Position numbers and translations under genes: made by a program. The notes beneath the pieces were generated by a model. That model saw only the letters and a list, made by a program, of their open reading frames with translations. It was not told the origin of the DNA and did no database searches. Below, piece by piece: positions 1-64,000 of a stretch of DNA of 64,000 bases (positions within the stretch are counted from its first letter, which is position 1; each line of letters starts with the position of its first letter). This DNA comes from Desulfomonilia bacterium (GTDB lineage Bacteria > Desulfobacterota > Desulfomonilia > UBA1062). The DNA lies in assembly GCA_050014195.1 (NCBI GenBank), contig JBEKDT010000012.1, forward strand, positions 64,001 to 128,000. Reading direction: 5' to 3'.

Positions 1-252
1 GCGGAAGAATATGATCTAAGGGTTCAGATGTCAAGATAAATGCATGTGAAAAAGATGAGATATGAGTCAGGATCGCAATATGATTTGATAACTGGAAAAC
101 GGCACTAATCCTTGCTTTGTGCTCTACTCACAAGAAATAATATGATGCTCCCCGTATGACTATGGACGTCACGGCGTATTTATGGTACTCACCTGAATAG
201 TATCATTCAAGCTACTGCATGTGAATCAAAACTATATGAGGGGGAAAAACCT

Positions 253-1017
253 ATGAGGCGCTTCAGTTTAACCGTAGCAGTCTGTTTTGTAGTCGGATTG
301 TTCCTATCGGCCATTGTCCCATCCTATCTCTTGGCAGCGGGTCCGGTGAAAACCGTGATTGTGGCAACAGATGCCACATGGCCTCCCATGGAGATCCTCG
401 ATGCCAACAAGAACATCGTCGGGTTCGACATCGACTTCCTGAATGCTGTTGCCAAGGAGGCAGGCTTCAAGGTTGAGTTCAAGAACACTGCTTGGGACGG
501 CATATTTGGGGGGCTCGAACTGGGTAAGTATGATGCCATTATCTCTTCGGTCACTATCACGGATGAGCGCAAGAAAAAGTACGACTTCTCGCTCCCCTAT
601 ATCAATGCAGGCCAAGTACTCGTGGTGCCCAAGACCACCAAGGGTGTGAAGACCGTAGCTGACCTGAAGGGTAAGAAGGTTGGTGCACAGATCGGCACCA
701 CGGGCGCCATGGAAGTGCAGAAAGATAAGGCCGTAGAACTTAAAAACTACGACGAGATCGGACTTGCCTTTGAAGATATGGCGGCAGGCAGGATCGAGGG
801 TGTAGTGTGCGACACCCCGGTTGCAGCCGACTATGCACTCCAGAGGGCCGAGTACAAGACCAAATTCATGATCGTAGGCGAGCCTTTCACCAAGGAACAG
901 TACGGTATCGTCGTGAAGAAGGGCGACAAGAAGCTGCTGGACCTCCTCAACAAGGGCATCAAGGCTGTGCAGAAAAAAGGCATTGATAAAGAAATTGAAA
1001 AGAAGTGGCTGAGATAA
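253..1017 (+). CDS. Polar/basic amino acid ABC transporter substrate-binding protein
   Basis: Signal peptide; VATDATWPPME, GFDID, WDGIF, S-V-T-I-T-D-E-R SBP_bac_3 motifs; RBS GAGGGGG upstream. Confidence 0.95.
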   Translation: MRRFSLTVAVCFVVGLFLSAIVPSYLLAAGPVKTVIVATDATWPPMEILDANKNIVGFDIDFLNAVAKEAGFKVEFKNTAWDGIFGGLELGKYDAIISSVTITDERKKKYDFSLPYINAGQVLVVPKTTKGVKTVADLKGKKVGAQIGTTGAMEVQKDKAVELKNYDEIGLAFEDMAAGRIEGVVCDTPVAADYALQRAEYKTKFMIVGEPFTKEQYGIVVKKGDKKLLDLLNKGIKAVQKKGIDKEIEKKWLR

Positions 1018-1817
1018 GTTTTAGAAAAAAGAAAAAGGTTGATGAGCCTAAGAAGGTACTCATAGACGTAGGCGATGGGGCCGCCATCCCCTCAAAGGAG
1101 GATGTCGGCCTTTTCACCGCGTGGCGGGTAGCCTTCTTCGGCTCGATTTTGATCACGGCCGGCTTGGTCGTCTTCAAGCCCAACCCTTACCTGGAGATCA
1201 TCAAATTCGTGCCGGACGGCATCCTGGTAACCTTTGAGGTGACCGTGATGTCCATCATGCTGGCGCTTGTCATCGGGTTATTCACAGGCCTTGGCAGGAT
1301 CGCCAAGAACCCGCTCATCAACGGCATCGCATCGCTCTACGTCGAGGTGATCAGGGGCATTCCTTTGCTGGCCCAACTCTTTTACATATACTTCGCACTG
1401 GGCAGAATTATCCAGTTGCCCCCCATGCCGAGCGCTGTTATGGCCATGTCGATCTGCTATGGCGCGTACATGGGAGAGATATTCCGGGCAGGTATCCAGT
1501 CCATATCCAAAGGGCAGACCGAGGCGGCACGCTCGCTCGGCATGTCGAGCACGCAATCCATGTTTCATGTCATCCTGCCGCAGGCTATTAAAACAATCCT
1601 GCCGCCTATCGGTAATGAATTCGTGGCACTGCTGAAAGACTCGTCACTGGTGTCGATCCTGGCCGTCGCAGACCTGCTGAGGAGGGGACGCGAGTATGCA
1701 TCCCAGACCTTTGCCTATTTTGAGACCTACACCATGGTGGCGCTTGTGTATCTCATGATTACCCTGTTCTTCTCAAAGCTCATCAGCATCATGGAGGAGA
1801 AGATCCGTGCAGAATGA
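1005..1817 (+). CDS. Amino acid ABC transporter permease (HisM/GlnP family)
   Basis: [31 protein letters not shown] (EAA loop), LLKDSSL. Confidence 0.95.
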
Positions 1818-2553
1818 AGGCCGACGCAAGATGGTCGAGATGAAGGGGGTTTTCAAGTACTTCGGCTCCCTGAAGGCCCTGGATAATGTATCGCTGAATG
1901 TCTTTGACGGTGAAAAGGTGGTCATCATCGGCCCCTCAGGCTCAGGAAAAAGCACTCTCCTGCGCTCCATAAACCGCCTGGAAGAAGTGAATGCAGGCAC
2001 CATCATTGTGGATGGTTTTGACATTTACGATGCTAATGTGAACATCAACAAGGTGCGCGAAGAGGTCGGCATGGTGTTTCAGTCGTTCAACGTGTTCCCT
2101 CACAAGACCGTGCTCCAGAACCTCATGCTGGCCCAGATCGTAGTAAGGAAGCGGGGGAAGGAAGAAGCGGAGAAGATTGCTTACGGCCTGCTTGACAAGG
2201 TCGGCATCCGCGAAAAGGCAAACGTGTACCCCACCAAGCTTTCAGGCGGACAGCAGCAGCGTGTGGCCATTGCCCGGGCGCTCGCCATGCAGCCCAAGCT
2301 CATGCTCTTTGATGAGCCCACATCCGCCCTTGACCCTGAAATGATCGGCGAGGTGCTCGACGTCATGGTGAACCTGGCCAAGGAGGGCATGACCATGATC
2401 GTGGTCACCCACGAGATGGGCTTTGCCCGCGAGGTGGCGGACCGTGTCATCTTCATGGACTACGGGGTGATCCTTGAAGAAGGCTCGCCCGAGCACTTCT
2501 TCAAGAACCCCACGCACGAGCGCACACAGCAGTTCATGAGGCAGATCCTGTAG
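1807..2553 (+). CDS. Amino acid ABC transporter ATP-binding protein (GlnQ family); start may be ATG at 1831
   Basis: Walker [45 protein letters not shown]. Confidence 0.96.
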
Positions 2554-2605
2554 GAGCACCTTCAGGTGCGACCGGACCGGGATCGCGGCTGAGGCCGCTC
2601 CTACA
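2549..2605. repeat. GTAG-family REP doublet
   Basis: TGTAGGAGC...GCTCCTACA inverted ends with internal hairpins, overlapping the ABC ATPase stop codon. Confidence 0.7.
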
Positions 2606-2671
2606 ATATTACTCTTACAGCTCCTAATCCGTTGACAAGTCCCCAATGTCTATGTCAAAAACATCACCTGT

Positions 2672-2743
2672 GCCAGCGTAGCTCAGTGGTAGAGCAGCTG
2701 ATTCGTAATCAGCAGGTCCGGGGTTCGACCCCCCGCGCTGGCT
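2672..2743 (+). tRNA. tRNA-Thr (CGT), CCA not encoded
   Basis: GCCAGCG/CGCTGGC acceptor stem, TAGCTCAGTGGTAGAGC D arm, CTGAT-TCGTA-ATCAG anticodon arm, GGTTCGACCCC T arm; TTGACA at 2632-2637. Confidence 0.97.
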
Positions 2744-2748
2744 TGTCG

Positions 2749-4167
2749 TTACTTTGGCGCTGGTACTGAACCGTTGTAAAACACTTCACACTTTCCGCCA
2801 GTGAAGAGGTCCCGGGCCTGCTTGAGCAGATTGAGCGCCGGTCCTGCGAGGGACATTAGGACGCTTGGCTTCTCCACCACCGGTTTCCGGAAAGGGCCGT
2901 GGATTTTCTGCTGCACCCTGGCGCATCCCCGGGCGTCGATCAGCGCTATGGTTACGTCATCGAAACGTTCGTTGACGAAATTGATTCTTCCTTTGAGAGC
3001 GATCCTGTTCTGTTTGGTCGCCATGGCCACGTCCTTGGCTTGGGCTATGCCGCGCTCGACCTTCCAGTCGGAGAAGAGCTTCCGGATGCTGTTGCTACCT
3101 CCCGATCCCTGGAAGGTGCTCGCGAAGTTGTACCCCTTTGTGACTGCAAGGCCAAGTGGGCCGGCAAGAAAGAAGGCGCCAGCATCCACGAGGTTGAAGT
3201 TCTGACTGGACTCATACCGGGCAAACTCCCGGTCGAGGTCGTCGCCGTAGAGCGTGAGATTCTCGCCACGCAAAGAGACCTCTCCTCCAGCAGTCTGCGT
3301 TAACTCCTTTGTGGTATTCCCCTGCATCGACAGGGTTGCAGAGCAGTCCATCGATCCTTCAGCTACCTTCTTTGTGGAAAAGGTTTTGAGGTATTCCTCG
3401 ATCCGGAACTTTGACAGGGATGAGCGGACGGAATAACGGGGAACGGGATCAGAAAAATCTACCCCGATGCTCCCTGACCCTTGTCCGCCGAAAAGGCGCA
3501 TCGTGACCGGATTGAGAGCGAAGATGCCATCCTTGCCCCTGCAGGTGAGCTTCACATCGGAAAACATGAGGTCTTTCGTCCGGATCTCTTGGCAAGCGAA
3601 TTCTGCGGTGAAGGAAAGGTTCTTCAAAAGCTCCGTTCTATTTCTTCCTGCAATCCGCAAGCTGCGCATGTCCAAGTTGAAGTTTTCCACCTCGAATCCT
3701 TTCCCGGATTGTTCGTCTCTATAGAGGAAAGCACCGTCGAAGAGGGAAATATTATCGAGGACCAGGACAAAGAATGTCCCTTTGGCCTCTTCGAAATTGA
3801 ACGTACCATTGCGGTCCCGCTTAATGGAGATCCTGGGGCGCTGGAGCCCGATCCTCCTGATCCGGATTTCCTTGTGGAGCAGAGGGAGGTAAGCGATCTC
3901 AAGGCTGGCTTCCTTTGCAGAAGCGATGTCCATCTCCCGATTCCGGATGTGCACATCATCAAGCCTGACATGCAAGCCCGGAACGAAACCGATTCCCAGT
4001 CGGCCTCCAACATGGACCTCCATCCCCAAGGCTTCGGAGGCGGCCCTTTCCAACCGGGGCTTGTATACACTGGTGTCAACAATAAAAAATAGGACAACAG
4101 AGATGAGGATGAGCAGCCCAATGAGCCCAATGATGGCGAAGAGGATGATTTTCAATGATTTTGACAT
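2749..4167 (-). CDS. AsmA family protein
   Basis: N-terminal TM anchor, YKPRLERAASEALG, beta-rich AsmA-like body. Confidence 0.85.
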   Translation of the reverse strand: MSKSLKIILFAIIGLIGLLILISVVLFFIVDTSVYKPRLERAASEALGMEVHVGGRLGIGFVPGLHVRLDDVHIRNREMDIASAKEASLEIAYLPLLHKEIRIRRIGLQRPRISIKRDRNGTFNFEEAKGTFFVLVLDNISLFDGAFLYRDEQSGKGFEVENFNLDMRSLRIAGRNRTELLKNLSFTAEFACQEIRTKDLMFSDVKLTCRGKDGIFALNPVTMRLFGGQGSGSIGVDFSDPVPRYSVRSSLSKFRIEEYLKTFSTKKVAEGSMDCSATLSMQGNTTKELTQTAGGEVSLRGENLTLYGDDLDREFARYESSQNFNLVDAGAFFLAGPLGLAVTKGYNFASTFQGSGGSNSIRKLFSDWKVERGIAQAKDVAMATKQNRIALKGRINFVNERFDDVTIALIDARGCARVQQKIHGPFRKPVVEKPSVLMSLAGPALNLLKQARDLFTGGKCEVFYNGSVPAPK

Positions 4168-4517
4168 CTACGCTCCTGTTTCTTAAATCTACTATCCCTT
4201 CTCCCTGAGCCCTTGTAATAGGAACAGCTCGCACTGCTGCGACGGAGCGGATTTAAGGATTCAATCGTTGATAAAATACTTTTTTCACTCCTTCCGCCTC
4301 AAGGGATCTCCCGCACACAGAAGAAAGGGAATGATGCTCTTTCCCTATTATTACACGTTCATTCCTCGGGGTGAAATGTTTTCGTGGGTGATTACTGCAG
4401 AGAATGGTGAAAATATGTTTTCTATAGCCAAGATAATGATAAATTGTCTCTGACCCGAAATATCCGCTCTCGGAAAACCAAGACAAGGGGACACAACTAT
4501 TTAGACGTTATATCGTT

Positions 4518-5099
4518 TTACCAGCTTTTGTTCAAACAGATGCCGAAATATGAATAACCCGCCTCCGGCTGGATATCCCAACCTTTGTACGGCCGGGTAA
4601 TCAGATAGCTGCTCACGATGCCGATGGCCGCTCCCCCTATCACGTCGATCGTATAATGTCGTCCTGCCTCAACCCGGCTGTAAGCCACAAATGTTGCGAG
4701 GGCGTAAGCCGGCAATCCGTACTCCCATCCGTAACGCTTGCGCATGAACTCGGCAGAGATGAAGGAAATCGTAGCGTGTCCCGACGGGAATGATTGGTTT
4801 CCACCATTGGGTCGCGTCTTATCGATGGTGAATTTAAGGGCAAAAGTCGTGCCCATTGCCAGCGCCGCTGACTCACCAAACTCCCAAGTGCCCTGGCCAT
4901 CCTTAAAGCCGAAGGTCAGACCGGCTGCGGCGATAGGTAAGGCAAACACCAAAACGTTACCCGCTAATTCAATACGATCGTCAAAACGTTCGTTCGCTTG
5001 TGCGTCGATACCTGCCATGAGGCCGAACAGCGTTACGAACAGTAAAATGTTAATCCGGAGAATACGATGGTTCATCCCTGCTCCATGCGGCGATTGCAC
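4518..5099 (-). CDS. PAP2-family phosphatase (LpxE-like); start probably slightly downstream
   Basis: KxxxxxxRP, SFPSGH, SRVEAGRHY motifs. Confidence 0.9.
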   Translation of the reverse strand: MQSPHGAGMNHRILRINILLFVTLFGLMAGIDAQANERFDDRIELAGNVLVFALPIAAAGLTFGFKDGQGTWEFGESAALAMGTTFALKFTIDKTRPNGGNQSFPSGHATISFISAEFMRKRYGWEYGLPAYALATFVAYSRVEAGRHYTIDVIGGAAIGIVSSYLITRPYKGWDIQPEAGYSYFGICLNKSW

Positions 5100-5155
5100 C
5101 TAACAGGGGTAATCCCAACATTGGCCCAACCAGCTTCCATTTCTCTAAAATACCA

Positions 5156-6205
5156 TTAGAAGGTTCTGGTGACTGTAACACCCAAGTTATTGGTGCCTAT
5201 AACGGGTGTTACAAAAATTCTCCCACCATCAGAAGTGGATATTCCCCTGGTTACTATGTCAAATTTTCTTGAGGTTGAAAGCGATGCAATACCTGAAAGG
5301 GCAACGGCTCCAAATACGTCTGTTAGGTAGTGTTCCCCAGCTTCAACCCTTGAATATCCAATTAGGGCTGTTGCAATTGTTGCAGGAATTCCCGCACTCC
5401 AGCCGTAGTATTCCCAACTCTTGAACATTAAAACTGATACTCCTACCAAATGTCCACTTGGGAAAGAAGAAGTTCCCCTGAATACGTTATCGATGCCCCC
5501 ACCTTCAGCCTCTTGGCCCCTTGCTACATTAGGTCTTTGGTGAAATGGTATTTGAGAGATGGCGCCAACTTCAAGAATTGTAAGTACATATGTTGCCGTA
5601 ATATCCATGGAAAACTGGGTCAATTTTTCATTATTTGTTACACGACCCAAAAAGTAGCCACCAACTTGGAAAATTGGGATATTAAGCACTAGCCCACTAA
5701 TATCACCAACCTTTTGTCCATCTTTACCCATAACATTGGCTCTTTGAATAACTTGTTGCTGGTGCATTTCATCCAGGGAAAGCATATAGGTAATTCCGCC
5801 TGTAGCCCCAATAAGAAGTACAGAATCCCAATTTGTAAATTGGTTCAAAAATCCTGCTCCAGCAAGCTTCAGCACATCGATAGCATCTTGTCCCACGGTA
5901 TGTTCTCTTAAAATAAATTGCCTGGAAGAATTTTCACTCTTTGTAGTTTCGTCTTCTACAATTATTGTGGGTTGATTGCTTGCGGTATATAGACCAAAAC
6001 CTGTGTAGCTATTAAAGATTGTGCAATGATCAATATCACTTTTGTTTGATGCAGGAATTTGAATTGTAAATGGGGTTTGTGTTGAGTTTGCACTTTGAAC
6101 TGGTTCTACCTGAATTTTATTTTCCGTTTGGCTTTGGCTGTAAGCAAATGGAGGCAAAACAAGTAGGGTTATTAAAAAAGATATGAAAAAATATCGACCT
6201 CTCAT
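5156..6205 (-). CDS. PAP2-family phosphatase with N-terminal extension (AT-rich gene)
   Basis: RP, SFPSGH, SRVEAGEHY motifs; signal peptide. Confidence 0.85.
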   Translation of the reverse strand: MRGRYFFISFLITLLVLPPFAYSQSQTENKIQVEPVQSANSTQTPFTIQIPASNKSDIDHCTIFNSYTGFGLYTASNQPTIIVEDETTKSENSSRQFILREHTVGQDAIDVLKLAGAGFLNQFTNWDSVLLIGATGGITYMLSLDEMHQQQVIQRANVMGKDGQKVGDISGLVLNIPIFQVGGYFLGRVTNNEKLTQFSMDITATYVLTILEVGAISQIPFHQRPNVARGQEAEGGGIDNVFRGTSSFPSGHLVGVSVLMFKSWEYYGWSAGIPATIATALIGYSRVEAGEHYLTDVFGAVALSGIASLSTSRKFDIVTRGISTSDGGRIFVTPVIGTNNLGVTVTRTF

Positions 6206-6375
6206 TTGTCTCAGATCACTGGAATAGCCTGAATAAATGCGTCGCCGTTATCGCAATCAGCCCGAACATCAAATGGGTCTCACCTTGGTCCCGTGCACCC
6301 GCACAAACTTTCCACCATAATTGTTCTACAGATTTGAGTTTACCCATCACTCGGCGGTACTCGAATCAGACCTTG

Positions 6376-8118
6376 TCACCGCTGAGCCCACTCGACGGCG
6401 CCGAACTTGGTGTCGCTAAGGTATGTGTAAACGAGGCTGACGGTTCCCGCCGTCTGGTGACTGTCAGGCCGGTCGGGATACTGCGCATTCCGTAGGGAGG
6501 CTAGGTATGTGATCCCGAGGGCGTGATGGCGGTAAATGCGATAGGTGAATCCCATGTTCAGGCGGTCGATGATCTCTCTTCCCCCCGGGTCATCGCTACC
6601 CACACCGGTCAAATAATACGTGCGCCCTGTTAAGTCGAACATGGCCCTGTCACCAAGGATGAGGCGGAGCGCGAGGAGCCCCTGTGGGGCGACGCCGTAG
6701 TGGTAGTCGCGTTCAGCATCTGGGGTGACATTACCGGCCGCAGCGTAACCGAAACCCCCGAGGACCGAGCCCTGGAGCGCTATTGCTCGCGCGAGCCACC
6801 ATTGATAGGTAGTACCGAGAGAGGCCGACGTGCTTGAGACACGGAAGATGTGCGGCGATATATAGTCATAGCCGCCATAGAGGCCCCATATCCCGCAATA
6901 GGAATTGCCGACCTCGTAGTCCGTTCCGAGGAGGAGGCCCCGGATCATGATGTTATCAAAAGGGTTAGCTGTGTTGCCCAGCGTGGAGAATTCAAAATGG
7001 AAGTAGTCGAAAGGACGCGTGTATCTATAGCCGGGCTCCCCGGGGAGCCCGTAGGCCAAGAGGAAGTCCCCGGTCGCCTCGGTCTTGGTATTGGTGCCGG
7101 GGACACCCTGGTCGGTCAGGTGCGAACTCAGACTTGCGCCGAGCCGCAGACGCCAGAGGATGGCCGGATCATGGCTCGGAAAAACGGGCTTGAATCGATC
7201 GCCGAAGGCAAGGCGATTGTAACCCATGGATGGCGAAATCATTGCCGCGCACAGCTCGCGCCAGAACCCGGGTTTGCTGCCATCGCCCTCGAGCACCAGG
7301 CTGGCCATCCGGAAGAGCGCCTCCCCGAAGAAGCTCCCGGCAATGCCGCTGGCGATCATGTCATTGTAGGAGGGTGGTGAGTTCTCCCCGGCCGTTTCCC
7401 AGAGAAGGCTGCCCGCGTTGTCGTAGAGGAGCGCCTCCCAGTAATCGAGGCCCGCCGACCTGGCGAATCCATGGTATATGGATCCCATATACGGATGGTT
7501 GAACTGGTTCATGGCAAAGGCGTCCGTGTCGATCTGCCAGCCCCCGTGGACGACGTGATCGTGGAAGGTTGACCAGTTCGTGCTGTAGGTTTTTTTCCCT
7601 GATAACTCTACAGAGTTAGGGTAAGCGAACCGGTCATACAAGTTGAGGAGAAGTTCGAAGGCCGGGATTTCGAGGGCTGGGATGAGGTAGCTCTTGCCGG
7701 CCCCCGTCTCCCAAGACAAGGTCTGTGTCGTCTCCTCGGGCTTTTCCTCCAACAACCCTTTCCTGCTCATAGAGATATTTACGGTCCGGTTCGTGGTCAT
7801 ATCGGAAAGCTCCATCACCTCCGGAGCCGAAATATTGATATATCCAGGTTTTGATGCCATGAGGGTGTAATTCCCCAGGGCTGGAATACCCACTGAATAG
7901 TTACCCGACGCATCAGTAGTCCCTATTCCTGCCAACGCACCGATATTTGCATCTTTTACCGTGATGATTACCCCTTGAATACCGTGGTTGTTAGAGATAT
8001 CCTTTACGGAACCCGAGATGCCGTCTCCTTGGGCAAAGGCCCAGCTACCAGCAGAGATCCCTCCACCCACAAGGAGCACTGCAAGAATCGCCTTGAATGT
8101 TTTTCTTGCGCCTTTCAT
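6376..8118 (-). CDS. Secreted protein: carboxypeptidase-regulatory-like domain + DUF3943-like outer-membrane domain
   Basis: Signal peptide; ISGSVKD..GIGTTDASGNY; D.D.F.MNQFNHPYMGSIYHGFARSAG; beta-barrel-like C-terminus. Confidence 0.75.
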   Translation of the reverse strand: MKGARKTFKAILAVLLVGGGISAGSWAFAQGDGISGSVKDISNNHGIQGVIITVKDANIGALAGIGTTDASGNYSVGIPALGNYTLMASKPGYINISAPEVMELSDMTTNRTVNISMSRKGLLEEKPEETTQTLSWETGAGKSYLIPALEIPAFELLLNLYDRFAYPNSVELSGKKTYSTNWSTFHDHVVHGGWQIDTDAFAMNQFNHPYMGSIYHGFARSAGLDYWEALLYDNAGSLLWETAGENSPPSYNDMIASGIAGSFFGEALFRMASLVLEGDGSKPGFWRELCAAMISPSMGYNRLAFGDRFKPVFPSHDPAILWRLRLGASLSSHLTDQGVPGTNTKTEATGDFLLAYGLPGEPGYRYTRPFDYFHFEFSTLGNTANPFDNIMIRGLLLGTDYEVGNSYCGIWGLYGGYDYISPHIFRVSSTSASLGTTYQWWLARAIALQGSVLGGFGYAAAGNVTPDAERDYHYGVAPQGLLALRLILGDRAMFDLTGRTYYLTGVGSDDPGGREIIDRLNMGFTYRIYRHHALGITYLASLRNAQYPDRPDSHQTAGTVSLVYTYLSDTKFGAVEWAQR

Positions 8119-8232
8119 GGCTTCTCCTTTCTTTCCAATACTCTAAAGTTTTCAAAACAAGGGAGGGTTGTACAAAACCGCTCCCTCAACAGGTATAGGG
8201 GTTTTAGCTTTTCAACTGTTTTTGGCGCATTC

Positions 8233-8595
8233 TCATGGGTGATATCCTTGAGGCAGTGTTGGGACTGTGCTGTCAGCATGTGTCTTAACCTTATAGACAA
8301 CCTTAATTCTTGAAGAGTCCGATTTAACCGCATTACTTTGGACATCGTACTCCTGTTTACTTATCGCTCTGACCCTGTCCATAACTCGAAAATGATTTGT
8401 GTGACTGCAAAATGGGCAGGTAACATCAATTGCAATAAGGTCATGACTCAAGTCGATCCCTTCCTTTTGCAGGTAGGCAATCCCAGTTGAGTAATTGTTG
8501 TGAGAGAGGAAAGACTCAACCGGAATATTTTTATTGCATCCGGGGAATAGACATTTGAAGATGTTGTAGTTGGTAGTCCTCCCTGGATCATACAT
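8233..8595 (-). CDS. Hypothetical Cys/His-containing (possible Zn-binding) protein
   Basis: GGAGA RBS; CLFPGC and CPFCSH motifs. Confidence 0.55.
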   Translation of the reverse strand: MYDPGRTTNYNIFKCLFPGCNKNIPVESFLSHNNYSTGIAYLQKEGIDLSHDLIAIDVTCPFCSHTNHFRVMDRVRAISKQEYDVQSNAVKSDSSRIKVVYKVKTHADSTVPTLPQGYHP

Positions 8596-8764
8596 AATAA
8601 TCTCCTATAGGAGAGTTCTTATTAATCGAATCTTCATTCTCACCTCATTCATAAGAACTCTCAAACACCGACCAGGTTATTGTAACGTCGAATAGTTATC
8701 ATGCTCTGCCCGACAGATCTTATAGATGACAGCCTTTTCATAATGGCATAAACTAATTATCACC

Positions 8765-9442
8765 CTAATTTCTATTCTGATTATCTTCCTGCCCTCTTTC
8801 AGGTTTTCCCTGTTGAGGTTTAGATTGTTGTGGTGCCTTCTGGTGTTGTTGCTGTGAGTGCTGTTGTTGGACCTTTAAGGATTGTGGCCGCGATTGTTGT
8901 TGTCTGGCTGACTTTTGAAATTGCGGTTTTGCCTGGGATCTTGGTTGGACCGCTTGAGACGGCTGTTGTGATCGCGTTCGGGGCTTCAAACCTTGGACAC
9001 CCCAGGTATTTTGCTTTTCCCAATGTCTGCTCTGTTCCCAGGTGCTCCAGTTTTGTTGGACTTGTTGGTGAGGTATTCGCTGGTAGTTCCATGGATGTCC
9101 TCCCCAACGATGATCTCGGTAGTCATTCCTCCAACCTGACGGTACCCTTCCATAAAAGGATGGGACCCTTTGATAGTAGGCCCAACCTGAGTCATAGTTC
9201 CGTGAGCGATACCAACGCCCTTCCCACGGACGCCACCACCAACCATGGTAGAAAAAGATGTCCACATCTACGTCAGGGACAGCATAGACATCAGTCTCAG
9301 GTATCACTACCATCTCTGGAGGTGTGGCAAATACGATGGGTGGAAGAGAAATGCTAATACCTACATTTACCCCGGCCATCGCTGGAGTAGGAAATACAAG
9401 TACCAGCGCCAAAAGTATTGTTCCAAGAAGCAACTTTTTCAT
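8765..9442 (-). CDS. Secreted Trp/Pro-rich protein with Gln-rich tail
   Basis: Signal peptide, PPEMVVIP..FFYHGWWWRPWEGRWY, Q-rich C-terminus; lies downstream of a sigma54 promoter. Confidence 0.8.
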   Translation of the reverse strand: MKKLLLGTILLALVLVFPTPAMAGVNVGISISLPPIVFATPPEMVVIPETDVYAVPDVDVDIFFYHGWWWRPWEGRWYRSRNYDSGWAYYQRVPSFYGRVPSGWRNDYRDHRWGGHPWNYQRIPHQQVQQNWSTWEQSRHWEKQNTWGVQGLKPRTRSQQPSQAVQPRSQAKPQFQKSARQQQSRPQSLKVQQQHSQQQHQKAPQQSKPQQGKPERGQEDNQNRN

Positions 9443-9517
9443 TTTGTAGCCTCATCCCTCTCTTCAGGTACTACACGAAAATAACTACTCGATAGTCCCC
9501 ATGTTATTCACTGTAAG

Positions 9518-9666
9518 AGCAAATGGCCTGCCAATAGCCGATGGGAAATCATAAGTTTCGAATCATCCTTTAACAACAGCTGGTTAGATGAATAGGAGAG
9601 AACAGTAGAAAAGTATGAAATGATTCGTTTGGCCTCAATATTTGGTGGAACCTCAACATATTGAGG
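9518..9666 (-). promoter_or_regulatory. sigma54 promoter + tandem enhancer, copy 1
   Basis: TGGCAG-GCCAT-TTGCT (-24/-12) at 9533-9518; palindrome CCTCAACATATTGAGG 9651-9666 and half-degenerate CCTCAATATTTGGTGG 9633-9648. Confidence 0.85.
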
Positions 9667-10031
9667 GATAGTTTTAAAGGGTTCAGATGGCTTGATCTGA
9701 TTACTTTCACATCAGCCAGCGTTTTTTCATGAGTAGATATGAGAAGAAAAAGGTTAATAGTCAGACTAAAAGCAAATATATTCGTTCCAGAGATAGATTT
9801 GATATTCTGCCTTCTCTCCTTTCGTTTGTATTATGCAAACATTAAAATGATAACATAAGGTGTCTTGCATAAGATTCGTATGTTCGCTGAGTTAAATAAA
9901 CAATCGCCAACACTAAAATTATCATAACCAAAACTCCAATGACGAATCCCATGTTCCCCTGCTTTCTCACAGCTAGTTATTTCATTACTCTTGCTAGCCG
10001 GCAGTGATCATAGAGTCTTTTTCGTCTTGGA

Positions 10032-10787
10032 CTACTCGATGGTCATCCGGTTATTTACACCCTTCACACCGTTTACGTCGTTAGCGAGTTTGGTGGCCAG
10101 GTCCAATTCGGCTGCGTTGCTGGCCTTTCCATACAATGTGACCACGCCACGTTTCGTCTCGACCTTGGTATTGAGGGCACTGGTCGAGCGGTGATAGAGC
10201 AATGTCATCTTGACCTGGGCGGTGATGGAAGCGTCATCAATTTTTTCGCCTACCGTTCGCGTCTTTTTCGAGGTTTCTGTCACGGTCATCTCATTATTTA
10301 CGTCTTTAACCCCTTCGACACCCTTGGCGTATTCAGTCGTCAATTCCTTTTGTGCCTGACTGGCAGCATCGCCTCGCAGGGTCACCATGCCGTCTTTGAC
10401 GTCAACCTCGGTTGTGACGGCGCTCACGCTACGATGAAACAAGAGTGCGACTTTCACTTTATCACGGAGCCATGCATCCGAGTTTGCGGTGGAGGGCTCG
10501 CCTTTGATTTCCAGTTTGTTGTCCACGCTCTTGACCCCGGGCAGACCCGCCATGGTCTCCTGGGCCAAAGATTTGTGGGATTCTTCGGAGACAGTTCCCG
10601 TTAAGGTAACAACGCCATCCATGGACTGGATCTTAATATCATCGTCCTTGAGATAGGTCTTGAACACATACGACTGCTTTGCGGTTGATTCGATGCGGCT
10701 GTCCATATTCGACGCTTGCACAGGCATGCTGAGTGCCAGCAGAGCCACCGCTGCCACCATGAGAGATAGAGAATATATTGCTTTCAT
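10032..10787 (-). CDS. Triple BON-domain (OsmY-like) periplasmic protein
   Basis: Signal peptide; three D..I...VK / GVVTLxG / GVK.V.N repeats. Confidence 0.92.
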   Translation of the reverse strand: MKAIYSLSLMVAAVALLALSMPVQASNMDSRIESTAKQSYVFKTYLKDDDIKIQSMDGVVTLTGTVSEESHKSLAQETMAGLPGVKSVDNKLEIKGEPSTANSDAWLRDKVKVALLFHRSVSAVTTEVDVKDGMVTLRGDAASQAQKELTTEYAKGVEGVKDVNNEMTVTETSKKTRTVGEKIDDASITAQVKMTLLYHRSTSALNTKVETKRGVVTLYGKASNAAELDLATKLANDVNGVKGVNNRMTIE

Positions 10788-11131
10788 AGCATGTTCTCCT
10801 TGTATTTTTGTTACTGTTAATTTTTGACCCCTTTTACTTCGAAGACCTCATGCCTTTCGGAGTCCTCGTTGCGGTGTATCATGCAACTGCAGCCGTGGGC
10901 ACAAGGACACGCAGGTGCATGATACGCCGCTCTCACTAGTTCCCCAAAACCTTCTTGACCTGACCGATCTTTTCCTGAACTTTGCCGGCTATCTTTTCAC
11001 CGGTACCTTCAGCTTCCAACTTTGGGTTATCGCTCAAGTCCCCGGTGAACTCCTTGAGCTTACCCTTTACTTGGTGATACATGCCTTCCGCCTGGTCCTT
11101 CGTGCTGGATTTCAAGGTATTCCTCCTTTGC

Positions 11132-11446
11132 CTATTTCACGATCAGATTATTCTTTATGGATTTAACCCCTTTGACGCCCCTTACGATTTCATCCGCTTT
11201 ATCGACGGCCTTTTGAGAATTAACAAAGCCGCTCAGTTGAACGGTGCCCTGGTAAGTTTCGACACTGATCTGAAATGATTTGAGAAAATCATCTGCTGCA
11301 AGCAGAGATTTTATCTTGGTCGTGATGACCGAATCGTCAACGTATTCACCTGTGCTTTCATGTGTGCGTGTCGATGCACAGGCTGTAAAGGCGGCGATCA
11401 GCATAAGTAGCACTAAACAATTGATAACGATATTTCTCTTTTTCAT
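11132..11446 (-). CDS. BON-domain lipoprotein
   Basis: Lipobox FTAC; STGEYVDDSVITTKIK, VQLSGFV. Confidence 0.92.
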   Translation of the reverse strand: MKKRNIVINCLVLLMLIAAFTACASTRTHESTGEYVDDSVITTKIKSLLAADDFLKSFQISVETYQGTVQLSGFVNSQKAVDKADEIVRGVKGVKSIKNNLIVK

Positions 11447-11553
11447 AGCGATTACTCCTCTTTGTAAATTTAGTTGTGAAATGGTTCACTACGAGACCCT
11501 TTCTCCTGACATTCACTTTTTTTAAAATACCTCCTATATCCTTTTCTGATGTT

Positions 11554-11778
11554 TTATTTTTTGGATTCACGACCAATGAAGACCAACACAATTCCGCCCG
11601 CAAGCGCAACGCCGCCCAGAATGGGTGACAACGGAATGGTCTTTTCCGTCTCTTGGGTAGCTTGGATGGGGCCAATATCAATGATCTTCTCACGGCTTGT
11701 GTATGTTATGCCCTTGTAGGCAAAAGCCACTACCCCGAAAGCGATTAAAACAATACCTATAATCATTACCGGTTTCAT
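11554..11778 (-). CDS. Small membrane protein (DUF3185-like)
   Basis: GITYTSREKIIDIGPIQAT..TIPLSPILGG pattern. Confidence 0.8.
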   Translation of the reverse strand: MKPVMIIGIVLIAFGVVAFAYKGITYTSREKIIDIGPIQATQETEKTIPLSPILGGVALAGGIVLVFIGRESKK

Positions 11779-11821
11779 AAGAATTGAGCTCCTTTATGAG
11801 CAGAGTTACGAGTCCAAATTG

Positions 11822-11971
11822 CTAAAAGGGTCTTCGTCCCTGAATGACCCTTATCAGTACTACAATGATGGCGATGACCAGCAGGATATGAATGAACCCA
11901 CCCATCGTATAGCCGGAGATAAATCCCAGAAGCCACAGAATTAAGAGAATCACACATATGGTCCAAAGCAT
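11822..11971 (-). CDS. lmo0937-family (DUF5670) small membrane protein, 49 aa (not in ORF track)
   Basis: Hand translation MLWTICVILLILWLLGFISGYTMGGFIHILLVIAIIVVLIRVIQGRRPF; RBS AAGGAG. Confidence 0.88.
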   Translation of the reverse strand: MLWTICVILLILWLLGFISGYTMGGFIHILLVIAIIVVLIRVIQGRRPF

Positions 11972-12015
11972 GTTCGACTCCTTTCTGAGTACAGAATACG
12001 TCCATCGAAGTTTAA

Positions 12016-12321
12016 TTAAATCTCCTCCATCCCCGCCGGATGGAAAACGTTGTAGAACGTCCTTTTATAGGGCTCTTTGAGAAGGTTCATCGCCCCCCGG
12101 AGCACCCTAAAATGCTCCGACTTCAGGTGGGTCATGAGATTCTCTTGGGTATCCCATTCTTCAAGGAGAAAGAGTCGATTTTCATCATCGATACTCTGGC
12201 AGAAGTCACAGCGCCGGCATCCCTTCTCCATCCTTGTGGAACGGGTCAGTGAAGTGATCGCCTGTGACAACTCCATGCGCTTCTCAGAAAGGACCTTCAT
12301 TCGTATGATTACCATGATCAT
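12016..12321 (-). CDS. Antibiotic biosynthesis monooxygenase (ABM) domain protein
   Basis: RMEKGC..C.F..LLEEW..HLKSEHF; start MIMVIIRMK directly after a sigma54 promoter. Confidence 0.88.
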   Translation of the reverse strand: MIMVIIRMKVLSEKRMELSQAITSLTRSTRMEKGCRRCDFCQSIDDENRLFLLEEWDTQENLMTHLKSEHFRVLRGAMNLLKEPYKRTFYNVFHPAGMEEI

Positions 12322-12332
12322 ATAAATGTAAG

Positions 12333-12480
12333 AGCAAATGGCCTGCCAATAGCTCAAGGAAGATTAGAAGTTTGGATTCATATATTATTAAAAGGGGTTA
12401 GATGAATAGAAGAAATAAGCAGAAAAGTATGAAATGATTTGTTTAGCCTCAAGATATGGTGGAACCTCAACATTTTGAGG
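12333..12480 (-). promoter_or_regulatory. sigma54 promoter + tandem enhancer, copy 2
   Basis: TGGCAGGCCATTTGCT 12348-12333; CCTCAACATTTTGAGG 12465-12480; CCTCAAGATATGGTGG 12447-12462. Confidence 0.85.
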
Positions 12481-12831
12481 GATACTTTAATGGGAAGTGG
12501 ACAGCCTAAGCCAAGGCATCCTGCCAATGCCGAATACACCTTTGCCCAATGAAACCAGCCGTCCTTGCTGATGCCTTCTCCAGCAGTTCTCGGTCATACA
12601 GCGAATGTAAGAACAAGAAGGCAGTACGAGAAAAATCAAAAGAGAATACCATTAGTTATGAATCCCCCTTTATCAGAGGAAGGCACTGGTTCTCCCAGGT
12701 TCCTGACGCATCCCTGGGACAACCTGCCTTGGACTATGACCCCGGTTGAGTGCACGCCATCACGCCTGTAACAATGGCTTTGTTGCTGCCTCTAGCGTTT
12801 TAATAATTTGGGCTCGCTCCTCAACCCCAGC

Positions 12832-13746
12832 CTACTGCATGGGTGTGGGTGCTTCGCGTTCGATGATGATCTCGACGCGGCGGTTATTTGCGCGACCTTC
12901 GGGGCTGGCGTTATCAGCGATTGGGTGTCCCTTGCCAAGCCCATGGGACTTGATGCGATCGGCTGGGTAACCTCGCTGTACGAGATAGTTGCGAACTTCG
13001 TCCGCCCGACGTTGCGACAGGTCGAGGTTGTAGCTCTCCGAGCCCTGTGAGTCTGTGTGTCCTTCGATGATGAGGTTGCGCTCACGGGTTGTGAGCAGTA
13101 CGTCGCTTACCTGGTCGAGTCGCGACCGCGCCTCGGGCAACAATATTGCCTTGTCGGATGCGAAAAGAACACTCCCGGAGAGTGTGATGACTATTCCGCG
13201 GGGCTCTTCCTTGACTGCGGCCAGCTTGGCCAGCGCCGCCTCCGCATCAGCCGCTCGTTGCTCGGCATCGGTCCGCGCCTTTTGTTCAGTGGAAAGCTGC
13301 TCTGCCGTTTTTTCGCCGCTGATCTCCGACGCCGCAAGCGCCTTCTGTGTATCGCTCAAGTCTTGCTTCGTCTTCGTAACAATCTTGCCCTGCGTCGTTT
13401 GATAATCTTTACTCGATTGAGTTTGGCTCTTTTTCTCGATAGCGATGGAGGCAGTAGCTTCAGCTAACTCTGCCTTGCGCTGGGCGACGTAGGCGAGGTC
13501 TCGCGTATGATACGAGTCGGGATCCTTTAGGAAAGATTGTTCCGCCACGTCGAGGGCTTGTTTCGCCACATGCAACTCCGCCGGAGCGGCCTCGGCCGCA
13601 ATCCCAGTGCTTGCACGCTGGTATGCTTCACGGGCGTTGACGAGCTCATTCGGTACGGTGGCCGCACAGCCGGCGAAGAGCGTGACGACCGTGATGAGGA
13701 TCAATAATTGTATCATTTTCATAAAATGCTCCTTTCTTTGGGTCAT
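12832..13746 (-). CDS. DUF4398 + OmpA C-terminal-domain lipoprotein
   Basis: Lipobox FAGC; IEGHTDSQG..YNLDLSQRRA..NRRVEI. Confidence 0.92.
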   Translation of the reverse strand: MTQRKEHFMKMIQLLILITVVTLFAGCAATVPNELVNAREAYQRASTGIAAEAAPAELHVAKQALDVAEQSFLKDPDSYHTRDLAYVAQRKAELAEATASIAIEKKSQTQSSKDYQTTQGKIVTKTKQDLSDTQKALAASEISGEKTAEQLSTEQKARTDAEQRAADAEAALAKLAAVKEEPRGIVITLSGSVLFASDKAILLPEARSRLDQVSDVLLTTRERNLIIEGHTDSQGSESYNLDLSQRRADEVRNYLVQRGYPADRIKSHGLGKGHPIADNASPEGRANNRRVEIIIEREAPTPMQ

Positions 13747-14108
13747 GGGTTGTCTTGCCGGAGTTTACGCACACGCTCCAATGCTGCCTGGGCCTCCGAT
13801 TTTTGGGCATCCTCGCGGGAGAGAGCGACAGCCAGCTCGGCGTCGGCTTCGGACCGCAACAGCATAGACGCGGCCTCGTCCTTTTCGCCTTTTGCGGACA
13901 GCCCCTTGGCGAGTTCCAGTTCTTCCTTGGCCATTTGCAAATGAAGCGAGGCTTGCGGTACTCCTGCCGCCCCGACCTCCTCGGCAGCGCGGATACCCGA
14001 CGTAGACGCCTCTGTACGCAGCGGGGTGTTTGCGCATCCCATTGTGATTGCGGTGGCCACTATGGCCACTGCGAACATCATAATTCCGATCTTGAATACG
14101 TATCTCAT
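13743..14108 (-). CDS. DUF4398 lipoprotein
   Basis: Lipobox; IRAAEEVGA..L.MAKEEL..RSEADAELA; overlaps the ompA-like gene. Confidence 0.85.
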   Translation of the reverse strand: MRYVFKIGIMMFAVAIVATAITMGCANTPLRTEASTSGIRAAEEVGAAGVPQASLHLQMAKEELELAKGLSAKGEKDEAASMLLRSEADAELAVALSREDAQKSEAQAALERVRKLRQDNP

Positions 14109-14241
14109 TGAATTCTCCTTTAGCTACAGATCTTCACTCATCCGAACTCAGTTGTTACGGTTTGAGTCGATAGTGATGTCTTCAAAAAAATGCTTCTTTG
14201 TTAGCCGAATTCATAATGATTTTTCGTGCACTAAACTCACT

Positions 14242-14394
14242 TCAGATCCGGCCCATCAGCAGCAGGATGATCAAAATCAGAACAATCAATCCAAGTCCAC
14301 CACTGGGATAGTATCCCCAACTCTTACTGTGAGGCCAGGTAGGCAGTGCGCCGACTAAGATGAGAATCAAAATAACTAGTAGTATTGTACCCAT
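14242..14394 (-). CDS. DUF3309 small membrane protein
   Basis: GALPTWPHSKSWGYYPSGGLG. Confidence 0.9.
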   Translation of the reverse strand: MGTILLVILILILVGALPTWPHSKSWGYYPSGGLGLIVLILIILLLMGRI

Positions 14395-14535
14395 ATTTTT
14401 CTCCTCTCGTGTTACTTGTTCATACACGTTACCGGCAGACAAATTCCAACTCCGGCCAACAGAGAACCGGCAGTCTATCAGTTAATGATAAGAACTCGCT
14501 TTTGGGTGAGATGACCAGGATCATACAAATGTAAG

Positions 14536-14684
14536 AGCAAATGGCTTGCCAATAGCCGATGGAAAATCATAAGTTTCGAATCATCTTTTAACAACAGCCG
14601 GTTAGATGAATAGGAGGGAACAGCAGAAAAGAATGAAATGATTCGTTTGGCCTCACTATTTGGTGGAACCTCAATATATTGAGG
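14536..14684 (-). promoter_or_regulatory. sigma54 promoter + tandem enhancer, copy 3 (just downstream of the activator gene)
   Basis: TGGCAAGCCATTTGCT 14551-14536; perfect palindrome CCTCAATATATTGAGG 14669-14684. Confidence 0.85.
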
Positions 14685-14709
14685 GATATTTTGAAGGGAA
14701 ATGGACAGT

Positions 14710-16689
14710 CTAATCCGCTTCTTTTGTCTCCGACCGGACTATGCCGAGCTTATGCATCCTCGCTCTTAAGGTACTCGGGTGGATGCCCAAGATCGCTGCG
14801 GCCCCGTCCTTTCCCTCGATGCGCCATCGGGCTTCAGAAAGGATTTTGAGAATTTGGTTTCGCTCCGTCTCTTCCAATGTCCTCACGACGGATGAAAGTT
14901 GGGGGGATGAAATCTCCAGTTTATCTGCCAGTTGTAAAACCGACCCGGGGCATAAGATCACGGCCCGTTCAATGATGCTTTCAAGCTCCCGGACGTTCCC
15001 AGGCCACGGGTAATCCTGCAGCGCCTTCATCGTCTCCTTGTGAATCGACATAATCTGTTTGCCCAATTTCCTGGAATACCTTTCTATGAAGGCCTGGACC
15101 ATCATAGGGATGTCATCTTTGCGCTGCCGTAGTGGTGGGACAGTGATGGGGAAGACGTTGAGCCGATAGTAAAGGTCCTGCCGAAACCGGCCCTTGCGGA
15201 CCTCTTCCTCAAGGTCTCGATTGGTCGTCGCAACGATCCGTACATCGACTTTCATGGTATGGGACGAGCCCAGGCGCTCAAACTCGTTATGCTGAATCAC
15301 CCGGAGTAGCTTTGCCTGCACCTCCAGCGGTAGCTCCCCGATCTCGTCCAGGCAAAGGGTGGAACCATGGGCGACCTCGAACCGACCGACCTGCCGGGTA
15401 TCGGCCCCGGTAAATGCCCCCTTCTCCCGGCCGAACAATTCGCTCTCAATTAAATTGCCCGGCAGGGCAGCACAGTTGACCGTAATCAAGAGCCGTTCCT
15501 TACGGGGACTCATGTCATGGATGGCGAAAGCGATCAGCTCCTTCCCCGTACCGGTCTCACCAAGGATGAGGACCGTTGTGTTCGTGGGCGCAACTTGTTC
15601 CGCTCGATAGAGAACATACTTGAGACCATCACTTTGCCCGAGAATATGCTCAAATCGATGTTTCATTTTGTTCTCGTGACGGAAGTAAATATTCTCGGCC
15701 TCCAGTTGGTCTTTCATTGTTTTGATTTCAGAAAGAGCCGTCCGAAGTTCGACAGCTTGTCGTTCCAGTTCGTTGTGAGATTTTTTTAAAGCCTCTGCTA
15801 TAAGTTTCCGTTCAGTGGTGTCGCGGATGTTACACTGAATCACTTTATAATTATTAACAAGATAGACATTACTGACAAATTCCACGGCAATTGGCCGTCC
15901 CTCTTTCGTCTCCAATGGTAAATCATGGTAGCGAACATATCCCTTGCTCTTCAATTCCGAAGAGGTGGCTTTCGATGCTTCAATATCTCTAAAGGTGCCA
16001 ATTTCCCAGAGTTTCTTCCCTAAGAGCTCCTCATGTGAATAACCCAACATTTCTAACAAGAATGGGTTAACATCCACTATTTGTCCTGTCTCGGCATCGA
16101 GGATTAATATTCCATCTTGGGATGCTTCAAAGAGACGGCGGTAGCGAGTTTCAGAAATCTTTAGCGCCTCCTCCATCTTCTTGCGCTCGGTGATGTCCAC
16201 CATTACGGCGCACACCGCACCGAGCATATCCGTGCGCTGAAGGGGACTTACGGAAAATAAGACAGGTACAGAATTTCCACCTCCGCCCTGTAAGGCCAGT
16301 TCCCCTTCACTGTTCCCCTTTAAACCCCGCTCAACCAATGCCTCAAATAATTGAAGGTCTGTTGATGAAATGTATTGGTAGATTGAAGATCCTATTACTT
16401 TTTCCAGAGACCCTTTGACGATATCTGCAAAACGTTGGTTACAGTAAAGGATCGTACCGTCGGAGGCCAGGGTGATGGCCCCTTCGTTCATGGTTTCGAC
16501 CATGACCCTGTAAGGATGCTCGGCACCCGATAGGGTAAATACCCGATCTCCTTCCGCCGTTGAGACAACCAGACCATCCACCCCACCGCCTCGGATAGCG
16601 CGCAGAGTTTCCTCAGCTTCCATCATCCGCGATGTGAGTTCCTGCAACTCATCCAGAAGTTGCTGGCGTGTTCTATCCGATTTGTTCAT
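14710..16689 (-). CDS. PAS-PAS sigma54-dependent enhancer-binding protein (FhlA-like AAA+, Fis HTH)
   Basis: [44 protein letters not shown]-terminal HTH; no receiver domain. Confidence 0.95.
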
Positions 16690-16699
16690 TGATTCGCAC

Positions 16700-17044
16700 T
16701 CATGAAATTTTGGGTTTCAGATCGATGCCTACAAGAAACCTTTCCGTATCCGACATGTCGCCGATGAGCTTCCGGAGTGGCAGAGGGAGTTTCTTGATGA
16801 GCGTTGGGGTGGCAATAATCTGCTCTCCCTTGGCCAGCTTGGGCTGCTGGTAGATGTCTATCACCTCGAGTTCGTAGTAGCCTTTCAGGTATTTTTTACA
16901 GAGTGTCTGGACATTGGCGATTGCCTGGGTTGACTTTGGGGTCATCCCTGTAACATACAGCCGAAGAACGTACTTTGCCCGGGCCCGCTTCGCTGTCGCT
17001 TTCTCGAATTCCTCAGTGCTCGTTTTCACTCTTTTCCTCTCCAT
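16700..17044 (-). CDS. kaiB: KaiB family protein
   Basis: [36 protein letters not shown]. Confidence 0.93.
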
Positions 17045-17069
17045 GTCTGTTACTCCAAAATTGATTTTA

Positions 17070-17402
17070 TCATCCGGAGACAGAACGAATGTCGAGTCCC
17101 ACCAGCACGCGCTCTGTGTTAGCCAGATCTCCGATAATCTTTTTAAGCGGTTCAGGGAGCTTCCTTACCAGTGTCGGTATGGCAATAATCTGGTCCCCTT
17201 TAGCAAGATGGGGATTCTTTAAAAGATCGATCACTTCAATGCGATATTTCCCCGCGAGGTGCTCTTCACAGATCTTCTTTAAATTGGCAAAGGCCGTAAT
17301 CGATTTCTGGGTCTGACCGGCTACATATAACCGGAGGTTCCAGATACTTTCCGTCGAATCGGTCTTTGCCTTCTTCCCCTTTCCTGGTGAGACAGCTTTC
17401 AC
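17070..17402 (-). CDS. kaiB: KaiB family protein
   Basis: [31 protein letters not shown]. Confidence 0.93.
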
Positions 17403-19153
17403 CTTACTCTCCTTTCCCTCTTCTTTTTCGCGCGCAACACCTGCGGAGCAGAAGGTTTTCCCTTGCGAAGATGCGCCATTTCTAAACGGTCTTTGGCCAG
17501 AACAGCTTGTCTTTTCTGCTCTTCTTCCGCCATCAAATGCACCTCTTCAGTTTCCACATCGAACTCGGCACGCAGCGCTGCGATCTTTGCTTCCAGGGCC
17601 TTCCTCTTGCGCTCCTGCTCGCGGAGCCTGCGATCGGCCTCAAGATGGCATGCCAGCGAAGAGGCCTTTTCCCCGGCTTTCTGGACTGCACGGGCACTGC
17701 CGGTTAATACCTCGCCGGAACCGGTATAGATGTCGATGAGGTCAATGCCCTGGTTCGTGAGCAGGAACTCTTGAATCTGGTTGGAGTGGGCCATGCCGCG
17801 GGACTTCAAGATGTAGAGGCCCCGGTTGCGTTCCCCATTGAGTTCGATATCCCTCAGGAGAAGCCACGTATCGATCAGAGAAGATATCTCTTCGCTTGTG
17901 TGTTCAAGGCTGCCTCCAAAATGAGTGAGGTCCGTAAGGAAAGTGGAGATCTTTTTCATCTTTAAATGGTCGATCAGGCGCGTTAATATGGATTTGACCT
18001 CTGATTCTGTTCCCGCGGCGCTCAGGTTGCTGATCGGGTCTACAATGAAAACCTGGGGATTGAACTCATCGATCACCTTGTGGAAGGTGACAAGATGCAT
18101 CTCAAGGCCGTAAAGCGAAGGCCGGGCCGAATGAAACTTGAGAAGCCCCCTCTTCACCCACCGGGCGAGATCCATGCCGATGGAGCCCATGTTCCGGATG
18201 ATCTGGCTGGGCGATTCCTCGAAGGCAAAATACAGGCAGCGCTCACCTCGCCGGCAGGCGGCGTCGGCAAAGGTACCCGACATACTTGTTTTGCCTGTGC
18301 CCGCCGTACCGGAGACGAGGATGGTGCTGCCCCGGTAGAATCCCTTTCCATCGAGCATTGCATCCAACTTGGGGACGCCCGTGGAGATGCGCTCCGTGGA
18401 AACGGGGTAGTCGAGCCCCAGGGAAGTTATCGGCAGGAGAGAGAGGCCGCTCTCGTCTATCAGGAAGGGATACTCGTCGGCGCCGTGAGATGAGCCTCGG
18501 TACTTGACAATACGCAGACGGCGGGTGGAAATTTGCTCCTCGATGCGGAAATCGAGAAGGATCACGCAATCGGCCACGTATTCTTCGAGCCCGTAGCGTG
18601 TCAGGGTCTTGTCGCCGCTTTCCCCCGTAACGATGGCCGTCACACCGCGGTCTTTCAACCAGTGAAAAAGCCGGCGAAGCTCTGCCCGGAGAATAGCGGT
18701 ATCAGACAGTCCGGAGAAAAGTGCTTCTATGGTATCTAAGACAACCCGCTTGGCCCCGATGGAATCAATGGCATTCCCCAGGCGGATGAACAATCCTTCC
18801 AGGTCGTACTCACCCGTCTCCTCAATCTCGCTTCGATCGATGTAGACGTGGTCCATTGCGATGAGACCACGCGACATCATGTCGTGGAGATCAAAACCTA
18901 GCGAGATGAAGTTCTTCGCGAGATCCTCCGGCGTCTCCTCGAAGATCATGAAGACCCCTGGTTCTCCATGATCCAGGGCGCCCCGCATGAGAAACTCCAT
19001 GGCGAAAAGTGTTTTGCCGCAACCCGCACTGCCGCAGATCAGGGTTGGCCTGCCTCGCGGAAGCCCTCCCTTCGTGATCTCATCGAGACCCTTAATGCCC
19101 GTCGGGCATTTTTCAAGAACATCAACATCATGTTTTGCCTTAACCATTATCAT
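17399..19153 (-). CDS. kaiC: KaiC (double RecA-like ATPase) with C-terminal coiled coil
   Basis: Walker A GSAGCGKT and [10 protein letters not shown] motifs, KYRGS / KSRGMAHS. Confidence 0.95.
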
Positions 19154-19401
19154 CTCCCAGGATCTTGACTAATCAGAAGCAAAAACTACAAAAGTAAAAT
19201 ACTATTAAAGCCAGTCAGTCAAATTAGATACCAATAAAAACGCATTAAATCATAATAATAAACACCCCCCTGCCTTTCAAGGGGGGAAGGTGAAGTGGAT
19301 GATGTCATTATATTATTGCGCTTGAAGTAAGTCATTAAAAATCCATATGATGCTCCTATGATGTAAAAGCTCAAAAAATGCAAAACTGAGGAATAACAAC
19401 C

Positions 19402-19965
19402 ATGGGTATCGAGACATACATCACCCAATACGGATATATAATTATTCTGCTGGGCACCTTCTTTGAAGGTGAGACCGTGCTGGTATTGGCTGGATTCTTG
19501 GCCCACAGTGGTTACCTCGCATTTTCTCTTGTTGTTCTGTTTGGATTCGCAGGTACGTTTGCCGGTGACCAGCTCTATTTTTTCATAGGCAGGAAAAAGG
19601 GAATGGCCTATCTCGATGATCACCAGTCCTTGAAGGCAAAATCTGGCCGTGCCCTTGAACTGATGCATAGGCACAAGACCCTGATAATCATTGCCTTCAG
19701 ATTCATCTACGGTATCCGTACCGTTACTCCATTCCTCATCGGCGCAGGCGGCATTTCCCCATGGAGATTTTTGTTGTTCAATTCTTTGGGCGGATTAACT
19801 TGGGCCTTGGCAATAACCAGCTTGGGCTATGTGTTTGGACATGCAGCCGAGCTTCTTCTTCATGACATAAAACGGTATGAATTCATTATAATGGGAGCCA
19901 TCATACTGGCAGGCCTGGTGATCTGGATGCTTTATTTCATTGCAGGAAAAAGGGGAAAGAGTTGA
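19402..19965 (+). CDS. DedA family membrane protein
   Basis: GTFFEGETVL, GDQLYFFIGR, RFIYGIR. Confidence 0.93.
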   Translation: MGIETYITQYGYIIILLGTFFEGETVLVLAGFLAHSGYLAFSLVVLFGFAGTFAGDQLYFFIGRKKGMAYLDDHQSLKAKSGRALELMHRHKTLIIIAFRFIYGIRTVTPFLIGAGGISPWRFLLFNSLGGLTWALAITSLGYVFGHAAELLLHDIKRYEFIIMGAIILAGLVIWMLYFIAGKRGKS

Positions 19966-20164
19966 ACAGAGACGATTTTCTCATACCGTTGATTCCTGTT
20001 TAACTGATAATCCTTGAATACCTGGGCATTTAAACTGTATAAGTCAGTAGGCGTCGATTCTGGAAAGCAGTTCGGTTGACAATGGTTTATCCGTTGCATT
20101 CTTCTTGTTCATCTTCATGATCTCTTTACTTTCCAGATGGATTTGCCCACACATGAGTCCCGGA

Positions 20165-21628
20165 CTACAAGTACGGCGTCAGCAATCGCGCAATGCCATC
20201 GCGCAGGCGAGCGGGCAGTGAGCGGCCATCGACCTCCTCCAACGTCACAAGACGGGCGCCATTCCGTTTCGTCTCGACCCACTGATCAAGCCGCTGGGCA
20301 AGTTCAACGTCGTAACATTCTAAGTTGAATTCAAAGTTGAGGCGCAAACTTCGGGGATCCCAGTTGGCCGACCCCAGTAGCACCCAGCATCCATCCACCA
20401 GCATGAGTTTGGAGTGATCGAATGGAGGCGGAGTCAGCCATACCCGGCATCCATGCTGGAGCACTTGCCACCATATCGCCCGGGAGGCCCACAGGACGAA
20501 GGGCAGATTGATCCGTGCGGGCAAAATGATATCAACCTGTACACCCCGCATTGCTGCCAGATTCAGGGCGGAGATCACGGCAGGGTCGGGCAGAAAATAG
20601 GGAGTCATGATCCGAACGGAATGGCGGGCAATCGACAGCGCTCCCAACAGCGTCCAAAGAAGTTTTTCGAAATTCTCATCCGGGCCATCGGTTACGCCTC
20701 GCGCCAACACCTGCCCCGCGCTTTCGGTTTGTGGAAACCACAAATCACCACGCAAAGATTCGCCGGTTGTGAAAAGCCAATCATCGGTGAATACTTCTTG
20801 CAGTTGGGTCACCACAGGGCCCTTCACTCGGAAATGGATGTCCTGAACCGGGTTTTTCGGTTGGGCTTGAAGGCAGTGTCCCACTCGAATATTCATGCCG
20901 CCGGTAAACCCCACGCGCCCATCTACCACCAGGATCTTCCGGTGTGTGCGCATGTTGATCGACATCAGATGCCACAAAGCTAAAGGCGGGAGAAACCGTG
21001 CATGCTTCACCCCCTCCCGTTGCAGCGTGTGGAGAATGGTGGGCCAGGAATACCGGGCCCCCGTCGCGTCAATCAACACTCGCACTTCCACGCCCCGGCG
21101 CGCGGCCTCACCAAGCGCATGCGCAAAGACCATCCCGACTTCGTCCCGATCAAAGATATAGGTCACGAAAGAGACTGTCTGCCGTGCGTGCCCAATCGCC
21201 TCAAGCATGGCCGGATAGGCTTCATCTCCGTCCACCAACGGATCGATCCGATTGCCCGGCAGCAAGGGTCGCTCCACCACACCCCCCACTACCCGAGCCA
21301 GCATCTTGAGATACCCTCCGTGATCCGGCAGATGGCGCTGCAACTCTTCCGGCAGACATTCGGGTTGTGCGGCTTGTGCCCGGTACCGCTCCAGGTTTCT
21401 TCGCAACAGAGCGGCCTTATAGCGAATGCGATTCACTCCGAAGATGAAGTACATGACAGCCCCGATGAGGGGTACGAGCCAAACGAAGCCCACCCACGCG
21501 ATGGCGGAGCGCGAATCGCGCTTGTTGAGAACCACGTGTCCAGTCGCATACACAGAGAGAAGCAACCCGAGTCCGATGGCAGCGATGTGCCAGACGTCGT
21601 GCACCAGATTACCAACAGTCATTGTCAT
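20165..21628 (-). CDS. cls: Cardiolipin synthase (ClsA-like)
   Basis: Two HKD motifs (HRKILVVD, HSKLMLVD), N-terminal TMs, GSANWDPRS. Confidence 0.93.
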   Translation of the reverse strand: MTMTVGNLVHDVWHIAAIGLGLLLSVYATGHVVLNKRDSRSAIAWVGFVWLVPLIGAVMYFIFGVNRIRYKAALLRRNLERYRAQAAQPECLPEELQRHLPDHGGYLKMLARVVGGVVERPLLPGNRIDPLVDGDEAYPAMLEAIGHARQTVSFVTYIFDRDEVGMVFAHALGEAARRGVEVRVLIDATGARYSWPTILHTLQREGVKHARFLPPLALWHLMSINMRTHRKILVVDGRVGFTGGMNIRVGHCLQAQPKNPVQDIHFRVKGPVVTQLQEVFTDDWLFTTGESLRGDLWFPQTESAGQVLARGVTDGPDENFEKLLWTLLGALSIARHSVRIMTPYFLPDPAVISALNLAAMRGVQVDIILPARINLPFVLWASRAIWWQVLQHGCRVWLTPPPFDHSKLMLVDGCWVLLGSANWDPRSLRLNFEFNLECYDVELAQRLDQWVETKRNGARLVTLEEVDGRSLPARLRDGIARLLTPYL

Positions 21629-21717
21629 TGCGGTCTGTCCCTTAGGTTAGTCCTCTTCATGGCACATTTTCCCGGAAATCTCACGAAAGATCTATTCGAA
21701 AAGCAAGAATTTATTCC

Positions 21718-21746
21718 TTGACAACATACTTACTAGTTAGTAAAAT
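21718..21746 (+). promoter_or_regulatory. sigma70 promoter with overlapping palindromic operator (putative TetR site)
   Basis: TTGACA-17-TAAAAT; TTACTA-GT-TAGTAA at 21730-21743. Confidence 0.7.
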
Positions 21747-21761
21747 AAATGAGAGATTTAT

Positions 21762-22337
21762 ATGAGCAAATCACCAAAAGACACAGGGAAAAAAATAATT
21801 GATCTTGGAGAACTGTTTCTTCTCCGGCAGGGTTATAATGGCTTCAGTTATGCCGACATCGCCGTCTCTTTGGGAATTAAAAATGCTGCCATTCATTACC
21901 ATTTTCCCAGCAAGTGCGACCTTGGCCTTGCCGTCATTCAGCGGGCCAGGGTCCGTTTTAAAAGGTGGTGCGCCGGTAAGGAAACGGCAGCCATGAGTGA
22001 CTGGGAAAAGCTCGACGGCTTTTTCCAGATCTACCACCACTACCTCGCCAAGAGCGAATCGGTCTGCCTGAGCGGAGCCCTGGAAACGGATTTCACGACC
22101 CTGCCTCAGCCGATGCAGGAAGAGGCCCGGGGGCTGGTGTCGGATCTCCTTATATGGATGGAGAAGTTTCTTCACGATGCACGGAAAAGAGGAACATTCT
22201 CGTTTCCGGGAACTCCTCGTAATCAGGCAATCGTGGTGCTTGCAGTCATGCAGGGCAGTCTGCAGATGATACGGGCAACGGATCCATCGATATTCGAGGC
22301 TGCGGTGGGCCAGGTGCGCCGTCTGCTTAAACCGTAG
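21762..22337 (+). CDS. TetR/AcrR family regulator
   Basis: GYNGFSYADIA..LGIKNAAIHYHFPSK. Confidence 0.95.
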   Translation: MSKSPKDTGKKIIDLGELFLLRQGYNGFSYADIAVSLGIKNAAIHYHFPSKCDLGLAVIQRARVRFKRWCAGKETAAMSDWEKLDGFFQIYHHYLAKSESVCLSGALETDFTTLPQPMQEEARGLVSDLLIWMEKFLHDARKRGTFSFPGTPRNQAIVVLAVMQGSLQMIRATDPSIFEAAVGQVRRLLKP

Positions 22338-22435
22338 GCCCGGATGAAGCATGCATGGAATATTTTCGACAGCAAATGACAGCCGTCAAAAGGGTTTTGG
22401 CTGCAATAATGTAAATGCTCACATAGGAGGGTTGG

Positions 22436-23617
22436 ATGGATAATACGATACCAAGATCACAGGCAAACGACTATTCAAAGGATATCATTGAAGAACGCCG
22501 GCGGTTTCTCCGGGAAAAGACCGGCATAGAACTGAACCATGTGAATAAGTATTCCTTTGATCCTGCCATGCTGCCCGGAAATATAGAACATTTTATTGGG
22601 GTAGCCCAGGTTCCCATAGGGATCACCGGTCCGCTGCTCGTGAACGGAGAATACGCCCAGGGTGAATTCTATGTCCCTCTGGCAACAAGTGAAGGAACCC
22701 TTGTCGCAAGCTATAACAGGGGGATGAAAATAATAAGACAATGCGGGGGTGTGACCACAACGATCCAGGAAGAAGCAATGCAGCGCGCCCCTGTCTTCAT
22801 ATTTGATAATGCCCGCCAGGCCCGTGATTTCGGGATCTGGCTGAAGGAACAATTTGAGGAAATTAAAAAACAGGCTGAAAGCACCACAAGGACCGGAAAG
22901 CTTATCACCATTGAGCAGTACCATGCCGGTCGATTCGTGTACACCCGGTTTGATTATACAACCGGCGACGCTGCAGGTCAGAACATGACGGGAAAAGCAA
23001 CCTTCATTGCATGCGAGTGGATCAGGAAAACCCATCCTTATGTAAAAAGGTACATGATAGACGGGAATTTCTCTACGGACAAAAAGCATTCGACCATCAA
23101 TGTACTGAAGACCAGAGGCAAACGTGTTACCGCCGAAATCACAATCCCCGAAAAGATCGTCAGGGAGCAGATGAACCAGTCTCCGGCAAGATTGCAGTTC
23201 TATCACAATATCGGAAACCTCGGGTCCTATTTCTCCGGCGCTGTGAACAACGGGAGTCACTCTGCCAATGGGATCACCGCCATTTTCATTGCAACGGGGC
23301 AGGACGCGGCAAACGTCGCAGAGGGCTCGGCGGCGATAACCTATAGCGAGAGGACAAAGGAAGGCGACTACTACTTCTCAGTGGTGATCCCCGCACTGAT
23401 TGTGGCCACTCACGGAGGAGGAACCGGGCTTGCGACCCAAAGAGAATGCCTCGAGTTGATGGATTGCTACGGAACCGGAAAAGTAAAGAAGTTCGCCGAG
23501 ATTGTCGCCGCAGCCGTCCTTGCGGGAGAGCTTTCATTGATGAGCGCAATGAGGGTGAATAAGGATGGCACCAGCGACTGGATTTCGAGCCACGATAAAT
23601 TGGGGAGAAACAGATAA
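22436..23617 (+). CDS. HMG-CoA reductase-like protein (class I type)
   Basis: EHFIG..VPIG, PLATSEGTLVAS, GDAAGQNM, GQDAAN, GGGT, LAGELS, C-terminal His. Confidence 0.88.
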   Translation: MDNTIPRSQANDYSKDIIEERRRFLREKTGIELNHVNKYSFDPAMLPGNIEHFIGVAQVPIGITGPLLVNGEYAQGEFYVPLATSEGTLVASYNRGMKIIRQCGGVTTTIQEEAMQRAPVFIFDNARQARDFGIWLKEQFEEIKKQAESTTRTGKLITIEQYHAGRFVYTRFDYTTGDAAGQNMTGKATFIACEWIRKTHPYVKRYMIDGNFSTDKKHSTINVLKTRGKRVTAEITIPEKIVREQMNQSPARLQFYHNIGNLGSYFSGAVNNGSHSANGITAIFIATGQDAANVAEGSAAITYSERTKEGDYYFSVVIPALIVATHGGGTGLATQRECLELMDCYGTGKVKKFAEIVAAAVLAGELSLMSAMRVNKDGTSDWISSHDKLGRNR

Positions 23618-23676
23618 TTATTGAATTTTTGAGAGGGACTATATCCCTCATTCAACCATGATAGGGAGGATGCCGG

Positions 23677-25569
23677 ATGGCGGGAAAAAGCGATCAGAAA
23701 AGGGGGTATGTCATCCCCGAGGAAGAATTCAAGTGTCAGATGGAATACATCAATACCATGGACCCCTATCCCCCGCACATTTTCTACCAGAGATTTCTTG
23801 AAGTCTTACACAAGGCCAAAACGGAAGGCGGAATAAACTGGGGAACCCTGCACGAACGAGCTGCTACTAAATATCCCGGCAGGATAGCAGTCAAATGGGA
23901 CGTTTCCGATGCTCCGATTAGCTCCATGCAGATGGCTCTCCCGCACATCAAATATAAGGAATTCAATGAGGCGGTAAACCGTTATGCGAACTACTTTTTA
24001 GAAAAAGGGCTCCAGAAGGGGGATATCATTTGCCTCCTCCTGGCCAACAGGGTGGAGTCGCTGGAACTGCATGTCGCTGCTGCAAAGATCGGTGCGGTAT
24101 CTTCAATGATGAATACGGGATGGCGGGGCAGAACCCTTGCCTATGCCTTAAATCTGATTCCAGGCAAGGCGGTTATCGTAGGTGAAGAGTGTATTGATTT
24201 GTTCAATGAGGCACAACCCGAAGGAAAGAGACCGGACGGGCAACAGATCTATTATCTGGAAGATACGGGCCATGCACCCATACCGGACGGGTTCATCAAC
24301 ATAAAGGAGGCTATAAAAGACATCTCCGAGCAGAACCCCCCCACAACAGGCACGATAAGCATCTACGATCCCTGCCACCTCGTGTTCACTTCCGGCACCA
24401 CGGGCGGCATGCCCAAGGCGGCCTATACGACGCACAAGACCATGGTGGAAAATGCGAATGCCTTCAAGATGATCCTGGATTTACAGAAGAATGATACCAT
24501 CTATGTCCCGCTGCCCTTCTTTCATAATACCTTTCTCGTGTCAGCCTGGCCCCCTGCAGCGCTCAGCGGAGGAGCCATTGCCATCCGCAGGAAATTCAGC
24601 GCAAGCCATTTCTGGAACGATACCCGTAAATTCAGGGCTACAAAATTCTGCTATGTAGGAGAATTGTGCCGTTACCTGATGAACCAGCCGGAAAGATCCG
24701 ATGATGCCGCAAACCCCGTTGAAGGGATGTTCGGTAACGGTCTCCGTCCGGAAATCTGGAAGGCGTTCAAGAAGCGCTTTGATATACCTGCAGTCAACGA
24801 ATTCTACGGCGCTGCGGAGCTGCCGAGCGGTTTTGTGAACCAGTACAACTTCGACTGCACCATAGGTCGCAGCGTAAAAACCAATGCCGTGGTGAAGTAC
24901 GACATACAGAACAACGAACCGGTCATCAACGAGAACGGCTTCATGGAGAAGACCGATTACGGCGAGATCGGCCTGGTGCTGTTTGAAATATCGGAATCGG
25001 ATCCAGTGATGGGATATACTAGGAAAGAGGATACGGAAAAGAAGATTTTCCGAGACGTGTTCAAAAAAGGCGATGCCTGGTTCAATACCGGCGACCTCAT
25101 GAGGAATATCGGTTTCGGGCACCGGCAGTTTGTCGATCGGTTGGGTGATACCTTCCGCTGGCACGGTGAAAATGTCTCGACTACGGAAGTGGAGGCAGTG
25201 CTCGATTCATACAGGCAGATCTACATATCATCCGTATACGGCGTCAAGATACCGAATACCGATGGAAGTGCAGGGATGGCGGCCATCGTGCCCTTGGACA
25301 CCAGGCTCGAGGATTTTGATTTCACGTCTTTGGCAGACCACCTGAAGAGAGAGCTTGCGGATTTCGCTGTTCCGAAGTTCATCAGGATCAAGAAGGAACT
25401 GGATCAGACCCCTACCATGAAATTCAAAAAGGACCAGCTGAAAAATGATGGGTACGATATTGAAAAAATCATCGATCCTGTTTATGTCCTGCTACCCAAT
25501 GAATCGGGATATGTGCCGTTGACAGCAGAAGTGAAGAATAAGATAGACAGAGGTGAGTACAGATTCTGA
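23677..25569 (+). CDS. Long-chain acyl-CoA synthetase (FATP/FadD6-like)
   Basis: FTSGTTGGMPKAA, YVGELCRYL, EFYGAAE, DRLGDTFRWHGENVSTTEVE. Confidence 0.92.
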   Translation: MAGKSDQKRGYVIPEEEFKCQMEYINTMDPYPPHIFYQRFLEVLHKAKTEGGINWGTLHERAATKYPGRIAVKWDVSDAPISSMQMALPHIKYKEFNEAVNRYANYFLEKGLQKGDIICLLLANRVESLELHVAAAKIGAVSSMMNTGWRGRTLAYALNLIPGKAVIVGEECIDLFNEAQPEGKRPDGQQIYYLEDTGHAPIPDGFINIKEAIKDISEQNPPTTGTISIYDPCHLVFTSGTTGGMPKAAYTTHKTMVENANAFKMILDLQKNDTIYVPLPFFHNTFLVSAWPPAALSGGAIAIRRKFSASHFWNDTRKFRATKFCYVGELCRYLMNQPERSDDAANPVEGMFGNGLRPEIWKAFKKRFDIPAVNEFYGAAELPSGFVNQYNFDCTIGRSVKTNAVVKYDIQNNEPVINENGFMEKTDYGEIGLVLFEISESDPVMGYTRKEDTEKKIFRDVFKKGDAWFNTGDLMRNIGFGHRQFVDRLGDTFRWHGENVSTTEVEAVLDSYRQIYISSVYGVKIPNTDGSAGMAAIVPLDTRLEDFDFTSLADHLKRELADFAVPKFIRIKKELDQTPTMKFKKDQLKNDGYDIEKIIDPVYVLLPNESGYVPLTAEVKNKIDRGEYRF

Positions 25570-25753
25570 TGTTGTCCGACAGAACCCTTACAGCGCGAGA
25601 TGCTGGAGTCATATATTGAATAGAACACTTACAAGAGGGAGAAGGGGCCGGGTGTGCATCCTGGATAGAATTACCTAAAGAGGGGGTGTGACCACATCTC
25701 CATATTATCCGGCGTACTGGTCGGGTTTTCTGTGCACCCGAGAAAAACTCACA

Positions 25754-26035
25754 TTACTCTTCGAATCCTATGGAGAACATGCCTTCAAGATCATGCCGGG
25801 AATAGGTGCGGAATGCGAGCATGGTTTCAGACCCGGTGATCCCTTTTATCTTGAGCATCTTATTGGTGACGAGCTCTGCAAGTTCATCATTGCTGCCCAC
25901 CCTGGCTATAGCCACCAGATCATACCTGCCGCTGACTGAGAAGACCTCTGACATGCCCTTGATGTCTGAAAGATCTTGCGCTGTTTCATTGATACGTTCG
26001 CGTGCAACATTCAATAATATGATTGCTGTAACCAT
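25754..26035 (-). CDS. Stand-alone Lrp/AsnC ligand-binding domain protein
   Basis: EVFSVSGRYDLVA..SET.LAF..YSRHDLE. Confidence 0.85.
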   Translation of the reverse strand: MVTAIILLNVARERINETAQDLSDIKGMSEVFSVSGRYDLVAIARVGSNDELAELVTNKMLKIKGITGSETMLAFRTYSRHDLEGMFSIGFEE

Positions 26036-26160
26036 GGCTCTCCCTCCTGGTTTCACCCTTAAAGGGTCAGCCAAAGAGAAGCAACTAAATTATTGTGGTG
26101 TAAAAAGGGCTGAGAGTGAAAAAAGGGTAATTGAAGGGTTCGGTGTGTGCTTAACTCGTA

Positions 26161-28056
26161 TCAGGAGATTCTTGATCTCAGTCTTTTTGCAATGTTCGGA
26201 AAATGGTGAAGGTCGGTATGGGGCAGGAAAAGTGCTGCCGTATACTGATCCATATAGCCTGCCGTAGTGCTCAAATCGATATAGGTCATGCGCTTTGCTA
26301 ACGCCGTTTGTGAGTCTCTGTATTCCTTTGACAGGAGGCATAGGCAGGACCCCAGGAGAGAGGCATTCCCGATGTAAAGGAACTTCTCAACAGGTATATC
26401 GGGGAGCAGTCCGATGACCATGGCGTTACCGAGGTTGAGGAACCGGCCGAATGCACCTGCTATGTAAAACGTGGAAATGTCATGAAAGGATATACCGATC
26501 TGCCTGAGCATCAAAGCCGCAGCAGAATATATGGCTGCCTTGGCGCGCATGAGGTTTTCAATATCGTTTTCAGACAGGATGATCGGTTTGCCGCTGTTCG
26601 TATCTGCGGCTTCGGCAACGGTATAGGAGGCACGACGGCCATTGAGGTGAATCAAGGGGCTTGTCCTGCTCCTGTTGAGCTTGCCTGACGAATCGATCCA
26701 ACCGGAGAGAAAAAGCCCGGCAACAAGGTCTATCAGTCCGGACCCGCAGATGCCCGAAGGCCTGCCGTTGCCGATGGTCGTATATCGGGCGCTGCCCGTA
26801 TCCCCCTCAATCGTGACAGAGTCAATGGCTCCCGTAGTGGCGCGCATGCCGCAATCAATACCTCCGCCTTCAAAGGCCGGTCCTGCCGAACAGGCACAAG
26901 TCATGAGGAAATCGGAATTGCCGAGAACGATCTCACCGTTCGTGCCGATATCGATGAAAAGGCAGGTCTCTTCCTTGTTTTTCACAAGATCAGTGGCGAG
27001 AATACCGGCGGTAATATCTCCCCCCACGTAACTGCCAACACAGGGGGAGAAGGTAACGAGGGCTTCTGGGTGAATGTCCAGGCCCGTTTCAATGGCCCGG
27101 AAATGGGGAATTTGCAGCACGGTCGGCGTGTAGGGCTCCAGCCGCAGGTATTCGGGCTTGAGCCCGAGAAAGAGATGCGTCATGATCGTATTGCCCGATA
27201 TGCGGCAGCAGGTTATATCCTCTTTCAGAGTATAGGAATCATCAACAACCTCTTGAACGAGACGGTTCACGGATCGTACGGCCCTCGACCGCAAGTCCTC
27301 CAGCCTCTCCCGGGTGGATGCATAATTGATCCTGCTTATGACATCGAGCCCGCAATGGATCTGGTCATTATATCCGTTCCTGGTTGATATTACCTTTCCG
27401 CTGCCCAGATCGATCAGTTGCACGGAAATGGTGGTTGTCCCCAGATCGATTGCAATCCCCAGGTTTTTGCGCTCGGCCCGAGAGCCCTTTATATCAATGA
27501 TATGGGTCTTGCCGCTGTCAGCAGCAAGGGTGATAGTCACCATGCCGTCTTCCGCACGAAGGGCATCCGCCGATTTTTGGATAACGGATAAAGGGTAGAA
27601 TATCTCTTTTTCCTGGATCACGGATTTAAGACTGCGGCCAACCCGGTCGAGATCCGACAGGCCGTCTTCTTTCTCTGCCTTGGGGACACGCAGGCATACC
27701 TGCTGTGAGCAAGGGGAGAGGTGTAACAGTGCAGGCACGGTTTCGCAGACGGGGTTAATGCTGTCATCGAGGACCATGCAGGCCGGCTGTTCAGGGATGT
27801 TGACAATAACGTCTTCAATGATGAAGGATTGGCAGGCTACTACAAACCCGGAAGCCCTTTCTTCGTCGGTCAGCTGTATGTCTGATTTACATGCAACAGA
27901 GCCGTGGGTTATCTGGACCAGGCATTTTCCGCAGGTCCCTTTTCCTCCGCAGGGCAGCTCGATCATGATCCCTGCCCGGCCCGCGGCATCCATGAGCAAG
28001 GTGCTGGAAGGGACGTCTATGGTTTTTCCTATGGGAAGAAAGGTGATTATCGGCAT
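26161..28056 (-). CDS. RACo/ASKHA corrinoid reductive activase with N-terminal [2Fe-2S] (AcsV/RamA-like)
   Basis: CGGKGTCGKC..AC, DLGTTT, G.DVISRI, YVGGDI, DIGTNGE, CSAGPAFEG, GICGSG. Confidence 0.93.
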   Translation of the reverse strand: MPIITFLPIGKTIDVPSSTLLMDAAGRAGIMIELPCGGKGTCGKCLVQITHGSVACKSDIQLTDEERASGFVVACQSFIIEDVIVNIPEQPACMVLDDSINPVCETVPALLHLSPCSQQVCLRVPKAEKEDGLSDLDRVGRSLKSVIQEKEIFYPLSVIQKSADALRAEDGMVTITLAADSGKTHIIDIKGSRAERKNLGIAIDLGTTTISVQLIDLGSGKVISTRNGYNDQIHCGLDVISRINYASTRERLEDLRSRAVRSVNRLVQEVVDDSYTLKEDITCCRISGNTIMTHLFLGLKPEYLRLEPYTPTVLQIPHFRAIETGLDIHPEALVTFSPCVGSYVGGDITAGILATDLVKNKEETCLFIDIGTNGEIVLGNSDFLMTCACSAGPAFEGGGIDCGMRATTGAIDSVTIEGDTGSARYTTIGNGRPSGICGSGLIDLVAGLFLSGWIDSSGKLNRSRTSPLIHLNGRRASYTVAEAADTNSGKPIILSENDIENLMRAKAAIYSAAALMLRQIGISFHDISTFYIAGAFGRFLNLGNAMVIGLLPDIPVEKFLYIGNASLLGSCLCLLSKEYRDSQTALAKRMTYIDLSTTAGYMDQYTAALFLPHTDLHHFPNIAKRLRSRIS

Positions 28057-28085
28057 ATGAATTTTAGTCTTATCTTTAACTGGAT

Positions 28086-28128
28086 CCCTCACCCTGACCC
28101 TCTCCCCATAATCATATGGGGAGAGAGG
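28086..28128. repeat. BoxC-like palindromic repeat (copies at ~32570 and a half copy at ~40518)
   Basis: CCCTCACCCTGACCCTCTCCCC..GGGGAGAGAGG. Confidence 0.6.
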
Positions 28129-28208
28129 ACTGGAGATTCATGGCTTTTATGTATCATACTCCCTGTAGATCATCATGCATAAAAACTTTTTTATTCTCTC
28201 ATATGCAT

Positions 28209-28273
28209 AGATCTCATTTGAATATCTGGAATAATCTCGATCTATAAAAATCAGATAGTTATCGCAGGGATCT
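28209..28273 (+). repeat. Array site 1 (long-flank type)
   Basis: AGATCTC-ATTTG-AATATCT...AAAATC-AGATAGTT-ATCGCA-GGGATCT. Confidence 0.85.
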
Positions 28274-28435
28274 ATTCTTTAGTTGATCTAATGAAGATTA
28301 CGTCCTTTAAAGACAAGGTTCTTATTATCATCACCAAAAAGAATGTGAATTTAAGTCTATTTGTAAATTTCGTATTGAAACCATTATCTATGTACTCGAT
28401 CATAAAATGACACTATGCATATAATTGAATAAGCA

Positions 28436-28678
28436 TTATTTTTTAAGTTTCTTGGCGAGGTAGACTCTCAACGGGCATTGACAAAAATGCCTTAACCCGA
28501 ATGACAGAGCAAAGGAACAATTAGCAGGATTCTTCTCAAGGCAGTTGAGATAGTTCTCCAGTCCAAAATCTGTTGCCTTGCACAAATGCTTGAAGCCTCT
28601 TTCTGAACACTTAAAGTTCTTAGGGCATTGCATTCCCGCCATGATCTCTTCAATCTTCTTCCTGTCTCCGTCTTTCAT
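28436..28678 (-). CDS. Cys-rich hypothetical protein, 80 aa; sole gene between sites 1 and 2
   Basis: RBS GAGGGA; CPKNFKC, LC, CLE, CSF, CQCPLRVY. Confidence 0.75.
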   Translation of the reverse strand: MKDGDRKKIEEIMAGMQCPKNFKCSERGFKHLCKATDFGLENYLNCLEKNPANCSFALSFGLRHFCQCPLRVYLAKKLKK

Positions 28679-28876
28679 GAATTCCCTCTTTGATGCATCA
28701 ATTAGTAGGGTATTATGCCAGGAAATCAACCCTGCCTGTGCAGCTGTTTCTTTAGTAGAATCCTAGGAAGTTTTGCAAGTGAAGATCTCTTCGATAAATG
28801 AGCGGTTTCACAAGACCTGAGAAACTGATGATAACGTGCCAGGTGCAACGCTCTGGTATAAAGTGTCTTGCTGCGT

Positions 28877-28940
28877 ATGTTTCAAACCAAGATCTTCGGT
28901 TTTCTCTCATCTCAAAACCGTGAAGAAATCGCGTGACTGT
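28877..28940 (+). repeat. Array site 2 (with a degenerate tandem copy at ~28783-28845)
   Basis: ATGTTTC-AAACC-AAGATCT-TC-GGTTTT-N10-AAAACC-GTGAAGAA-ATCGCG. Confidence 0.8.
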
Positions 28941-29231
28941 CGAAAAACTCAAAGTATGGAAAGTGACAAAAAAAGACCTCGTAGAATGACCTACGATGGA
29001 AGATCTTTGATCGGGGCTTGTGTTAGGAATCGACGATTGAATAGTAGAAACATAGGTACTCCATAAATAACAATCATAAGAACAATAAATCCTCATAAAA
29101 AGGTCTCAAGGTTATCAAGGATAGTTCTTAATCAGCTGCCAAACCTTACCAGCGGCCTCTTCCCCTTTCCCCTGGATCGAGGAGTTTGGTTGCCATCAAA
29201 ATAAACCTCAAGTAAGGGGGATGATACCGGG

Positions 29232-29396
29232 TCAGTCTTTAGTGCGGGTACGGGTCACCCCGGTCAAGATTCCGACGCCGACAAGTATGACAATCGCGAT
29301 CATCACATAAACAGTGCTCAATTTCGCGACAATAAGGGCCCACGCAATGCCGCCAATGACAAAAGCAAAACCGATGAGATAAATTATCAAGGACAT
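29232..29396 (-). CDS. Small two-TM membrane protein, 54 aa (not in ORF track)
   Basis: MSLIIYLIGFAFVIGGIAWALIVAKLSTVYVMIAIVILVGVGILTGVTRTRTKD; RBS AGGAGG. Confidence 0.8.
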   Translation of the reverse strand: MSLIIYLIGFAFVIGGIAWALIVAKLSTVYVMIAIVILVGVGILTGVTRTRTKD

Positions 29397-29446
29397 GGAG
29401 TTACCTCCTGCTGAACCCAGCGACTTTTTAGGATTTTAAGTTATAA

Positions 29447-29465
29447 CCTCCGGTAAAGCCGGAGG
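29447..29465. mobile_element. IS200/IS605-type terminal hairpin remnant
   Basis: CCTCCGG-TAAAG-CCGGAGG. Confidence 0.45.
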
Positions 29466-29672
29466 CTTGATTAAACATGAACCGCTCCAAGTGGCTTTAC
29501 CGGATAACAATTGTCCCTACCTGAACATGTTCATGTTCTGACATCTTGAATTTGGGCATACTGACTGATAGGTCTGTTGTTACATACACTTTATCCAGCA
29601 AAGAGGCCTTGATCATGTCTTTTTCATGTAATAGCACTGTTCGATCTTCTTTGCGTATCGACAAAGATCTCA

Positions 29673-30107
29673 TTATCTCCTTACGATGAGAACGGGCTTC
29701 TGTGCCTTCCGGACCACTGTATCCGTAACAGATCCAAGCAACATCTCAACGATATTGCTCTTTCCATGAGAGCCCATTATGATAGCCGATACATTTTCTT
29801 CCTCCGCCACCCTGAGGATCTCCCTGAATGGAATACCCTTATTAATTTGGGCCTTGGCGATAAAACCTTGTTCCTTTAACTCATCTTCCAGGCTGGAGAT
29901 CTCATTGAGCGCCAGTTCCTCCCATTCCTTCTCAACAGCAAGAGCATCTATCGCTGTTGAGTTGCGGAAAGAATCAATACCTCTCTCGTCAATGATGTAT
30001 AAAATGATCACTTCTTTAGTGCCTGCACCCTTTAATCCAACGATATAGGGTAATGCCTTTTTTGCGACTTCTGAAAAATCAGTTGGGTATAAGATTTTCT
30101 TAAACAT
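29673..30107 (-). CDS. Universal stress protein (Usp)
   Basis: KKILYPTDFS, IIMGSHGKS..LLGSVT..PVLIVR. Confidence 0.95.
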   Translation of the reverse strand: MFKKILYPTDFSEVAKKALPYIVGLKGAGTKEVIILYIIDERGIDSFRNSTAIDALAVEKEWEELALNEISSLEDELKEQGFIAKAQINKGIPFREILRVAEEENVSAIIMGSHGKSNIVEMLLGSVTDTVVRKAQKPVLIVRR

Positions 30108-30111
30108 ATTC

Positions 30112-30260
30112 CTACACTTTCTCCTTTTCCTCTCCACTGAAAGGGATCTTGAGTTCGTAGACAGCGGATTCCAAGTGAGTTTCTATGGGGTGTCCTGTCT
30201 TTGAGAACACCTTCATCATGGGGGTATTTCGTGCCAGGACATCTGCCGTGAATCCTTTAA
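30112..30260 (-). pseudogene. C-terminal fragment of a GNAT-domain protein, cut by a palindromic element at ~30270-30335
   Basis: IKGFTADVLARNTPMMKVF..YELKIPF; upstream sequence is CCTCGCAGC/CCTCGCATC repeats. Confidence 0.6.
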
Positions 30261-30466
30261 TCTCGTCCGGGTTAATTCCTCGCAGCTTTCTGCATTCCAT
30301 TTTGCTTTTTATACCTCGCATCTCTGCCGCCGGGTGGTTCACTTCTATTCCGGCTAGGCACCCCTCTTTTTTAAGCAGAAAGGAACATCCTCCGGCCGGT
30401 CGCCGTGTAGGAATGGGCGAGATTGAATCCTAGCGACTGTTCCACATCCCCGCTGGACCAGGATAG

Positions 30467-30658
30467 TTACTTCCCAACGTGGATATTGGAGAAGGAACTG
30501 AGAACTCCAAAAACGCTCAGGAGCCACAAGACAACGGCAATGACAACGACGGCATTCAAGATCGACTTGATGGAGCTCGCCATCGGGATGAATCGGTTGA
30601 TGAGCCAGAGAACAACACCAGTTACGACCAGGACTTCCACTACTTGAATTAAGGGCAT
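30467..30658 (-). CDS. Thivi_2564-family small membrane protein
   Basis: GVVLWLINRFIPMASSIKSILNAVVVIAVVLWLL. Confidence 0.85.
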   Translation of the reverse strand: MPLIQVVEVLVVTGVVLWLINRFIPMASSIKSILNAVVVIAVVLWLLSVFGVLSSFSNIHVGK

Positions 30659-30818
30659 GATCTAATTCTCCTTGTTTTGTCGACGAAAGCAGAACACTTA
30701 GGTCCGTTCCCGCTTATGCGCTGCTGGGTGAAGCCGATATGAGGTTCAAGCTCGCCGCCATACGTTCAAGAGCACTTGGCGCCATTTTTTGCACGTGACA
30801 CCAAACAAGCTCGGCCGC

Positions 30819-30974
30819 CTAAAGCCGACCCAGTAGCAGCAGGATGATCAGAATGACCAGGACAATTCCCAGCCCCCCGCTCGGGTAGTAACCCCACTCT
30901 CGGCTGTGAGGCCATGTGGGTATTGCACCTACCAGCATCAAAATCACGACGATAATCAAAATAGTTGCCAGCAT
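30819..30974 (-). CDS. Second DUF3309 small membrane protein, 51 aa (not in ORF track)
   Basis: GAIPTWPHSREWGYYPSGGLG; RBS AGGAGG. Confidence 0.9.
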   Translation of the reverse strand: MLATILIIVVILMLVGAIPTWPHSREWGYYPSGGLGIVLVILIILLLLGRL

Positions 30975-31039
30975 ATGGCTCCTCCTTTCAGTTTATCCGT
31001 GAACGTAGCGTTGGGCGGATACTTTCAACGGCCTTGGCC

Positions 31040-31140
31040 ATTTGAACTTTGAAGCCCTAGCTGTTGAAGGCAGTCTTGACATCCGTCCAGACGTTTTCTG
31101 TACCTGTCTTGAGGTCCTCCCATGCATCATCGCCGTTGGC
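31040..31140 (-). pseudogene. Fragment of coiled-coil stress protein (sll1863-like)
   Basis: NGDDAWEDLKTGTENVWTDVKTAFNS followed by a premature stop. Confidence 0.55.
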
Positions 31141-31232
31141 CCTTATCCTTCCCCTAAGGGGATGGCCGTAGGAGGACCCTCACCACTGCGCCAGAAAGTC
31201 AACCCAGGTTGCCGATTTTATAAAAAATTCTA

Positions 31233-31802
31233 CTAAAACCGATTTAGATCCGTTTCCAATGAGTCAAGCCGATGGGAAATGTCTGTTCTCTCCTCGTACG
31301 TGGCGTATCTGCCTTCTTCCGTCATCCGAAAATAATCACTCCGGATGGCGTCTAGTCTGGCTTGAAATTCTCTCCCCTCTGTCTGAGGCAAGCGCCCGTT
31401 GGTTCTTCCATCATCGATTCTCCTTTGGAGTGAGACAATCCTGTCCCCATTCCTTGGTTCTCTTGGTTGTTCAATTTTTGCAGGCCGGGCAAGCGCTCTG
31501 TCGATCTCCGCTCCAAGCGCATCAAGTCTTATATGAAGCTTGTCCCATTCGTCCCGCTCGACCCTTTTGTCTCTCAGCTCCGTATAGTCTGTTCGAATAC
31601 CCTTCAGTGTCGTGAGAAACATCTGGGACTGATCAGGGCTAAGCGCACCGGATTTCAGCCCATCCCCGATCTTCTCCTGGATTACAACCATCTTGCTCTC
31701 TGCATTCCTTTCAGAATCCGGCCATGTTTGGATAGTAGCGCAGCCCGAAAATAAGGCTAATCCGAAAATCGTTAACACTGACAGCAGAATAACCTTCTTC
31801 AT
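31233..31802 (-). CDS. Helical-repeat lipoprotein, hypothetical
   Basis: Lipobox FSGC; two internal repeats (I.DG..SG.L); RBS AGGAGG. Confidence 0.8.
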   Translation of the reverse strand: MKKVILLSVLTIFGLALFSGCATIQTWPDSERNAESKMVVIQEKIGDGLKSGALSPDQSQMFLTTLKGIRTDYTELRDKRVERDEWDKLHIRLDALGAEIDRALARPAKIEQPREPRNGDRIVSLQRRIDDGRTNGRLPQTEGREFQARLDAIRSDYFRMTEEGRYATYEERTDISHRLDSLETDLNRF

Positions 31803-31812
31803 TTGTCACCTC

Positions 31813-31872
31813 CTATTTTACAATCAGGTCGTTTTTCACCGATTTGACACCCTCAATGCTGTCGGCAATCTC
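31813..31872 (-). pseudogene. 3' remnant of a BON-domain gene
   Basis: EIADSIEGVKSVKNDLIVK*, similar to the end of the 11132-11446 protein. Confidence 0.6.
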
Positions 31873-32042
31873 TTAAGAGTGCGGTTATCAGCCCGACGCA
31901 GACGAGGAATTTCACCATACGATCTCGTTTTACCATACAGGCATCTCCTTTCCCGTAGAGGACCATATGAGGAATTCCATGGAGTCCTTTTTATTGGAAC
32001 CTTATGTATAATAATCATCAGATTGTTCCGGGCAAGGTTGCA

Positions 32043-32266
32043 TGACACATACTATCCCCTGGTGAACTCGATAGGAATGTCCCCATGTGAGTTTGATAGA
32101 TCGGCCTCATGTAGGGGCCATGGGGGTTTTAGTGATGAGCAGGAAGGAACGGGTACGGTTATAGGTAATGGGATGGAAGGAGCGGAGCGGGATCAGCCTT
32201 GTAATGGCCGCAGAGGCGATGGGAGTAAGCTATCGGCAGGCGAAGCGGATCTGGAAGCGATACAGG
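32043..32266 (+). mobile_element. ISNCY/IS1202-like left end + transposase N-terminal remnant
   Basis: AACTCGATAGGAATGTCCCC end motif; ORF from 32120 MGVLVMSRKERVRL*..AAEAMGVSYRQAKRIWKRYR (HTH) with an internal stop. Confidence 0.65.
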
Positions 32267-32540
32267 CCGGCTGTTCAGGGATGTTGACAACAACGTCTTC
32301 AATGATGAAGGACTGGCAGGCTACTACAAACCCGGAAGCCCTTTCTTCGTCGGTCAGCTGTATGTCTGATTTACATGCAACAGAGCCGCGGGTTATCTGG
32401 ACCAGGCATTTTCCACAGGTCCCTTTTCCTCCGCAGGGCAGCTCGATCATGATCCCTGCCCGGCCCGCGGCATCCATGAGCAAGGTGCCGGAAGGGACGT
32501 CTATGGTTTTTCCTATGGGAAGAAAGGTGATTTTCGGCAT
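32193..32540 (-). pseudogene. Duplicated 5' part of the RACo gene: complete [2Fe-2S] domain fused to antisense IS sequence
   Basis: Near-identical to 27779-28056 (six substitutions seen); CGGKGTCGKC..AC retained. Confidence 0.85.
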
Positions 32541-32693
32541 ATGAATTTTAGTCTTATCTTTAACTGGACCCCTCACCCTGACACTCTCCCCATAATTATA
32601 TGGGAGAGAGAGGACTGGAGATTCATGGCTTTTATGTATCATACTCCCTGTAGATCATCATGCATAAAAACTTTTTTATTCTCTCATATGCAT

Positions 32694-32758
32694 AGATCTC
32701 ATTTGAATATCTGGAATAATCTGGACCAATAAAAATCAGATAGTTATCGCAGTAATCT
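32694..32758 (+). repeat. Array site 3 (long-flank type)
   Basis: AGATCTCATTTGAATATCT...AGATAGTTATCGCAGTAATCT. Confidence 0.85.
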
Positions 32759-32782
32759 CTACTCTTGAGTTTGCTTAGGATG

Positions 32783-32816
32783 AAAAAAAGCAGGGCCTGA
32801 AATTGACCCTGCTTTT
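32783..32816 (-). terminator. Intrinsic terminator of PEP-CTERM gene 1
   Basis: AAAAGCAGGG..CCCTGCTTTT hairpin with T-run on the minus strand. Confidence 0.8.
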
Positions 32817-32837
32817 AAAATCTTGAGAACCGTAATG

Positions 32838-33359
32838 TTACTTTTTTATCTTCTTTCTAAACCCTGCTAAACCTAACAGACCAGAGCCCAGAAGGAGTAT
32901 GGTGGTCGGTTCAGGGACAGGGGCGCCTTTATCATATTTGAGACATAAAGTGGATGTATCAAGATAGAAAGGAGTTAGACAATTTTTATATGTCATACAT
33001 ACATCAAGGTTTTCTCCAAGATCCCATGTGGCAAATGTACCAGTAATATCGAAAGTTTTATCTCCCCAAAAGAATAATTTATTGTTGCTTATGGTACCCG
33101 TGAAATCATCATTTACATACACCTTATCTTTACTTGGATTTATAAAGAATCCACAGAGTGTAAGTTTTGCTTTGGTTACCACGTCAGGCGGAACCTCAAG
33201 CCCTAGGGGTGTGGGCTGTACCCATGATAGTGTTCCGGAACCAAACAGGTGAGCTTTGTCTAAATCTACTGTACTGGTAAAAACAAGAGCATTCCCTACA
33301 CTACTTACAGCGAACAATAAAACAAATACGCTCAAACAAGAGATAATAACCTTTTTCAT
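32838..33359 (-). CDS. PEP-CTERM sorting-domain protein 1
   Basis: Signal peptide; VPEPTTILLLGSGLLGLAGFRKKIKK. Confidence 0.93.
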   Translation of the reverse strand: MKKVIISCLSVFVLLFAVSSVGNALVFTSTVDLDKAHLFGSGTLSWVQPTPLGLEVPPDVVTKAKLTLCGFFINPSKDKVYVNDDFTGTISNNKLFFWGDKTFDITGTFATWDLGENLDVCMTYKNCLTPFYLDTSTLCLKYDKGAPVPEPTTILLLGSGLLGLAGFRKKIKK

Positions 33360-33398
33360 AATAAACCTCCCAGTTGTTGTTATTGTTAGTTTAAATAA

Positions 33399-33593
33399 TG
33401 CAATAATCAGGCCAATAGAATAATTGTTTTAATTTTAATATAATAGAACGATAATTAAGAGATGAACTTGCTCTATTGTAAATTTTATCGACACTAAAAT
33501 TTATGGTTCTTATGCGAAAAATCCGATAATCACTTTGATTCCATAGCAGTACAAATCATTGCACAATAAATAGTACTGTAAATTAATTCGACA
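33399..33593 (-). promoter_or_regulatory. sigma54 promoter + two TGT-N11-ACA enhancer boxes
   Basis: TGGCCT-GATTA-TTGCA 33414-33399; TGTAAATTTTATCGACA 33477-33493; TGTAAATTAATTCGACA 33577-33593. Confidence 0.8.
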
Positions 33594-33726
33594 GTGATCT
33601 TTTATTCTGACAGAGGCAGATTACTATCTTGCTGGTTGAATAAAAGCCCTCCGCCATCCTGGCTGGCAATTGAAAGTGTAGATAACGTGCCAATCGTTAC
33701 GCTCTGCCGTGATATGACAATTTCGA

Positions 33727-33788
33727 AGATCTGTTCTCAAGATCATCAGTTTTATTCATCTTAAACTGAGATGATATCTTAGTGATCA
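33727..33788 (+). repeat. Array site 4
   Basis: AGATCTG-TTCTC-AAGATCA-TC-AGTTTT-N9-AAACTG-AGATGAT-ATCTTA-GTGATCA. Confidence 0.8.
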
Positions 33789-33861
33789 ACAACATTGATT
33801 GAGGTGAATTATCATGGTAGATGCGGTTATCCATTAAAACACGTTAAGGTAATCATTAAAG

Positions 33862-34317
33862 ATGAATAAGCTGAAAACTGTTCTCGTTTATTTTATAGTC
33901 TTATCCTTGGGAATTGTATGTGGAGGTTATTTGTTCTCCCAATCACAACCCAGATCATTTTTATCAATATCGAATTGTCAACATTGTTTAAGTGAGAATG
34001 ATCTTGTCGGGCTGCTTGCCTCAGTCGGTATACAAAAATTTTCTAAGCTTATCCCTTCTGTTGTATTCGAAACGGACAAAACAATCGCCATTAAGATCCC
34101 GGATACACAGGTTCGTTATCACTATGTCATTATTCCTAAGAAAGACATCAAGAATATCGGTGAACTTACTGATGCCGATGCTCAATATTTAATTGATACA
34201 TTTTTTGTAGCAAGAAAGATCATTGAGGATAAGAACTTATTCAAATATACCCTTCATACAAATGGACCTGGTATTCAAGACGTTACATATTTACATTTTC
34301 ATTTGATAGCCGAGTGA
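33862..34317 (+). CDS. HIT-like domain protein with N-terminal TM/signal
   Basis: HYVIIPKKDI, NGPGIQDVTYLHFHL. Confidence 0.85.
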   Translation: MNKLKTVLVYFIVLSLGIVCGGYLFSQSQPRSFLSISNCQHCLSENDLVGLLASVGIQKFSKLIPSVVFETDKTIAIKIPDTQVRYHYVIIPKKDIKNIGELTDADAQYLIDTFFVARKIIEDKNLFKYTLHTNGPGIQDVTYLHFHLIAE

Positions 34318-34668
34318 CACCGCATCTACCACCACTGTCCCGATCCGCTTCTGATATAAATCGCTTCGCCCTTAATCCTTCAACCATTTCCTATTTACTC
34401 GATGGGAAAACGCAGGAGTCTGCGCTTTTGTGGAGATGCAAGGACGTGTGTCATACCTGGCATCTCAAATAACCAGTCTATATACGTCCTGAGCAATAGT
34501 CCATTCATGAACTCACCCACTTGGGATAGAGGGAGCAAATCAAAACTCTTCCTGCTCGAATAAGGCGATCTTATCTTGAGATTGGTCCTAGGTATCAATG
34601 CCCATCGTGATATTATCGCATGGCATGGCATCAAATGTGGGTTTCAAGATGATGTGGGAAGGAATGAG

Positions 34669-34734
34669 AGATCCTGGATAAGATATTATGGTTGAGTAGA
34701 TGGAGGTGGGATTGATGAGTTATTGCAGGGATCT
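34669..34734 (+). repeat. Array site 5 (degenerate centre)
   Basis: AGATCCT..AAGATAT...GATGAGTTATTGCAGGGATCT. Confidence 0.65.
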
Positions 34735-34764
34735 TTATTTTTCATAGGGTATAAAACGATAGTC

Positions 34765-35160
34765 TCAAAACGGTGCACACAAATAGGACATGAAATTATT
34801 CAAGCCTTTATCATCTTTTCGTGTGAAGATAATTGCCATCCCTGAATCAGTCTTCCGCACCACTTGCCCGATGACCCAGATTACCTTGCCGAACGGCTCT
34901 ACATTAAGGCTAGCACTTACAAAACCATCAACATTAGGGCAATGCCCTGTCTCAACGAACATTCCACCCTTGCTGATGTTACAGACTCTTCCCATCCTGT
35001 TCGCATAATCATTGTCACGATAAGAGAACATCATGTTTACCCTTACTCTCTTATAAGCCCGCTGATTATCCGTAGTCTGAGATATTTTTGCATGAGAAAT
35101 AATTGACGTAGGTTCTTTCAAAACAGTATCCTCCACTTGCAAGCAAAACAGTATAACCAT
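34765..35160 (-). CDS. PilZ-domain protein filling the gap between sites 5 and 6
   Basis: QRAYKRV (RxxxR), NISKGG (D/NxSxxG), GQVVR..GMAIIF. Confidence 0.85.
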   Translation of the reverse strand: MVILFCLQVEDTVLKEPTSIISHAKISQTTDNQRAYKRVRVNMMFSYRDNDYANRMGRVCNISKGGMFVETGHCPNVDGFVSASLNVEPFGKVIWVIGQVVRKTDSGMAIIFTRKDDKGLNNFMSYLCAPF

Positions 35161-35206
35161 AAGTTAACCTGCCATGTCATTTGAATACATAATTAACATC
35201 ATCTAT

Positions 35207-35269
35207 AGATAATATTTCAAGATCATCGGTTTCTGGGCCTTACAAAACCAGAAAGTTATCGCAGAATCA
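35207..35269 (+). repeat. Array site 6 (intron-free reference copy)
   Basis: AGATAAT-ATTTC-AAGATCA-TC-GGTTTC-N10-AAAACC-AGAAAGTT-ATCGCA-GAATCA. Confidence 0.85.
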
Positions 35270-35304
35270 TCGCGTTAACAGTTAGACAGGAATAGATGAA
35301 AAAC

Positions 35305-35337
35305 AAAAAAAGGCAGGGCCTTTCAATGACCCTGCTT
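35305..35337 (-). terminator. Intrinsic terminator of PEP-CTERM gene 2 (homologous to 32783-32816)
   Basis: GCAGGG..CCCTGC hairpin with A7 run. Confidence 0.75.
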
Positions 35338-35361
35338 CTGATATCCAGTCAATATGTTGTA

Positions 35362-35979
35362 TTACTTTTTCAGCTTTTTCCTGAACCCTGCTAGCCCAAT
35401 AAGACCTGATCCAAGAAGAATCATTGTACATGGTTCAGGAACAGGGGGAGTTTTTACAATTAGATCTTGAGCTTTAAAGGGAAGTGTTGTGGGTAGGGCC
35501 ATTTCAGCAATCTCATACCCTGTACCAGTATAATCATATCCTTTAAAATCTTCCATATATTTTGTGAAGTCAGCTTGGACTGTTGGATTACTGATATTAG
35601 TAATCTGTCCATACATAATATCCCATATTGCCAACTGCAATGCTGGAGTATCTGCTTTATTACCCTCTTTGTTAATCAACCATGCTGATTCATAACCAAG
35701 ATAGTCATGGTTTAGGTTGTTAGTAAGGGATACATTATAGTATGTATAAGGAACGTATGTTACATCATACAGGTCAACACAATATCCTGTTGTAGGCTGC
35801 CCATTAATGTTGAGATGAAACTGTCCAGCATACTCACCTGTAGGATTGCCGTTCAAATCAAAATTAACGTAGGTATAGTCATTGATGCTACCAGTAATAT
35901 TGATTGTATTTGCTCCTACTGATGCTGTGAAGCCAAGCACGATAAGTAGTAATGCAACTGTCATGGAAAATTTTTTCAT
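35362..35979 (-). CDS. PEP-CTERM sorting-domain protein 2
   Basis: Signal peptide; GYCVDL, ALQLAIW; VPEPCTMILLGSGLIGLAGFRKKLKK. Confidence 0.93.
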   Translation of the reverse strand: MKKFSMTVALLLIVLGFTASVGANTINITGSINDYTYVNFDLNGNPTGEYAGQFHLNINGQPTTGYCVDLYDVTYVPYTYYNVSLTNNLNHDYLGYESAWLINKEGNKADTPALQLAIWDIMYGQITNISNPTVQADFTKYMEDFKGYDYTGTGYEIAEMALPTTLPFKAQDLIVKTPPVPEPCTMILLGSGLIGLAGFRKKLKK

Positions 35980-36016
35980 ATTGACCTCGTAGATGTTGTT
36001 TTATTAGCGATTATTA

Positions 36017-36032
36017 TCCAATATTTATGCCA
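36017..36032 (-). promoter_or_regulatory. sigma54-like promoter with non-consensus -12 (TTGG)
   Basis: TGGCAT-AAATA-TTGGA at the same position as the PEP-CTERM 1 promoter. Confidence 0.55.
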
Positions 36033-36297
36033 ATTAACGTATGTCTTTGATATAAATAATTAATTACTTCAGACAGTATAAAATAGGGGTATTGGCGTAA
36101 TGGATAAAATAGAAATATATTTCCATAAAGATAGTAATTATTTACATCAATAAAATGCGTAGAACGGCCTATCGATTTCTATGATCATAGAACCAGATAA
36201 CTGTAAATCATACCATCTATAACTGATTGATAAGGTATAATTAATAGATTACGTTATTTGTCATGTGTCACACCCAGAGTTGGTTTGATCTTTTCAT

Positions 36298-37001
36298 AGA
36301 TCTTATTTCAAAATCATCGGTTTTGTGTGTCACGAATGCCGAGAGGCAATGCTGTGTAGGAGATGAGGGGAGGCCCCTCGGAGCCGGTTTACAGGAGCAG
36401 GCTTCAAACCGCCCTAAGCTGCGATGGTAAAGAGCCATGGTGGTGAGCGTTAGGGAAAAGGCGCAAGGAATGCGTCAGGTAGTATCGGAGAGACGAGCGA
36501 AAGCGAACCAATCGATGAGGCATCGAAAATGATCACAGATGATGTCAAAACCAGGGTCCAAAACTAACTCTGGGAACAGCTCAGAGGAAACCTGTTTACT
36601 GTCTGAGCGGCATCCGGTGTAGAGATGGTGTGAATCCGATACGGGCTTTTACACGGAACGTGAGAACCTGTCGTCTGGATGAGAAGGGAGAAATCCAAGG
36701 AGAGGCCCCCCGAGGATGAGAGTACCGATGCCAGGCACAGGGGCGGGACAGCTCGTAGTAGTGAAGAAGCTCCTGTAATGGGAGTGGAGCGAAGGGGCTG
36801 TGTTGTTCAGGAGGTATTTATTGATCAACCAGAAATGGGAGGAATCAATGAGTATTGCCAAGCCAAGCTATACGATTGGCTGAACAATGGGAGCCGGATG
36901 AGCTGAGAGGTTCACGTCCGGTTCTACGAGCAGCTGGGGGTGAAATTCCCCTGGCTGACTTTCCCAGGAATTTCAAAACCAGAAAGTTATCATAGGAATC
37001 T
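36298..37001 (+). repeat. Array site 7, split by a group II intron
   Basis: AGATCTTATTTCAAAATCATCGGTTTT | intron | CAGGAATTTCAAAACCAGAAAGTTATCATAGGAATCT. Confidence 0.85.
36325..36964 (+). mobile_element. ORF-less group II intron ribozyme (bacterial class D, RmInt1-like)
   Basis: 5' GTGTG; RmInt1-like D1-D3 (GGTAAAGAGCCATGGTGGTGAGCG, AAGGGAGAA, GAGAGTACCGATG); D5 GAGCCGGATGAGCTGAGAGGTTCACGTCCGGTTC; D6 GGGGTGAAATTCCCC; IEP reduced to MSIAKPSYTIG*. Confidence 0.92.
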
Positions 37002-37103
37002 TCAGTCCCATCTTCCAATAAGATATTTCATTTCATAAAAAGGAAGTGACTCATATACACTTTGTCTAATCTATTGAACTAGCCCAATTATGATGTTATC
37101 TTT

Positions 37104-37352
37104 TTATTTAACTCCCCAAGCACGATTAGGTTGACACCTAAAAAAAATATATTTAATGGACCAGGTTCGAAAGTTGGATTTTGATAGGTGTATCCATTCA
37201 GTAAAATGAGTAGAAAAAGAAGACAAACTATTGGGAATATCCCTTTCCACATAAGAACCTCCTGTACTCATAAGCTTAGATAAGCCCCTTTTAGATAAAA
37301 TCTCCATAGTGAAAGTCAATAGGCTTAGATGACAACATTTGGTTAAAGTCAT
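37104..37352 (-). CDS. Hypothetical protein (only ORF between sites 7 and 8)
   Basis: ORF track only; AT-rich; no recognised motif. Confidence 0.3.
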   Translation of the reverse strand: MTLTKCCHLSLLTFTMEILSKRGLSKLMSTGGSYVERDIPNSLSSFSTHFTEWIHLSKSNFRTWSIKYIFFRCQPNRAWGVK

Positions 37353-37428
37353 TATAAACTTATAATCAAGGGTATGTATACGTTGCGGTGCCAGGGTGAC
37401 ATGCTTAGATATGGAGGCCTTGCTGCAT

Positions 37429-37491
37429 AGGTTTCAACTTAAGATCATCAGTTTCAGGCATTATAATACCGAGAAGAAATCGCAATAATCT
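37429..37491 (+). repeat. Array site 8
   Basis: AGGTTTC-AACTT-AAGATCA-TC-AGTTTC-N9-AATACC-GAGAAGAA-ATCGCA-ATAATCT. Confidence 0.8.
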
Positions 37492-37647
37492 TTACCCTAG
37501 AGAAAATAAGCTAAATCCCTTTTGATATGATTATAAATCATCGAACTATCAATGGCCGTTAGATCTTGCCACTGTAAGTCTTCTTAAATTTATCAAAATT
37601 AAAGGAGCATATACATCTCTCCTATAGCTCACCTATGATTCATTTTC

Positions 37648-37851
37648 TCACATATGCAATTTCAGCTCGATAATATATGAACCTTCTCCCGTTGTGTATT
37701 TCTCAACTCCTACACCGACATCACGCATTGTAAAGCCAGATGTTTTAGCCGTATTATCGATGTCCTTAATGCATTGAGTAAGCAATTTAAATATTTGTAT
37801 TTTAGTACGCTCAACATTTAATTTGTTGGCCTGTAGAGTTTTTTCCTCCAT
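37648..37851 (-). CDS. Hypothetical 67-aa protein under a sigma54 promoter
   Basis: RBS AAGGAG; MEEKTLQ...IELKLHM. Confidence 0.65.
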   Translation of the reverse strand: MEEKTLQANKLNVERTKIQIFKLLTQCIKDIDNTAKTSGFTMRDVGVGVEKYTTGEGSYIIELKLHM

Positions 37852-37953
37852 GACCGTTCTCCTTTTTCCTCGCATCAGGAGGATCATATGATGATATGTC
37901 TAAGATGAGTTCTAGTTGAAAGTGAATTTTGATAATATATCTAAGCTAGTGTA

Positions 37954-38116
37954 GGCAAATTATGTGCCATCACATAACAGTTTGATATATTTATTTTAAT
38001 TTTATCGTCCTTCCGAAGAATGCAAAGTAATTCGACAGTTCATTATGCTGTATACTTTATATAACATTGAAATTATTAATATTTATATAGGAGCATAACT
38101 GTTAAATATTTCGACA
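37954..38116 (-). promoter_or_regulatory. sigma54 promoter + two enhancer boxes of the PEP-CTERM type
   Basis: TGGCAC-ATAAT-TTGCC 37969-37954; TGCAAAGTAATTCGACA 38021-38037; TGTTAAATATTTCGACA 38100-38116. Confidence 0.8.
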
Positions 38117-38148
38117 GTTCAATTTGATATTTAACACCAATGAACTGA

Positions 38149-38248
38149 AGATTTCGTGCCATGGATCACGCTTAGCCTATAGTATATATCTCTTGAGTTA
38201 ATATCTGGTTGACCATAACTGAAGATGTCGTGACTCTATATGTGGATT
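38149..38248 (+). repeat. Variant array element (homologous to 42594-42691)
   Basis: AGATTTCGTGCCATG..ATATCTG..ACTGAAG..GTG..GGATT; two AGAT-N3-GTG boxes 74 bp apart in both copies. Confidence 0.7.
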
Positions 38249-38251
38249 GAT

Positions 38252-38336
38252 AAAAACCGGACCGCACAAGGGAGCGATCCGGCTTAAGAGGAGGTCAAAA
38301 GTCCGTTCGTCAAGGATGACGAGGAGAGTTTGACTG
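38252..38336 (-). ncRNA. Candidate ~85-nt small RNA
   Basis: TTGCAT-18-TAAACT promoter (38371-38342); 5' hairpin; CTCTCCTC and ACCTCCTCT motifs; terminator CCGGATCGC/GCGGTCCGG + TTTTT; no ORF. Confidence 0.55.
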
Positions 38337-38508
38337 ACAATAGTTTATAAGATCGACTTTGGAAAATGCAACCTTGACGATTCTATGCGGTCTTCTTGGG
38401 CTTCTCATGGGTGGTGTGGAAAGAACCAAAGAATCCTTCAATTCGTAAATCCCTTTTTCAACAGACTCTGCCAGTATCGGCACTCTTACATGATATGACC
38501 ATTTACAT

Positions 38509-39071
38509 ATATCTCATCCGGAGATCATCGGTTTTGTATGTCACGAATGCCGAGAGGCAATGCTGTGTAGGAGATGAGGGGAGGCCCCTCGGAGCCGGTT
38601 TACAGGAGCAGGCTTCAAACCGCCCTAAGCTGCGATGGTAAAGAGCCATGGTGGTGAGCGTTAGGGAAAAGGCGCAAGGAATGCGTCAGGTAGTATCGGA
38701 GAGACGAGCGAAAGCGAACCAATCGATGAGGCATCGAAAATGATCACAGATGATGTCAAAACCAGGGTCCAAAACTAACTCTGGGAACAGCTCAGAGGAA
38801 ACCTGTTTACTGTCTGAGCGGCATCCGGTGTAGAGATGGTGTGAATCCGATACGGGCTTTTACACGGAACGTGAGAACCTGTCGTCTGGATGAGAAGGGA
38901 GAAATCCAAGGAGAGGCCCCCCGAGGATGAGAGTACCGATGCCAGGCACAGGGGCGGGACAGCTCGTAGTAGAGAAGAAGCTCCTGTAATGGTAATGGGA
39001 GTGGAGCGAAGGGGCTGTGTTGTTCAGGAGGTATTTATTGATCAACCAGAAATGGGAGGAATCAGGGATCT
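38509..39071 (+). repeat. Array site 9, carrying the 5' part of the intron; only the terminal GGGATCT box of its right half remains
   Basis: ATATCTCATCCGGAGATCATCGGTTTT | intron fragment | GGGATCT. Confidence 0.8.
38536..39064 (+). mobile_element. Truncated second copy of the group II intron (D1 to start of D4; D5/D6 lost)
   Basis: Near-identical to 36325-36847; starts GTATG; has a GTAATG duplication. Confidence 0.9.
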
Positions 39072-39428
39072 ACAATCCACCCTTAGGAGAAGATGTCTCA
39101 AGTTGTTTATTAAAAGCAGGGTCTCATTATGCAGCCCCTGTCATGCAGCCCCTTGCCCGGAACAATCTGATGATTATTATATAAGGTTCCAATAAAAAGG
39201 ACTCCATGGAATTCCTCATGTGGTCCTCTACGGGAAAGGAGATAACTTTATGGGAAAATGGGATTCGTCATAGGAGTTTTTGTAATGATAGTTCTAGTGC
39301 TTGCGATTGTCTATTTTTAATGCATAGAACACAAGATTTTATGCAAGATACCATCCAAAAAGGAGAAATCGATGGAAAACATTTCTCAGGGAATGAGACA
39401 GATTTTGGATGAACAAATAGTATCTATA

Positions 39429-40295
39429 ATGAAGTCCAAGCTCTTGATTCTATTCGTAGTAGCGGCATTGGCCTCGCTTCTTTACCCACCCTTGGTATCG
39501 GCCACGCCAATACTGGGTTCGGCGCAGAGCTTCGCGGTTCTGGGTCACGAAACGGTGACCAATGGCCATAGCGCCCCGAACCCAACCACTCAAATATACG
39601 GGAATTTGGGTGTGACGCCAAAAACTTCGGTCACTGGCTTTTATCCTGACGGGACCGTGAGCGGAGGAACGATACACATAAATGATGGGGTCGCGCAACT
39701 TGCTCTGGCGGATGCAACGACTGCGTACAATACGCTAGCAGGCTTGCCGTTCGTTTACAACTATACTGGTTTTGTCCTGGGTTCAGCGGGATACACCACG
39801 CTCACGCCGGGTGTCTATCATTTTGACTCATCGGCTCAGTTGACAGGAGCACTCACTCTCGATTTCGAAAACGAGTCCAATAAGGACTTCATTTTCCAGA
39901 TAGGGAGTACGCTCACGACCGCAAGCAGCTCTTCTGTTAACGTCATCAATGGGAATTCAACTGACGGTGTGTATTGGCAGGTCGTAAGTTCTGCGACTCT
40001 GGGTTCAGACACTACATTCGAAGGAAATATTCTTGCTCTTGCAAGTGTTAGCCTTGATCCTCGCGCACAGATTCTGTGCGGGAGAGCCATCGCGCTAACT
40101 GGGGCAGTGTCGTTGATAGACAATCTTATCTCCAACAATAACACCGCCCAAAACTTCGGTAGCGGCCGCTCCGACTTCGGCAGCTACGGCTTCAGTGGCA
40201 GCGCGGCGCCGGTCCCGGAACCCTCAACCATGCTCCTCCTTGGCTCCGGGCTGCTTGGATTGGTGTCATTGGGGAAAAGGTTCAAGAAAGTTTGA
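39429..40295 (+). CDS. DUF3494 ice-binding-like protein with PEP-CTERM tail
   Basis: LGSAQSFAVL, A..DA..AYN.L, TLTPGVY, FIFQIGSTLTTA, VYWQV.SSATLG, F.GNILA; VPEP tail. Confidence 0.9.
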   Translation: MKSKLLILFVVAALASLLYPPLVSATPILGSAQSFAVLGHETVTNGHSAPNPTTQIYGNLGVTPKTSVTGFYPDGTVSGGTIHINDGVAQLALADATTAYNTLAGLPFVYNYTGFVLGSAGYTTLTPGVYHFDSSAQLTGALTLDFENESNKDFIFQIGSTLTTASSSSVNVINGNSTDGVYWQVVSSATLGSDTTFEGNILALASVSLDPRAQILCGRAIALTGAVSLIDNLISNNNTAQNFGSGRSDFGSYGFSGSAAPVPEPSTMLLLGSGLLGLVSLGKRFKKV

Positions 40296-40340
40296 TCAGG
40301 CGTAACAGACGCATTCTTCAGGGGGCAGGTCAGTAAGATT

Positions 40341-40437
40341 GAGATATATGAGGTTGACCCGCTAACCTGCCCCACGTGTTACGGCACGATGCGATACTGG
40401 CCTTCGTCGAGGAAGAGCCGGTAATCCGAAAATACTG
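40341..40437 (+). mobile_element. IS91-family transposase C-terminal remnant (frameshifted)
   Basis: IYEVDPLTCPTCYGTM / ILAFVEEEPVIRK. Confidence 0.7.
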
Positions 40438-40609
40438 CGTACAAAGAATCAGAAATTGGTGACGTGTTCACATTATTCCCCTGCAAGGATGAAAAATAGA
40501 AACGTCCCCTTTTCTCTTTGGGGAGAGGGGACTGGAGATTCATGGCTTTTATGTCTCATACTCCCTGCAGATCATCATGTATAAAAACTATTCATTCTCT
40601 CATATGCAC

Positions 40610-40674
40610 AGATCTCATTTGAATATCTGGAATAATCTGGACCTATAAAAATCAGATAGTTATCGCAGTAATCT
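40610..40674 (+). repeat. Array site 10 (long-flank type; flank homology from ~40520)
   Basis: Same ~150 bp as 28120-28267 and 32602-32752, ending ATCGCAGTAATCT. Confidence 0.85.
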
Positions 40675-40918
40675 CTGCTATCGGATAATTAAAACCATCA
40701 AAACAATATATTATAACACGATCTCTTCAATACGTTGTCATACTTTCTAAACTCTAAAGTTTTAAGAGTAAAAATCCGTTTAATACCATAGTGTAATTTC
40801 CTTATGTTGTTTCATGATTATTAGGTCACGAGAAGAAGTTCGATCTTAGAAGTTTTACAAGCAAATTAGTTCTCAGGAATGCTTTTATTACAGGCACCAG
40901 AACTGGAGGAAGGCGAAC

Positions 40919-42472
40919 ATGTTTAATATCATCAATAACATGTCAATCAGGTTGAAAATGGTTGGTATAGCAATCTTTGGTATTCTCTCTTTTGTATGTC
41001 TCCTTTCACTCGTTTATTACCTCAATTTCGATTCTGAGTTGAAAAGACTTGCAATGGCAGACCAGGAGACTCGCCAGCGGGTTTTCTGGCATCTACTTGA
41101 GGAAAAAGGCCAGAATATTGATATTGTCGACAACAAACTTAAGATTGGCAACTATGTAATCAATGATAATTTTGAGCTTCCTGATATGATGAAGAAACTC
41201 TGTGGAGGAACAGCAACTATCTTCATGCATGATGAGCGGGTATCCACCAATGTCATGACACCGGATGGTACACGTGCTATTGGCACGAAACTACAAGGTG
41301 CAGCATATGAAGCTATTTTCAATAATCAAAGATCATACAGGGGTTTGGCAAATATTCTTGGAACACCTTACTTTACCGCCTATGATCCTATTAAAAACAA
41401 CAAGGGAGAAATTATCGGGGTACTCTATACAGGTATTAAGAAAAGCGAATACTATGCATCATTCAACACGCTCATCACCCACATCCTCATACTGACACTT
41501 ATAGTTACTATTGGCACGGCTTTTTTGTGGATGTGGCTTGTAGATGGCATGATCACCAAGCCAATGAACTATGTCATCAGACGTATTGCTGATATAGTCG
41601 AAGGAGAAGGCGATTTAACCAAAAGGGTGGACACGCAAGGAAATGATGAGATAGGAAAGCTGGGTCAGGGGATCAATGCATTTCTAACAAATTTCGAAAG
41701 CATAATTGCTAAGGTAAAAGAGACGTCAACTCAACTAATTTCCGCTATACAAGAAGTTGACGCCGGTTCACAGGGACTCTCTCAAATAACCCAGGAACAG
41801 GCATCGGCTGTTGAACAGGTGGCCGCCACGATTGAACAGATGACATCGAGCATTAAGAATAATGCTACTCAGGCAGATAAGGGGCACACAATGACAAAAA
41901 GTCTGGTTCAACAGACTACTGTCACACGAGAGTCAACCAAAGATCTTATGAAGGCCATGGATGAGATCTCTATGTCTTCCAAGAAAATTGGGGACATTAT
42001 CACAACAGTGAACGAAGTGGCCTTCCAGACAAATCTCCTGGCCTTGAATGCTGCTGTGGAAGCAGCCCGTGCCGGTGAGCATGGTAAAGGATTTGCCGTT
42101 GTAGCCCAAGAGGTCAGATCATTGGCACAACGTTCAGCCGATGCCGCCAAACAGATTAAGGAAATGATAGAGGATAGTGTTAAAAAAGTTCAGGTTGGCG
42201 ATGAGATAGTTAAGAAATCTGTAGTTTCTCTAAAGGAGATCATTAATCATATCGACATGCTTTCCCAGACCATGGAGGAGATCTCCTCTTCATCAAATGA
42301 GCAATCCTCAGGTGTAGATGAAGTGAACAGAGCTATAAGCCAGATTGACACTACTACTCAACAGAATGCTTCCACGGTAGAAGAACTAGCTGCTGGAGCA
42401 AATATGCTGAGTAATGGAGCAGATGAGCTCAAAGAGACCGTTGAGCGTTTTAAAGTTTTAAATGAGGGATAG
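40919..42472 (+). CDS. Methyl-accepting chemotaxis protein (Cache-HAMP-MA)
   Basis: GGTATIF..RVSTNV..G.RAIGT.L (Cache_3/2-like), [31 protein letters not shown]. Confidence 0.96.
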
Positions 42473-42593
42473 GCATAATCTGTATCGATATTATTGATAT
42501 ACAAAATAATAAGAGACCCTTGTAATGTATGCCCCATGTTAAGGGCAACAACTTTGATATGAATATAAGAAAAATATCTTCTAAACAAAGCGT

Positions 42594-42725
42594 AGATTTC
42601 GTGCCATGACCTTCAGTTTATCCATATTGAATATTTCTTAAGGTTATATCTGTTTGATCCGGACTGAAGGTTATGTGCCACCACATGGATTCTTTCATCA
42701 GTGCGCATAGTTCTTCCCAAGATCA
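42594..42725 (+). repeat. Variant array element plus degenerate left box at the end of the array
   Basis: AGATTTCGTGCCATGACCTTCAGT..ACTGAAGGTTATGTGCCA..CATAGTTCTTCCCAAGATCA. Confidence 0.65.
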
Positions 42726-42880
42726 TAACAAATTTATAAGCAGGGGTAGACGACGTTTCTTATGCCGTTATGTGTTGGTGTCCTCATGCCAGAAACCCCA
42801 AACTCTGGGCTTACCATTAGATAATGTACGCATTAACTGGATGGTCCTTATCTTAGAGTCATGCTTTATCTTGATAGAGC

Positions 42881-43016
42881 CAATTGCAAAAGACCGAGAT
42901 CGTTATTCCAGCGGGAGCGGGAATCCAGTCTTTTCAAAATATTCTGGACCCCCGCTACCCGATCAGGTCGAGGACAAGTTTCGCGGGGGTGACACCTTTT
43001 TTGAGTTTTGCAATTG
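42881..43016. mobile_element. MITE-like palindromic element
   Basis: TIR CAATTGCAAAA/TTTTGCAATTG enclosing GCGGGAATCCAG..CTGGACCCCCGC with a nested CCCGATCAGGTCG insert. Confidence 0.65.
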
Positions 43017-43033
43017 CCTCGATCGTCAGATAT

Positions 43034-44374
43034 TTATACCGCGATATAGCTCTTGATGAAGCCTTCCAGATCGGATGCCTCTTCAGGCCCTACCATCACG
43101 CGCCAGCCAGGGAGGCTGTCTTCCAGCTCCCCGCTTATCTGGGAAACATAGCCCGGTATGACGATCCGGCGCGTGTTGATCTGTGCTTCCAGGTTCATCT
43201 CCTTGATGAATTTGGATATTGTGCCGGCGGAGAACTTCCCGGCAGCCCAGGCGGTAAGCACGCTCATGCCCTCGCATTCCGGTACGACCAGCCAGGCACT
43301 GATGCCGCTGTTCTCGATTTCACCTGAGACAATGAAGTAAGTGAGTGAAAAATTTGTGGTGACGAAAACAGGCGAATCCGGGGTCGGTTCGCCGATTGCA
43401 TACACTTTTGGCTCAACCTGGATGGGCTTCTGCGGGTCAGTATATATGTTGAGCCGGAGTGTCAGGAGCGTTGCGAGTTGTGAGGCATGAAAACCGGGCA
43501 GGACGCAGATACTCCCGTATTTAGTGATCTCCGTGATGGCAGCAGTAGTGTCATCCATCAGGGTGCCGGTATCGATGAAGTGCACAAAGGGATATCCAAG
43601 CGGTTTGAAATTGTCTTTGATGGCTGAGCGTCTGGCTATCGTATTCGTCTGCAACTGTTCTGAAAGGGAATGGGTCTCCAGTTGGAGCAAAATGTTGTGA
43701 AAACCGTTTTCACGGTGTCTTGATACCAGCTCGATCAAAGAATCCATGTCAGGTGCTGCAAACGCAATGGCATGTTCCTGTTCCTGTGCAACAGGCACAA
43801 GGATGGCTGCTGTCTTTTCATCCGGGGCGCAGAGAACGCTGCGGGACCCTTGAATATGAGATGTCGCTCTAACAATCGCATCTGCACTTTTGCCCCGCAG
43901 GATCAGAGGCCTGCCGGTTACCTGCCAGGCCTTGGCTGCTAGCTGTATGAATGCTGCTGCATCTAAGGACAGCTGAGTAATCGCAACCATGCCGACGGTG
44001 AGGGACTCTCCCACACGCTCGAGCACATAATTCTTGATGGAGGTAAGGGAGGCATCGATCCTTGCCGGCTCATCGGTGTCATTGATGTTGATGGCCATGA
44101 TGGTCGGGTTCAGAAAGGTCTTGTCATGCCGGTACAGCACGGTCTCGCCTCCGGCAATGAGCCTTTTGTCAGGGCCCAGCACAACGGACTTGACCGGAGG
44201 TTCGTTGGCGAGCCCCAGGACCTGCTTAGCCTCCTCAGATGCATACGGGCACTCGGAGATATCAGCCTTTTTGGCAGCCAGCTTCATGGCAAAGGCAAGG
44301 CAGGTGTTGGACCCGCATTCCTTGCAGTTGGTCTGCGGCAGGAGTTTCTGTATCTGGAGTCCGCTCAGCGCCAT
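43034..44374 (-). CDS. acsC: Corrinoid Fe-S protein large (gamma) subunit
   Basis: LPQTNCKECGSNTCLAFA..CP, GGETVLYRH, NIYTDPQKP, TTNFSLTYF, SVLTAWAAGKF. Confidence 0.95.
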   Translation of the reverse strand: MALSGLQIQKLLPQTNCKECGSNTCLAFAMKLAAKKADISECPYASEEAKQVLGLANEPPVKSVVLGPDKRLIAGGETVLYRHDKTFLNPTIMAININDTDEPARIDASLTSIKNYVLERVGESLTVGMVAITQLSLDAAAFIQLAAKAWQVTGRPLILRGKSADAIVRATSHIQGSRSVLCAPDEKTAAILVPVAQEQEHAIAFAAPDMDSLIELVSRHRENGFHNILLQLETHSLSEQLQTNTIARRSAIKDNFKPLGYPFVHFIDTGTLMDDTTAAITEITKYGSICVLPGFHASQLATLLTLRLNIYTDPQKPIQVEPKVYAIGEPTPDSPVFVTTNFSLTYFIVSGEIENSGISAWLVVPECEGMSVLTAWAAGKFSAGTISKFIKEMNLEAQINTRRIVIPGYVSQISGELEDSLPGWRVMVGPEEASDLEGFIKSYIAV

Positions 44375-44379
44375 GATGA

Positions 44380-47300
44380 CTACCTCCCATCCATCAGAGA
44401 AGCAATGGTCTTTTCCAGTGCCATGGCTGCCTGCGGATGATACATGATAACAATCGATGCCCCGGCAAAAAGGAGCGAGGTTGCGGTTGAGAGCTCCCAC
44501 AGTGCTGCACGGTCCTTAAGATCCCCCCAGGCCGGGAAGTCTGATTCCGGGGCGCGCAGCTCCTTGATCTTTGCACACTCCTGTCCCGGGGAGACGATCA
44601 TGGGTGCAGCCAGCATCTTATCGCCGGCAAGGCTGGTGAGGCGGATCCGTTCCATGACCGAGTAGGTATATTCAATGCCATATCCGACGGCACTCGTGAC
44701 CGGATCGATAACAATCCTCTCGGTTGGGATATTCATATTGGCAAGCAGGATATTCAGTTGCTTGGCAATATTCACATCAATGGGGCTCTGGGCAACGATT
44801 GTATGCCCATAGGCCAGGGCCGCACCAGCAATGGTGCGGTAGTTCTCCTGCTCCACCCAGCTCAGGAGGAGATTTTCGCCGGCACACCCACGTGCAACCT
44901 CTTTCATCACCTCGTTGATCTTGTCAAAATGGCTGTGGCCGGTGATGATCAGCGGGACATCGACTGCTGCAAGAACCGATTTTACCAGTGCCAGGGCTTC
45001 TTCAGGGGAACTATTCCCTTTTTCCGGATGCGTCCCTTCAAGCCTTACGCTGATGAGGTCGGCCCCGTATTTATCCACACATACCTTGGCCATTTCTGCA
45101 GGATCGTTAAGGAGATCACCCCATATCGAACGCAGTGCCTCAGGATACTTCGGGCTGACCTTGTCAAAGACCTCAAGGGCCACCAGAGGCCGGTTTTTCA
45201 TGGCTCCTTCGAAGTAAAGGAAGGGCATGGCAGTATCTCCGCCGATGGTATAGGTGCGTCCCCGCGTGCCTCCCCCAGCATTTGTGGCGCCAAGGGTGAC
45301 TTCGTAAACACCCTGCTCGCAGGTCTCTTTCCTGATGGGCAAAGACTTTATGGATGCTATACGCTCCCTTGCAGTGGGCCTGGTTACCTTCCTTTCCGGC
45401 TTATCATCCATGGGCTTATCGAGATTCACCGGTGCAGTTACCTGGTCTTGCAACTTGGTTTCTGGGAACCGGTTGCTCAAGACATTGATGATATCGCCCA
45501 CGATATCCTGGGCAAAGGTCTGTTTGATTTCAGATTTGATCTGTTCGATGAGCTCTGCTTTTAATTGCGCAATCTGGTCTTTTGAATATGATGTATCAGG
45601 CTGCTGCGAAGGCGAGACAGACACTGACTCTGCAACTACCTTTTCCCGAGCTGTTTCTCGGGGCGTACTTTCAACGGATGCAGTATCATGCCTTGCAAAG
45701 TCTGCGATGTCACCCATCTCGATGGCAGGGTGCTTCACCCTTTCCAGGTAGGCCCTGATATCGTGAGGTTCAATGGCAACGGATTCGTCCGGGATCTTCT
45801 CAAGCAGATCCGGCTCCCCCTGTTCTGCAAAGCGCCTTTTCAGGTCTTCGCCCAGCATCTTCTTCAATCCCTTTGTCATCCAGATCAAGCGCTTGTGGCC
45901 CCCTTCGGCAAAGAGGAATTTGCGCGAGGTGAGGAATACCTTTCCGCAGCCCATGAAGCCCGGGGTCTGCTGGCCACCGCCAACGCTGCCGGCAAGTGTG
46001 GAAAAGGTCATGCCCGCCGGGGTGTCACCGGTGTATTCGCGGTTTACAGCCATGATCCCGTTGCATTCCGGGACATAGGCGCATATGACCTCGAAACATC
46101 CGCAGCTGGTCATGGGCCGGTCCATGATGGAGTAGGTGCAAACGGAGGGAATTGTCTTGTGTGATGAGAGATACACATAGTCATCCACGCCCTTCCACAC
46201 ACCCTTGACCGGGTCTGTGCACTCGCCTTTTTTCACGGGCTGGTTGGGGCCCGTCTCATCGATCTCATAGGCTGCCCGTGCATCGAGCCAGTTGTACGCC
46301 CCGCACAGGCCTAAACGTTCGGGTGTGACCACACAAACATGATTGGGTGCAAAGGACTGGCACAGCAGGCATGAATAGAAGATATCCACGTTCTCATCGG
46401 TCATGGATTCGAGTCGGCGGTTGCGTTCAATATAGGTGTTCCGTGCAATTTCCTGCCGTTTTTCAACCTCATCTTTTTCGGTGATGAGGGTCACCTTTAC
46501 CTTGTCGACAATGGCAGGATAGTTGGACAGGAACTTTGCATGGATGATCTCTCCGTAGTGCCTGAGGCGCAGTCCCTTTTCAAAACCGCTTGTGGAGATG
46601 CGGGTCCAGACGATATCACGCTGGCCCATGTGCCAGATGCCCTCGGCGCTGTTAATGAGATGGTGGATCTGCCGCTCTAAAATGGCCTCAAAGTCGGTCT
46701 GCATCTTCCTGCCTGCCACCTCGACCCAGATGGCAAGCGGCAGCGCCGAACCCTGAGGGACCTGGTCCACATCGGGTCCGATGATTTCGATGGCGCCGTC
46801 TTCGATCTCATCCATGCCCACCATGGTCACGAACTCGAAGGCCGGGGTGATATTACCCCCGAACTCCACCTGCGTATCCTGCTTGCGGATGCGCTCGCCC
46901 TCGAACGCGGGTCCATAAGGAACCGGGATGGGGACCTTGGTTATCTTGACCTTGCAGCCCCTGACCTCAAGGGCCTTATCGACCATGCTCTCATACGGCA
47001 CGGAAGAAACGACATGTTCATAGGTGCATATGCCTGTGGGCAGGATCTGCGGGATCGCGGTGTCGGCAATGACCGGAAAGCCGTAATTCAAGGCCCCGGC
47101 TGCTGCGGCATACTTCTCGGCATCCACTTCGCCGAAGGCGAGCACAAAGGCGAAGATGCGATCCTTGTTGTATTTCAGGTTGGCATGGAAATCACCAGGC
47201 TTCACATTCCCGAAGGACAGGGCGGAGCGGTTGGCAAAGCCCAGGGCATAGATGAGGGCTGACACATCCTTGCCGAACGGCACAAGCCTGGTCTCCCAGC

Positions 47301-47880
47301 CCATCTGGACCCCTTCCTCGGCAAGCTGCTCGGCAAACTGCTTCCCGTGGGTGGCGCCGGCCATGAACACATAGATATTCTTTTCCTGCAGTTCGCGGGC
47401 AATCTTGACTGCGATCTCGTTGGTGGGGGCTGCACCGGTGATGGCGGCAAATCCGGGGGCTGTGCCGTCCACGAATTCGATGCCCCGCTCGCGCATGATG
47501 ACGTCGCTGGCAGCGCCTAGCCATATGCCGTCCACCGGATCCGGGCCGATAAGATACTTGCATGCCTCGATGATTTCACATGCAAATAATGTCGCCACGC
47601 CTGCATCCAGGGTATTGCCGAGATAGGGCAGCCAGACCTTTTCAGACGGCAGTGCACTCAGCAGGCCTCTGGCCCGAGTAAGCACAAGACGCAGATCGGC
47701 GAGTGTTTCAGCCTTCCGGCCGGTAAAGGAATAGATTATTGGGAGATGATAGGCCGTCTCAGGGAAGGCTACTGCGCACTGTAGGCCCTTTAGCTTGATG
47801 GCCTCATCGAGCTTTGCCTCGGCGCGCGCAACCCAATCAATAGCTCCCTGGATGGCGCTCGAGCAGATGAGCTTAGACAC
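44380..47880 (-). CDS. acsB: Acetyl-CoA synthase (AcsB) fused to CFeSP small subunit (AcsD)
   Basis: YSCLLCQSFAPNHVC, LGLCG, TSCGCFE; after a linker EVTLGAT..GGDTAMPF..ALEVFD..SPIDVNIAKQLN..GYGIEYTYSVMERIR. Confidence 0.93.
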   Translation of the reverse strand: MSKLICSSAIQGAIDWVARAEAKLDEAIKLKGLQCAVAFPETAYHLPIIYSFTGRKAETLADLRLVLTRARGLLSALPSEKVWLPYLGNTLDAGVATLFACEIIEACKYLIGPDPVDGIWLGAASDVIMRERGIEFVDGTAPGFAAITGAAPTNEIAVKIARELQEKNIYVFMAGATHGKQFAEQLAEEGVQMGWETRLVPFGKDVSALIYALGFANRSALSFGNVKPGDFHANLKYNKDRIFAFVLAFGEVDAEKYAAAAGALNYGFPVIADTAIPQILPTGICTYEHVVSSVPYESMVDKALEVRGCKVKITKVPIPVPYGPAFEGERIRKQDTQVEFGGNITPAFEFVTMVGMDEIEDGAIEIIGPDVDQVPQGSALPLAIWVEVAGRKMQTDFEAILERQIHHLINSAEGIWHMGQRDIVWTRISTSGFEKGLRLRHYGEIIHAKFLSNYPAIVDKVKVTLITEKDEVEKRQEIARNTYIERNRRLESMTDENVDIFYSCLLCQSFAPNHVCVVTPERLGLCGAYNWLDARAAYEIDETGPNQPVKKGECTDPVKGVWKGVDDYVYLSSHKTIPSVCTYSIMDRPMTSCGCFEVICAYVPECNGIMAVNREYTGDTPAGMTFSTLAGSVGGGQQTPGFMGCGKVFLTSRKFLFAEGGHKRLIWMTKGLKKMLGEDLKRRFAEQGEPDLLEKIPDESVAIEPHDIRAYLERVKHPAIEMGDIADFARHDTASVESTPRETAREKVVAESVSVSPSQQPDTSYSKDQIAQLKAELIEQIKSEIKQTFAQDIVGDIINVLSNRFPETKLQDQVTAPVNLDKPMDDKPERKVTRPTARERIASIKSLPIRKETCEQGVYEVTLGATNAGGGTRGRTYTIGGDTAMPFLYFEGAMKNRPLVALEVFDKVSPKYPEALRSIWGDLLNDPAEMAKVCVDKYGADLISVRLEGTHPEKGNSSPEEALALVKSVLAAVDVPLIITGHSHFDKINEVMKEVARGCAGENLLLSWVEQENYRTIAGAALAYGHTIVAQSPIDVNIAKQLNILLANMNIPTERIVIDPVTSAVGYGIEYTYSVMERIRLTSLAGDKMLAAPMIVSPGQECAKIKELRAPESDFPAWGDLKDRAALWELSTATSLLFAGASIVIMYHPQAAMALEKTIASLMDGR

Positions 47881-49840
47881 CCAGTTCCCTCCTGTCCTTC
47901 ATGTCCATAAGCTTCCGCTCGGCCTTTTTGTTGATGCCCAGTTTATCACGCCGCTCATTGATGATCTTAAGTATGGCTACCACTGCTTCATGGGGGTCTT
48001 CGTGGACATGGAACGATGCACCGAAGAGCTGCTTTGCCTCCTGGTTGAGGAAGTTGCTCACATTCTTGGAGCCCGAGATATAGAAGGGATTACCCAGGAT
48101 GACATCGATGCCCGAGGCAACGAAGTAGCAGCCGATGGCGATGGCCTTTTCACTCATCCACTCAGGCGCAACACCGACCACCGGGACATCGGACAGGTCG
48201 TCCCCAAGGCCGCCTTCTGCAACGATCTCAGTGGCTGCCTCTAATAACCGGGAGTTATCCACACAGCTTCCCATATGCAGTACCGGAGGCATGCCCACGG
48301 CCTCGCAGACCTCCCGCAAACCGTCACCTGCGAACTCGAAGGCCGCTTCAGGGATCAGGTTGCCCTCCTTGGCAGAGGCAATGGCTGCGCACCCTGTCTT
48401 CAGGACCAGGATGTTTTCCTTGAGCAGCTCTTTGGTGAGCGTGTTTATGTAGGAATCGAGCTTTGTCTTGGGGTTGTTGCATCCGACAATGCCTACCACA
48501 CCCTTTATGCGGCCCTGGATGATGGCATCGTTGAGCGGCCTGAAAGAGGCACGGAAGGTGCCGCCCAGCATGTACTTGATGCTCTCCACACTGAACCCGG
48601 CAATAAGCGGCTTGGAATGTTTGGGTATCGCCACCTTCTGGGGGTCCCGGTTCTTATAGTTGTCTATGGCGCGCTTCAGGAGATCTTTTGCAGTCTCATA
48701 GGCATGTTCGGTATTGAAATCTGCTTCCGTGGCACCGATGGTATGAGCCATATGGCTGGTGGAGACGATTTGTGTATGGTACGCTTTTGCCACATCCGGC
48801 AGGGAAGGCATGCAGCACTGCACGTCGATGAGCATCATCTCCACCGCACCGGTGACAATGGCCAGCTCCTGCTGCAGGAAATTGCCCGCAAGCGGGATGC
48901 CGTGACGCATCAGGATCTCGTTGGCTGTGCAGCATATCCCGGCGAGCGTTATGCCATCAGCCCCAGAGAGTTTCGCGTATGCCTTTATCTCAGGGTCAAC
49001 GGATGCTGCAGCGAGCATCTCGGAAAGGGCAGGCTCATGGCCATGGACAAGGACATTCACCGTGTGCTCTCCTAAGATACCCAGGTTTGCACTGCTGCGG
49101 ACAGGTGTCGGTGTGCCGAAGAGTATATCGGACACCATGGAGGCGATGCGGGAGCCACCCCAGCCATCTGCCAGGGCCAGACGGAAGGCATGCATGAGGA
49201 TGCTCCGGTAATCGTGATCCACACCCATGTGCGTACGGTGCATGGCCTCAACAACCATACGATCGATCCCTTGCGGCTCCACATCCCTTTTCTGCCAGAG
49301 CCCCTGGCGATTCAGAGGGGAGAGCTTCAGGGTCTTGAGCTTGTCTTCCTGGGAGGTGTATTCGCCGATCATGAGTTCTGCAAGCCTGGCTGCCAGCTCA
49401 GGGATAGAAAGCCCCTGGTCATTAAGCCCATAAAGCTTTGCGATATTTTTTAAGGCTGCTTCATCCTTGATGGTGTAGCCTCCGCCCATTCCCAAAGCGA
49501 TCTTTTTCAGGAGCAAAACGAGGTGCCTGCCATGGTCCGAGTGGGCCGCAGCACCTCCTGCCACCTCGCGCAGGAAATTGCGGGCTGCGATGGTGTCTGC
49601 ATCCGCCCCGCATACGCCGAGAGGAGCCTTTGCAGTGATCCTGCACGGGCCCATGTGGCATATCCGGCAGCACAGGCCCTTGGTGCCGTAGGTGCACTGG
49701 TTCTTCTGCTGATCTATGCGGAAAAAACTCAAGCCAATGCATTCAAGCTCGGCCTTTCGTATGGTCTCAATTGATGCCGGATCGCAGGCCCTTTCTTCAG
49801 CCGATTTTCTGGTGCTATCCATGGACCTTCTCCCCTGCAA
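47873..49840 (-). CDS. cooS: Anaerobic Ni-CO dehydrogenase catalytic subunit
   Basis: C..G..GLCCRICHMGPC, HSDH, HGH, GICCT, VQC, GCNN, TGC, GSCVDN, SEKA. Confidence 0.96.
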   Translation of the reverse strand: MQGRRSMDSTRKSAEERACDPASIETIRKAELECIGLSFFRIDQQKNQCTYGTKGLCCRICHMGPCRITAKAPLGVCGADADTIAARNFLREVAGGAAAHSDHGRHLVLLLKKIALGMGGGYTIKDEAALKNIAKLYGLNDQGLSIPELAARLAELMIGEYTSQEDKLKTLKLSPLNRQGLWQKRDVEPQGIDRMVVEAMHRTHMGVDHDYRSILMHAFRLALADGWGGSRIASMVSDILFGTPTPVRSSANLGILGEHTVNVLVHGHEPALSEMLAAASVDPEIKAYAKLSGADGITLAGICCTANEILMRHGIPLAGNFLQQELAIVTGAVEMMLIDVQCCMPSLPDVAKAYHTQIVSTSHMAHTIGATEADFNTEHAYETAKDLLKRAIDNYKNRDPQKVAIPKHSKPLIAGFSVESIKYMLGGTFRASFRPLNDAIIQGRIKGVVGIVGCNNPKTKLDSYINTLTKELLKENILVLKTGCAAIASAKEGNLIPEAAFEFAGDGLREVCEAVGMPPVLHMGSCVDNSRLLEAATEIVAEGGLGDDLSDVPVVGVAPEWMSEKAIAIGCYFVASGIDVILGNPFYISGSKNVSNFLNQEAKQLFGASFHVHEDPHEAVVAILKIINERRDKLGINKKAERKLMDMKDRRELGV

Positions 49841-50600
49841 AGGATAACTGTTCGATAAAGCCGGAAATCGCAGCCATTATCGGATTGGATGCACTCAGGG
49901 TCTTCATGCTCCTGCCTGTCTCGCCTGCAATCGCCAACTCAGTGTCGAACGGCAGCACGAGCCGATAATCAGCCCCGATCTCTTTCATCAAGGCAGCTGC
50001 ACCCTCCGGTATGGCCCCGTCTCTTGCGAGGTTTACCACAACTGCGAGGCGCTCGTATACAATGCCCATTTCCAAGGCAAGGTCATAGAGCCGCTTTATG
50101 GTCAGGATCCCCCGCTTTGAAGGGTCGCCGACAATGATCATAAGGTCAATCTTCTGATAGAGACGCCGGGAAAGGTTTTCAAGCCCGGCTTCATTATCGA
50201 TGACAATGAAGGGATAATGCGCGGATAGCTCCTTGATGACATCGCTGAAGAGGTTGTTGGCATAGCAGTAACATCCGGGGCCTTCGGGCCTGCCCATGGC
50301 GATGAGGTCGAAGTCGTCCGCTTCCACCAGGCTCTCAGCGATCCTGACTTCAACCAGTTCCCGCTTGGATATGCCGCTTGACTGACCAGTGCTTGATTCC
50401 CGGCTCTCTTCCCGGATCTGCCCCACGGTCTTTTTTACTTCCACGCCGAGCGCCTGATCGAGGCAGGCGTTGGGGTCGGCGTCTACGGCGAGCACAGGGC
50501 GATGACCCTTATTGATAAGGCAGGTGATGATGGCTGCTGCAATGGTAGTCTTGCCCGTCCCGCCCTTGCCGGTGATTGCTATGGTGTACCTGTTAGCCAA
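49815..50600 (-). CDS. cooC: CooC/AcsF-type Ni-insertion ATPase
   Basis: GKGGTGKT, DADPN, GPGCYC, DNEAGLE. Confidence 0.92.
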   Translation of the reverse strand: MANRYTIAITGKGGTGKTTIAAAIITCLINKGHRPVLAVDADPNACLDQALGVEVKKTVGQIREESRESSTGQSSGISKRELVEVRIAESLVEADDFDLIAMGRPEGPGCYCYANNLFSDVIKELSAHYPFIVIDNEAGLENLSRRLYQKIDLMIIVGDPSKRGILTIKRLYDLALEMGIVYERLAVVVNLARDGAIPEGAAALMKEIGADYRLVLPFDTELAIAGETGRSMKTLSASNPIMAAISGFIEQLSFAGEKVHG

Positions 50601-50614
50601 GGCGGTGCATACCT

Positions 50615-51718
50615 TTAGAGCTGAAGTACGCCATGGGCATGCAGGGAAAGATCTCTCAACATGCCGAAAACCAATTCACTATCGCTCACTAAAAGAGATC
50701 CGGTGCCGCAGGAAGGGGTGATGAGGGATTGATCCAGGACCTGGTGCTTTTCAATATGCGCCTTTGTACAGAGGTTATCGATAGTGTGGATGAAGCGGTT
50801 CATCAGTGAATCCACATCCTGCTCACGAATGGCAGGTGAGGTCGGGACTATCCCCCATGCAATCAGCCCTCCATGAGCGATAAACCTGCTGAGCGCGTCG
50901 GGATACAAGGCAATGGATTCCCCGTATCCGAATGCATCGAAATTGATCAAATCGACACCTGCATCGATGAGTATGGTCCAGTCTGTGTTCCCGCAGCAAT
51001 GCACACCGGCAATGGCATTCTCGGCATGGATGGCCTGGACCAGCTCGTCTATGAGAGCAACCACTTCCTCGCGTTTTACCGAGATGTAGGTGGAGGAACC
51101 GAAGGCAGAGAGGATGGGTTCATCGATGAAGCAGATGAGCTTGTCCGCATAGGGTCGGAACTTCTGTATCTGCCAGCAGCATTTCATGGCCAGCGCCTTG
51201 ACGATGACATCGCGGAACTCTTCGTTATAAAAGATCGCCCGCTTGTTTTCATCCACAACGGTCAATGCAAAGGAGCAGGGACCCGTGTTCTGGACCTTTA
51301 CAAAGGGATATTTCGCCCCTTTTGTCTTCAGTAGGTCTTCAAATCCGTAAAGACCCTTCGCAAAATCAGGGCTGATCGCCATAGCCGAGCAGTCTCGGTT
51401 CCCCTCGTCCGGATCGAGGGCGGCCATATAGGATTCGTAGAAGGCGGCAAATTCTTCGGAGTAATCTCCCGATGTATCAAAATACAAGCGGCCCTTTTCA
51501 CGATCAATAACCGCTTTGGGCATGCCTTCGGAAAACTGTATCTCCATCTGCTCATTGAGTGAGCGCTTGGGCAGCTGGGGCCATAGCGGAGCGTCCGGTA
51601 ATGTATTGAAGACAATATCCAGGGCCTTTCCCGGATCGCTATGGGGAAAGCTTCCAATGGCTGTTGCTATGCATTTTGTTTTGATTGCCATGTCTTTATA
51701 TGTGTCATTCCCGGCCAA
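50615..51718 (-). CDS. Core (single-barrel) methionine synthase, MesB-like; likely start ~51691
   Basis: TAIGSFPH, WPQLP..EQM..QF.EG.P, FIDEP, GVHCCG, AWGIVPT, LITPSCGTG (H-x-C..C Zn site). Confidence 0.75.
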   Translation of the reverse strand: MAGNDTYKDMAIKTKCIATAIGSFPHSDPGKALDIVFNTLPDAPLWPQLPKRSLNEQMEIQFSEGMPKAVIDREKGRLYFDTSGDYSEEFAAFYESYMAALDPDEGNRDCSAMAISPDFAKGLYGFEDLLKTKGAKYPFVKVQNTGPCSFALTVVDENKRAIFYNEEFRDVIVKALAMKCCWQIQKFRPYADKLICFIDEPILSAFGSSTYISVKREEVVALIDELVQAIHAENAIAGVHCCGNTDWTILIDAGVDLINFDAFGYGESIALYPDALSRFIAHGGLIAWGIVPTSPAIREQDVDSLMNRFIHTIDNLCTKAHIEKHQVLDQSLITPSCGTGSLLVSDSELVFGMLRDLSLHAHGVLQL

Positions 51719-51772
51719 CTCCGCCGAAGCAATTTATATGGCTGCGAAGGCTGGACGGAAGCGGGAATCCAG
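51705..51772. repeat. Palindromic repeat with a nested insert
   Basis: GTCATTCCCGG..[CCGCCGAAGC..GCGAAGGCTGG]..GCGGGAATCCAG. Confidence 0.5.
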
Positions 51773-51812
51773 TATTTTCTGCTCCTTATGGTCTTCTTTA
51801 GAAGTTTGTTTT

Positions 51813-52598
51813 CTACAGTAATTTCTTGACAATATCAGCAAAGAGACCTAGCAGATTATCATCAAGATTGTCAATTGCCGACTTCCCGTCGCGATCGTTG
51901 CCGAGAATGGCTTCAGAGTAAGGGATATAGCCGATTATTTCAGTTGCATCCAGTTCGCGTCTGATCAGATCTTCATCAGAGAGGGACCTGATCTTATTGG
52001 CAATGACCTTGATATTCCTGATGCCGATATCGGATGCCATGACAGCAATACGTTTATACGATTCAATGGAACGGGTGCCCGGTTCAACGACCACGATGAA
52101 GGAAGTGACGCCTCTTGCCGTAGCACGTCCGAGATGTTCGATGCCAGGCTCCATGTCCAGAAACAGAATCTCGCCCCGGTGAAGGACCAGATCCTGTACA
52201 AGTGCCTGCAGGAGCACATTCTCCGGGCAGGCACACCCGGAACCGCCCGATTGTATGGCCCCCAATACCACAAGATCAATGCCCCGGTGATGATAGGCAT
52301 AGGTATCGGCAATATCAGCAACCTCGGGGTTGAGCTTGAATATCTGACCATATTGTTGAACCTTGGCCCCGGTCCGCTCTTCGATGAGCCTCTTGTGCTT
52401 GGCAATCGTGACGATGTGCTTTTGTGATTCGATCGGTATACCCAGTGCTGAAGCCAGATTGGCATCAGGATCTGCATCTATGGCCAGGACCTTGTTCCCC
52501 TTTTGTGCGGTTAAGAGTGCCAGGGCGGCGGTAATAGTGGATTTTCCGACCCCGCCTTTACCCGTTATGGCAATCTTTTGTGCACGCCGGTTTTCCAT
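51813..52598 (-). CDS. cooC: CooC-type Ni-insertion ATPase
   Basis: GKGGVGKS, DADPD, GSGCACPE, DMEPGIEHLGR. Confidence 0.92.
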   Translation of the reverse strand: MENRRAQKIAITGKGGVGKSTITAALALLTAQKGNKVLAIDADPDANLASALGIPIESQKHIVTIAKHKRLIEERTGAKVQQYGQIFKLNPEVADIADTYAYHHRGIDLVVLGAIQSGGSGCACPENVLLQALVQDLVLHRGEILFLDMEPGIEHLGRATARGVTSFIVVVEPGTRSIESYKRIAVMASDIGIRNIKVIANKIRSLSDEDLIRRELDATEIIGYIPYSEAILGNDRDGKSAIDNLDDNLLGLFADIVKKLL

Positions 52599-52662
52599 GA
52601 GTTTTTGAGATCTACGACATATTACCCTTTATCGTCAATATCGATGGTATCCGCGGTCAGAA

Positions 52663-53730
52663 TCATCTTAAGGTAATGGCCTTTTCAGGACAGATTTCCT
52701 GGCAGCAGAAACAGGAGATACACGAATGGACGTTTACCTGCGGGATGTTCTTATCCATGGACAATGCTGATACGGGGCACTGGTCCATGCAGGTGCCGCA
52801 CCCCGTGCACAATTCGGGATCAGCCTGCGGCCGCATGATCATTCGAGTATGGATCAAAGCCTGCATCGCTTCATTATGGAGAATCACTTCTCCGCCAAAG
52901 GAGGGGAGCTTGAAATCGTTTAGTCGCAACAACTCACCGATCACTTCTATGGTACTGAGCTCGTATTCTCCGAGGCCCACCTCTTGAGCCTTCCGTAAGA
53001 ATCGCAGCCTGCTCGGTTCGCATCCCATCATCGTTGCTATGATGGCATCGAGGGCCACGGCGTTGTCAGAGGCCAGGATCTGGCCGATGTCCCTAAGGTC
53101 GGGGGAAGCCGGGCCATTGCCTTCCATACCGACTACGGCATCGACGATGAACAGATCCGGTACCCTTAAGCGGAACACGTCGACGAGCATTTCATGAAAC
53201 CGTTCTGCATTACCTGCTGCCTTGTGCAGCATAGCCTTCTGGGCACCCGGTAGAAAGCCATAGTTATTTTTGATGCATCCTGTCATGACGGTTAGCCCAT
53301 GGGTCTTGAATTTCGGCAGGCTGATGATGATATCGGCATCCAGCACAGCCTGAGAGATGCTTACTATGGGGGCGAATGCGAGATTGAACTCGACCTTCTT
53401 TGAATCGTTCCCGATGTTTAGATAATAGCCTTTGGCTGCTTCCATGAGGCCGGTCTTTTGAAAACTTTCCTCGTTTGCCCCATAATTGAACAGGCCAGGG
53501 TTGTCACCCACAACGATTTCACCGGGCCGCATGGCCTCTACCTTTTCCACTACGGCCCGAAGCACCGCAGGGTTGGTGGCGATACCTTCTTGCGGCAATG
53601 AAGCCCGAAGCACATTGGGTTTTATCATAACCTTCTTCCCGTGTAACTCTAAGGGGAAGAGCTCAAAAGATCTGTCTACAGCCTGGTGTACATTCTCATA
53701 AGTTGCAGGATGGATCATTACTTTTGCCAT
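52663..53730 (-). CDS. DUF362 + 2x[4Fe-4S] protein
   Basis: IKPN, PKFKTH, IKN, GMEGNGP; CTGCGTC..CP, CISCFCCQEICP. Confidence 0.9.
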   Translation of the reverse strand: MAKVMIHPATYENVHQAVDRSFELFPLELHGKKVMIKPNVLRASLPQEGIATNPAVLRAVVEKVEAMRPGEIVVGDNPGLFNYGANEESFQKTGLMEAAKGYYLNIGNDSKKVEFNLAFAPIVSISQAVLDADIIISLPKFKTHGLTVMTGCIKNNYGFLPGAQKAMLHKAAGNAERFHEMLVDVFRLRVPDLFIVDAVVGMEGNGPASPDLRDIGQILASDNAVALDAIIATMMGCEPSRLRFLRKAQEVGLGEYELSTIEVIGELLRLNDFKLPSFGGEVILHNEAMQALIHTRMIMRPQADPELCTGCGTCMDQCPVSALSMDKNIPQVNVHSCISCFCCQEICPEKAITLR

Positions 53731-53733
53731 GGT

Positions 53734-54759
53734 TTAATCCCTCTCGGTATGATTTTTATCAGCCATCCCCCCGGTGAATAGACGTAAAAAGACCTTGGGT
53801 ATCGGTGTTTCAAAACGCAGTTCTTTGCCGGTCATCGGATGCCGGAATGCAAGGACCCGGGCATGAAGGCCGAGACGTTTCATCGGGTTTTCCCTGCCGC
53901 CATATTTCTTGTCACCTATTATGCTGTGGCCAAGGTCTTTCATATGGATACGGATCTGGTTCTTACGTCCTGTTTGAAGTTTCACCTCCAGCAGCGAACA
54001 GATAATATTTTTTTTGATCACCCGGTAATGGGTTATAGCTTTCTTGCCGTCTCCGGGAGTAGGGCTGGAGTACACGACAAGGGCCTTGTTTTCCTTCAGC
54101 CATGAGGTGATAGTACCGTGCTCCTGTGGTATAAGTCCCTCTACAACCACAACATAACTTCGTTCAATGACATCTTCATCCCAGGCATGTTGCAGCAGTT
54201 GTTGTGTTTCTTTGTCCTTTGCGAACATCATTATTCCTGAAGCCTCTCGATCAAGACGATGAACCACGAAGATGCGGCCCTTAGGGTTTGTCTTTTTTAA
54301 CTGGTCACTCAATATCCTAAAAGCGGTCCGTTCATTTTCTTTCTCCGTGGCAATGGAAAGCAACCCGGGAGGCTTTTCAATTACTATTAAATAAGGGTCC
54401 TCATAGAGTATCTTCATCCCTCTGTGGGGGCTTTCCTGCAGCACCTTTGACCAGTTTATTACTACCTGCTGGCCCGGCTTAAGCCGATGATTGAACTGAG
54501 TCGTTACTCTATAGTCCACAGATACCTGATGATGTGCCAGGAGAGACTTGATCGTCTTACGGCTTTTATCAGGCATCTGATCGAGCAGATAGTTCATGAG
54601 CTCGGCGGGCTCCACAACCGTAAAAAAAGTCTGCTTGACCTTTCCTCCTGCAGGCTTTAACCCATTCCGAGATCCGTCTATCATGATTTCCCTTGTAAGA
54701 AGACCTTTCCTGTATTCTCTATCAGGGCTGTTCTTTCTATGTAAGGGGAAAAACGTCAA
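53734..54759 (-). CDS. RluA-family pseudouridine synthase (start uncertain)
   Basis: KPPGLL, VHRLDREASG, TGRKNQIR, GDKKYG, LHA. Confidence 0.93.
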   Translation of the reverse strand: MTFFPLHRKNSPDREYRKGLLTREIMIDGSRNGLKPAGGKVKQTFFTVVEPAELMNYLLDQMPDKSRKTIKSLLAHHQVSVDYRVTTQFNHRLKPGQQVVINWSKVLQESPHRGMKILYEDPYLIVIEKPPGLLSIATEKENERTAFRILSDQLKKTNPKGRIFVVHRLDREASGIMMFAKDKETQQLLQHAWDEDVIERSYVVVVEGLIPQEHGTITSWLKENKALVVYSSPTPGDGKKAITHYRVIKKNIICSLLEVKLQTGRKNQIRIHMKDLGHSIIGDKKYGGRENPMKRLGLHARVLAFRHPMTGKELRFETPIPKVFLRLFTGGMADKNHTERD

Positions 54760-54834
54760 ATAAAAGAATTCACGACTACAAGAAAAACACGGGTGATATA
54801 ATTATCATTCCTGTGTTTTTTTTGGAATTCTGTT

Positions 54835-56658
54835 CTATTCCATAACCACGAGCATGCGGCAGTGGGTGCAATCAAAGGCAAGCCTGAAGCGGCGATGAGA
54901 GTTTTCGATAAAGAGGGGCTCAGCAAGACGCGCAGGGGTTTTCGCTCGGAGACATGCTGACAGGCAGCGGCGCACGCAGTGTTTGGTGGTCATGATGACG
55001 GTCCCGGGCACAGGCCCTTGCAACTCAAAGGCAGGTTCAATGGCGGATACGCCATGCTTCCGGTAGAACTCGCGTGCGGCCCCATTGCTGATGTTATAGC
55101 TGTAGTCAAGCTCTATCACAGGGTATCGGACCTTGGAGTGCGACATTGACCGGCGTGTGAGCCGCTTATAGGTTTGAGCACGGGTAGTTTCCAGTTTGGC
55201 GATGAGTTCGCGGCGTAACCTGTTAAGCTCGGATGTGCGTAGGAAATAGGGCTTGGTCTCCATCTTCAGGGATGCAAGGTAAAACATGCTGCTGGCCAGC
55301 TTGGAAAGTTGTTTTTTTATGGTATCCATAGCAGCTTCGGGTTTTTCAGCCGGTTCCTTGGCGATAGGGAGGGTGATGGATTCCTGTATGCCGTCTTCAT
55401 CAATGCCCTCAAGCTCAAAGCCATTCTGGGTCTGACGAAAAGTGAGATACAGGGCAATCCTGCGCACAGCGGTAAGACTTTCAAGCTGCTTGAGAAATTG
55501 ATGGTCATGGTTGCGGAAGATTATCATGCCGGGCCTGAGTCCATTTAACGACAGATGTACCTTGACATGTTTGCCGATCACCTTGACCACCTGCAGGCCC
55601 TGGAGTTCTTTCTTCTCGTCAAGAAAGCACAAACCATCTCCCGGGTGAATGGCATCGGCTCCTCCGGCCAGTTCGAACCAGTTCGGACCGCATTCTGTGA
55701 CCGTTCCGATTTCCTCACCAATAGACTTGGGCGTATCAGGCGACCAGATGCCGTGGGTATCACCATTGAGAAGATAGTTGGTGGCGCCACGATGAAATGT
55801 TTTACAGGGGTTGGGGGTGAAGAAAATCTCGGTACAGCCGCTGGAGGCGCGTTGTAGATCGGCCCGGGTATTAAGAATTGTATCGATCCGGGTGCGGTAA
55901 AAGGCAGTGACGTTCTTGACATAGGCGATGTCTTTTAGCCGGCCTTCGATCTTAAAGGCGGTGATGCCCGAGGCGATTAGATCGGACAGATAATCACTGC
56001 GATCCATATCCTTGAGACTCAGGAGATGGCGGTTATGTTCAAGCACTCGCCCTTGACCATCAATAAGGGTCCATGGAAGCCGGCAGGGCTGGCCGCAAGC
56101 CCCTCTGTTGGCGCTCCGACCGCCCAGGGCGGCACTCAAGTAGCAGCGGCCGCTGTAGCTCACGCAAAGGGCACCATGCACGAAGGCCTCTAGTTCGATG
56201 TTAGTATTCCTCCGGATTTCATCGATCTGATGCAGGGAGAGCTCTCGTGCAAGGATGACACGATGGAACCCGATCTGTTCCAGAAAACGGATATGGGCGG
56301 CATCGGCGTTGTGCATCTGTGTGCTGGCTATAAGCGGCAGGGGCGGCAGATCGAGCTCGAGCAGGCCCATGTCCTGGATAATCAGCGCATCTACTCCGGC
56401 CTCCCAGGCCTGTCGGGCAAGTGTCTGGGCGGCTTTTAATTCATTATCGAAGAGGATGGTATTAAGTGTTAGGTATGCTTTGGCCCTGTAGAGATGGGCA
56501 TATCGGGAAAGCCTTTCGATGTCTCTCATGGGATTACCGGCTGCAGCACGGGCGCCGAAGGATGGACCACCGATATAGACTGCATCCGCACCGTGATCTA
56601 TGGCGGCCCTGCCGTATTCAAGATCTTTGGCCGGCGCAAGGAGTTCTATGGGTGTCAT
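54835..56658 (-). CDS. U32 peptidase-family protein with DUF3656 (RlhA-like)
   Basis: ELLAPA, GADAVYIG, EAFVHGALCVSYSGRC, NRGACGQPCR, KIEGRLK. Confidence 0.9.
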   Translation of the reverse strand: MTPIELLAPAKDLEYGRAAIDHGADAVYIGGPSFGARAAAGNPMRDIERLSRYAHLYRAKAYLTLNTILFDNELKAAQTLARQAWEAGVDALIIQDMGLLELDLPPLPLIASTQMHNADAAHIRFLEQIGFHRVILARELSLHQIDEIRRNTNIELEAFVHGALCVSYSGRCYLSAALGGRSANRGACGQPCRLPWTLIDGQGRVLEHNRHLLSLKDMDRSDYLSDLIASGITAFKIEGRLKDIAYVKNVTAFYRTRIDTILNTRADLQRASSGCTEIFFTPNPCKTFHRGATNYLLNGDTHGIWSPDTPKSIGEEIGTVTECGPNWFELAGGADAIHPGDGLCFLDEKKELQGLQVVKVIGKHVKVHLSLNGLRPGMIIFRNHDHQFLKQLESLTAVRRIALYLTFRQTQNGFELEGIDEDGIQESITLPIAKEPAEKPEAAMDTIKKQLSKLASSMFYLASLKMETKPYFLRTSELNRLRRELIAKLETTRAQTYKRLTRRSMSHSKVRYPVIELDYSYNISNGAAREFYRKHGVSAIEPAFELQGPVPGTVIMTTKHCVRRCLSACLRAKTPARLAEPLFIENSHRRFRLAFDCTHCRMLVVME

Positions 56659-56824
56659 GTCAAGTCATCTAGTACAAGCCAATATTGCATGACAATACCC
56701 AATCCTGGTGCAGGACCAAGAGAGGGTTATAAATATTATCCGGGAGTTGTTTTTTTTAAATTTTATCAAATCATTTTTTTATACAAATCTTGCAAACGAT
56801 TTTATAGAGCCTTATTGATAATGT

Positions 56825-57082
56825 GTGAATAAAAGACAAATGAGAGTACTTATTGTAGTTGTTGTATTTATACTGATAATGATACTGTTCCCACCGTTTC
56901 ATGTCGTGTATGCCCCGGGAATTGTTATATATGAAGGTTATCATTTCCTGTATAGCCCGCCTAGCTTTCAAGGCAGGATAGTTGCATCAGTAGATATAAG
57001 ATCGCTATTTGTGCAATTATTTGCCGTGATCGCCCTTGCATCAATGCACCTGTATATTGTCCGTGACAAGCCTAAACAGTGA
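56825..57082 (+). CDS. Hypothetical two-TM membrane protein
   Basis: Hydrophobic termini, LFPPF..GYHF motif. Confidence 0.6.
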   Translation: MNKRQMRVLIVVVVFILIMILFPPFHVVYAPGIVIYEGYHFLYSPPSFQGRIVASVDIRSLFVQLFAVIALASMHLYIVRDKPKQ

Positions 57083-57676
57083 TTAGATGTGCAACGGTCC
57101 TTCACAGATCGTCTCCGAGAGCATACGTCTATTGCTTGGGGATTCGCGTTTCTTAAGCGTTTCCGGTAGGTCTTCCAAGTTCCCGGGTTTGCCTATTGCC
57201 GCCATCGCCTCGACATTGAACTCTCCCGGAATATTCAATACGGTCCGCGCCAGTTCATAATCGAATCCTTGCATGCCGTGCACGACGTAGCCTTTGAGTA
57301 TACCCTGAAGTGCAAGGTTCTCCCATGCAGCACCGGTATCATAGGAATGGGTGATTGACGGCTGGTTATTATGGTCGAAAGTTGTCTTGGAGATGAAAAC
57401 CAGTAGTGCAGCTGCGTTTCGAGCCCAGACTTGGTTGGACTCAGTGAGCAGGTTGAAAAAAAGCGGCCAGTATTTGGTGTTCCGTCTTGCATAAAGGATG
57501 CGCCACGGCTGGTTGTTGTTCGAAGACGGCGCCCATCGTGCGGCTTCAAATAACACCATGAGTTCCACATCAGGGATCTCTTCACCCGACATAGCACGTG
57601 GCGACCAGCGGTCGAGGAAAAGTTTGTCAATAGGGTGGTCGGCTTGCCGTATGTCACTTCCTTTTATCATAGGCAC
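57083..57676 (-). CDS. Nitroreductase family protein
   Basis: RWSPRA, AARWAPSSNN.QPW, DTGAAW, HGMQGF. Confidence 0.93.
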   Translation of the reverse strand: MPMIKGSDIRQADHPIDKLFLDRWSPRAMSGEEIPDVELMVLFEAARWAPSSNNNQPWRILYARRNTKYWPLFFNLLTESNQVWARNAAALLVFISKTTFDHNNQPSITHSYDTGAAWENLALQGILKGYVVHGMQGFDYELARTVLNIPGEFNVEAMAAIGKPGNLEDLPETLKKRESPSNRRMLSETICEGPLHI

Positions 57677-57943
57677 GTTCTGTATTCTCCTTGTAGGTTC
57701 ACTTGCTCCTTATTGATAATCGAGGGAAAAACATACCTGATTTAACATTTTTTCTAAATTAAAATCCCATTTCCAGCTCAACGAACTTGTGCAAGAGAAG
57801 ACCTGTGTTGAATAGTGGGGGCAAGTCTTGCTTTGAGAAATTCATAAAGTAATTAATAGGTGTGAATATAATGATGCGTGACCTGAATACAGGCATTATC
57901 ACGGTATTACTGAGAGAACGATGAAAATTGAAAGGAGACAGAC

Positions 57944-58741
57944 ATGAATAAAATCCTCCTAATCGGTTTTTGCTGCGCCTTCATATCAATGTTGACGTTG
58001 GGCTCTCCGTCTTGGGCAGCAGTAAGGACAGAGATTGTCCCTTACAAACATGGGGATGTGGAGCTTATCGGTTACCTGGCTTATGATGACTCTGTTAAGG
58101 GACCCAGACCAGGGGTCCTGGTCGTCCATGAATGGTGGGGCCTCAACGGCTATATTAAGAAACGCGCTGAGCAGTTGGCTTCTGATGGTTACATCGCATT
58201 TGCCGTGGATATGTATGGAAAAGGTTTCATGACCAAAGACCCGAATGAGGCAAGGGCCTTTGCAGGAAAATTCAGGGATGGTGACCGCAAGCTTTTACGC
58301 GATCGGGTGAATGCAGGATTAAAGGTGTTACGGGATCACCCTCTAACGGATAAACTGAGAATTGCCGCAATAGGTTACTGCTTCGGGGGTACAACAGTGC
58401 TGGAGCTCGCCAGAAGCGGGGCAGAGATAGCCGGTGTAATAAGCTTTCATGGGGGGCTCGATACGCCTAACCCTGATGATGCCAAGAACATAAAGGCAAA
58501 GGTGCTTGTGCTCCATGGGGCAGATGACCCGAATGTACCTGTTCCCCAGGTCATTGCATTTCAGGAAGAGATGCGAAAGTCAAAAGTCGACTGGCAGATG
58601 GTCAGTTACGGAGGGGCGGTTCACAGCTTCACAAACCCTGATTCCGGGTCAGATCCTTCTCGTGGTGCAGCATATAATGCGAAGGCCGATAAGCGATCCT
58701 GGGAGCATATGAAAGTCTTTTTTACTGAGATATTTAAATAA
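57944..58741 (+). CDS. Dienelactone hydrolase family protein
   Basis: HEWWG, GYCFGG, SFHG, HGADD, HSFT. Confidence 0.93.
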   Translation: MNKILLIGFCCAFISMLTLGSPSWAAVRTEIVPYKHGDVELIGYLAYDDSVKGPRPGVLVVHEWWGLNGYIKKRAEQLASDGYIAFAVDMYGKGFMTKDPNEARAFAGKFRDGDRKLLRDRVNAGLKVLRDHPLTDKLRIAAIGYCFGGTTVLELARSGAEIAGVISFHGGLDTPNPDDAKNIKAKVLVLHGADDPNVPVPQVIAFQEEMRKSKVDWQMVSYGGAVHSFTNPDSGSDPSRGAAYNAKADKRSWEHMKVFFTEIFK

Positions 58742-58764
58742 CAAGTCGGAAAAGAGAAAGTAAT

Positions 58765-59610
58765 TCAGTTAAATTTGATGAGATACCGGTATATCAGCCA
58801 GAAGTGTGCGCTGCTTCCGAGCATGACAAAGATGTGGAAAATCTCATGGTATCCGAAGAACGGGGGCGTGTCATCCGATTTTTCCAATGCATAGAAAATT
58901 GCACCTATGGTGTACGAAAGGCCGCCTACAACAAGCCAGAAGATGGCCCAGGGCTGAAGCGTTCTGAGGATGTGGCCTGTAGCGACAAGAGAGAAGAAGC
59001 CTGCAAAAAAATATATTGAAAGACAGATCTTTTTGGGCACTTTAATCCAGTATAACTTGAAAATCGTACCAAGGGCGGCTATCACCCAGATGCATGCGAA
59101 TACACTCCACCCGAAAGGGCCCCTGAAGGGTATGAGGCAAAATGGGGTGTAGGTGGCTGCTATGAAGACAAATATCATAATGTGGTCGAGTTTTCTGAGT
59201 TGCAGGATCTTTTTTGCAGAAAGAGGGAGCCAGTGGAACAGTGTACTGACCACATAGAGAAGGATCATGGATATGCCGAAGATCGAATATGTTACCAAGT
59301 GCCATGGTCTGAAAGGTTCCGTAGTTTCCAAGACAAGGGCGACAAGCCCAACAGCTGCGAGTACTGCACCAAGGCAGTGTGTGAGACCGCTCATGGGTTC
59401 TCTGAGTCTCGTTTTAGCTTGTAAATGAAGAATCCGGTTTTCTATCAAAGATATTAAGTCTTGGAGGCGGGTGTTTATCCCGGTATCGGGTAATCCTTGG
59501 GGAAGGGCGACAGGACCGGGATGTGGGAGGACGGCTTCGGATACCGAAGGGATGTTGCGGGATACTGTATCTTTTCGTGATGCTGTCATACCACTCTCCA
59601 GTTCAAACAA
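58765..59610 (-). CDS. Hemolysin III / PAQR family membrane protein (start uncertain)
   Basis: REP.S..TH, STLFH, DH..IF..IAATYTP, HEIFH.FV..GS..H. Confidence 0.9.
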   Translation of the reverse strand: MFELESGMTASRKDTVSRNIPSVSEAVLPHPGPVALPQGLPDTGINTRLQDLISLIENRILHLQAKTRLREPMSGLTHCLGAVLAAVGLVALVLETTEPFRPWHLVTYSIFGISMILLYVVSTLFHWLPLSAKKILQLRKLDHIMIFVFIAATYTPFCLIPFRGPFGWSVFACIWVIAALGTIFKLYWIKVPKKICLSIYFFAGFFSLVATGHILRTLQPWAIFWLVVGGLSYTIGAIFYALEKSDDTPPFFGYHEIFHIFVMLGSSAHFWLIYRYLIKFN

Positions 59611-59912
59611 TAAGCAATAATTATATTATTATCTATTCACCCTGCGTGCCATAAATTGTAAAAAGGAGGATTATTCCAACAGGCCTAATTTATTGGTGAA
59701 ATGAATTATTGATCAATATAGCTTAGGATTACAAGAAATAGAGAGAGAAATTTATTACACATTAACGGCAAATATATCCATATTATATTTATACAAATTC
59801 ATTACGGTTAGATCTATTGACCTTTACCCTGCCTATAGGTAATAACCCTGATAAAGTTCATCCAGAGGATAAGCCTGTGAACAATAATAAGGTACGAAAG
59901 GGGTTTTCACCG

Positions 59913-60806
59913 ATGATCAGAAGACAGTTTGTTTTTTTCCTGATGACTTTTGTCATGCTGACTGTTCTTTCCTGTGCGCCAAAAGAAATTCCCAAACAGA
60001 TCGCTCCACCTCCGAAGCCGGCCAAGATTGCCGTAGTCCTTGGGGCCGGTGCATCGAAGGGCTTTGCCCATGTCGGGGTATTGAAGGTGCTAGAAATGTA
60101 TAAAATCCCCATCCACATGGTGGTGGGCACGAGTGCAGGCAGCCTGGTAGGCAGCCTGTACGCATCAGGAATAAATGCATATGACCTCCAGGATCTGGCC
60201 ATGACGATCGAGAAGAGTGATGTTATCGATTATAGGATCATTCCGGATAATGGTTTTATCAAAGGGGAAAAGCTTGAGGATTTCATAAACAAGGCCGTAA
60301 AGAACGTCCCCATAGAAAAGCTGAAGATCCGTTATTATGCCGTGGCAACCAACGTGGCCACAGGGGAAGAGGTGGTCTTTACCGCAGGTAATACAGGAAA
60401 GGCGGTTCATGCAAGCTGCGCCGTACCAGGAGTATTTCAGCCGGTGAAGATCGGCACAAACACGTATGTGGATGGAGGCGTAGTCAGCCCAGTGGCAGTG
60501 GATGTGGCCAGACGCTATGGAGCAGATGTGGTTATTGCTGTGGACATCTCCGGCGGTATTGCCGGGGTGGTGCCACAGGGTACTTTGGACACAATGCTTA
60601 AGTCGGTCGACATCATGTACGCAAAGATCAGCGAATATCAGTTGAAAAAAGCGGATGTCGTGATCCGCCCTGATGTGAAGAATATTGGATCGACAGAAAT
60701 GGAAAAGAGGCACAAGGCCATTCTTGAAGGCGAGAAGGCAGCTGCGGCGGCAATGCCTGCCATTCAGCAGATCATAGCCAAACTTAAACAGGAAGGGAGG
60801 CTGTAA
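59913..60806 (+). CDS. Patatin-like phospholipase lipoprotein
   Basis: Lipobox VLSC; GAGASKG.AHVG, GTSAG, DGG. Confidence 0.93.
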   Translation: MIRRQFVFFLMTFVMLTVLSCAPKEIPKQIAPPPKPAKIAVVLGAGASKGFAHVGVLKVLEMYKIPIHMVVGTSAGSLVGSLYASGINAYDLQDLAMTIEKSDVIDYRIIPDNGFIKGEKLEDFINKAVKNVPIEKLKIRYYAVATNVATGEEVVFTAGNTGKAVHASCAVPGVFQPVKIGTNTYVDGGVVSPVAVDVARRYGADVVIAVDISGGIAGVVPQGTLDTMLKSVDIMYAKISEYQLKKADVVIRPDVKNIGSTEMEKRHKAILEGEKAAAAAMPAIQQIIAKLKQEGRL

Positions 60807-60867
60807 TCATCCGTTTCAGGATGGATGGGCCAAGCGTTACGCACCATCACATTTGTATCTTTTATCC

Positions 60868-61986
60868 TTACCGGAAGGTCGCCCGGAAGCGGATCATGGC
60901 ACCGATGAAGAGCACGGTCCCGATGGCAGCCATGGCTGCAAGTTGAGGCCAGACCACGCTGATTCCCGCATCTCTGAACAGGACCCGCGCACAGAATTCC
61001 ATATAATGGGTGGTCGGGGCAAATTGCATGGCGATCTGGAGGAACCTGGGCATGGATTCTAAAGGTGTTGTCCCGCCATTCAGCATGGAGATAGGCACGA
61101 TGATAGGCATGCTCAGAAGACCTGCCTGGGGCTGGTTCTTGGCGATAGTGGCAAGGAATACACCCAACTCGGTTGTTGCATAGAGAAAAACAATCGTCCC
61201 GAGAAAGAAGAGGAAGGTCGAGCCATGGATGGGGGCACCGATGACCCACTTCACGGAAAATAAGAGCGAAAACATGGCCCCCACTACCACGATAAAGCTG
61301 TTGGCCCAGACCTTGGCGATGGTAATTTCTACCGGGACAAGGGGCATGACAAGCAAATGTTCCACCGTGCCGCGTTCCTTTTCCTTTATGAGGGCCGCAG
61401 CAGGCAGGATTATGGATAAGAGTGTTATCATGTGAGTGAGGAATACGACGCTCATGAACCAGGAGCTTTCACGATTCTGGTTGTACAGCACGCGGGTGGT
61501 CAGCTGAAAGGGCAGGTTGGGGAGCTTCTGGGACCTCAGCACGAAAGTGTTTATTTCGTCGTTTATGATCCTTGTCAGGTATGTCGCGCCGAGCTTGGCA
61601 TGTCCGATTGCCGTGGCATCGACATCTATGCTGACCTCGGGAGACTTCCCGGCAAGCACATTCTTCTGGAATCCCGATGGGATGTGGATGACAAAGATAT
61701 ATTCACCCCTGTCCATGACACGGTTGATCTCATCAAACGAGATGGCATGGGGCTTTTTGAAAAAGGGTTTCTGAATGGCATCGATGATTCGAAACGAAAG
61801 GGGAGACTGATCTTCATCCACGTATGCTACCGAAGAGTCACGTACCTGAAGGCCTGTACCCTTGGAGGGGACAATGACCATGACAGTGAAGGAATAGATG
61901 ACCAGGACCACCAATACATAATCATAGCGGAAGCTGATGAGTTCCTTCAACCCGAGCCGATAGATGTGCCGGAGGTTTCTTATCAT
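60868..61986 (-). CDS. ABC-2 permease (YhhJ-like)
   Basis: LG.KEL, EKERGTVEHLLVMP, TPLESMP. Confidence 0.9.
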   Translation of the reverse strand: MIRNLRHIYRLGLKELISFRYDYVLVVLVIYSFTVMVIVPSKGTGLQVRDSSVAYVDEDQSPLSFRIIDAIQKPFFKKPHAISFDEINRVMDRGEYIFVIHIPSGFQKNVLAGKSPEVSIDVDATAIGHAKLGATYLTRIINDEINTFVLRSQKLPNLPFQLTTRVLYNQNRESSWFMSVVFLTHMITLLSIILPAAALIKEKERGTVEHLLVMPLVPVEITIAKVWANSFIVVVGAMFSLLFSVKWVIGAPIHGSTFLFFLGTIVFLYATTELGVFLATIAKNQPQAGLLSMPIIVPISMLNGGTTPLESMPRFLQIAMQFAPTTHYMEFCARVLFRDAGISVVWPQLAAMAAIGTVLFIGAMIRFRATFR

Positions 61987-61987
61987 G

Positions 61988-64000
61988 CTATTTGTCCTGT
62001 TTTTTCAGTAGGAAGACCGTCATGGTCTGTATAGTAGTGTAGATCATGACAAGGAAGACAAAATTCCATACAAGTTCCGGAAAACCTATGCCCTTGGTGA
62101 AGGTCCCGACACTGATGTTCAGGAAATAGCGGGCAGGGAAGATCCATGACATGAACTTGGCGCCCCCGATAAGTGTTGATGCCGGTGTGGTAAGACCCGA
62201 GAAATCGAAAGAGGGTACAAGGGTAATGACAAAGGCGGCCACAAGGGAGGCGATCTGGGTCTGGGTAAAGGTGGATATCAACAGCCCGATGCCGGTACTC
62301 GTAATGATATAGAGCATCGCCCCGACAACAAGGGCCGGTCCGCTGCCCTTGAAGGGGATGTCGAAGAGGAACCTGACCACACCGATAAGGATCAGGAAGG
62401 TGATGGCGGTTATGACAATATAAGGGATCTGCTTACCCCAGAGAAACTCTAGCCTGGTCATGGGGCTGGAATAGAAGTTTGTGATGGAGCCAAGCTCTTT
62501 TTCTCTCACCACACCTATTGCAGTGAGCATGGAGGGAACCAGCATAAGCACCACGGCCAGCAATCCGGGAACAATGGAAAAGCGACTCCGCACCAGGGGG
62601 TTATACCAGTAGCGGGGCTGGACATGAGTGTTTGAACGTCCTAGGGGTGCAGGAGACAGGGCGGCTAGATCCATAAGATAAGATAAGTGAACTGCATCCA
62701 CATAGTTTTTTGTCGTCTCAGCCCTGAAAGGCATGGTACCGTCTATCCAGACACCCACCGAGGGGCTTTCGCCACGCTTGATATCCTTTTCGAAGCCGGG
62801 CGGGATCTCGATGACCATCTTGAAATCACCCTTCTTAAAACCCTCCTCGATCTCGGATGGTGAGTGTATGGGCGGTTTTTCGTCAAAGTAGCGGGAGCCG
62901 GAAAAGTATTCCAGATAGTCACGGCTCCACAATTTCTGATCATAATCGAGGATGCTGAAATTGATCTTCTCGATATCGGTTGAGATGCCGAACCCGAAGA
63001 CAATCAGAAGGAATGGAGACACAATGAAAGAAGTGATGAGCCTGACAGGGTCCCGGAAAAGTTCCAATGACTCCCTCCGTGCAAGGGCAGCCAGACGGTG
63101 AATATCGAAGAAGCGTCTATGTTTGTGGACACGCTCGGGTGTAAGCATGAACGGTATGCTCTGCCTTTCATCATCCAGTTCTTTCGCGGCGCCGCTCTTG
63201 GCAATATCCTCTTTCATGTAGGCGATAAAAGCCTCTTCAAGGGTCTTGCAATCTCGCATTGAGATGAGCTCGTCAGGCGATTCGCAGGCAAGGACGCGCC
63301 CCATGCTCATGAGGGCGACCCTATCACAGCGATTAGCTTCATTCATGTAATGGGTGGTCACGAAGATGGTAACACCACGTTCCCTGGAGAGCTGTATGAG
63401 GAGCTCCCAGAAGTGGTCCCTGGCAACGGGATCAACACCGGAGGTCGGCTCATCAAGGATCAATATCTCAGGCTCATGTATAGCGGCCACAGCGAGGGAA
63501 AGGCGCTGGCGGATACCCAACGGCAGACGCTCGGTCTGATCGTCCATGACATCGGTAAGGCCGAAAGTCACGGCCATTTCTTTAACCCGGGAAGGAATGG
63601 CCTTAGAGGGCAGGTCAAAGAGGTGGGCGTGCATCTCAAGGTTCTGCCGTACCGTCAGCTCGCCATAGAGCGAAAAAGTCTGTGACATGTAGCCGATACG
63701 CTTTTTGAGTTCTATGCTCCCGGTTTCAACAGAGCTGCCGAAGATATAGGCCTCTCCATGTGTTGGATGCAGAAGCCCGGTTAGCATCTTCATGGTCGTG
63801 GTCTTGCCGCAGCCGTTCGAGCCGACAAAACCGAAGATCTCTCCCTTGGGTATGGTGAAAGAGACATCGTCGACTGCAGTAAAGTCGCCGAATCGCTTGG
63901 TGAGATTGTGGGCCTCAATGGCAGAACCATCATCTGATATTTTTCTTGGAGGGGTCGTAAAAGTATGGTGGCCATAGCGCATTTCTTCAGGCAACAGGGC
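61988..64000 (-). CDS. rbbA: RbbA-like ABC ATPase-permease fusion (5' end outside the window)
   Basis: GSNGCGKTT, LPLGIRQRLSLAVA, DEPTSGVDP, REKELGSITN. Confidence 0.88.
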   Translation of the reverse strand, partial: ALLPEEMRYGHHTFTTPPRKISDDGSAIEAHNLTKRFGDFTAVDDVSFTIPKGEIFGFVGSNGCGKTTTMKMLTGLLHPTHGEAYIFGSSVETGSIELKKRIGYMSQTFSLYGELTVRQNLEMHAHLFDLPSKAIPSRVKEMAVTFGLTDVMDDQTERLPLGIRQRLSLAVAAIHEPEILILDEPTSGVDPVARDHFWELLIQLSRERGVTIFVTTHYMNEANRCDRVALMSMGRVLACESPDELISMRDCKTLEEAFIAYMKEDIAKSGAAKELDDERQSIPFMLTPERVHKHRRFFDIHRLAALARRESLELFRDPVRLITSFIVSPFLLIVFGFGISTDIEKINFSILDYDQKLWSRDYLEYFSGSRYFDEKPPIHSPSEIEEGFKKGDFKMVIEIPPGFEKDIKRGESPSVGVWIDGTMPFRAETTKNYVDAVHLSYLMDLAALSPAPLGRSNTHVQPRYWYNPLVRSRFSIVPGLLAVVLMLVPSMLTAIGVVREKELGSITNFYSSPMTRLEFLWGKQIPYIVITAITFLILIGVVRFLFDIPFKGSGPALVVGAMLYIITSTGIGLLISTFTQTQIASLVAAFVITLVPSFDFSGLTTPASTLIGGAKFMSWIFPARYFLNISVGTFTKGIGFPELVWNFVFLVMIYTTIQTMTVFLLKKQDK

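Follow-up and report, generated by a model that had tools for sequence, protein, structure and literature searches.

A genus-specific ~130-nt repeat element marks the breakpoints of a variable gene island and may be a non-attC recombination site

Introduction

The window analysed here (the whole stretch of 64,000 nt) comes from an uncultured bacterium of peat. Within it, the RACo and CdhD genes of a carbon-fixation operon (CODH/ACS) flank an island of 15 kb, which consists of small unrelated genes punctuated by copies of one repeat element. The question raised by this locus is whether the element is a recombination site at which gene cassettes are exchanged, or a repeat that accumulates in accessory regions. 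A preliminary description of the window had proposed a CALIN-like system for cassette capture and shuffling.

Sequence and extent of the element

A model (R1) was built from 23 element copies, and its matches in the window, listed at E<=0.003, all fell inside 28.2-40.7 kb. Allowing no more than 2 mismatches, the motif CAAGATCWTCRGTTT at the core of the element was found 9 times in the window vs 0.72 expected, with six of the nine matches on the plus strand between 28.8 and 38.6 kb; 0 of 100 shuffles reached 9. The repeated sites first described are thus real and non-random, while their unit, copies and range had to be corrected. The unit is ~130 nt long instead of a two-half site of ~64 bp, and reaches ~75 nt to the left of the start then assigned. 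It has one inverted repeat on the left (…TAGATWAC) and another on the right (TWATCTA…); between them lie, from left to right, the box GTGCCA, a middle part that is conserved, an imperfect hairpin and the motif ATCGCAG. The element is conserved in blocks. Even where the RACo orthologue of a species is no more than 71-72% identical, the copies of that species scored on a par with those of this genome. The two bases that follow the putative crossover were variable (TT, TA, AA, GA and others). Cores of attC type were present in a minority of copies (AAC in 5/23; TT after G in 7/23), in agreement with the earlier remark that RYYYAAC/GTTRRRY cores are absent.

Folding of the element is weak. An A.C mismatch was the commonest combination at the key stem pair (23 of 39 copies), RNAalifold predicted no consensus structure and folding energies were near those of shuffles (mean z -0.5 to -0.6; 39 copies), so that the covarying stem previously reported was not recovered. 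Neither an Rfam match nor a conserved small ORF was found for the element. Direct repeats of at least 4 nt, scored as target duplications, occurred in 4/33 copies vs 8% in mismatched controls, and repeat pairs within one copy were no more complementary than pairs between copies (5.49 vs 5.56 of 12, p 0.66). Target sites are not duplicated, and the left and right ends of a copy are not linked by subfamily.

Layout of the island

Features of the island are listed in Table 1. The sites are co-oriented, and most intervals hold one gene, unrelated to the others and in either orientation, as originally noted. Site 1 starts at the exact end of the RACo leader that is common to the same-genus genomes G007 and G011. 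Positions 27776-28278 recur at 32260-32763 with 98% identity, carrying along ~380 nt of RACo coding sequence in duplicate. The copies first placed at 28209, 32694 and 40610 are near-identical duplicates of RACo leader plus site.

Block 28289..28930 is entire in G003 at 95% and ends with ...AAATC of the element. The mosaic interval that follows also holds an IS200-end-like piece (29443-29534) and several dispersed repeats. Module X, here fused with the HIT gene, directly abuts the right end of an element at other places in the genome. The copy reported at 34669 is recognisable at its right end, but is weak and gave no R1 match at E<=1. The degenerate copy reported at ~28783 is a partial one and is inverted. 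The one at ~42709 was recovered as the degenerate terminal site.

Table 1. Features of the island and its flanks (positions in the window)
Feature	Position	Strand	Evidence or remark
RACo (corrinoid activator), left conserved flank	26161..28092	-	Pfam RACo_C_ter, Raco_middle, Fer2
Site 1, RACo-leader variant	28200..28285 (R1: 28203-28285)	+	putative crossover after G at 28267
Cassette (ORF 28436-28729, -) plus body of next element	28289..28930	+	comparison with G003
Inverted partial element	28770..28832	-	R1
Full element 2 (28877 of the preliminary description)	28821..28938	+	R1, E 5.9e-30
Mosaic interval, several genes	28939..32259	.	Usp 29673-30137 (-), ORF 31233-31802 (-)
Duplicated RACo 5' fragment, leader and site	32260..32769	+	site 32688-32769 (R1)
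PEP-CTERM cassette 1	32838..33359	-	sole cassette of G003 at this locus
Full element	33672..33798	+	R1, E 5.2e-21
HIT gene (33862-34317) fused with module X (34339-34574)	33862..34574	+	
Degenerate site, recognisable at right end only	34669..34740	+	missed by R1
PilZ cassette	34765..35160	-	
Element, right two thirds	35195..35271	+	R1
PEP-CTERM cassette 2	35362..35979	-	
Element interrupted by ORF-less group II intron	36251..37008	+	R1, Rfam
Full element	37374..37505	+	R1; small ORFs 37104-37352 (-) and 37648-37887 (-) either side
Element left half (to 38535) and intron copy 2	38466..39064	+	R1 match 38466-38561
Ice-binding-like PEP-CTERM cassette	39372..40295	+	
RACo-leader fragment copy 3 and site	40519..40688	+	site 40604-40688 (R1)
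Methyl-accepting chemotaxis protein cassette	40919..42472	+	
Degenerate terminal site and right flank	42589..42753	+	91% in G003; paralogue on C14
Dispersed repeat, unrelated	42754..43029	.	not at this position in G003
CdhD, right conserved flank	43034..44500	-	

Parasites at fixed positions

A group II intron that lacks an ORF (Rfam RF01999 and RF00029) occupies the same position in 3 element copies. In the split element of Table 1 the left half runs to 36324 and the intron from ~36325 to 36971 (R1 matches 36251-36350 and 36962-37008). What had been taken for the right halves of copies 36298 and 38509 is the 5' end of this intron (Rfam); the true right half of the former resumes at ~36972. 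Intron copy 2 breaks off at 39064; the intron stretch there has AATCAG as its end, which mimics the crossover motif, and is joined to the cassette start GGATC...

An IS110-family IS of 1,575 bp was found at one fixed element position in every copy examined, between left repeat and GTGCCA (8/8 left junctions, 7/7 right junctions). This is the position of the minor breakpoint class described below (TAGATWAC|GTGCCA). IS110-family sequence was detected only in the five high-copy genomes and in 0/9 genomes with 12 or fewer element copies. No parasite is known to be inserted at the right end, the position of the major breakpoint class. In Neisseria, the recombinase of the mobile element that targets dRS3 repeats is of the Piv/IS110 type.

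Dispersal in the genome and genus

The element is a dispersed repeat, genus-wide and genus-specific. An nhmmer search of the genome gave 105 matches at E<=0.01; at E<1e-4 there were 46 loci, and the copy number of this genome is about 85-105. Of the 46 loci, 26 are singletons, which occupy narrow gaps between genes and point either way with respect to their neighbours. Copies lie between convergent, divergent and tandem gene pairs, and neither their position nor their orientation relative to genes is constant. Twelve of 14 same-genus genomes contain the element, with 0 to >100 copies per genome. The statement that no copy lies outside 28-43 kb is correct for the window (R1), but does not extend to the genome. 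The site is not private to the array; dispersal of this kind, with many singletons, had been named in the preliminary description itself as evidence against its reading.

Comparison with relatives

RACo orthologues are present in G002, G003, G004, G007 and G011. In G003 (RACo 91% identical) a single PEP-CTERM cassette and one site lie between CdhD with the right flank and RACo, vs about a dozen cassettes in this genome; the cassette content of the locus thus differs between close relatives. An element lies directly upstream of RACo in two species, and the RACo leaders of G007 and G011 are without one.

From G003, 22 stretches with 55 elements were compared with this genome; they were chosen for holding elements and so over-represent variable regions. 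One element was collinear, 11 had their flanks at different places, 22 had one flank matched and 21 none, with common blocks 88-98% identical. In 0/11 two-sided cases were the flanks simply adjacent here and free of all element trace. Match ends within 40 nt of an element (n=20) fell at model positions 143-154 in 10 cases and at 45-58 in 3; since three of the 10 are copies of one cassette and two share one segment here, they represent ~7 independent right-end joins. Homology between the genomes thus mostly ends at a fixed site position: the main cluster is a ~10-nt window at the right end (…ATCGCAG|NNATC), with a lesser group at the left inverted repeat (3-5 joins).

A single crossover just after ATCGCAG fits most of 10 G003 junction panels, 1 G003 junction and 2 G002/G007 joins, some joins requiring 1-2 additional point changes. 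In one misfitting G003 panel the left-flank homology ends ~4 bases earlier, after AAATC; the window copy at this junction, 28877, reads ...ATCGCGT, not ATCGCAG. Pairs with homologous right flanks had a body identity of 0.60-0.72 in 6/6 cases, which is not above background (0.69 +/- 0.07). Among pairs with homologous left flanks it was 0.86-1.0 in four and at background in 18/22, the latter largely because another repeated module lies to the left of many copies. The element body is linked to the left flank alone. The sequence common to paralogous PEP-CTERM cassettes extends as far as the right repeat, but the element bodies before them differ. One cassette lies between two elements in both this genome and G003, in opposite orientation, and a gene pair separated by a full element in G003 is separated here by a decayed remnant only.

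In contigs of peat metagenomes, with run dates of 2017 and 2025, the local order was unchanged, and these contigs thus gave no sign of ongoing shuffling. Neither excised nor rearranged forms appeared in them.

Recombinases and integrons of the genus

No recombinase was found to travel with element arrays; recurrent neighbour families were PAS, TPR, ABC and similar. The tyrosine recombinase beside the C7 array was found in 0/12 same-genus genomes searched, G003, G004 and G007 lack the one beside the C19 array, and the one beside a C8 copy is a P4-type island integrase adjoining a tRNA fragment.

An integron integrase was not found in this genome. Integrases above the TIGR02249 cut-off were found in 8/14 other same-genus genomes, including G002, G003, G004 and G007, which carry many elements. 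Within 174 kb around intI genes (14 stretches, 8 genomes) no element was found at E<=1; these neighbourhoods hold canonical GC-rich attC repeats ending in GTTRRRY. Integrase and element counts are uncoupled, with 0 and 1 elements in the integrase-bearing G012 and G009, and 85 elements and no integrase here. The element is independent of the genus's integrons.

True integrons, whose canonical attC sites are unrelated to the element, occur in the genus; these were beyond the knowledge of the preliminary description.

Discussion

The element has a defined anatomy, is dispersed, is co-oriented in the island and has a fixed breakpoint. The points at which gene blocks diverge from those of close relatives coincide exactly with its copies, and in this it resembles an integron recombination site, although it is not one. 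That it is a new, non-attC recombination site bounding shuffled gene cassettes is the explanation we prefer, with roughly even confidence for and against. Strand exchange would take place at or beside the G of ATCGCAG, and a cassette would therefore consist of NNATC…, a gene and the body of the next element. Recombination would be conservative and proceed through circular intermediates: circles excised between two elements could re-enter at any other element, in the same array or at ~45 other loci, which may have shuffled cassettes among loci and enlarged an ancestral locus with one cassette into the 15-kb array. No gene emerged as a candidate for the enzyme, which is possibly a host tyrosine recombinase, or one missing from the assemblies. 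The rarer left-repeat breakpoint may stem from recombination between IS110-family copies, followed by loss. Of the CALIN-like system first proposed, the co-oriented sites around single genes, the differing content, the fixed breakpoint and the missing attC cores and integrase stand; the dispersal, the two-half architecture with its covarying stem, the lack of a linked recombinase and the lack of excised forms in metagenome contigs do not support it. The single-copy loci in tight gaps are what an ordinary dispersed repeat would give, and count against a recombination site. So do the lack of a linked recombinase, the weak folding, the variable bases after the putative crossover, the misfitting panel, the joins at the left repeat, the left-flank pairs with background body identity and the decayed remnant.

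Such a repeat (MITE, REP or NIME-like, lineage-specific and intergenic) could accumulate in accessory regions and have no cassette function of its own; this is the main rival, which we regard as unlikely while giving it real weight. It would be the landing pad of the IS110-family IS, the group II intron and perhaps others, and the joins would be made by recombination between parasites with precise loss, or between repeats. Singletons in both orientations and the copy-number range within the genus are consistent with this, but the ends of a copy are unlinked, target duplications are absent, and the analysis revealed no autonomous parent that shares its ends, the partial copies listed being intron-split or truncated. 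The IS, confined to high-copy genomes, and the intron at its one position make the landing pad plausible; the IS lies at the minor breakpoint, whereas the major class has no known parasite. The missing dedicated recombinase and the order stable in metagenome contigs also agree with a passive repeat. Against it, only 1/55 elements is collinear despite highly identical blocks, none of the two-sided cases has trace-free adjacent flanks, and homologous recombination would prefer longer conserved stretches over a 7-nt motif.

It is improbable, in our estimate, that the elements are divergent attC sites in CALINs (attC clusters without integrase), recombined in trans by integron integrases of the genus and frozen here after loss of the integrase. 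The geometry does match attC, in that the left inner …WAC mirrors R'' (…AAC) and the right G|TW… mirrors R' (G|TT…), with the putative crossover following G, and the intron and IS target the element as their relatives target attC (PMC3001079, PMC11187229). Element-rich genomes with integrases, and a stable array in this integrase-free genome, would also be accounted for. However, the 174 kb searched around intI genes hold canonical attC instead of elements, the two are uncoupled in number, and both the minority of fitting cores and the weak folding are at odds with attC. It is very improbable that the element regulates many accessory genes in cis, at the DNA or RNA level, as their operator, promoter, terminator or leader: block-wise conservation and the copy upstream of RACo in two species would suit such a role, but position and orientation relative to genes are not constant, Rfam match, conserved fold and small ORF are missing, and the RACo leader does without the element in G007 and G011.

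Comparison with known systems

MITEs such as Correia elements (~100-155 bp, ~100 or more copies; PMC3898611) resemble the element in size, copy number, inverted ends, intergenic position and variable loci. The element differs in lacking target-site duplication, end-to-end linkage and clean empty sites, and homology breaks inside its inverted ends, not outside. Neisseria dRS3 repeats and intergenic mosaic elements (NIMEs) are likewise short repeats with terminal inverted repeats, in hundreds of copies and intergenic arrays; a part in gene insertion and rearrangement has been suggested for dRS3, which is targeted by a mobile element (PMC3898611). Unlike the ~130-nt element, which flanks whole genes and has a mapped polar breakpoint, dRS3 is described as a 20-bp sequence flanking non-coding repeat units (PMC3898611). 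IS1111/IS110 elements, which have seek or bridge RNA as a guide, target REP sequences and attC sites (PMC11187229, PMC11208160), and this parallels the IS110-family IS at its fixed position; this likeness concerns the element's parasite, not its own function.

In Acinetobacter dif modules, short sites also bound gene modules that are invertible and shuffled between replicons by an enzyme encoded elsewhere (PMC13141974). These pdif sites are 28 bp long (XerC arm, 6-bp spacer, XerD arm) and alternate in orientation (PMC13141974), whereas the element is co-oriented; around either of its breakpoints neither pdif-like arms nor spacer symmetry were found.

From integron attC sites and CALINs the element is set apart by a sequence unrelated to the attC beside the genus's own intI, by cores other than RYYYAAC/GTTRRRY, weak folding, 46 loci with many singletons, no linked integrase, cassettes in both orientations and an extra breakpoint at the left repeat. 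It shares with them, as described in PMC4889954, co-oriented sites that separate single, unrelated, mostly promoter-independent genes, inverted ends around a crossover by a 3'-end G, arrays without a neighbouring integrase, and the role of landing pad for a group II intron and an IS110/IS1111-type IS.

Anatomy of the element

A 15-nt core motif of the repeated site occurred nine times in the window against 0.72 expected, and none of 100 shuffles reached nine, so the site is real. The unit of about 64 bp given in the preliminary description was too short: the real unit measures about 130 nt and reaches about 75 nt further left. From left to right it consists of a left inverted repeat (end …TAGATWAC), a GTGCCA box, a conserved middle, an imperfect hairpin, one arm of which carries two 2-nt bulges, the motif ATCGCAG, and a right inverted repeat (TWATCTA…). 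Conservation was block-wise, with a mean column identity of 62%. With a search model built from 23 copies (R1), 11 pieces of the window scored E≤0.003; they lie within 28.2–40.7 kb, and a single one is on the - strand. Three of the copies first described duplicate, almost identically, the RACo leader together with its site. One copy was marginal with R1, and another, originally taken as degenerate, is a partial copy in inverted orientation. At two further sites the stretch assigned to the right half proved to be the 5' end of a group II intron, by which both copies are split (coordinates in the table).

The inner stem had been described as covarying; in 23 of 39 copies its key pair is A.C, a mismatch. 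RNAalifold predicted no consensus structure, and the single-strand folding energy gave a mean z of -0.5 to -0.6 against shuffles (39 copies). Complementarity between left and right repeats was no higher within a copy (5.49 of 12 positions) than between different copies (5.56 of 12). An Rfam scan at gathering threshold returned introns and one tRNA and nothing else. Rfam holds no entry for the element; the accompanying literature survey covered known systems and was not directed at this organism.

A conserved module of about 50 nt with another ATCGCA motif lies directly left of some elements. At three places in the source genome left and right repeats stand face to face, 1–9 nt apart (reversed-pattern control: 0), and these might be sites that lack the element body. 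Insertion of the body into a palindromic target was rejected as a general origin, the genome holding only three uninterrupted TAGATWAC…GTWATCTA palindromes. Small ORFs reading from a 'CAT' just left of many sites were 1–31 codons long and not conserved. Read as a sigma-54 or sigma-70 promoter, the GTGCCA and TTGAAA boxes stand, judged by eye, in the wrong order or at the wrong spacing.

Distribution

In the source genome (4.2 Mb, 29 contigs), nhmmer gave 105 hits at E≤0.01 and a covariance model gave 85 copies. Elements occupied 46 loci, 26 of them with a single copy that nearly filled a short intergenic gap in either orientation relative to the neighbouring genes. Clustered copies were mostly co-oriented, and the largest array is that of the window. 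The element is a discrete, constrained and co-oriented unit at the borders of gene blocks. A cis-regulatory function is improbable, since position and strand relative to genes are not constant.

Of the 14 other same-genus genomes, 12 had R1 matches, at very uneven copy number, with up to 104 candidates scored per genome: at least 101 in G003, 69 in G011, 65 in G002, 53 in G007 and 24 in G004 (genome 71% complete), and 0–12 in the rest. One genome of a neighbouring genus contained eight copies; three other genera of the family and 12 genomes of another family contained none. Among one genome each for 185,579 species, a degenerate 24-nt core matched 15 stretches, all titled as uncultured delta proteobacterium or Desulfomonilia bacterium MAGs except a 1.5-kb contig from a bin titled archaeon. 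Viral contigs gave no match to this core.

Breakpoints between relatives

For comparison with the source genome, 22 stretches of G003 were selected because they contain elements; all genomes used are draft MAGs, and G003 was the only relative sampled deeply. Matching blocks were 88–98% identical, which identifies close relatives with scrambled accessory blocks. A collinear match spanned only one of 55 G003 elements, that at RACo. Both flanks matched, at different places of the source genome, in 11 cases, one flank in 22 and neither in 21. A clean empty site, with adjacent flanks and no trace of the element, was found in none of the 11 two-sided cases; one shows a decayed remnant.

Twenty match ends lay within 40 nt of an element. 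Three fell at model positions (columns of the element model) 45–58, four just past the right end and ten at positions 143–154; these ten include three copies of one cassette and two ends that share a segment of the source genome. Viewed base by base, left-flank homology continues through the element body and ends at …AAATCG or a few bases later, and right-flank homology starts at NNATC…, with unrelated element copies to its left. The cassette boundary lies at a fixed point beside the G of the 3' core, and the breakpoint at the right end is both narrow and polar. Judged by these alignments, a single crossover just after the G of ATCGCAG would fit most joins, with a few point changes allowed. 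The cassette of case 1a is the exception: its homology ends after AAATC, some four bases short of that point, and the window copy has ...ATCGCGT in place of ATCGCAG.

Element pairs with homologous right flanks had body identities of 0.60–0.72 in six of six cases, against a background of 0.69 ± 0.07. With homologous left flanks, four pairs reached 0.86–1.0, and the other 18 mostly reflect a further repeated module left of many copies. Paralogous PEP-CTERM cassettes likewise share sequence up to the right repeat and have different element bodies ahead. One cassette lies between two elements in both the source genome (C19) and G003, in opposite orientation. At C2:84.9 kb, compared with G002 and G007, the two genes that flank the element in the source genome lie apart in G007 and G011, on separate contigs. 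Joins of a minor class fall at the left repeat, between …TAGATWAC and GTGCCA.

The island between the RACo and CdhD genes

The island is flanked by the RACo and CdhD/ACS genes and thus lies inside the CODH/ACS operon. It encodes a universal stress protein, two PEP-CTERM proteins, a HIT and a PilZ protein, an ice-binding-like PEP-CTERM protein, an MCP and several small ORFs. The corresponding gap in G003, whose RACo is 91% identical, measures 1.5 kb, with the same right flank, one homologous PEP-CTERM cassette and one site directly upstream of RACo. The RACo leader of G007 and G011 is conserved to …ATTCTCT and diverges beyond; the site of the source genome and G003 starts exactly there. The RACo 5' end and leader are duplicated within the island, including about 380 nt of RACo coding sequence. 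Introns, an IS200-end-like piece and other dispersed repeats also contribute to the mosaic structure of the island. The solo IS200-like end carries a GC-rich hairpin, and a full copy with a Y1 transposase is located elsewhere in the genome. A different dispersed repeat of about 145–270 bp lies just downstream of CdhD, has copies on C3, C5, C9, C13, C15 and C21, and is not at that position in G003.

Positions of features, in window coordinates unless prefixed by a contig (C) of the source genome or a stretch (L) fetched from a relative
Feature	Position	Remark
RACo gene	26161-28092	left flank of island
RACo 5' end and leader	27776-28278
Duplicate of RACo 5' end and leader	32260-32763	98% identity
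Third, shorter leader piece	40519-40679
Element copies duplicated with the RACo leader	28209, 32694, 40610
Partial, inverted element copy	28783
Marginal element copy	34669
Intron-split element copies	36298, 38509
Group II intron	36325-36971
Group II intron	38536-39064	shortened
Group II intron	C24:1798-2493
End of cassette, case 1a	28930
Solo IS200-like end	29443-29534
Full IS200-like copy	C1:91962-92590
Sequence homologous to G003 cassette	32764-32924	PEP-CTERM
Dispersed repeat beside CdhD	42754-43029
CdhD/ACS	43034-47880	right flank of island
Tyrosine recombinase, 364 aa	C7:69927-71142, C7:130613-131839	fragment on C1
IS110-family gene	C7:138625-139647	DEDD transposase
IS110-family loci of relatives	L121-L128	G002, G003, G011
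Module left of element (examples)	C3:28808, C6:7372, C7:66005
Face-to-face repeats	C3:2205-2219, C7:159610-159632, C16:20653-20671
Ordinary attC arrays (examples)	L099:1-14000, L100:1-12999	beside intI

Metagenome data

Twenty-four peat or wetland metagenome runs (2017–2025), which may come from one campaign, hold 81–97% of sampled words of 32.6–42.6 kb. Contigs of four runs (2017, 2025) keep the local order, and a 3.5-kb piece crosses 33727, 34669 and 35207 without difference. No convincing excision joint was found in the contigs of these four runs, contigs being prone to drop rare variants. Among the listed joints, two belong to the RACo duplicates, which are 98% identical: one from 32605 to 28121, the other from 32693 to 40610. 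The latter is on a single short contig and lies inside the repeat, where 34 letters can be assigned to both sides. The remaining joints, with sides of 20–29 letters, probably derive from other copies.

Integron integrases in the genus

No protein of the source genome exceeded the TIGR02249 cut-off of 265, the best hits being Xer-like (83 bits). Integrases scoring 345–467 bits were present in eight of 14 other genomes of the genus (G002, G003, G004, G007, G008, G009, G012 and G013). Across 174 kb around intI (14 stretches, eight genomes) no element was detected at E≤1; the arrays beside intI in G007 and G002 consist of GC-rich repeats that end in GTTRRRY, i.e. ordinary attC. Element number does not track the integrase (0 and 1 elements in G012 and G009, which possess it; 85 in the source genome, which does not). 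The element is independent of IntI.

Candidate recombinases and parasites of the element

The preliminary description had proposed a site-specific recombinase encoded elsewhere. The search yielded no linked enzyme: tyrosine recombinases near arrays were either not common to the relatives or ordinary island integrases, and three serine recombinase genes of the genome, rejected as candidates, were not tied to arrays. A search for IS91/Y2 rolling-circle enzymes gave no match, nor did it in control genomes. Large sensor families apart, no protein family recurred near arrays. A 364-aa tyrosine recombinase gene is present twice in the source genome (97% identity over about 1.2 kb); one copy adjoins an element array, and a search of 12 genomes of the genus did not detect this gene.

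Two kinds of mobile element enter the site at fixed positions. One is a group II intron (RF01999 with domain V/VI RF00029) that measures about 650 nt, has no ORF and is present in three copies, 97% identical. Each copy follows GGTTTT, which places it at the foot of the hairpin (model position 120). The second of the two in the window ends prematurely at an AATCAG stretch, to which a cassette start is fused; this looks like use of a pseudo-site. An IS110-family gene occurs in the five high-copy genomes (the source genome, G002, G003, G007 and G011) and was detected neither in the nine genomes with 12 or fewer elements nor in the incomplete G004, a pattern confounded by descent. Copies of G002, G003 and G011 defined a 1,575-bp insertion sequence. 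In eight of eight copies a …TAGATWAC-like sequence precedes its left end, in seven of seven GTGCCA and the remainder of an element come after its right end, and the farther flanks all differ; it is therefore inserted at the left junction of the element. It is likely an RNA-guided insertion sequence with the element as natural target. Group II introns and insertion sequences related to these two parasites are known to target attC sites or REP sequences (PMC3001079; PMC11187229).

Proposed mechanism and rival explanation

There was no sign of cut-and-paste transposition of the element. No target-site duplication surrounds it, direct repeats of at least 4 nt being found at 4 of 33 copies against 8% in mismatched controls. 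From the joins we infer that elements would undergo conservative site-specific recombination between ATCGCAG and NNATC. An excised circle would then carry one gene and one element body and could re-enter at other elements, and such cycles could account for growth of the array at RACo, dispersal of small arrays and scrambling between species.

The main rival holds that the element is a mere landing pad and that all joins arose by recombination between parasites, followed by their loss. The insertion point of the IS110-family sequence is the exact place of the minor left-junction class, and the simplest explanation of those joins would be that IS110-type copies recombined and were later lost. 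For the major class at the right end, however, no parasite is known. Even if the rival were correct, the data would present a clear case of a repeat family that an RNA-guided IS110-type element and a group II intron both use as their dedicated target, and of landing pads that shape accessory-gene order even inside a core carbon-fixation operon.

Recombination at the element itself leads to a broader reading, which we offer tentatively and rate somewhat short of an even chance. One uncultured Desulfomonilia genus would possess, beside true integrons, a second and integrase-independent gene-cassette system with a site of its own (about 130 nt), a crossover fixed between ATCGCAG and NNATC, cassettes in either orientation and dozens of small chromosomal arrays. 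It would be old enough to have acquired dedicated parasites, the group II intron and the IS110-family RNA-guided insertion sequence, which enter the site at one fixed position each. The mapped crossover is testable by a plasmid excision assay. If the reading is true, surveys with attC models overlook entire classes of cassette arrays among uncultured bacteria of soil and peat.

Comparison with known systems

The element differs from a MITE in having neither a target-site duplication nor collinear presence/absence polymorphism. REP/BIME-RAYT and IS200/IS605 systems involve a Y1 (HUH) transposase that is flanked by the repeat or shares hairpins with it; of the two Y1_Tnp genes in the source genome, the one examined is IS200-like, with unrelated GC-rich hairpins and no element nearby. 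Xer dif modules have a 28-bp site of two 11-bp arms and a 6-bp spacer in alternating orientation, whereas the element sites are co-oriented; reading of the element consensus revealed no dyad around either breakpoint.

The cores RYYYAAC/GTTRRRY of attC are absent, as first described: the ends read …AGATWAC and GTWATCT…; AAC occurs in 5 of 23 copies, and the G is followed by TT in 7 of 23. The attC hairpin with extrahelical bases is not matched either, given the lack of RNAalifold pairs, the weak z and the mismatched key pair, though the hairpin is bulged. On cores, hairpin and integrase the element thus falls outside attC, and its arrays parallel integron and CALIN arrays in function. Neisseria dRS3/NIME arrays and Acinetobacter dif modules are looser functional parallels, and the element does not qualify as a member of either. 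To our knowledge, integrons are the only well-understood general system that captures and shuffles single-gene cassettes, and the origin of cassettes and their sites is an open question. If the element is a working recombination site, it represents an independent solution to cassette capture and shuffling, and its occurrence in the same genus as ordinary integrons allows the two to be compared directly.

What the first reader, a model, noticed from the sequence alone, without database searches (positions are those of the whole stretch)
36325..36964. ORF-less class D group II intron whose exon-binding sites are tuned to the array site
Seen in sequence: a complete ~640-nt ribozyme with GTGTG start and intact D5/D6. 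Its RT gene has collapsed to ATG AGT ATT GCC AAG CCA AGC TAT ACG ATT GGC TGA (start fused to end). The loop of CCAGGGT-CCAAAACTA-ACTCTGG gives EBS1 AAAACT, which pairs with GGTTTT immediately 5' of the insertion. ATGATC upstream gives EBS2, which pairs with (G)ATCAT. Removing the intron restores a normal site with a 10-nt loop. Established: IIC-attC introns target integron attC sites, while RmInt1-type class D introns use EBS1/EBS2. Inference: a class D intron has independently specialised on this repeat, which supports the repeat being an abundant functional site, and it moves using an IEP supplied in trans.
Basis: partly seen in the sequence, partly recalled or inferred. Interest (0 to 1): 0.8.

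Follow-up and report, generated by a model that had tools for sequence, protein, structure and literature searches.

The report
ORF-less intron homing to hairpin repeat
This is a real self-splicing-type group II intron that has lost its own reverse-transcriptase gene and sits at one fixed spot of a repeated DNA hairpin that its RNA is built to base-pair with; it is a neat but not fundamentally new example of a "hitch-hiking" mobile intron.

Summary
Window 36325-36964 is a complete 640-nt group II ribozyme: Rfam D1 115 bits and D5/D6 48.5 bits, and 60 of 207 predicted pairs show compensatory changes against a sister lineage.

A full-length parent (1,852 nt, 412-aa RT/maturase) was found in a metagenome contig. 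It sits at the same position of the same repeat. The window copy matches it at 95-97% on both sides of a roughly 1.2-kb deletion.

The mini-ORF is about 10 N-terminal codons joined to the sequence just after the parent's stop codon, so the TGA is fortuitous.

The EBS1 and EBS2 assignments are confirmed. They align with the tested sites of RmInt1, and three EBS versions within this lineage each match their own exon.

Class D is likely. The IEP is 51% identical to RmInt1's, lacks an endonuclease domain and keeps the PxLFxHW core. No tree with labelled references could be built.

The target is a genus-restricted AT-rich hairpin repeat, with 79 copies in this genome. It is not the integron attC: 0 hits in 197 kb around 12 IntI genes.

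This assembly holds no group II IEP, so the copies are stranded for now. Past mobilisation in trans is inferred. This is a new member of known kinds.

The parts
36296..36324 (+). 5' half of the target hairpin repeat (5' exon). IBS2 is at 36312-36317 (AATCAT) and IBS1 at 36318-36324 (CGGTTTT).
   Evidence: family D4; repeat HMM; pairing.
36325..36964 (+). Complete ORF-less group II intron (copy W1 of lineage F1), 640 nt, running from GTGTG to CTTTCC.
   Evidence: Rfam hits. 98% identical copy on contig C24. Covariation. 95-97% identical to the full-length parent L104 on both sides of the deletion.
36529..36534 (+). EBS2 (ATGATC), in the loop between the stem arms GGCATC and GATGTC.
   Evidence: Positionally homologous to RmInt1's EBS2 (ATGAA). 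Co-varies with the exon in L012 and L005.
36551..36573 (+). EBS1 hairpin. EBS1 itself is AAAACTA at 36560-36566.
   Evidence: Predicted by RNAalifold. Column-for-column homology with RmInt1's EBS1 (TTTCGTC). Own-versus-other exon matrix.
36848..36883 (+). Mini-ORF, the scar of the IEP deletion in domain IV. About 10 N-terminal codons are fused to post-stop D4 sequence.
36891..36924 (+). Domain V (catalytic hairpin, 34 nt).
   Evidence: RF00029. All pairs kept.
36927..36964 (+). Domain VI, with the bulged branch-point A at 36958, 7 nt from the 3' end.
   Evidence: Same spacing as in F2.
36965..36995 (+). 3' half of the target repeat (3' exon): CAGGAATTTC loop, AAAACC arm and the GTTATCATAG end box.
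   Evidence: (family D2).
38507..38535 (+). 5' half of a second copy of the target repeat (GAGATCATCGGTTTT).
38536..39064 (+). Second F1 copy (W2). It is a 5' fragment covering D1-D3 and the start of D4. It starts GTATG, carries a 6-nt duplication, and ends where the ORF would start. It lacks D5 and D6, so it is dead.

Best explanation
Window 36325-36964 is a non-autonomous (ORF-less) member of an RmInt1-like, endonuclease-less group II intron lineage (probably bacterial class D / IIB3), here called F1.

The parent element is 1,852 nt long and encodes a 412-aa RT/maturase. It retrohomes into the top strand of a genus-restricted AT-rich hairpin repeat. The intron RNA pairs EBS2 (ATGATC) and EBS1 (AAAACTA) with (G)ATCAT and GGTTTT in the 5' arm of the hairpin. 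It reverse-splices exactly at the boundary between that arm and the loop.

A roughly 1.2-kb deletion in domain IV removed the ORF from about codon 10 through its stop codon. It left domain IVa and the start region in place. The shortened element kept a selected, foldable ribozyme. It spread to at least one more repeat copy using an IEP made by a full-length relative.

In this genome there are 2 complete ORF-less copies (98% identical) and 1 dead 5' fragment. No group II IEP is present, so the copies are stranded for now.

Shown: the anatomy, the parentage, the EBS/IBS pairing with covariation, the target specificity, and the absence of an IEP from the assembly.

Inferred: splicing activity, mobilisation in trans, and priming from the lagging strand as in RmInt1.
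For: 1. Ribozyme. Rfam D1 and D5/D6 hits. 60 of 207 pairs are compensatory between F1 and F2, and the branch A is bulged.

2. Parentage. L104 is a 1,852-nt full-length element with an RVT_1+GIIM IEP and no endonuclease domain. W1 is 95.2% and 96.6% identical to it on the two sides of the deletion.

3. Target. The F1-type copies fall into 8 distinct loci by their flanks. 7 of those 8 lie directly after ATC[A/T]TC[G/A]GTTT[T/C]. These are W1, C24, W2, L004/L091, L104/L130, L112 and L113. Full-length copies occur at 2 of them. The host repeat copies differ from each other while the introns are 95-100% alike, so these are independent insertions.

4. EBS sites. They are homologous to the experimentally defined RmInt1 sites. 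L036 shows IBS1 GATGAGA and EBS1 TTTCGTC, as quoted in PMC4075523 (passages). Covariation: AAAACTA/CGGTTTT, CAAACCA/TGGTTTG (L012), TTTTGTT/AACAAAA (L005), GTTATCG/CGATAAC and TTTATCG/CGATAAA (F2), AGTCGTT/GACGACT (L034).

5. Movement after ORF loss. W1, C24, L094 and L118 share the same junction at 2 different 5' flanks.

6. Class. The IEP is 51% identical to RmInt1's over 403 aa, against 36% to another S. meliloti intron class. RmInt1 is class D/IIB3 according to PMC5894124 and PMC4615759 (passages). RmInt1 and W1 hit the same Rfam D1 sub-model.

7. Reality in nature. Contigs from 3 peat or wetland DNA runs bridge both junctions.
Against: - There is no group II IEP in this 29-contig, 100%-complete assembly. 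RVT_1 gives 1 hit, a non-intron 436-aa RT. tblastn with the F2 IEP finds only that RT, at 25% identity. GIIM finds only a 59-aa remnant on C17. So the copies cannot be moving now, and no helper was found in any of the 122 genomes of the class.
- Only 3 sites are occupied, while 16 unoccupied repeat copies pair at 12 or more of 13 positions.
- Splicing is not shown. No contig skips the intron, and the RNA run held only conserved fragments at 90-99% likeness.
- The class D motif LX3AX3PXLF[V/A]HW is only partly kept: 5 of 8 fixed positions in the F1 IEP and 6 of 8 in F2.
- No tree with labelled class C or E references could be built.
- The intact IEP is seen in one metagenome contig. In L130 the same element reads as a shorter frame (383 aa), with a one-base difference near the ORF's start.
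- The shared junction could in principle have spread by gene conversion between copies rather than by retrohoming.
Confidence: 0.78

Rival explanations
1. The copies did not retrohome. The intron was carried passively when the repeat, or a cassette bounded by it, was duplicated or recombined.
For: The repeat forms cassette-like clusters. Some copies share a 5' flank but differ in the 3' flank: L094 against W1/L118, and L104 against L130. So recombination at or between copies does occur.
Against: The introns are 98% identical to each other. The surrounding repeat copies and flanks differ strongly beyond about 15 nt (alignment columns 1-45 and 705-776). 7 distinct loci carry the element at exactly the same nucleotide position. 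EBS variants match their own, different exons, which passive carriage does not explain.
Confidence: 0.05
2. It is an attC-homing intron like the IIC-attC group: it recognises an integron recombination hairpin by its structure.
For: The target is an imperfect hairpin with bulges and sits in same-orientation arrays of small genes. IntI scores over the curated cut-off in 8 of 14 sister genomes of the genus. W1 is antisense to the neighbouring ORFs.
Against: The repeat HMM gives 0 hits in 197,005 bases around 12 IntI genes in 9 genomes, against 13 hits in 43,008 control bases. Beside the IntI of G007 there is a different, GC-rich repeat. G000 has no IntI: its best score is 82.7 bits against a cut-off of 265. 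The intron has a co-varying EBS2 and a 640-nt IIB-type ribozyme. IIC introns lack EBS2 (PMC4075523, passage). Recognition here is by base pairing to the stem arm, not by a hairpin lying upstream.
Confidence: 0.05
3. The window copy is a decaying relic that never moved after losing its ORF. The shared deletion junction spread by homologous recombination or gene conversion among copies.
For: There is no IEP in the genome. W2 is truncated and mutated (GTATG). Many good targets are empty. There is evidence of recombination between copies.
Against: W1 differs from F2 by compensatory changes and keeps all catalytic elements. In the sister lineage F2, one ORF-less form sits at 7 loci in 3 species with 92-99% identity. 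Independent ORF-less derivatives recur (L122 has a different junction). This fits a successful non-autonomous life style, as in T. elongatus (PMC2882425, passages).
Confidence: 0.12

Closest known systems
RmInt1 and RmInt2 of Sinorhizobium meliloti (bacterial class D / IIB3, endonuclease-less IEP)
   Same: - Same Rfam D1 sub-model.
- Collinear EBS1 and EBS2 loops with one unpaired exon base between IBS2 and IBS1.
- An IEP of about 415 aa with RT and X domains only, 51% identical.
- The PxLFxHW core of the class D C-terminal motif.
- The habit of homing into a multi-copy sequence. RmInt1 uses ISRm2011-2 and RmInt2 uses the inverted repeats of ISRm17 (PMC5894124 and PMC4615759, passages).
   Different: - The window copy has no IEP.
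- The target is a non-coding AT-rich hairpin repeat rather than an insertion sequence.
- The class D motif is only partly conserved.
- The host is a different phylum-level group found in peat and wetland samples.
TeI3 ORF-less introns of Thermosynechococcus elongatus (PMC2882425, passages read)
   Same: - An ORF deletion in domain IV that leaves terminal remnants.
- The same break-point at several sites with good EBS/IBS pairing.
- Divergence into EBS families.
- Twintrons in the same guild.
- Mobilisation by IEPs of related introns.
   Different: - That system's introns encode an IEP with an En domain; this lineage's IEP has none.
- Helper IEPs are present in the same genome there, and none is found here.
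- Here at least 3 independent deletions occurred: F1 (W1 type), F1 (L122 type) and F2. There, it was a single deletion.
- Trans-mobilisation was shown experimentally there and is only inferred here.
Group IIC-attC introns such as S.ma.I2 (PMC4424553, passages; PMC3001079, abstract in a search listing)
   Same: A group II intron lineage specialised on a repeated, imperfect DNA hairpin that bounds small gene units, and inserted antisense to those genes.
   Different: - IIC introns lack EBS2 and recognise a stem-loop. This intron is IIB-like and pairs with the stem arm through EBS1 and EBS2.
- The target is not the integron attC.
C.te.I1 of Clostridium tetani
   Same: An ORF-less bacterial intron in a genome without any IEP gene. 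A 2015 review calls this the sole known exception (PMC4424553, passage).
   Different: C.te.I1 sits in a gene and self-splices there. The present copies are intergenic and antisense, and their splicing is untested. This genome is a draft.
UHB.I2, a IIB1/CL1 intron lying just after an attC site in a soda-lake contig (PMC7923331, abstract and section 7 read)
   Same: A non-IIC intron associated with a repeated recombination-type hairpin in a cassette array.
   Different: That report covers a single copy of a different class. It is oriented with the cassettes and shows no demonstrated EBS tuning to the repeat.

Membership tests
Group II intron ribozyme | Domain V catalytic hairpin, and domain VI with a bulged branch-point A | tested here: met
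   RF00029 scores 48.5 bits against a gathering score of 40. All D5 pairs are kept, and A36958 is bulged 7 nt from the 3' end.
Group II intron ribozyme | 5' GUGYG, and a domain I that matches a curated D1-D4 model | tested here: met
   GTGTG at 36325. RF01999 scores 115.3 bits against a gathering score of 36.
Bacterial class D (IIB3) introns | The IEP falls in the class D clade of an RT/X phylogeny | tested here: inconclusive
   The window copy has no IEP. The parent's IEP (L104) is 51% identical to RmInt1 over 403 aa, 57-59% to F2 and L034, and 36% to the other S. meliloti class. No labelled class C, E or g1-g4 references could be fetched, and the supplements listing class D members are closed.
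Bacterial class D (IIB3) introns | An IEP with RT and X domains only, without D/En domains | tested here: met
   The L104 IEP is 412 aa with RVT_1 at 68-288 and GIIM at 313-385 and nothing else of note. The F2 IEP is the same.
Bacterial class D (IIB3) introns | C-terminal signature LX3AX3PXLF[V/A]HW (PMC4615759) | tested here: inconclusive
   RmInt1 (L036) matches fully. L034 has 1 deviation. F2 reads LGRIAKRNVDLFVLW (6 of 8). F1 reads IKRVKNQNPRLFCHW, where P, L, F, H and W are kept (5 of 8).
Bacterial class D (IIB3) introns | IIB-type exon recognition through EBS1, EBS2 and a single-base EBS3 | tested here: met
   EBS1 and EBS2 are met. EBS3/IBS3 was not located or tested.
Group IIC-attC introns | A small IIC ribozyme without EBS2 | tested here: not met
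   The ribozyme is 640 nt without its ORF, and EBS2 co-varies. IIC introns have no recognisable EBS2 (PMC4075523, passage).
Group IIC-attC introns | The target is an integron attC site | tested here: not met
   0 repeat hits in 197 kb around 12 IntI genes. A different, GC-rich repeat lies beside IntI. G000 has no IntI.
Trans-mobilised ORF-less introns (TeI3-like) | A domain IV deletion with ORF remnants, found with the same junction at several sites that have good EBS/IBS pairing | tested here: met
Trans-mobilised ORF-less introns (TeI3-like) | A related IEP-encoding intron in the same genome | tested here: not met
   Only a non-intron RT and a 59-aa maturase remnant are present. The genome is a draft of 29 contigs.
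Trans-mobilised ORF-less introns (TeI3-like) | Mobility that depends on an IEP supplied in trans | not testable with these tools
   This needs a donor/recipient mobility assay.

The most novel reading that the evidence does not exclude
This genus hosts a guild of non-autonomous class D-like introns. Two sister lineages have lost the ORF at least three separate times. They parasitise a genus-specific hairpin repeat, attacking its two ends on opposite strands.

ORF-less copies persist, and perhaps spread, in genomes that encode no IEP at all. That would mean mobilisation by a transient, horizontally supplied RT ('hit and run') or by a host factor.

Probability: 0.15. Interest if true: 0.7.

Novelty: new member of a known kind. 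Interest (0 to 1): 0.42.

Why it matters
[quoted passage not shown] A 2015 review says they are almost always accompanied by a helper IEP (PMC4424553, passage).

Here the record is well resolved. A parent, two independent ORF-less derivatives and a sister lineage are all retargeted by a few EBS changes to parts of one genus-specific repeat. This is a clean natural example of how endonuclease-less introns retarget themselves and shed their ORF.

It also gives a ready-made natural pair for gene-targeting work of the RmInt1 kind: the 640-nt ORF-less RNA and the 412-aa IEP.

It adds a second case of ORF-less copies in a genome without an IEP, with the caveat that the genome is a draft.

It does not show that the repeat is functional, and it is not a new mechanism.

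Tried and rejected
- Orthologous empty site: a search of 15 genomes of the genus with window 35300-37900 found only mosaic pieces and no intact intron-less allele.
- Reads: contigs of 3 DNA runs bridge both junctions, but none skips the intron. The wetland RNA run (X17) gave only short pieces of conserved intron parts at 90-99% likeness and none on the flanks. This is no evidence either way on transcription or splicing.
- Full-length F1 in genomes: none in 41 relatives or in the 122 genomes of the class. It was found only in metagenome contigs.
- The 29-nt search word proved to be conserved beyond F1. 28 of the 63 loci have EBS1 AGTCGTT, a different homing type. My 5'-end regex failed for most of those loci, so their exons were not tabulated.
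- Identity of the repeat:
  - It is not IntI-proximal.
  - Neither of the genome's two Y1 transposase genes lies next to a copy.
  - No Rfam family matches it at E up to 1.
  - It does not fit the attC core consensus as I recall it. That is a recalled motif and was not tested by any tool.
  - What the repeat does remains unknown.
- Promoter scan: 10 sites against 7.4 +/- 3.1 in shuffles, which is uninformative.
- Not attempted: EBS3/IBS3, tertiary contacts, and strand bias relative to replication.
- Class label: the Simon et al. 2008 paper on ORF-less introns (PMC2525955) is not held. The supplements with class D member lists (PMC3552965, Table S1) are closed and may bear on the class label.
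- Literature: 3 searches listed no paper on a natural ORF-less class D intron or on an intron homing to such a repeat. I saw only listings and the passages cited, so this is not proof that none is in print.
- F2 caveat: all 10 F2 copies follow the box C[T/G][T/G]CGAT.... But the 3' exon continues as the rest of the hairpin repeat in only 3 of 7 ORF-less copies (L006, L013, L014; the repeat HMM hits there). The 4 copies in G002 share only the end box.
Full report
Names used. F1 is the intron lineage of the window. W1 is its complete copy at 36325-36964, W2 the fragment at 38536-39064, and C24 the copy on contig C24. FL is the full-length parent found in locus L104. F2 is a sister lineage at about 71% identity. 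G000 is the window's own genome.

WHAT IS THERE. Window 36325-36964 (+) starts GTGTG. It is hit by two Rfam group II models: RF01999 (D1D4-2, 115.3 bits, 36365-36480) and RF00029 (D5/D6, 48.5 bits, 36889-36964). G000 is 4.2 Mb in 29 contigs and 100% complete. It holds three copies:
- W1, complete.
- C24 (C24:1841-2481), complete and 98% identical to W1.
- W2 (window 38536-39064), a 5' fragment. It starts GTATG, has a 6-nt duplication, and diverges exactly where the ORF would begin.

All three follow ATCATCGGTTTT directly.

RIBOZYME INTEGRITY. F2 starts GTGCG. It has ORF-less copies of 675 nt in three sister species and a full-length form in G002. RNAalifold on 2 F1 and 4 F2 ORF-less copies predicts 207 pairs. 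Of these, 60 keep pairing through changes on both sides. D5 is fully paired. D6 has a bulged A 7 nt from the 3' end, at 36958. The intron end at 36964 is homologous to the F2 end ...CTCGAC. So the RNA is under selection for structure.

PARENTAGE AND THE MINI-ORF. A scan of public collections used a 29-nt D1 word that every F1 member shares. It found metagenome contigs carrying a full-length F1.
- L104 holds a 1,852-nt intron with a 412-aa IEP. The IEP has RVT_1 and GIIM domains and no endonuclease domain. It begins MGITKPYEISKK and ends ...NPRLFCHWHLADASL.
- W1 1-541 matches FL 1-544 at 95.2%, and W1 554-640 matches FL 1766-1852 at 96.6%.
- The parent's TAA stop lies immediately before GGCTGAACAATGG.

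So the window's ATG AGT ATT GCC AAG CCA AGC TAT ACG ATT GGC TGA is about ten N-terminal codons (MSIAKP-S-YTI against MGITKP-YEI) joined to post-ORF domain IV sequence. But no C-terminal codon survives, and the TGA is fortuitous.

ORF loss recurred. F2 lost its ORF differently: MDKAKSF|GIIPATGQ* against the full MDKAKSF...GIKPSAGQ*. Another F1 copy (L122) has a third junction. All three retain domain IVa and the start region.

EXON-BINDING SITES. On a S. meliloti pSymA record I identified RmInt1 itself (L036). Its exon ends GATGAGA and its loop holds TTTCGTC. These are the IBS1 and EBS1 given in PMC4075523 (passages). The EBS1 hairpins align column for column:
- RmInt1: ACCAGGA-CCG-TTTCGTC-A-TCCTGGGA
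- W1: ACCAGGG-TCC-AAAACTA-A-CTCTGGGA

This makes EBS1 AAAACTA (36560-36566), against exon positions -7 to -1, CGGTTTT. EBS2 ATGATC (36529-36534) is positionally homologous to RmInt1's ATGAA. It pairs with (G/A)ATCAT at -13 to -8, leaving one unpaired base before IBS1, as in RmInt1.

Covariation is decisive. Within F1, L012 (93% identical) has CAAACCA against TGGTTTG, with EBS2 AGATCA against TGATCT. L005 (90% identical) has TTTTGTT against AACAAAA, with EBS2 CAAATCT against AGATTTG. F2 has GTTATCG/CGATAAC or TTTATCG/CGATAAA, and L034 has AGTCGTT/GACGACT. Pairing with the intron's own exon averages 6.9 of 7, against 3.0 for other variants' exons.

TARGET SPECIFICITY. Eleven F1-type metagenome and MAG (metagenome-assembled genome) loci were examined. 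Together with the genome copies they give 8 distinct insertion loci by their flanks. Seven lie at the same nucleotide of canonical repeat copies. Two of the seven carry full-length elements (L104/L130 and L112). L122 lacks the last 11 exon bases. The host repeat copies differ from one another while the introns are 95-100% alike, so these are independent insertions.

THE REPEAT. An nhmmer profile finds 79 copies on 20 of 29 contigs, in small same-orientation clusters spaced 0.7-6 kb apart and in a few head-to-head pairs. The consensus is ...GTTTCAACCCAAGATCATCAGTTTT-CAGACATTTT-AAAACCGAGAAGAAATCGCAGGAATC. F1 inserts at the boundary between the 5' arm and the 10-nt loop.

A strict core pattern occurs in 9 of 15 genomes of the genus and in 0 of 26 outside it. 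The reversed-pattern control gives 0 everywhere.

It is not the integron attC.
- G000 has no IntI: its best score is 82.7 bits against a cut-off of 265.
- IntI scores over the cut-off in 8 of 14 sister genomes, with a partial ninth.
- The repeat profile gives 0 hits in 197 kb around 12 IntI genes, against 13 hits in 43 kb of control loci. Those controls are biased, because they were chosen for carrying introns.
- Beside the IntI of G007 lies a different, GC-rich repeat.

ORFs between repeat copies in the window encode small, miscellaneous proteins (PEP-CTERM, HIT, PilZ), mostly on the opposite strand to the intron. What the repeat does is unknown.

F2 follows the box ...CGATAA[C/A], the reverse complement of the repeat's other end. 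In 3 of 7 ORF-less copies the 3' exon is the rest of the repeat.

CLASS. RmInt1 is class D/IIB3 (PMC5894124 and PMC4615759, passages). The F1 IEP is 51% identical to it, 57-59% to F2 and L034, and 36% to another S. meliloti intron class. It lacks an endonuclease domain and keeps 5 of the 8 fixed positions of the class D C-terminal motif. RmInt1, L034 and W1 share the Rfam D1 sub-model, while the other class hits RF02005. I rate class D as likely, about 0.8. It is not proven, because no labelled class C or E references or supplements were available.

MOBILITY. W1 and C24 share one deletion junction but sit in different repeat copies. This is best explained by retrohoming after ORF loss with an IEP supplied in trans, as in T. 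elongatus (PMC2882425, passages). In F2, one ORF-less form occupies 7 loci in 3 species at 92-99% identity.

G000, however, has no group II IEP, and 16 well-matching targets are empty. So the copies are now stranded. A 2015 review names only one other ORF-less bacterial intron without a resident IEP (PMC4424553, passage). The caveat is that this is a draft assembly.

The DNA contigs of three peat or wetland runs confirm both junctions. They give no empty allele and no splicing evidence.

VERDICT. It is a new member of known kinds: an RmInt1-like intron and a TeI3-like ORF-less derivative. It is not an attC-homing analogue and not evidence that the repeat is functional.

Noticed in passing
window 38536-39064: A second F1 copy, truncated. 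It has only the 5' part, starts GTATG, carries a 6-nt duplication, and ends exactly at the position of the ORF start. It sits in another copy of the same repeat.
   Followed up: partly
window 28780-40680; G000 genome-wide: An AT-rich hairpin repeat of about 80 nt has 79 copies on 20 of 29 contigs, restricted to this genus. It forms same-orientation clusters around small genes (PEP-CTERM, HIT, PilZ). It is not next to IntI in sister genomes, and this genome lacks IntI altogether. Its function is unknown.
   Followed up: partly
window 32603-32763 and 40520-40679: A direct repeat of about 160 nt, 92-93% identical and 7.9 kb apart, brackets the stretch that contains both intron copies (families D3 and D6).
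   Followed up: no
L006, L013, L014, L016, L019, L020, L024, L022, L023, L026 (G002, G003, G007): The sister lineage F2 is about 71% identical. Its ORF-less form (675 nt) is at 7 loci, and it has a full-length form with a 417-aa IEP. It inserts after ...CGATAA[C/A], the other end of the same repeat on the other strand. EBS1 is GTTATCG or TTTATCG and co-varies with the exon.
   Followed up: yes
L022:about 3094-5048 (G002:C18); L122:1-200: Twintrons. A different intron (Rfam RF02005 type) sits inside domain VI of the full-length F2 and also inside domain VI of an ORF-less F1 copy. This suggests an intron that homes into D6 of these introns.
   Followed up: partly
L034 (CP140947.1), L007 (G039), and 28 of the 63 loci L074-L136: Many relatives have EBS1 AGTCGTT. 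Where it was checked (L034, L007), they sit in the GACGAC(T) codons of the YADD motif of another reverse-transcriptase gene. So this is a widespread lineage that homes into other RT genes.
   Followed up: partly
L094 against window 36265-37020; L104 against L130: Copies with the same 5' flank have different 3' flanks. This points to recombination between intron copies or at the repeat.
   Followed up: no
G000:C17:21046-21189 (L049): A 59-aa remnant of a group II maturase domain (GIIM, 55.8 bits) is flanked by stop codons, with no intron RNA nearby. It is a trace of an older IEP in this genome.
   Followed up: partly
G000:C10:107341-108651 (L021:1114-2424, minus strand): This is the only intact reverse transcriptase in the genome. 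It is 436 aa and AT-rich, with an RVT_1 domain only, 25% identity to intron IEPs, and no group II RNA around it. It may be a retron-like or defence-type RT.
   Followed up: no
L061:18734-19473 and L062:103-6986 (G007:C12): A GC-rich repeat (CCACCGGACGGCTAAAGCCGCCGGTGA), spaced 0.7-1.3 kb apart with one gap of 5.5 kb, lies next to a bona fide IntI. It is probably the genus's true attC array.
   Followed up: no
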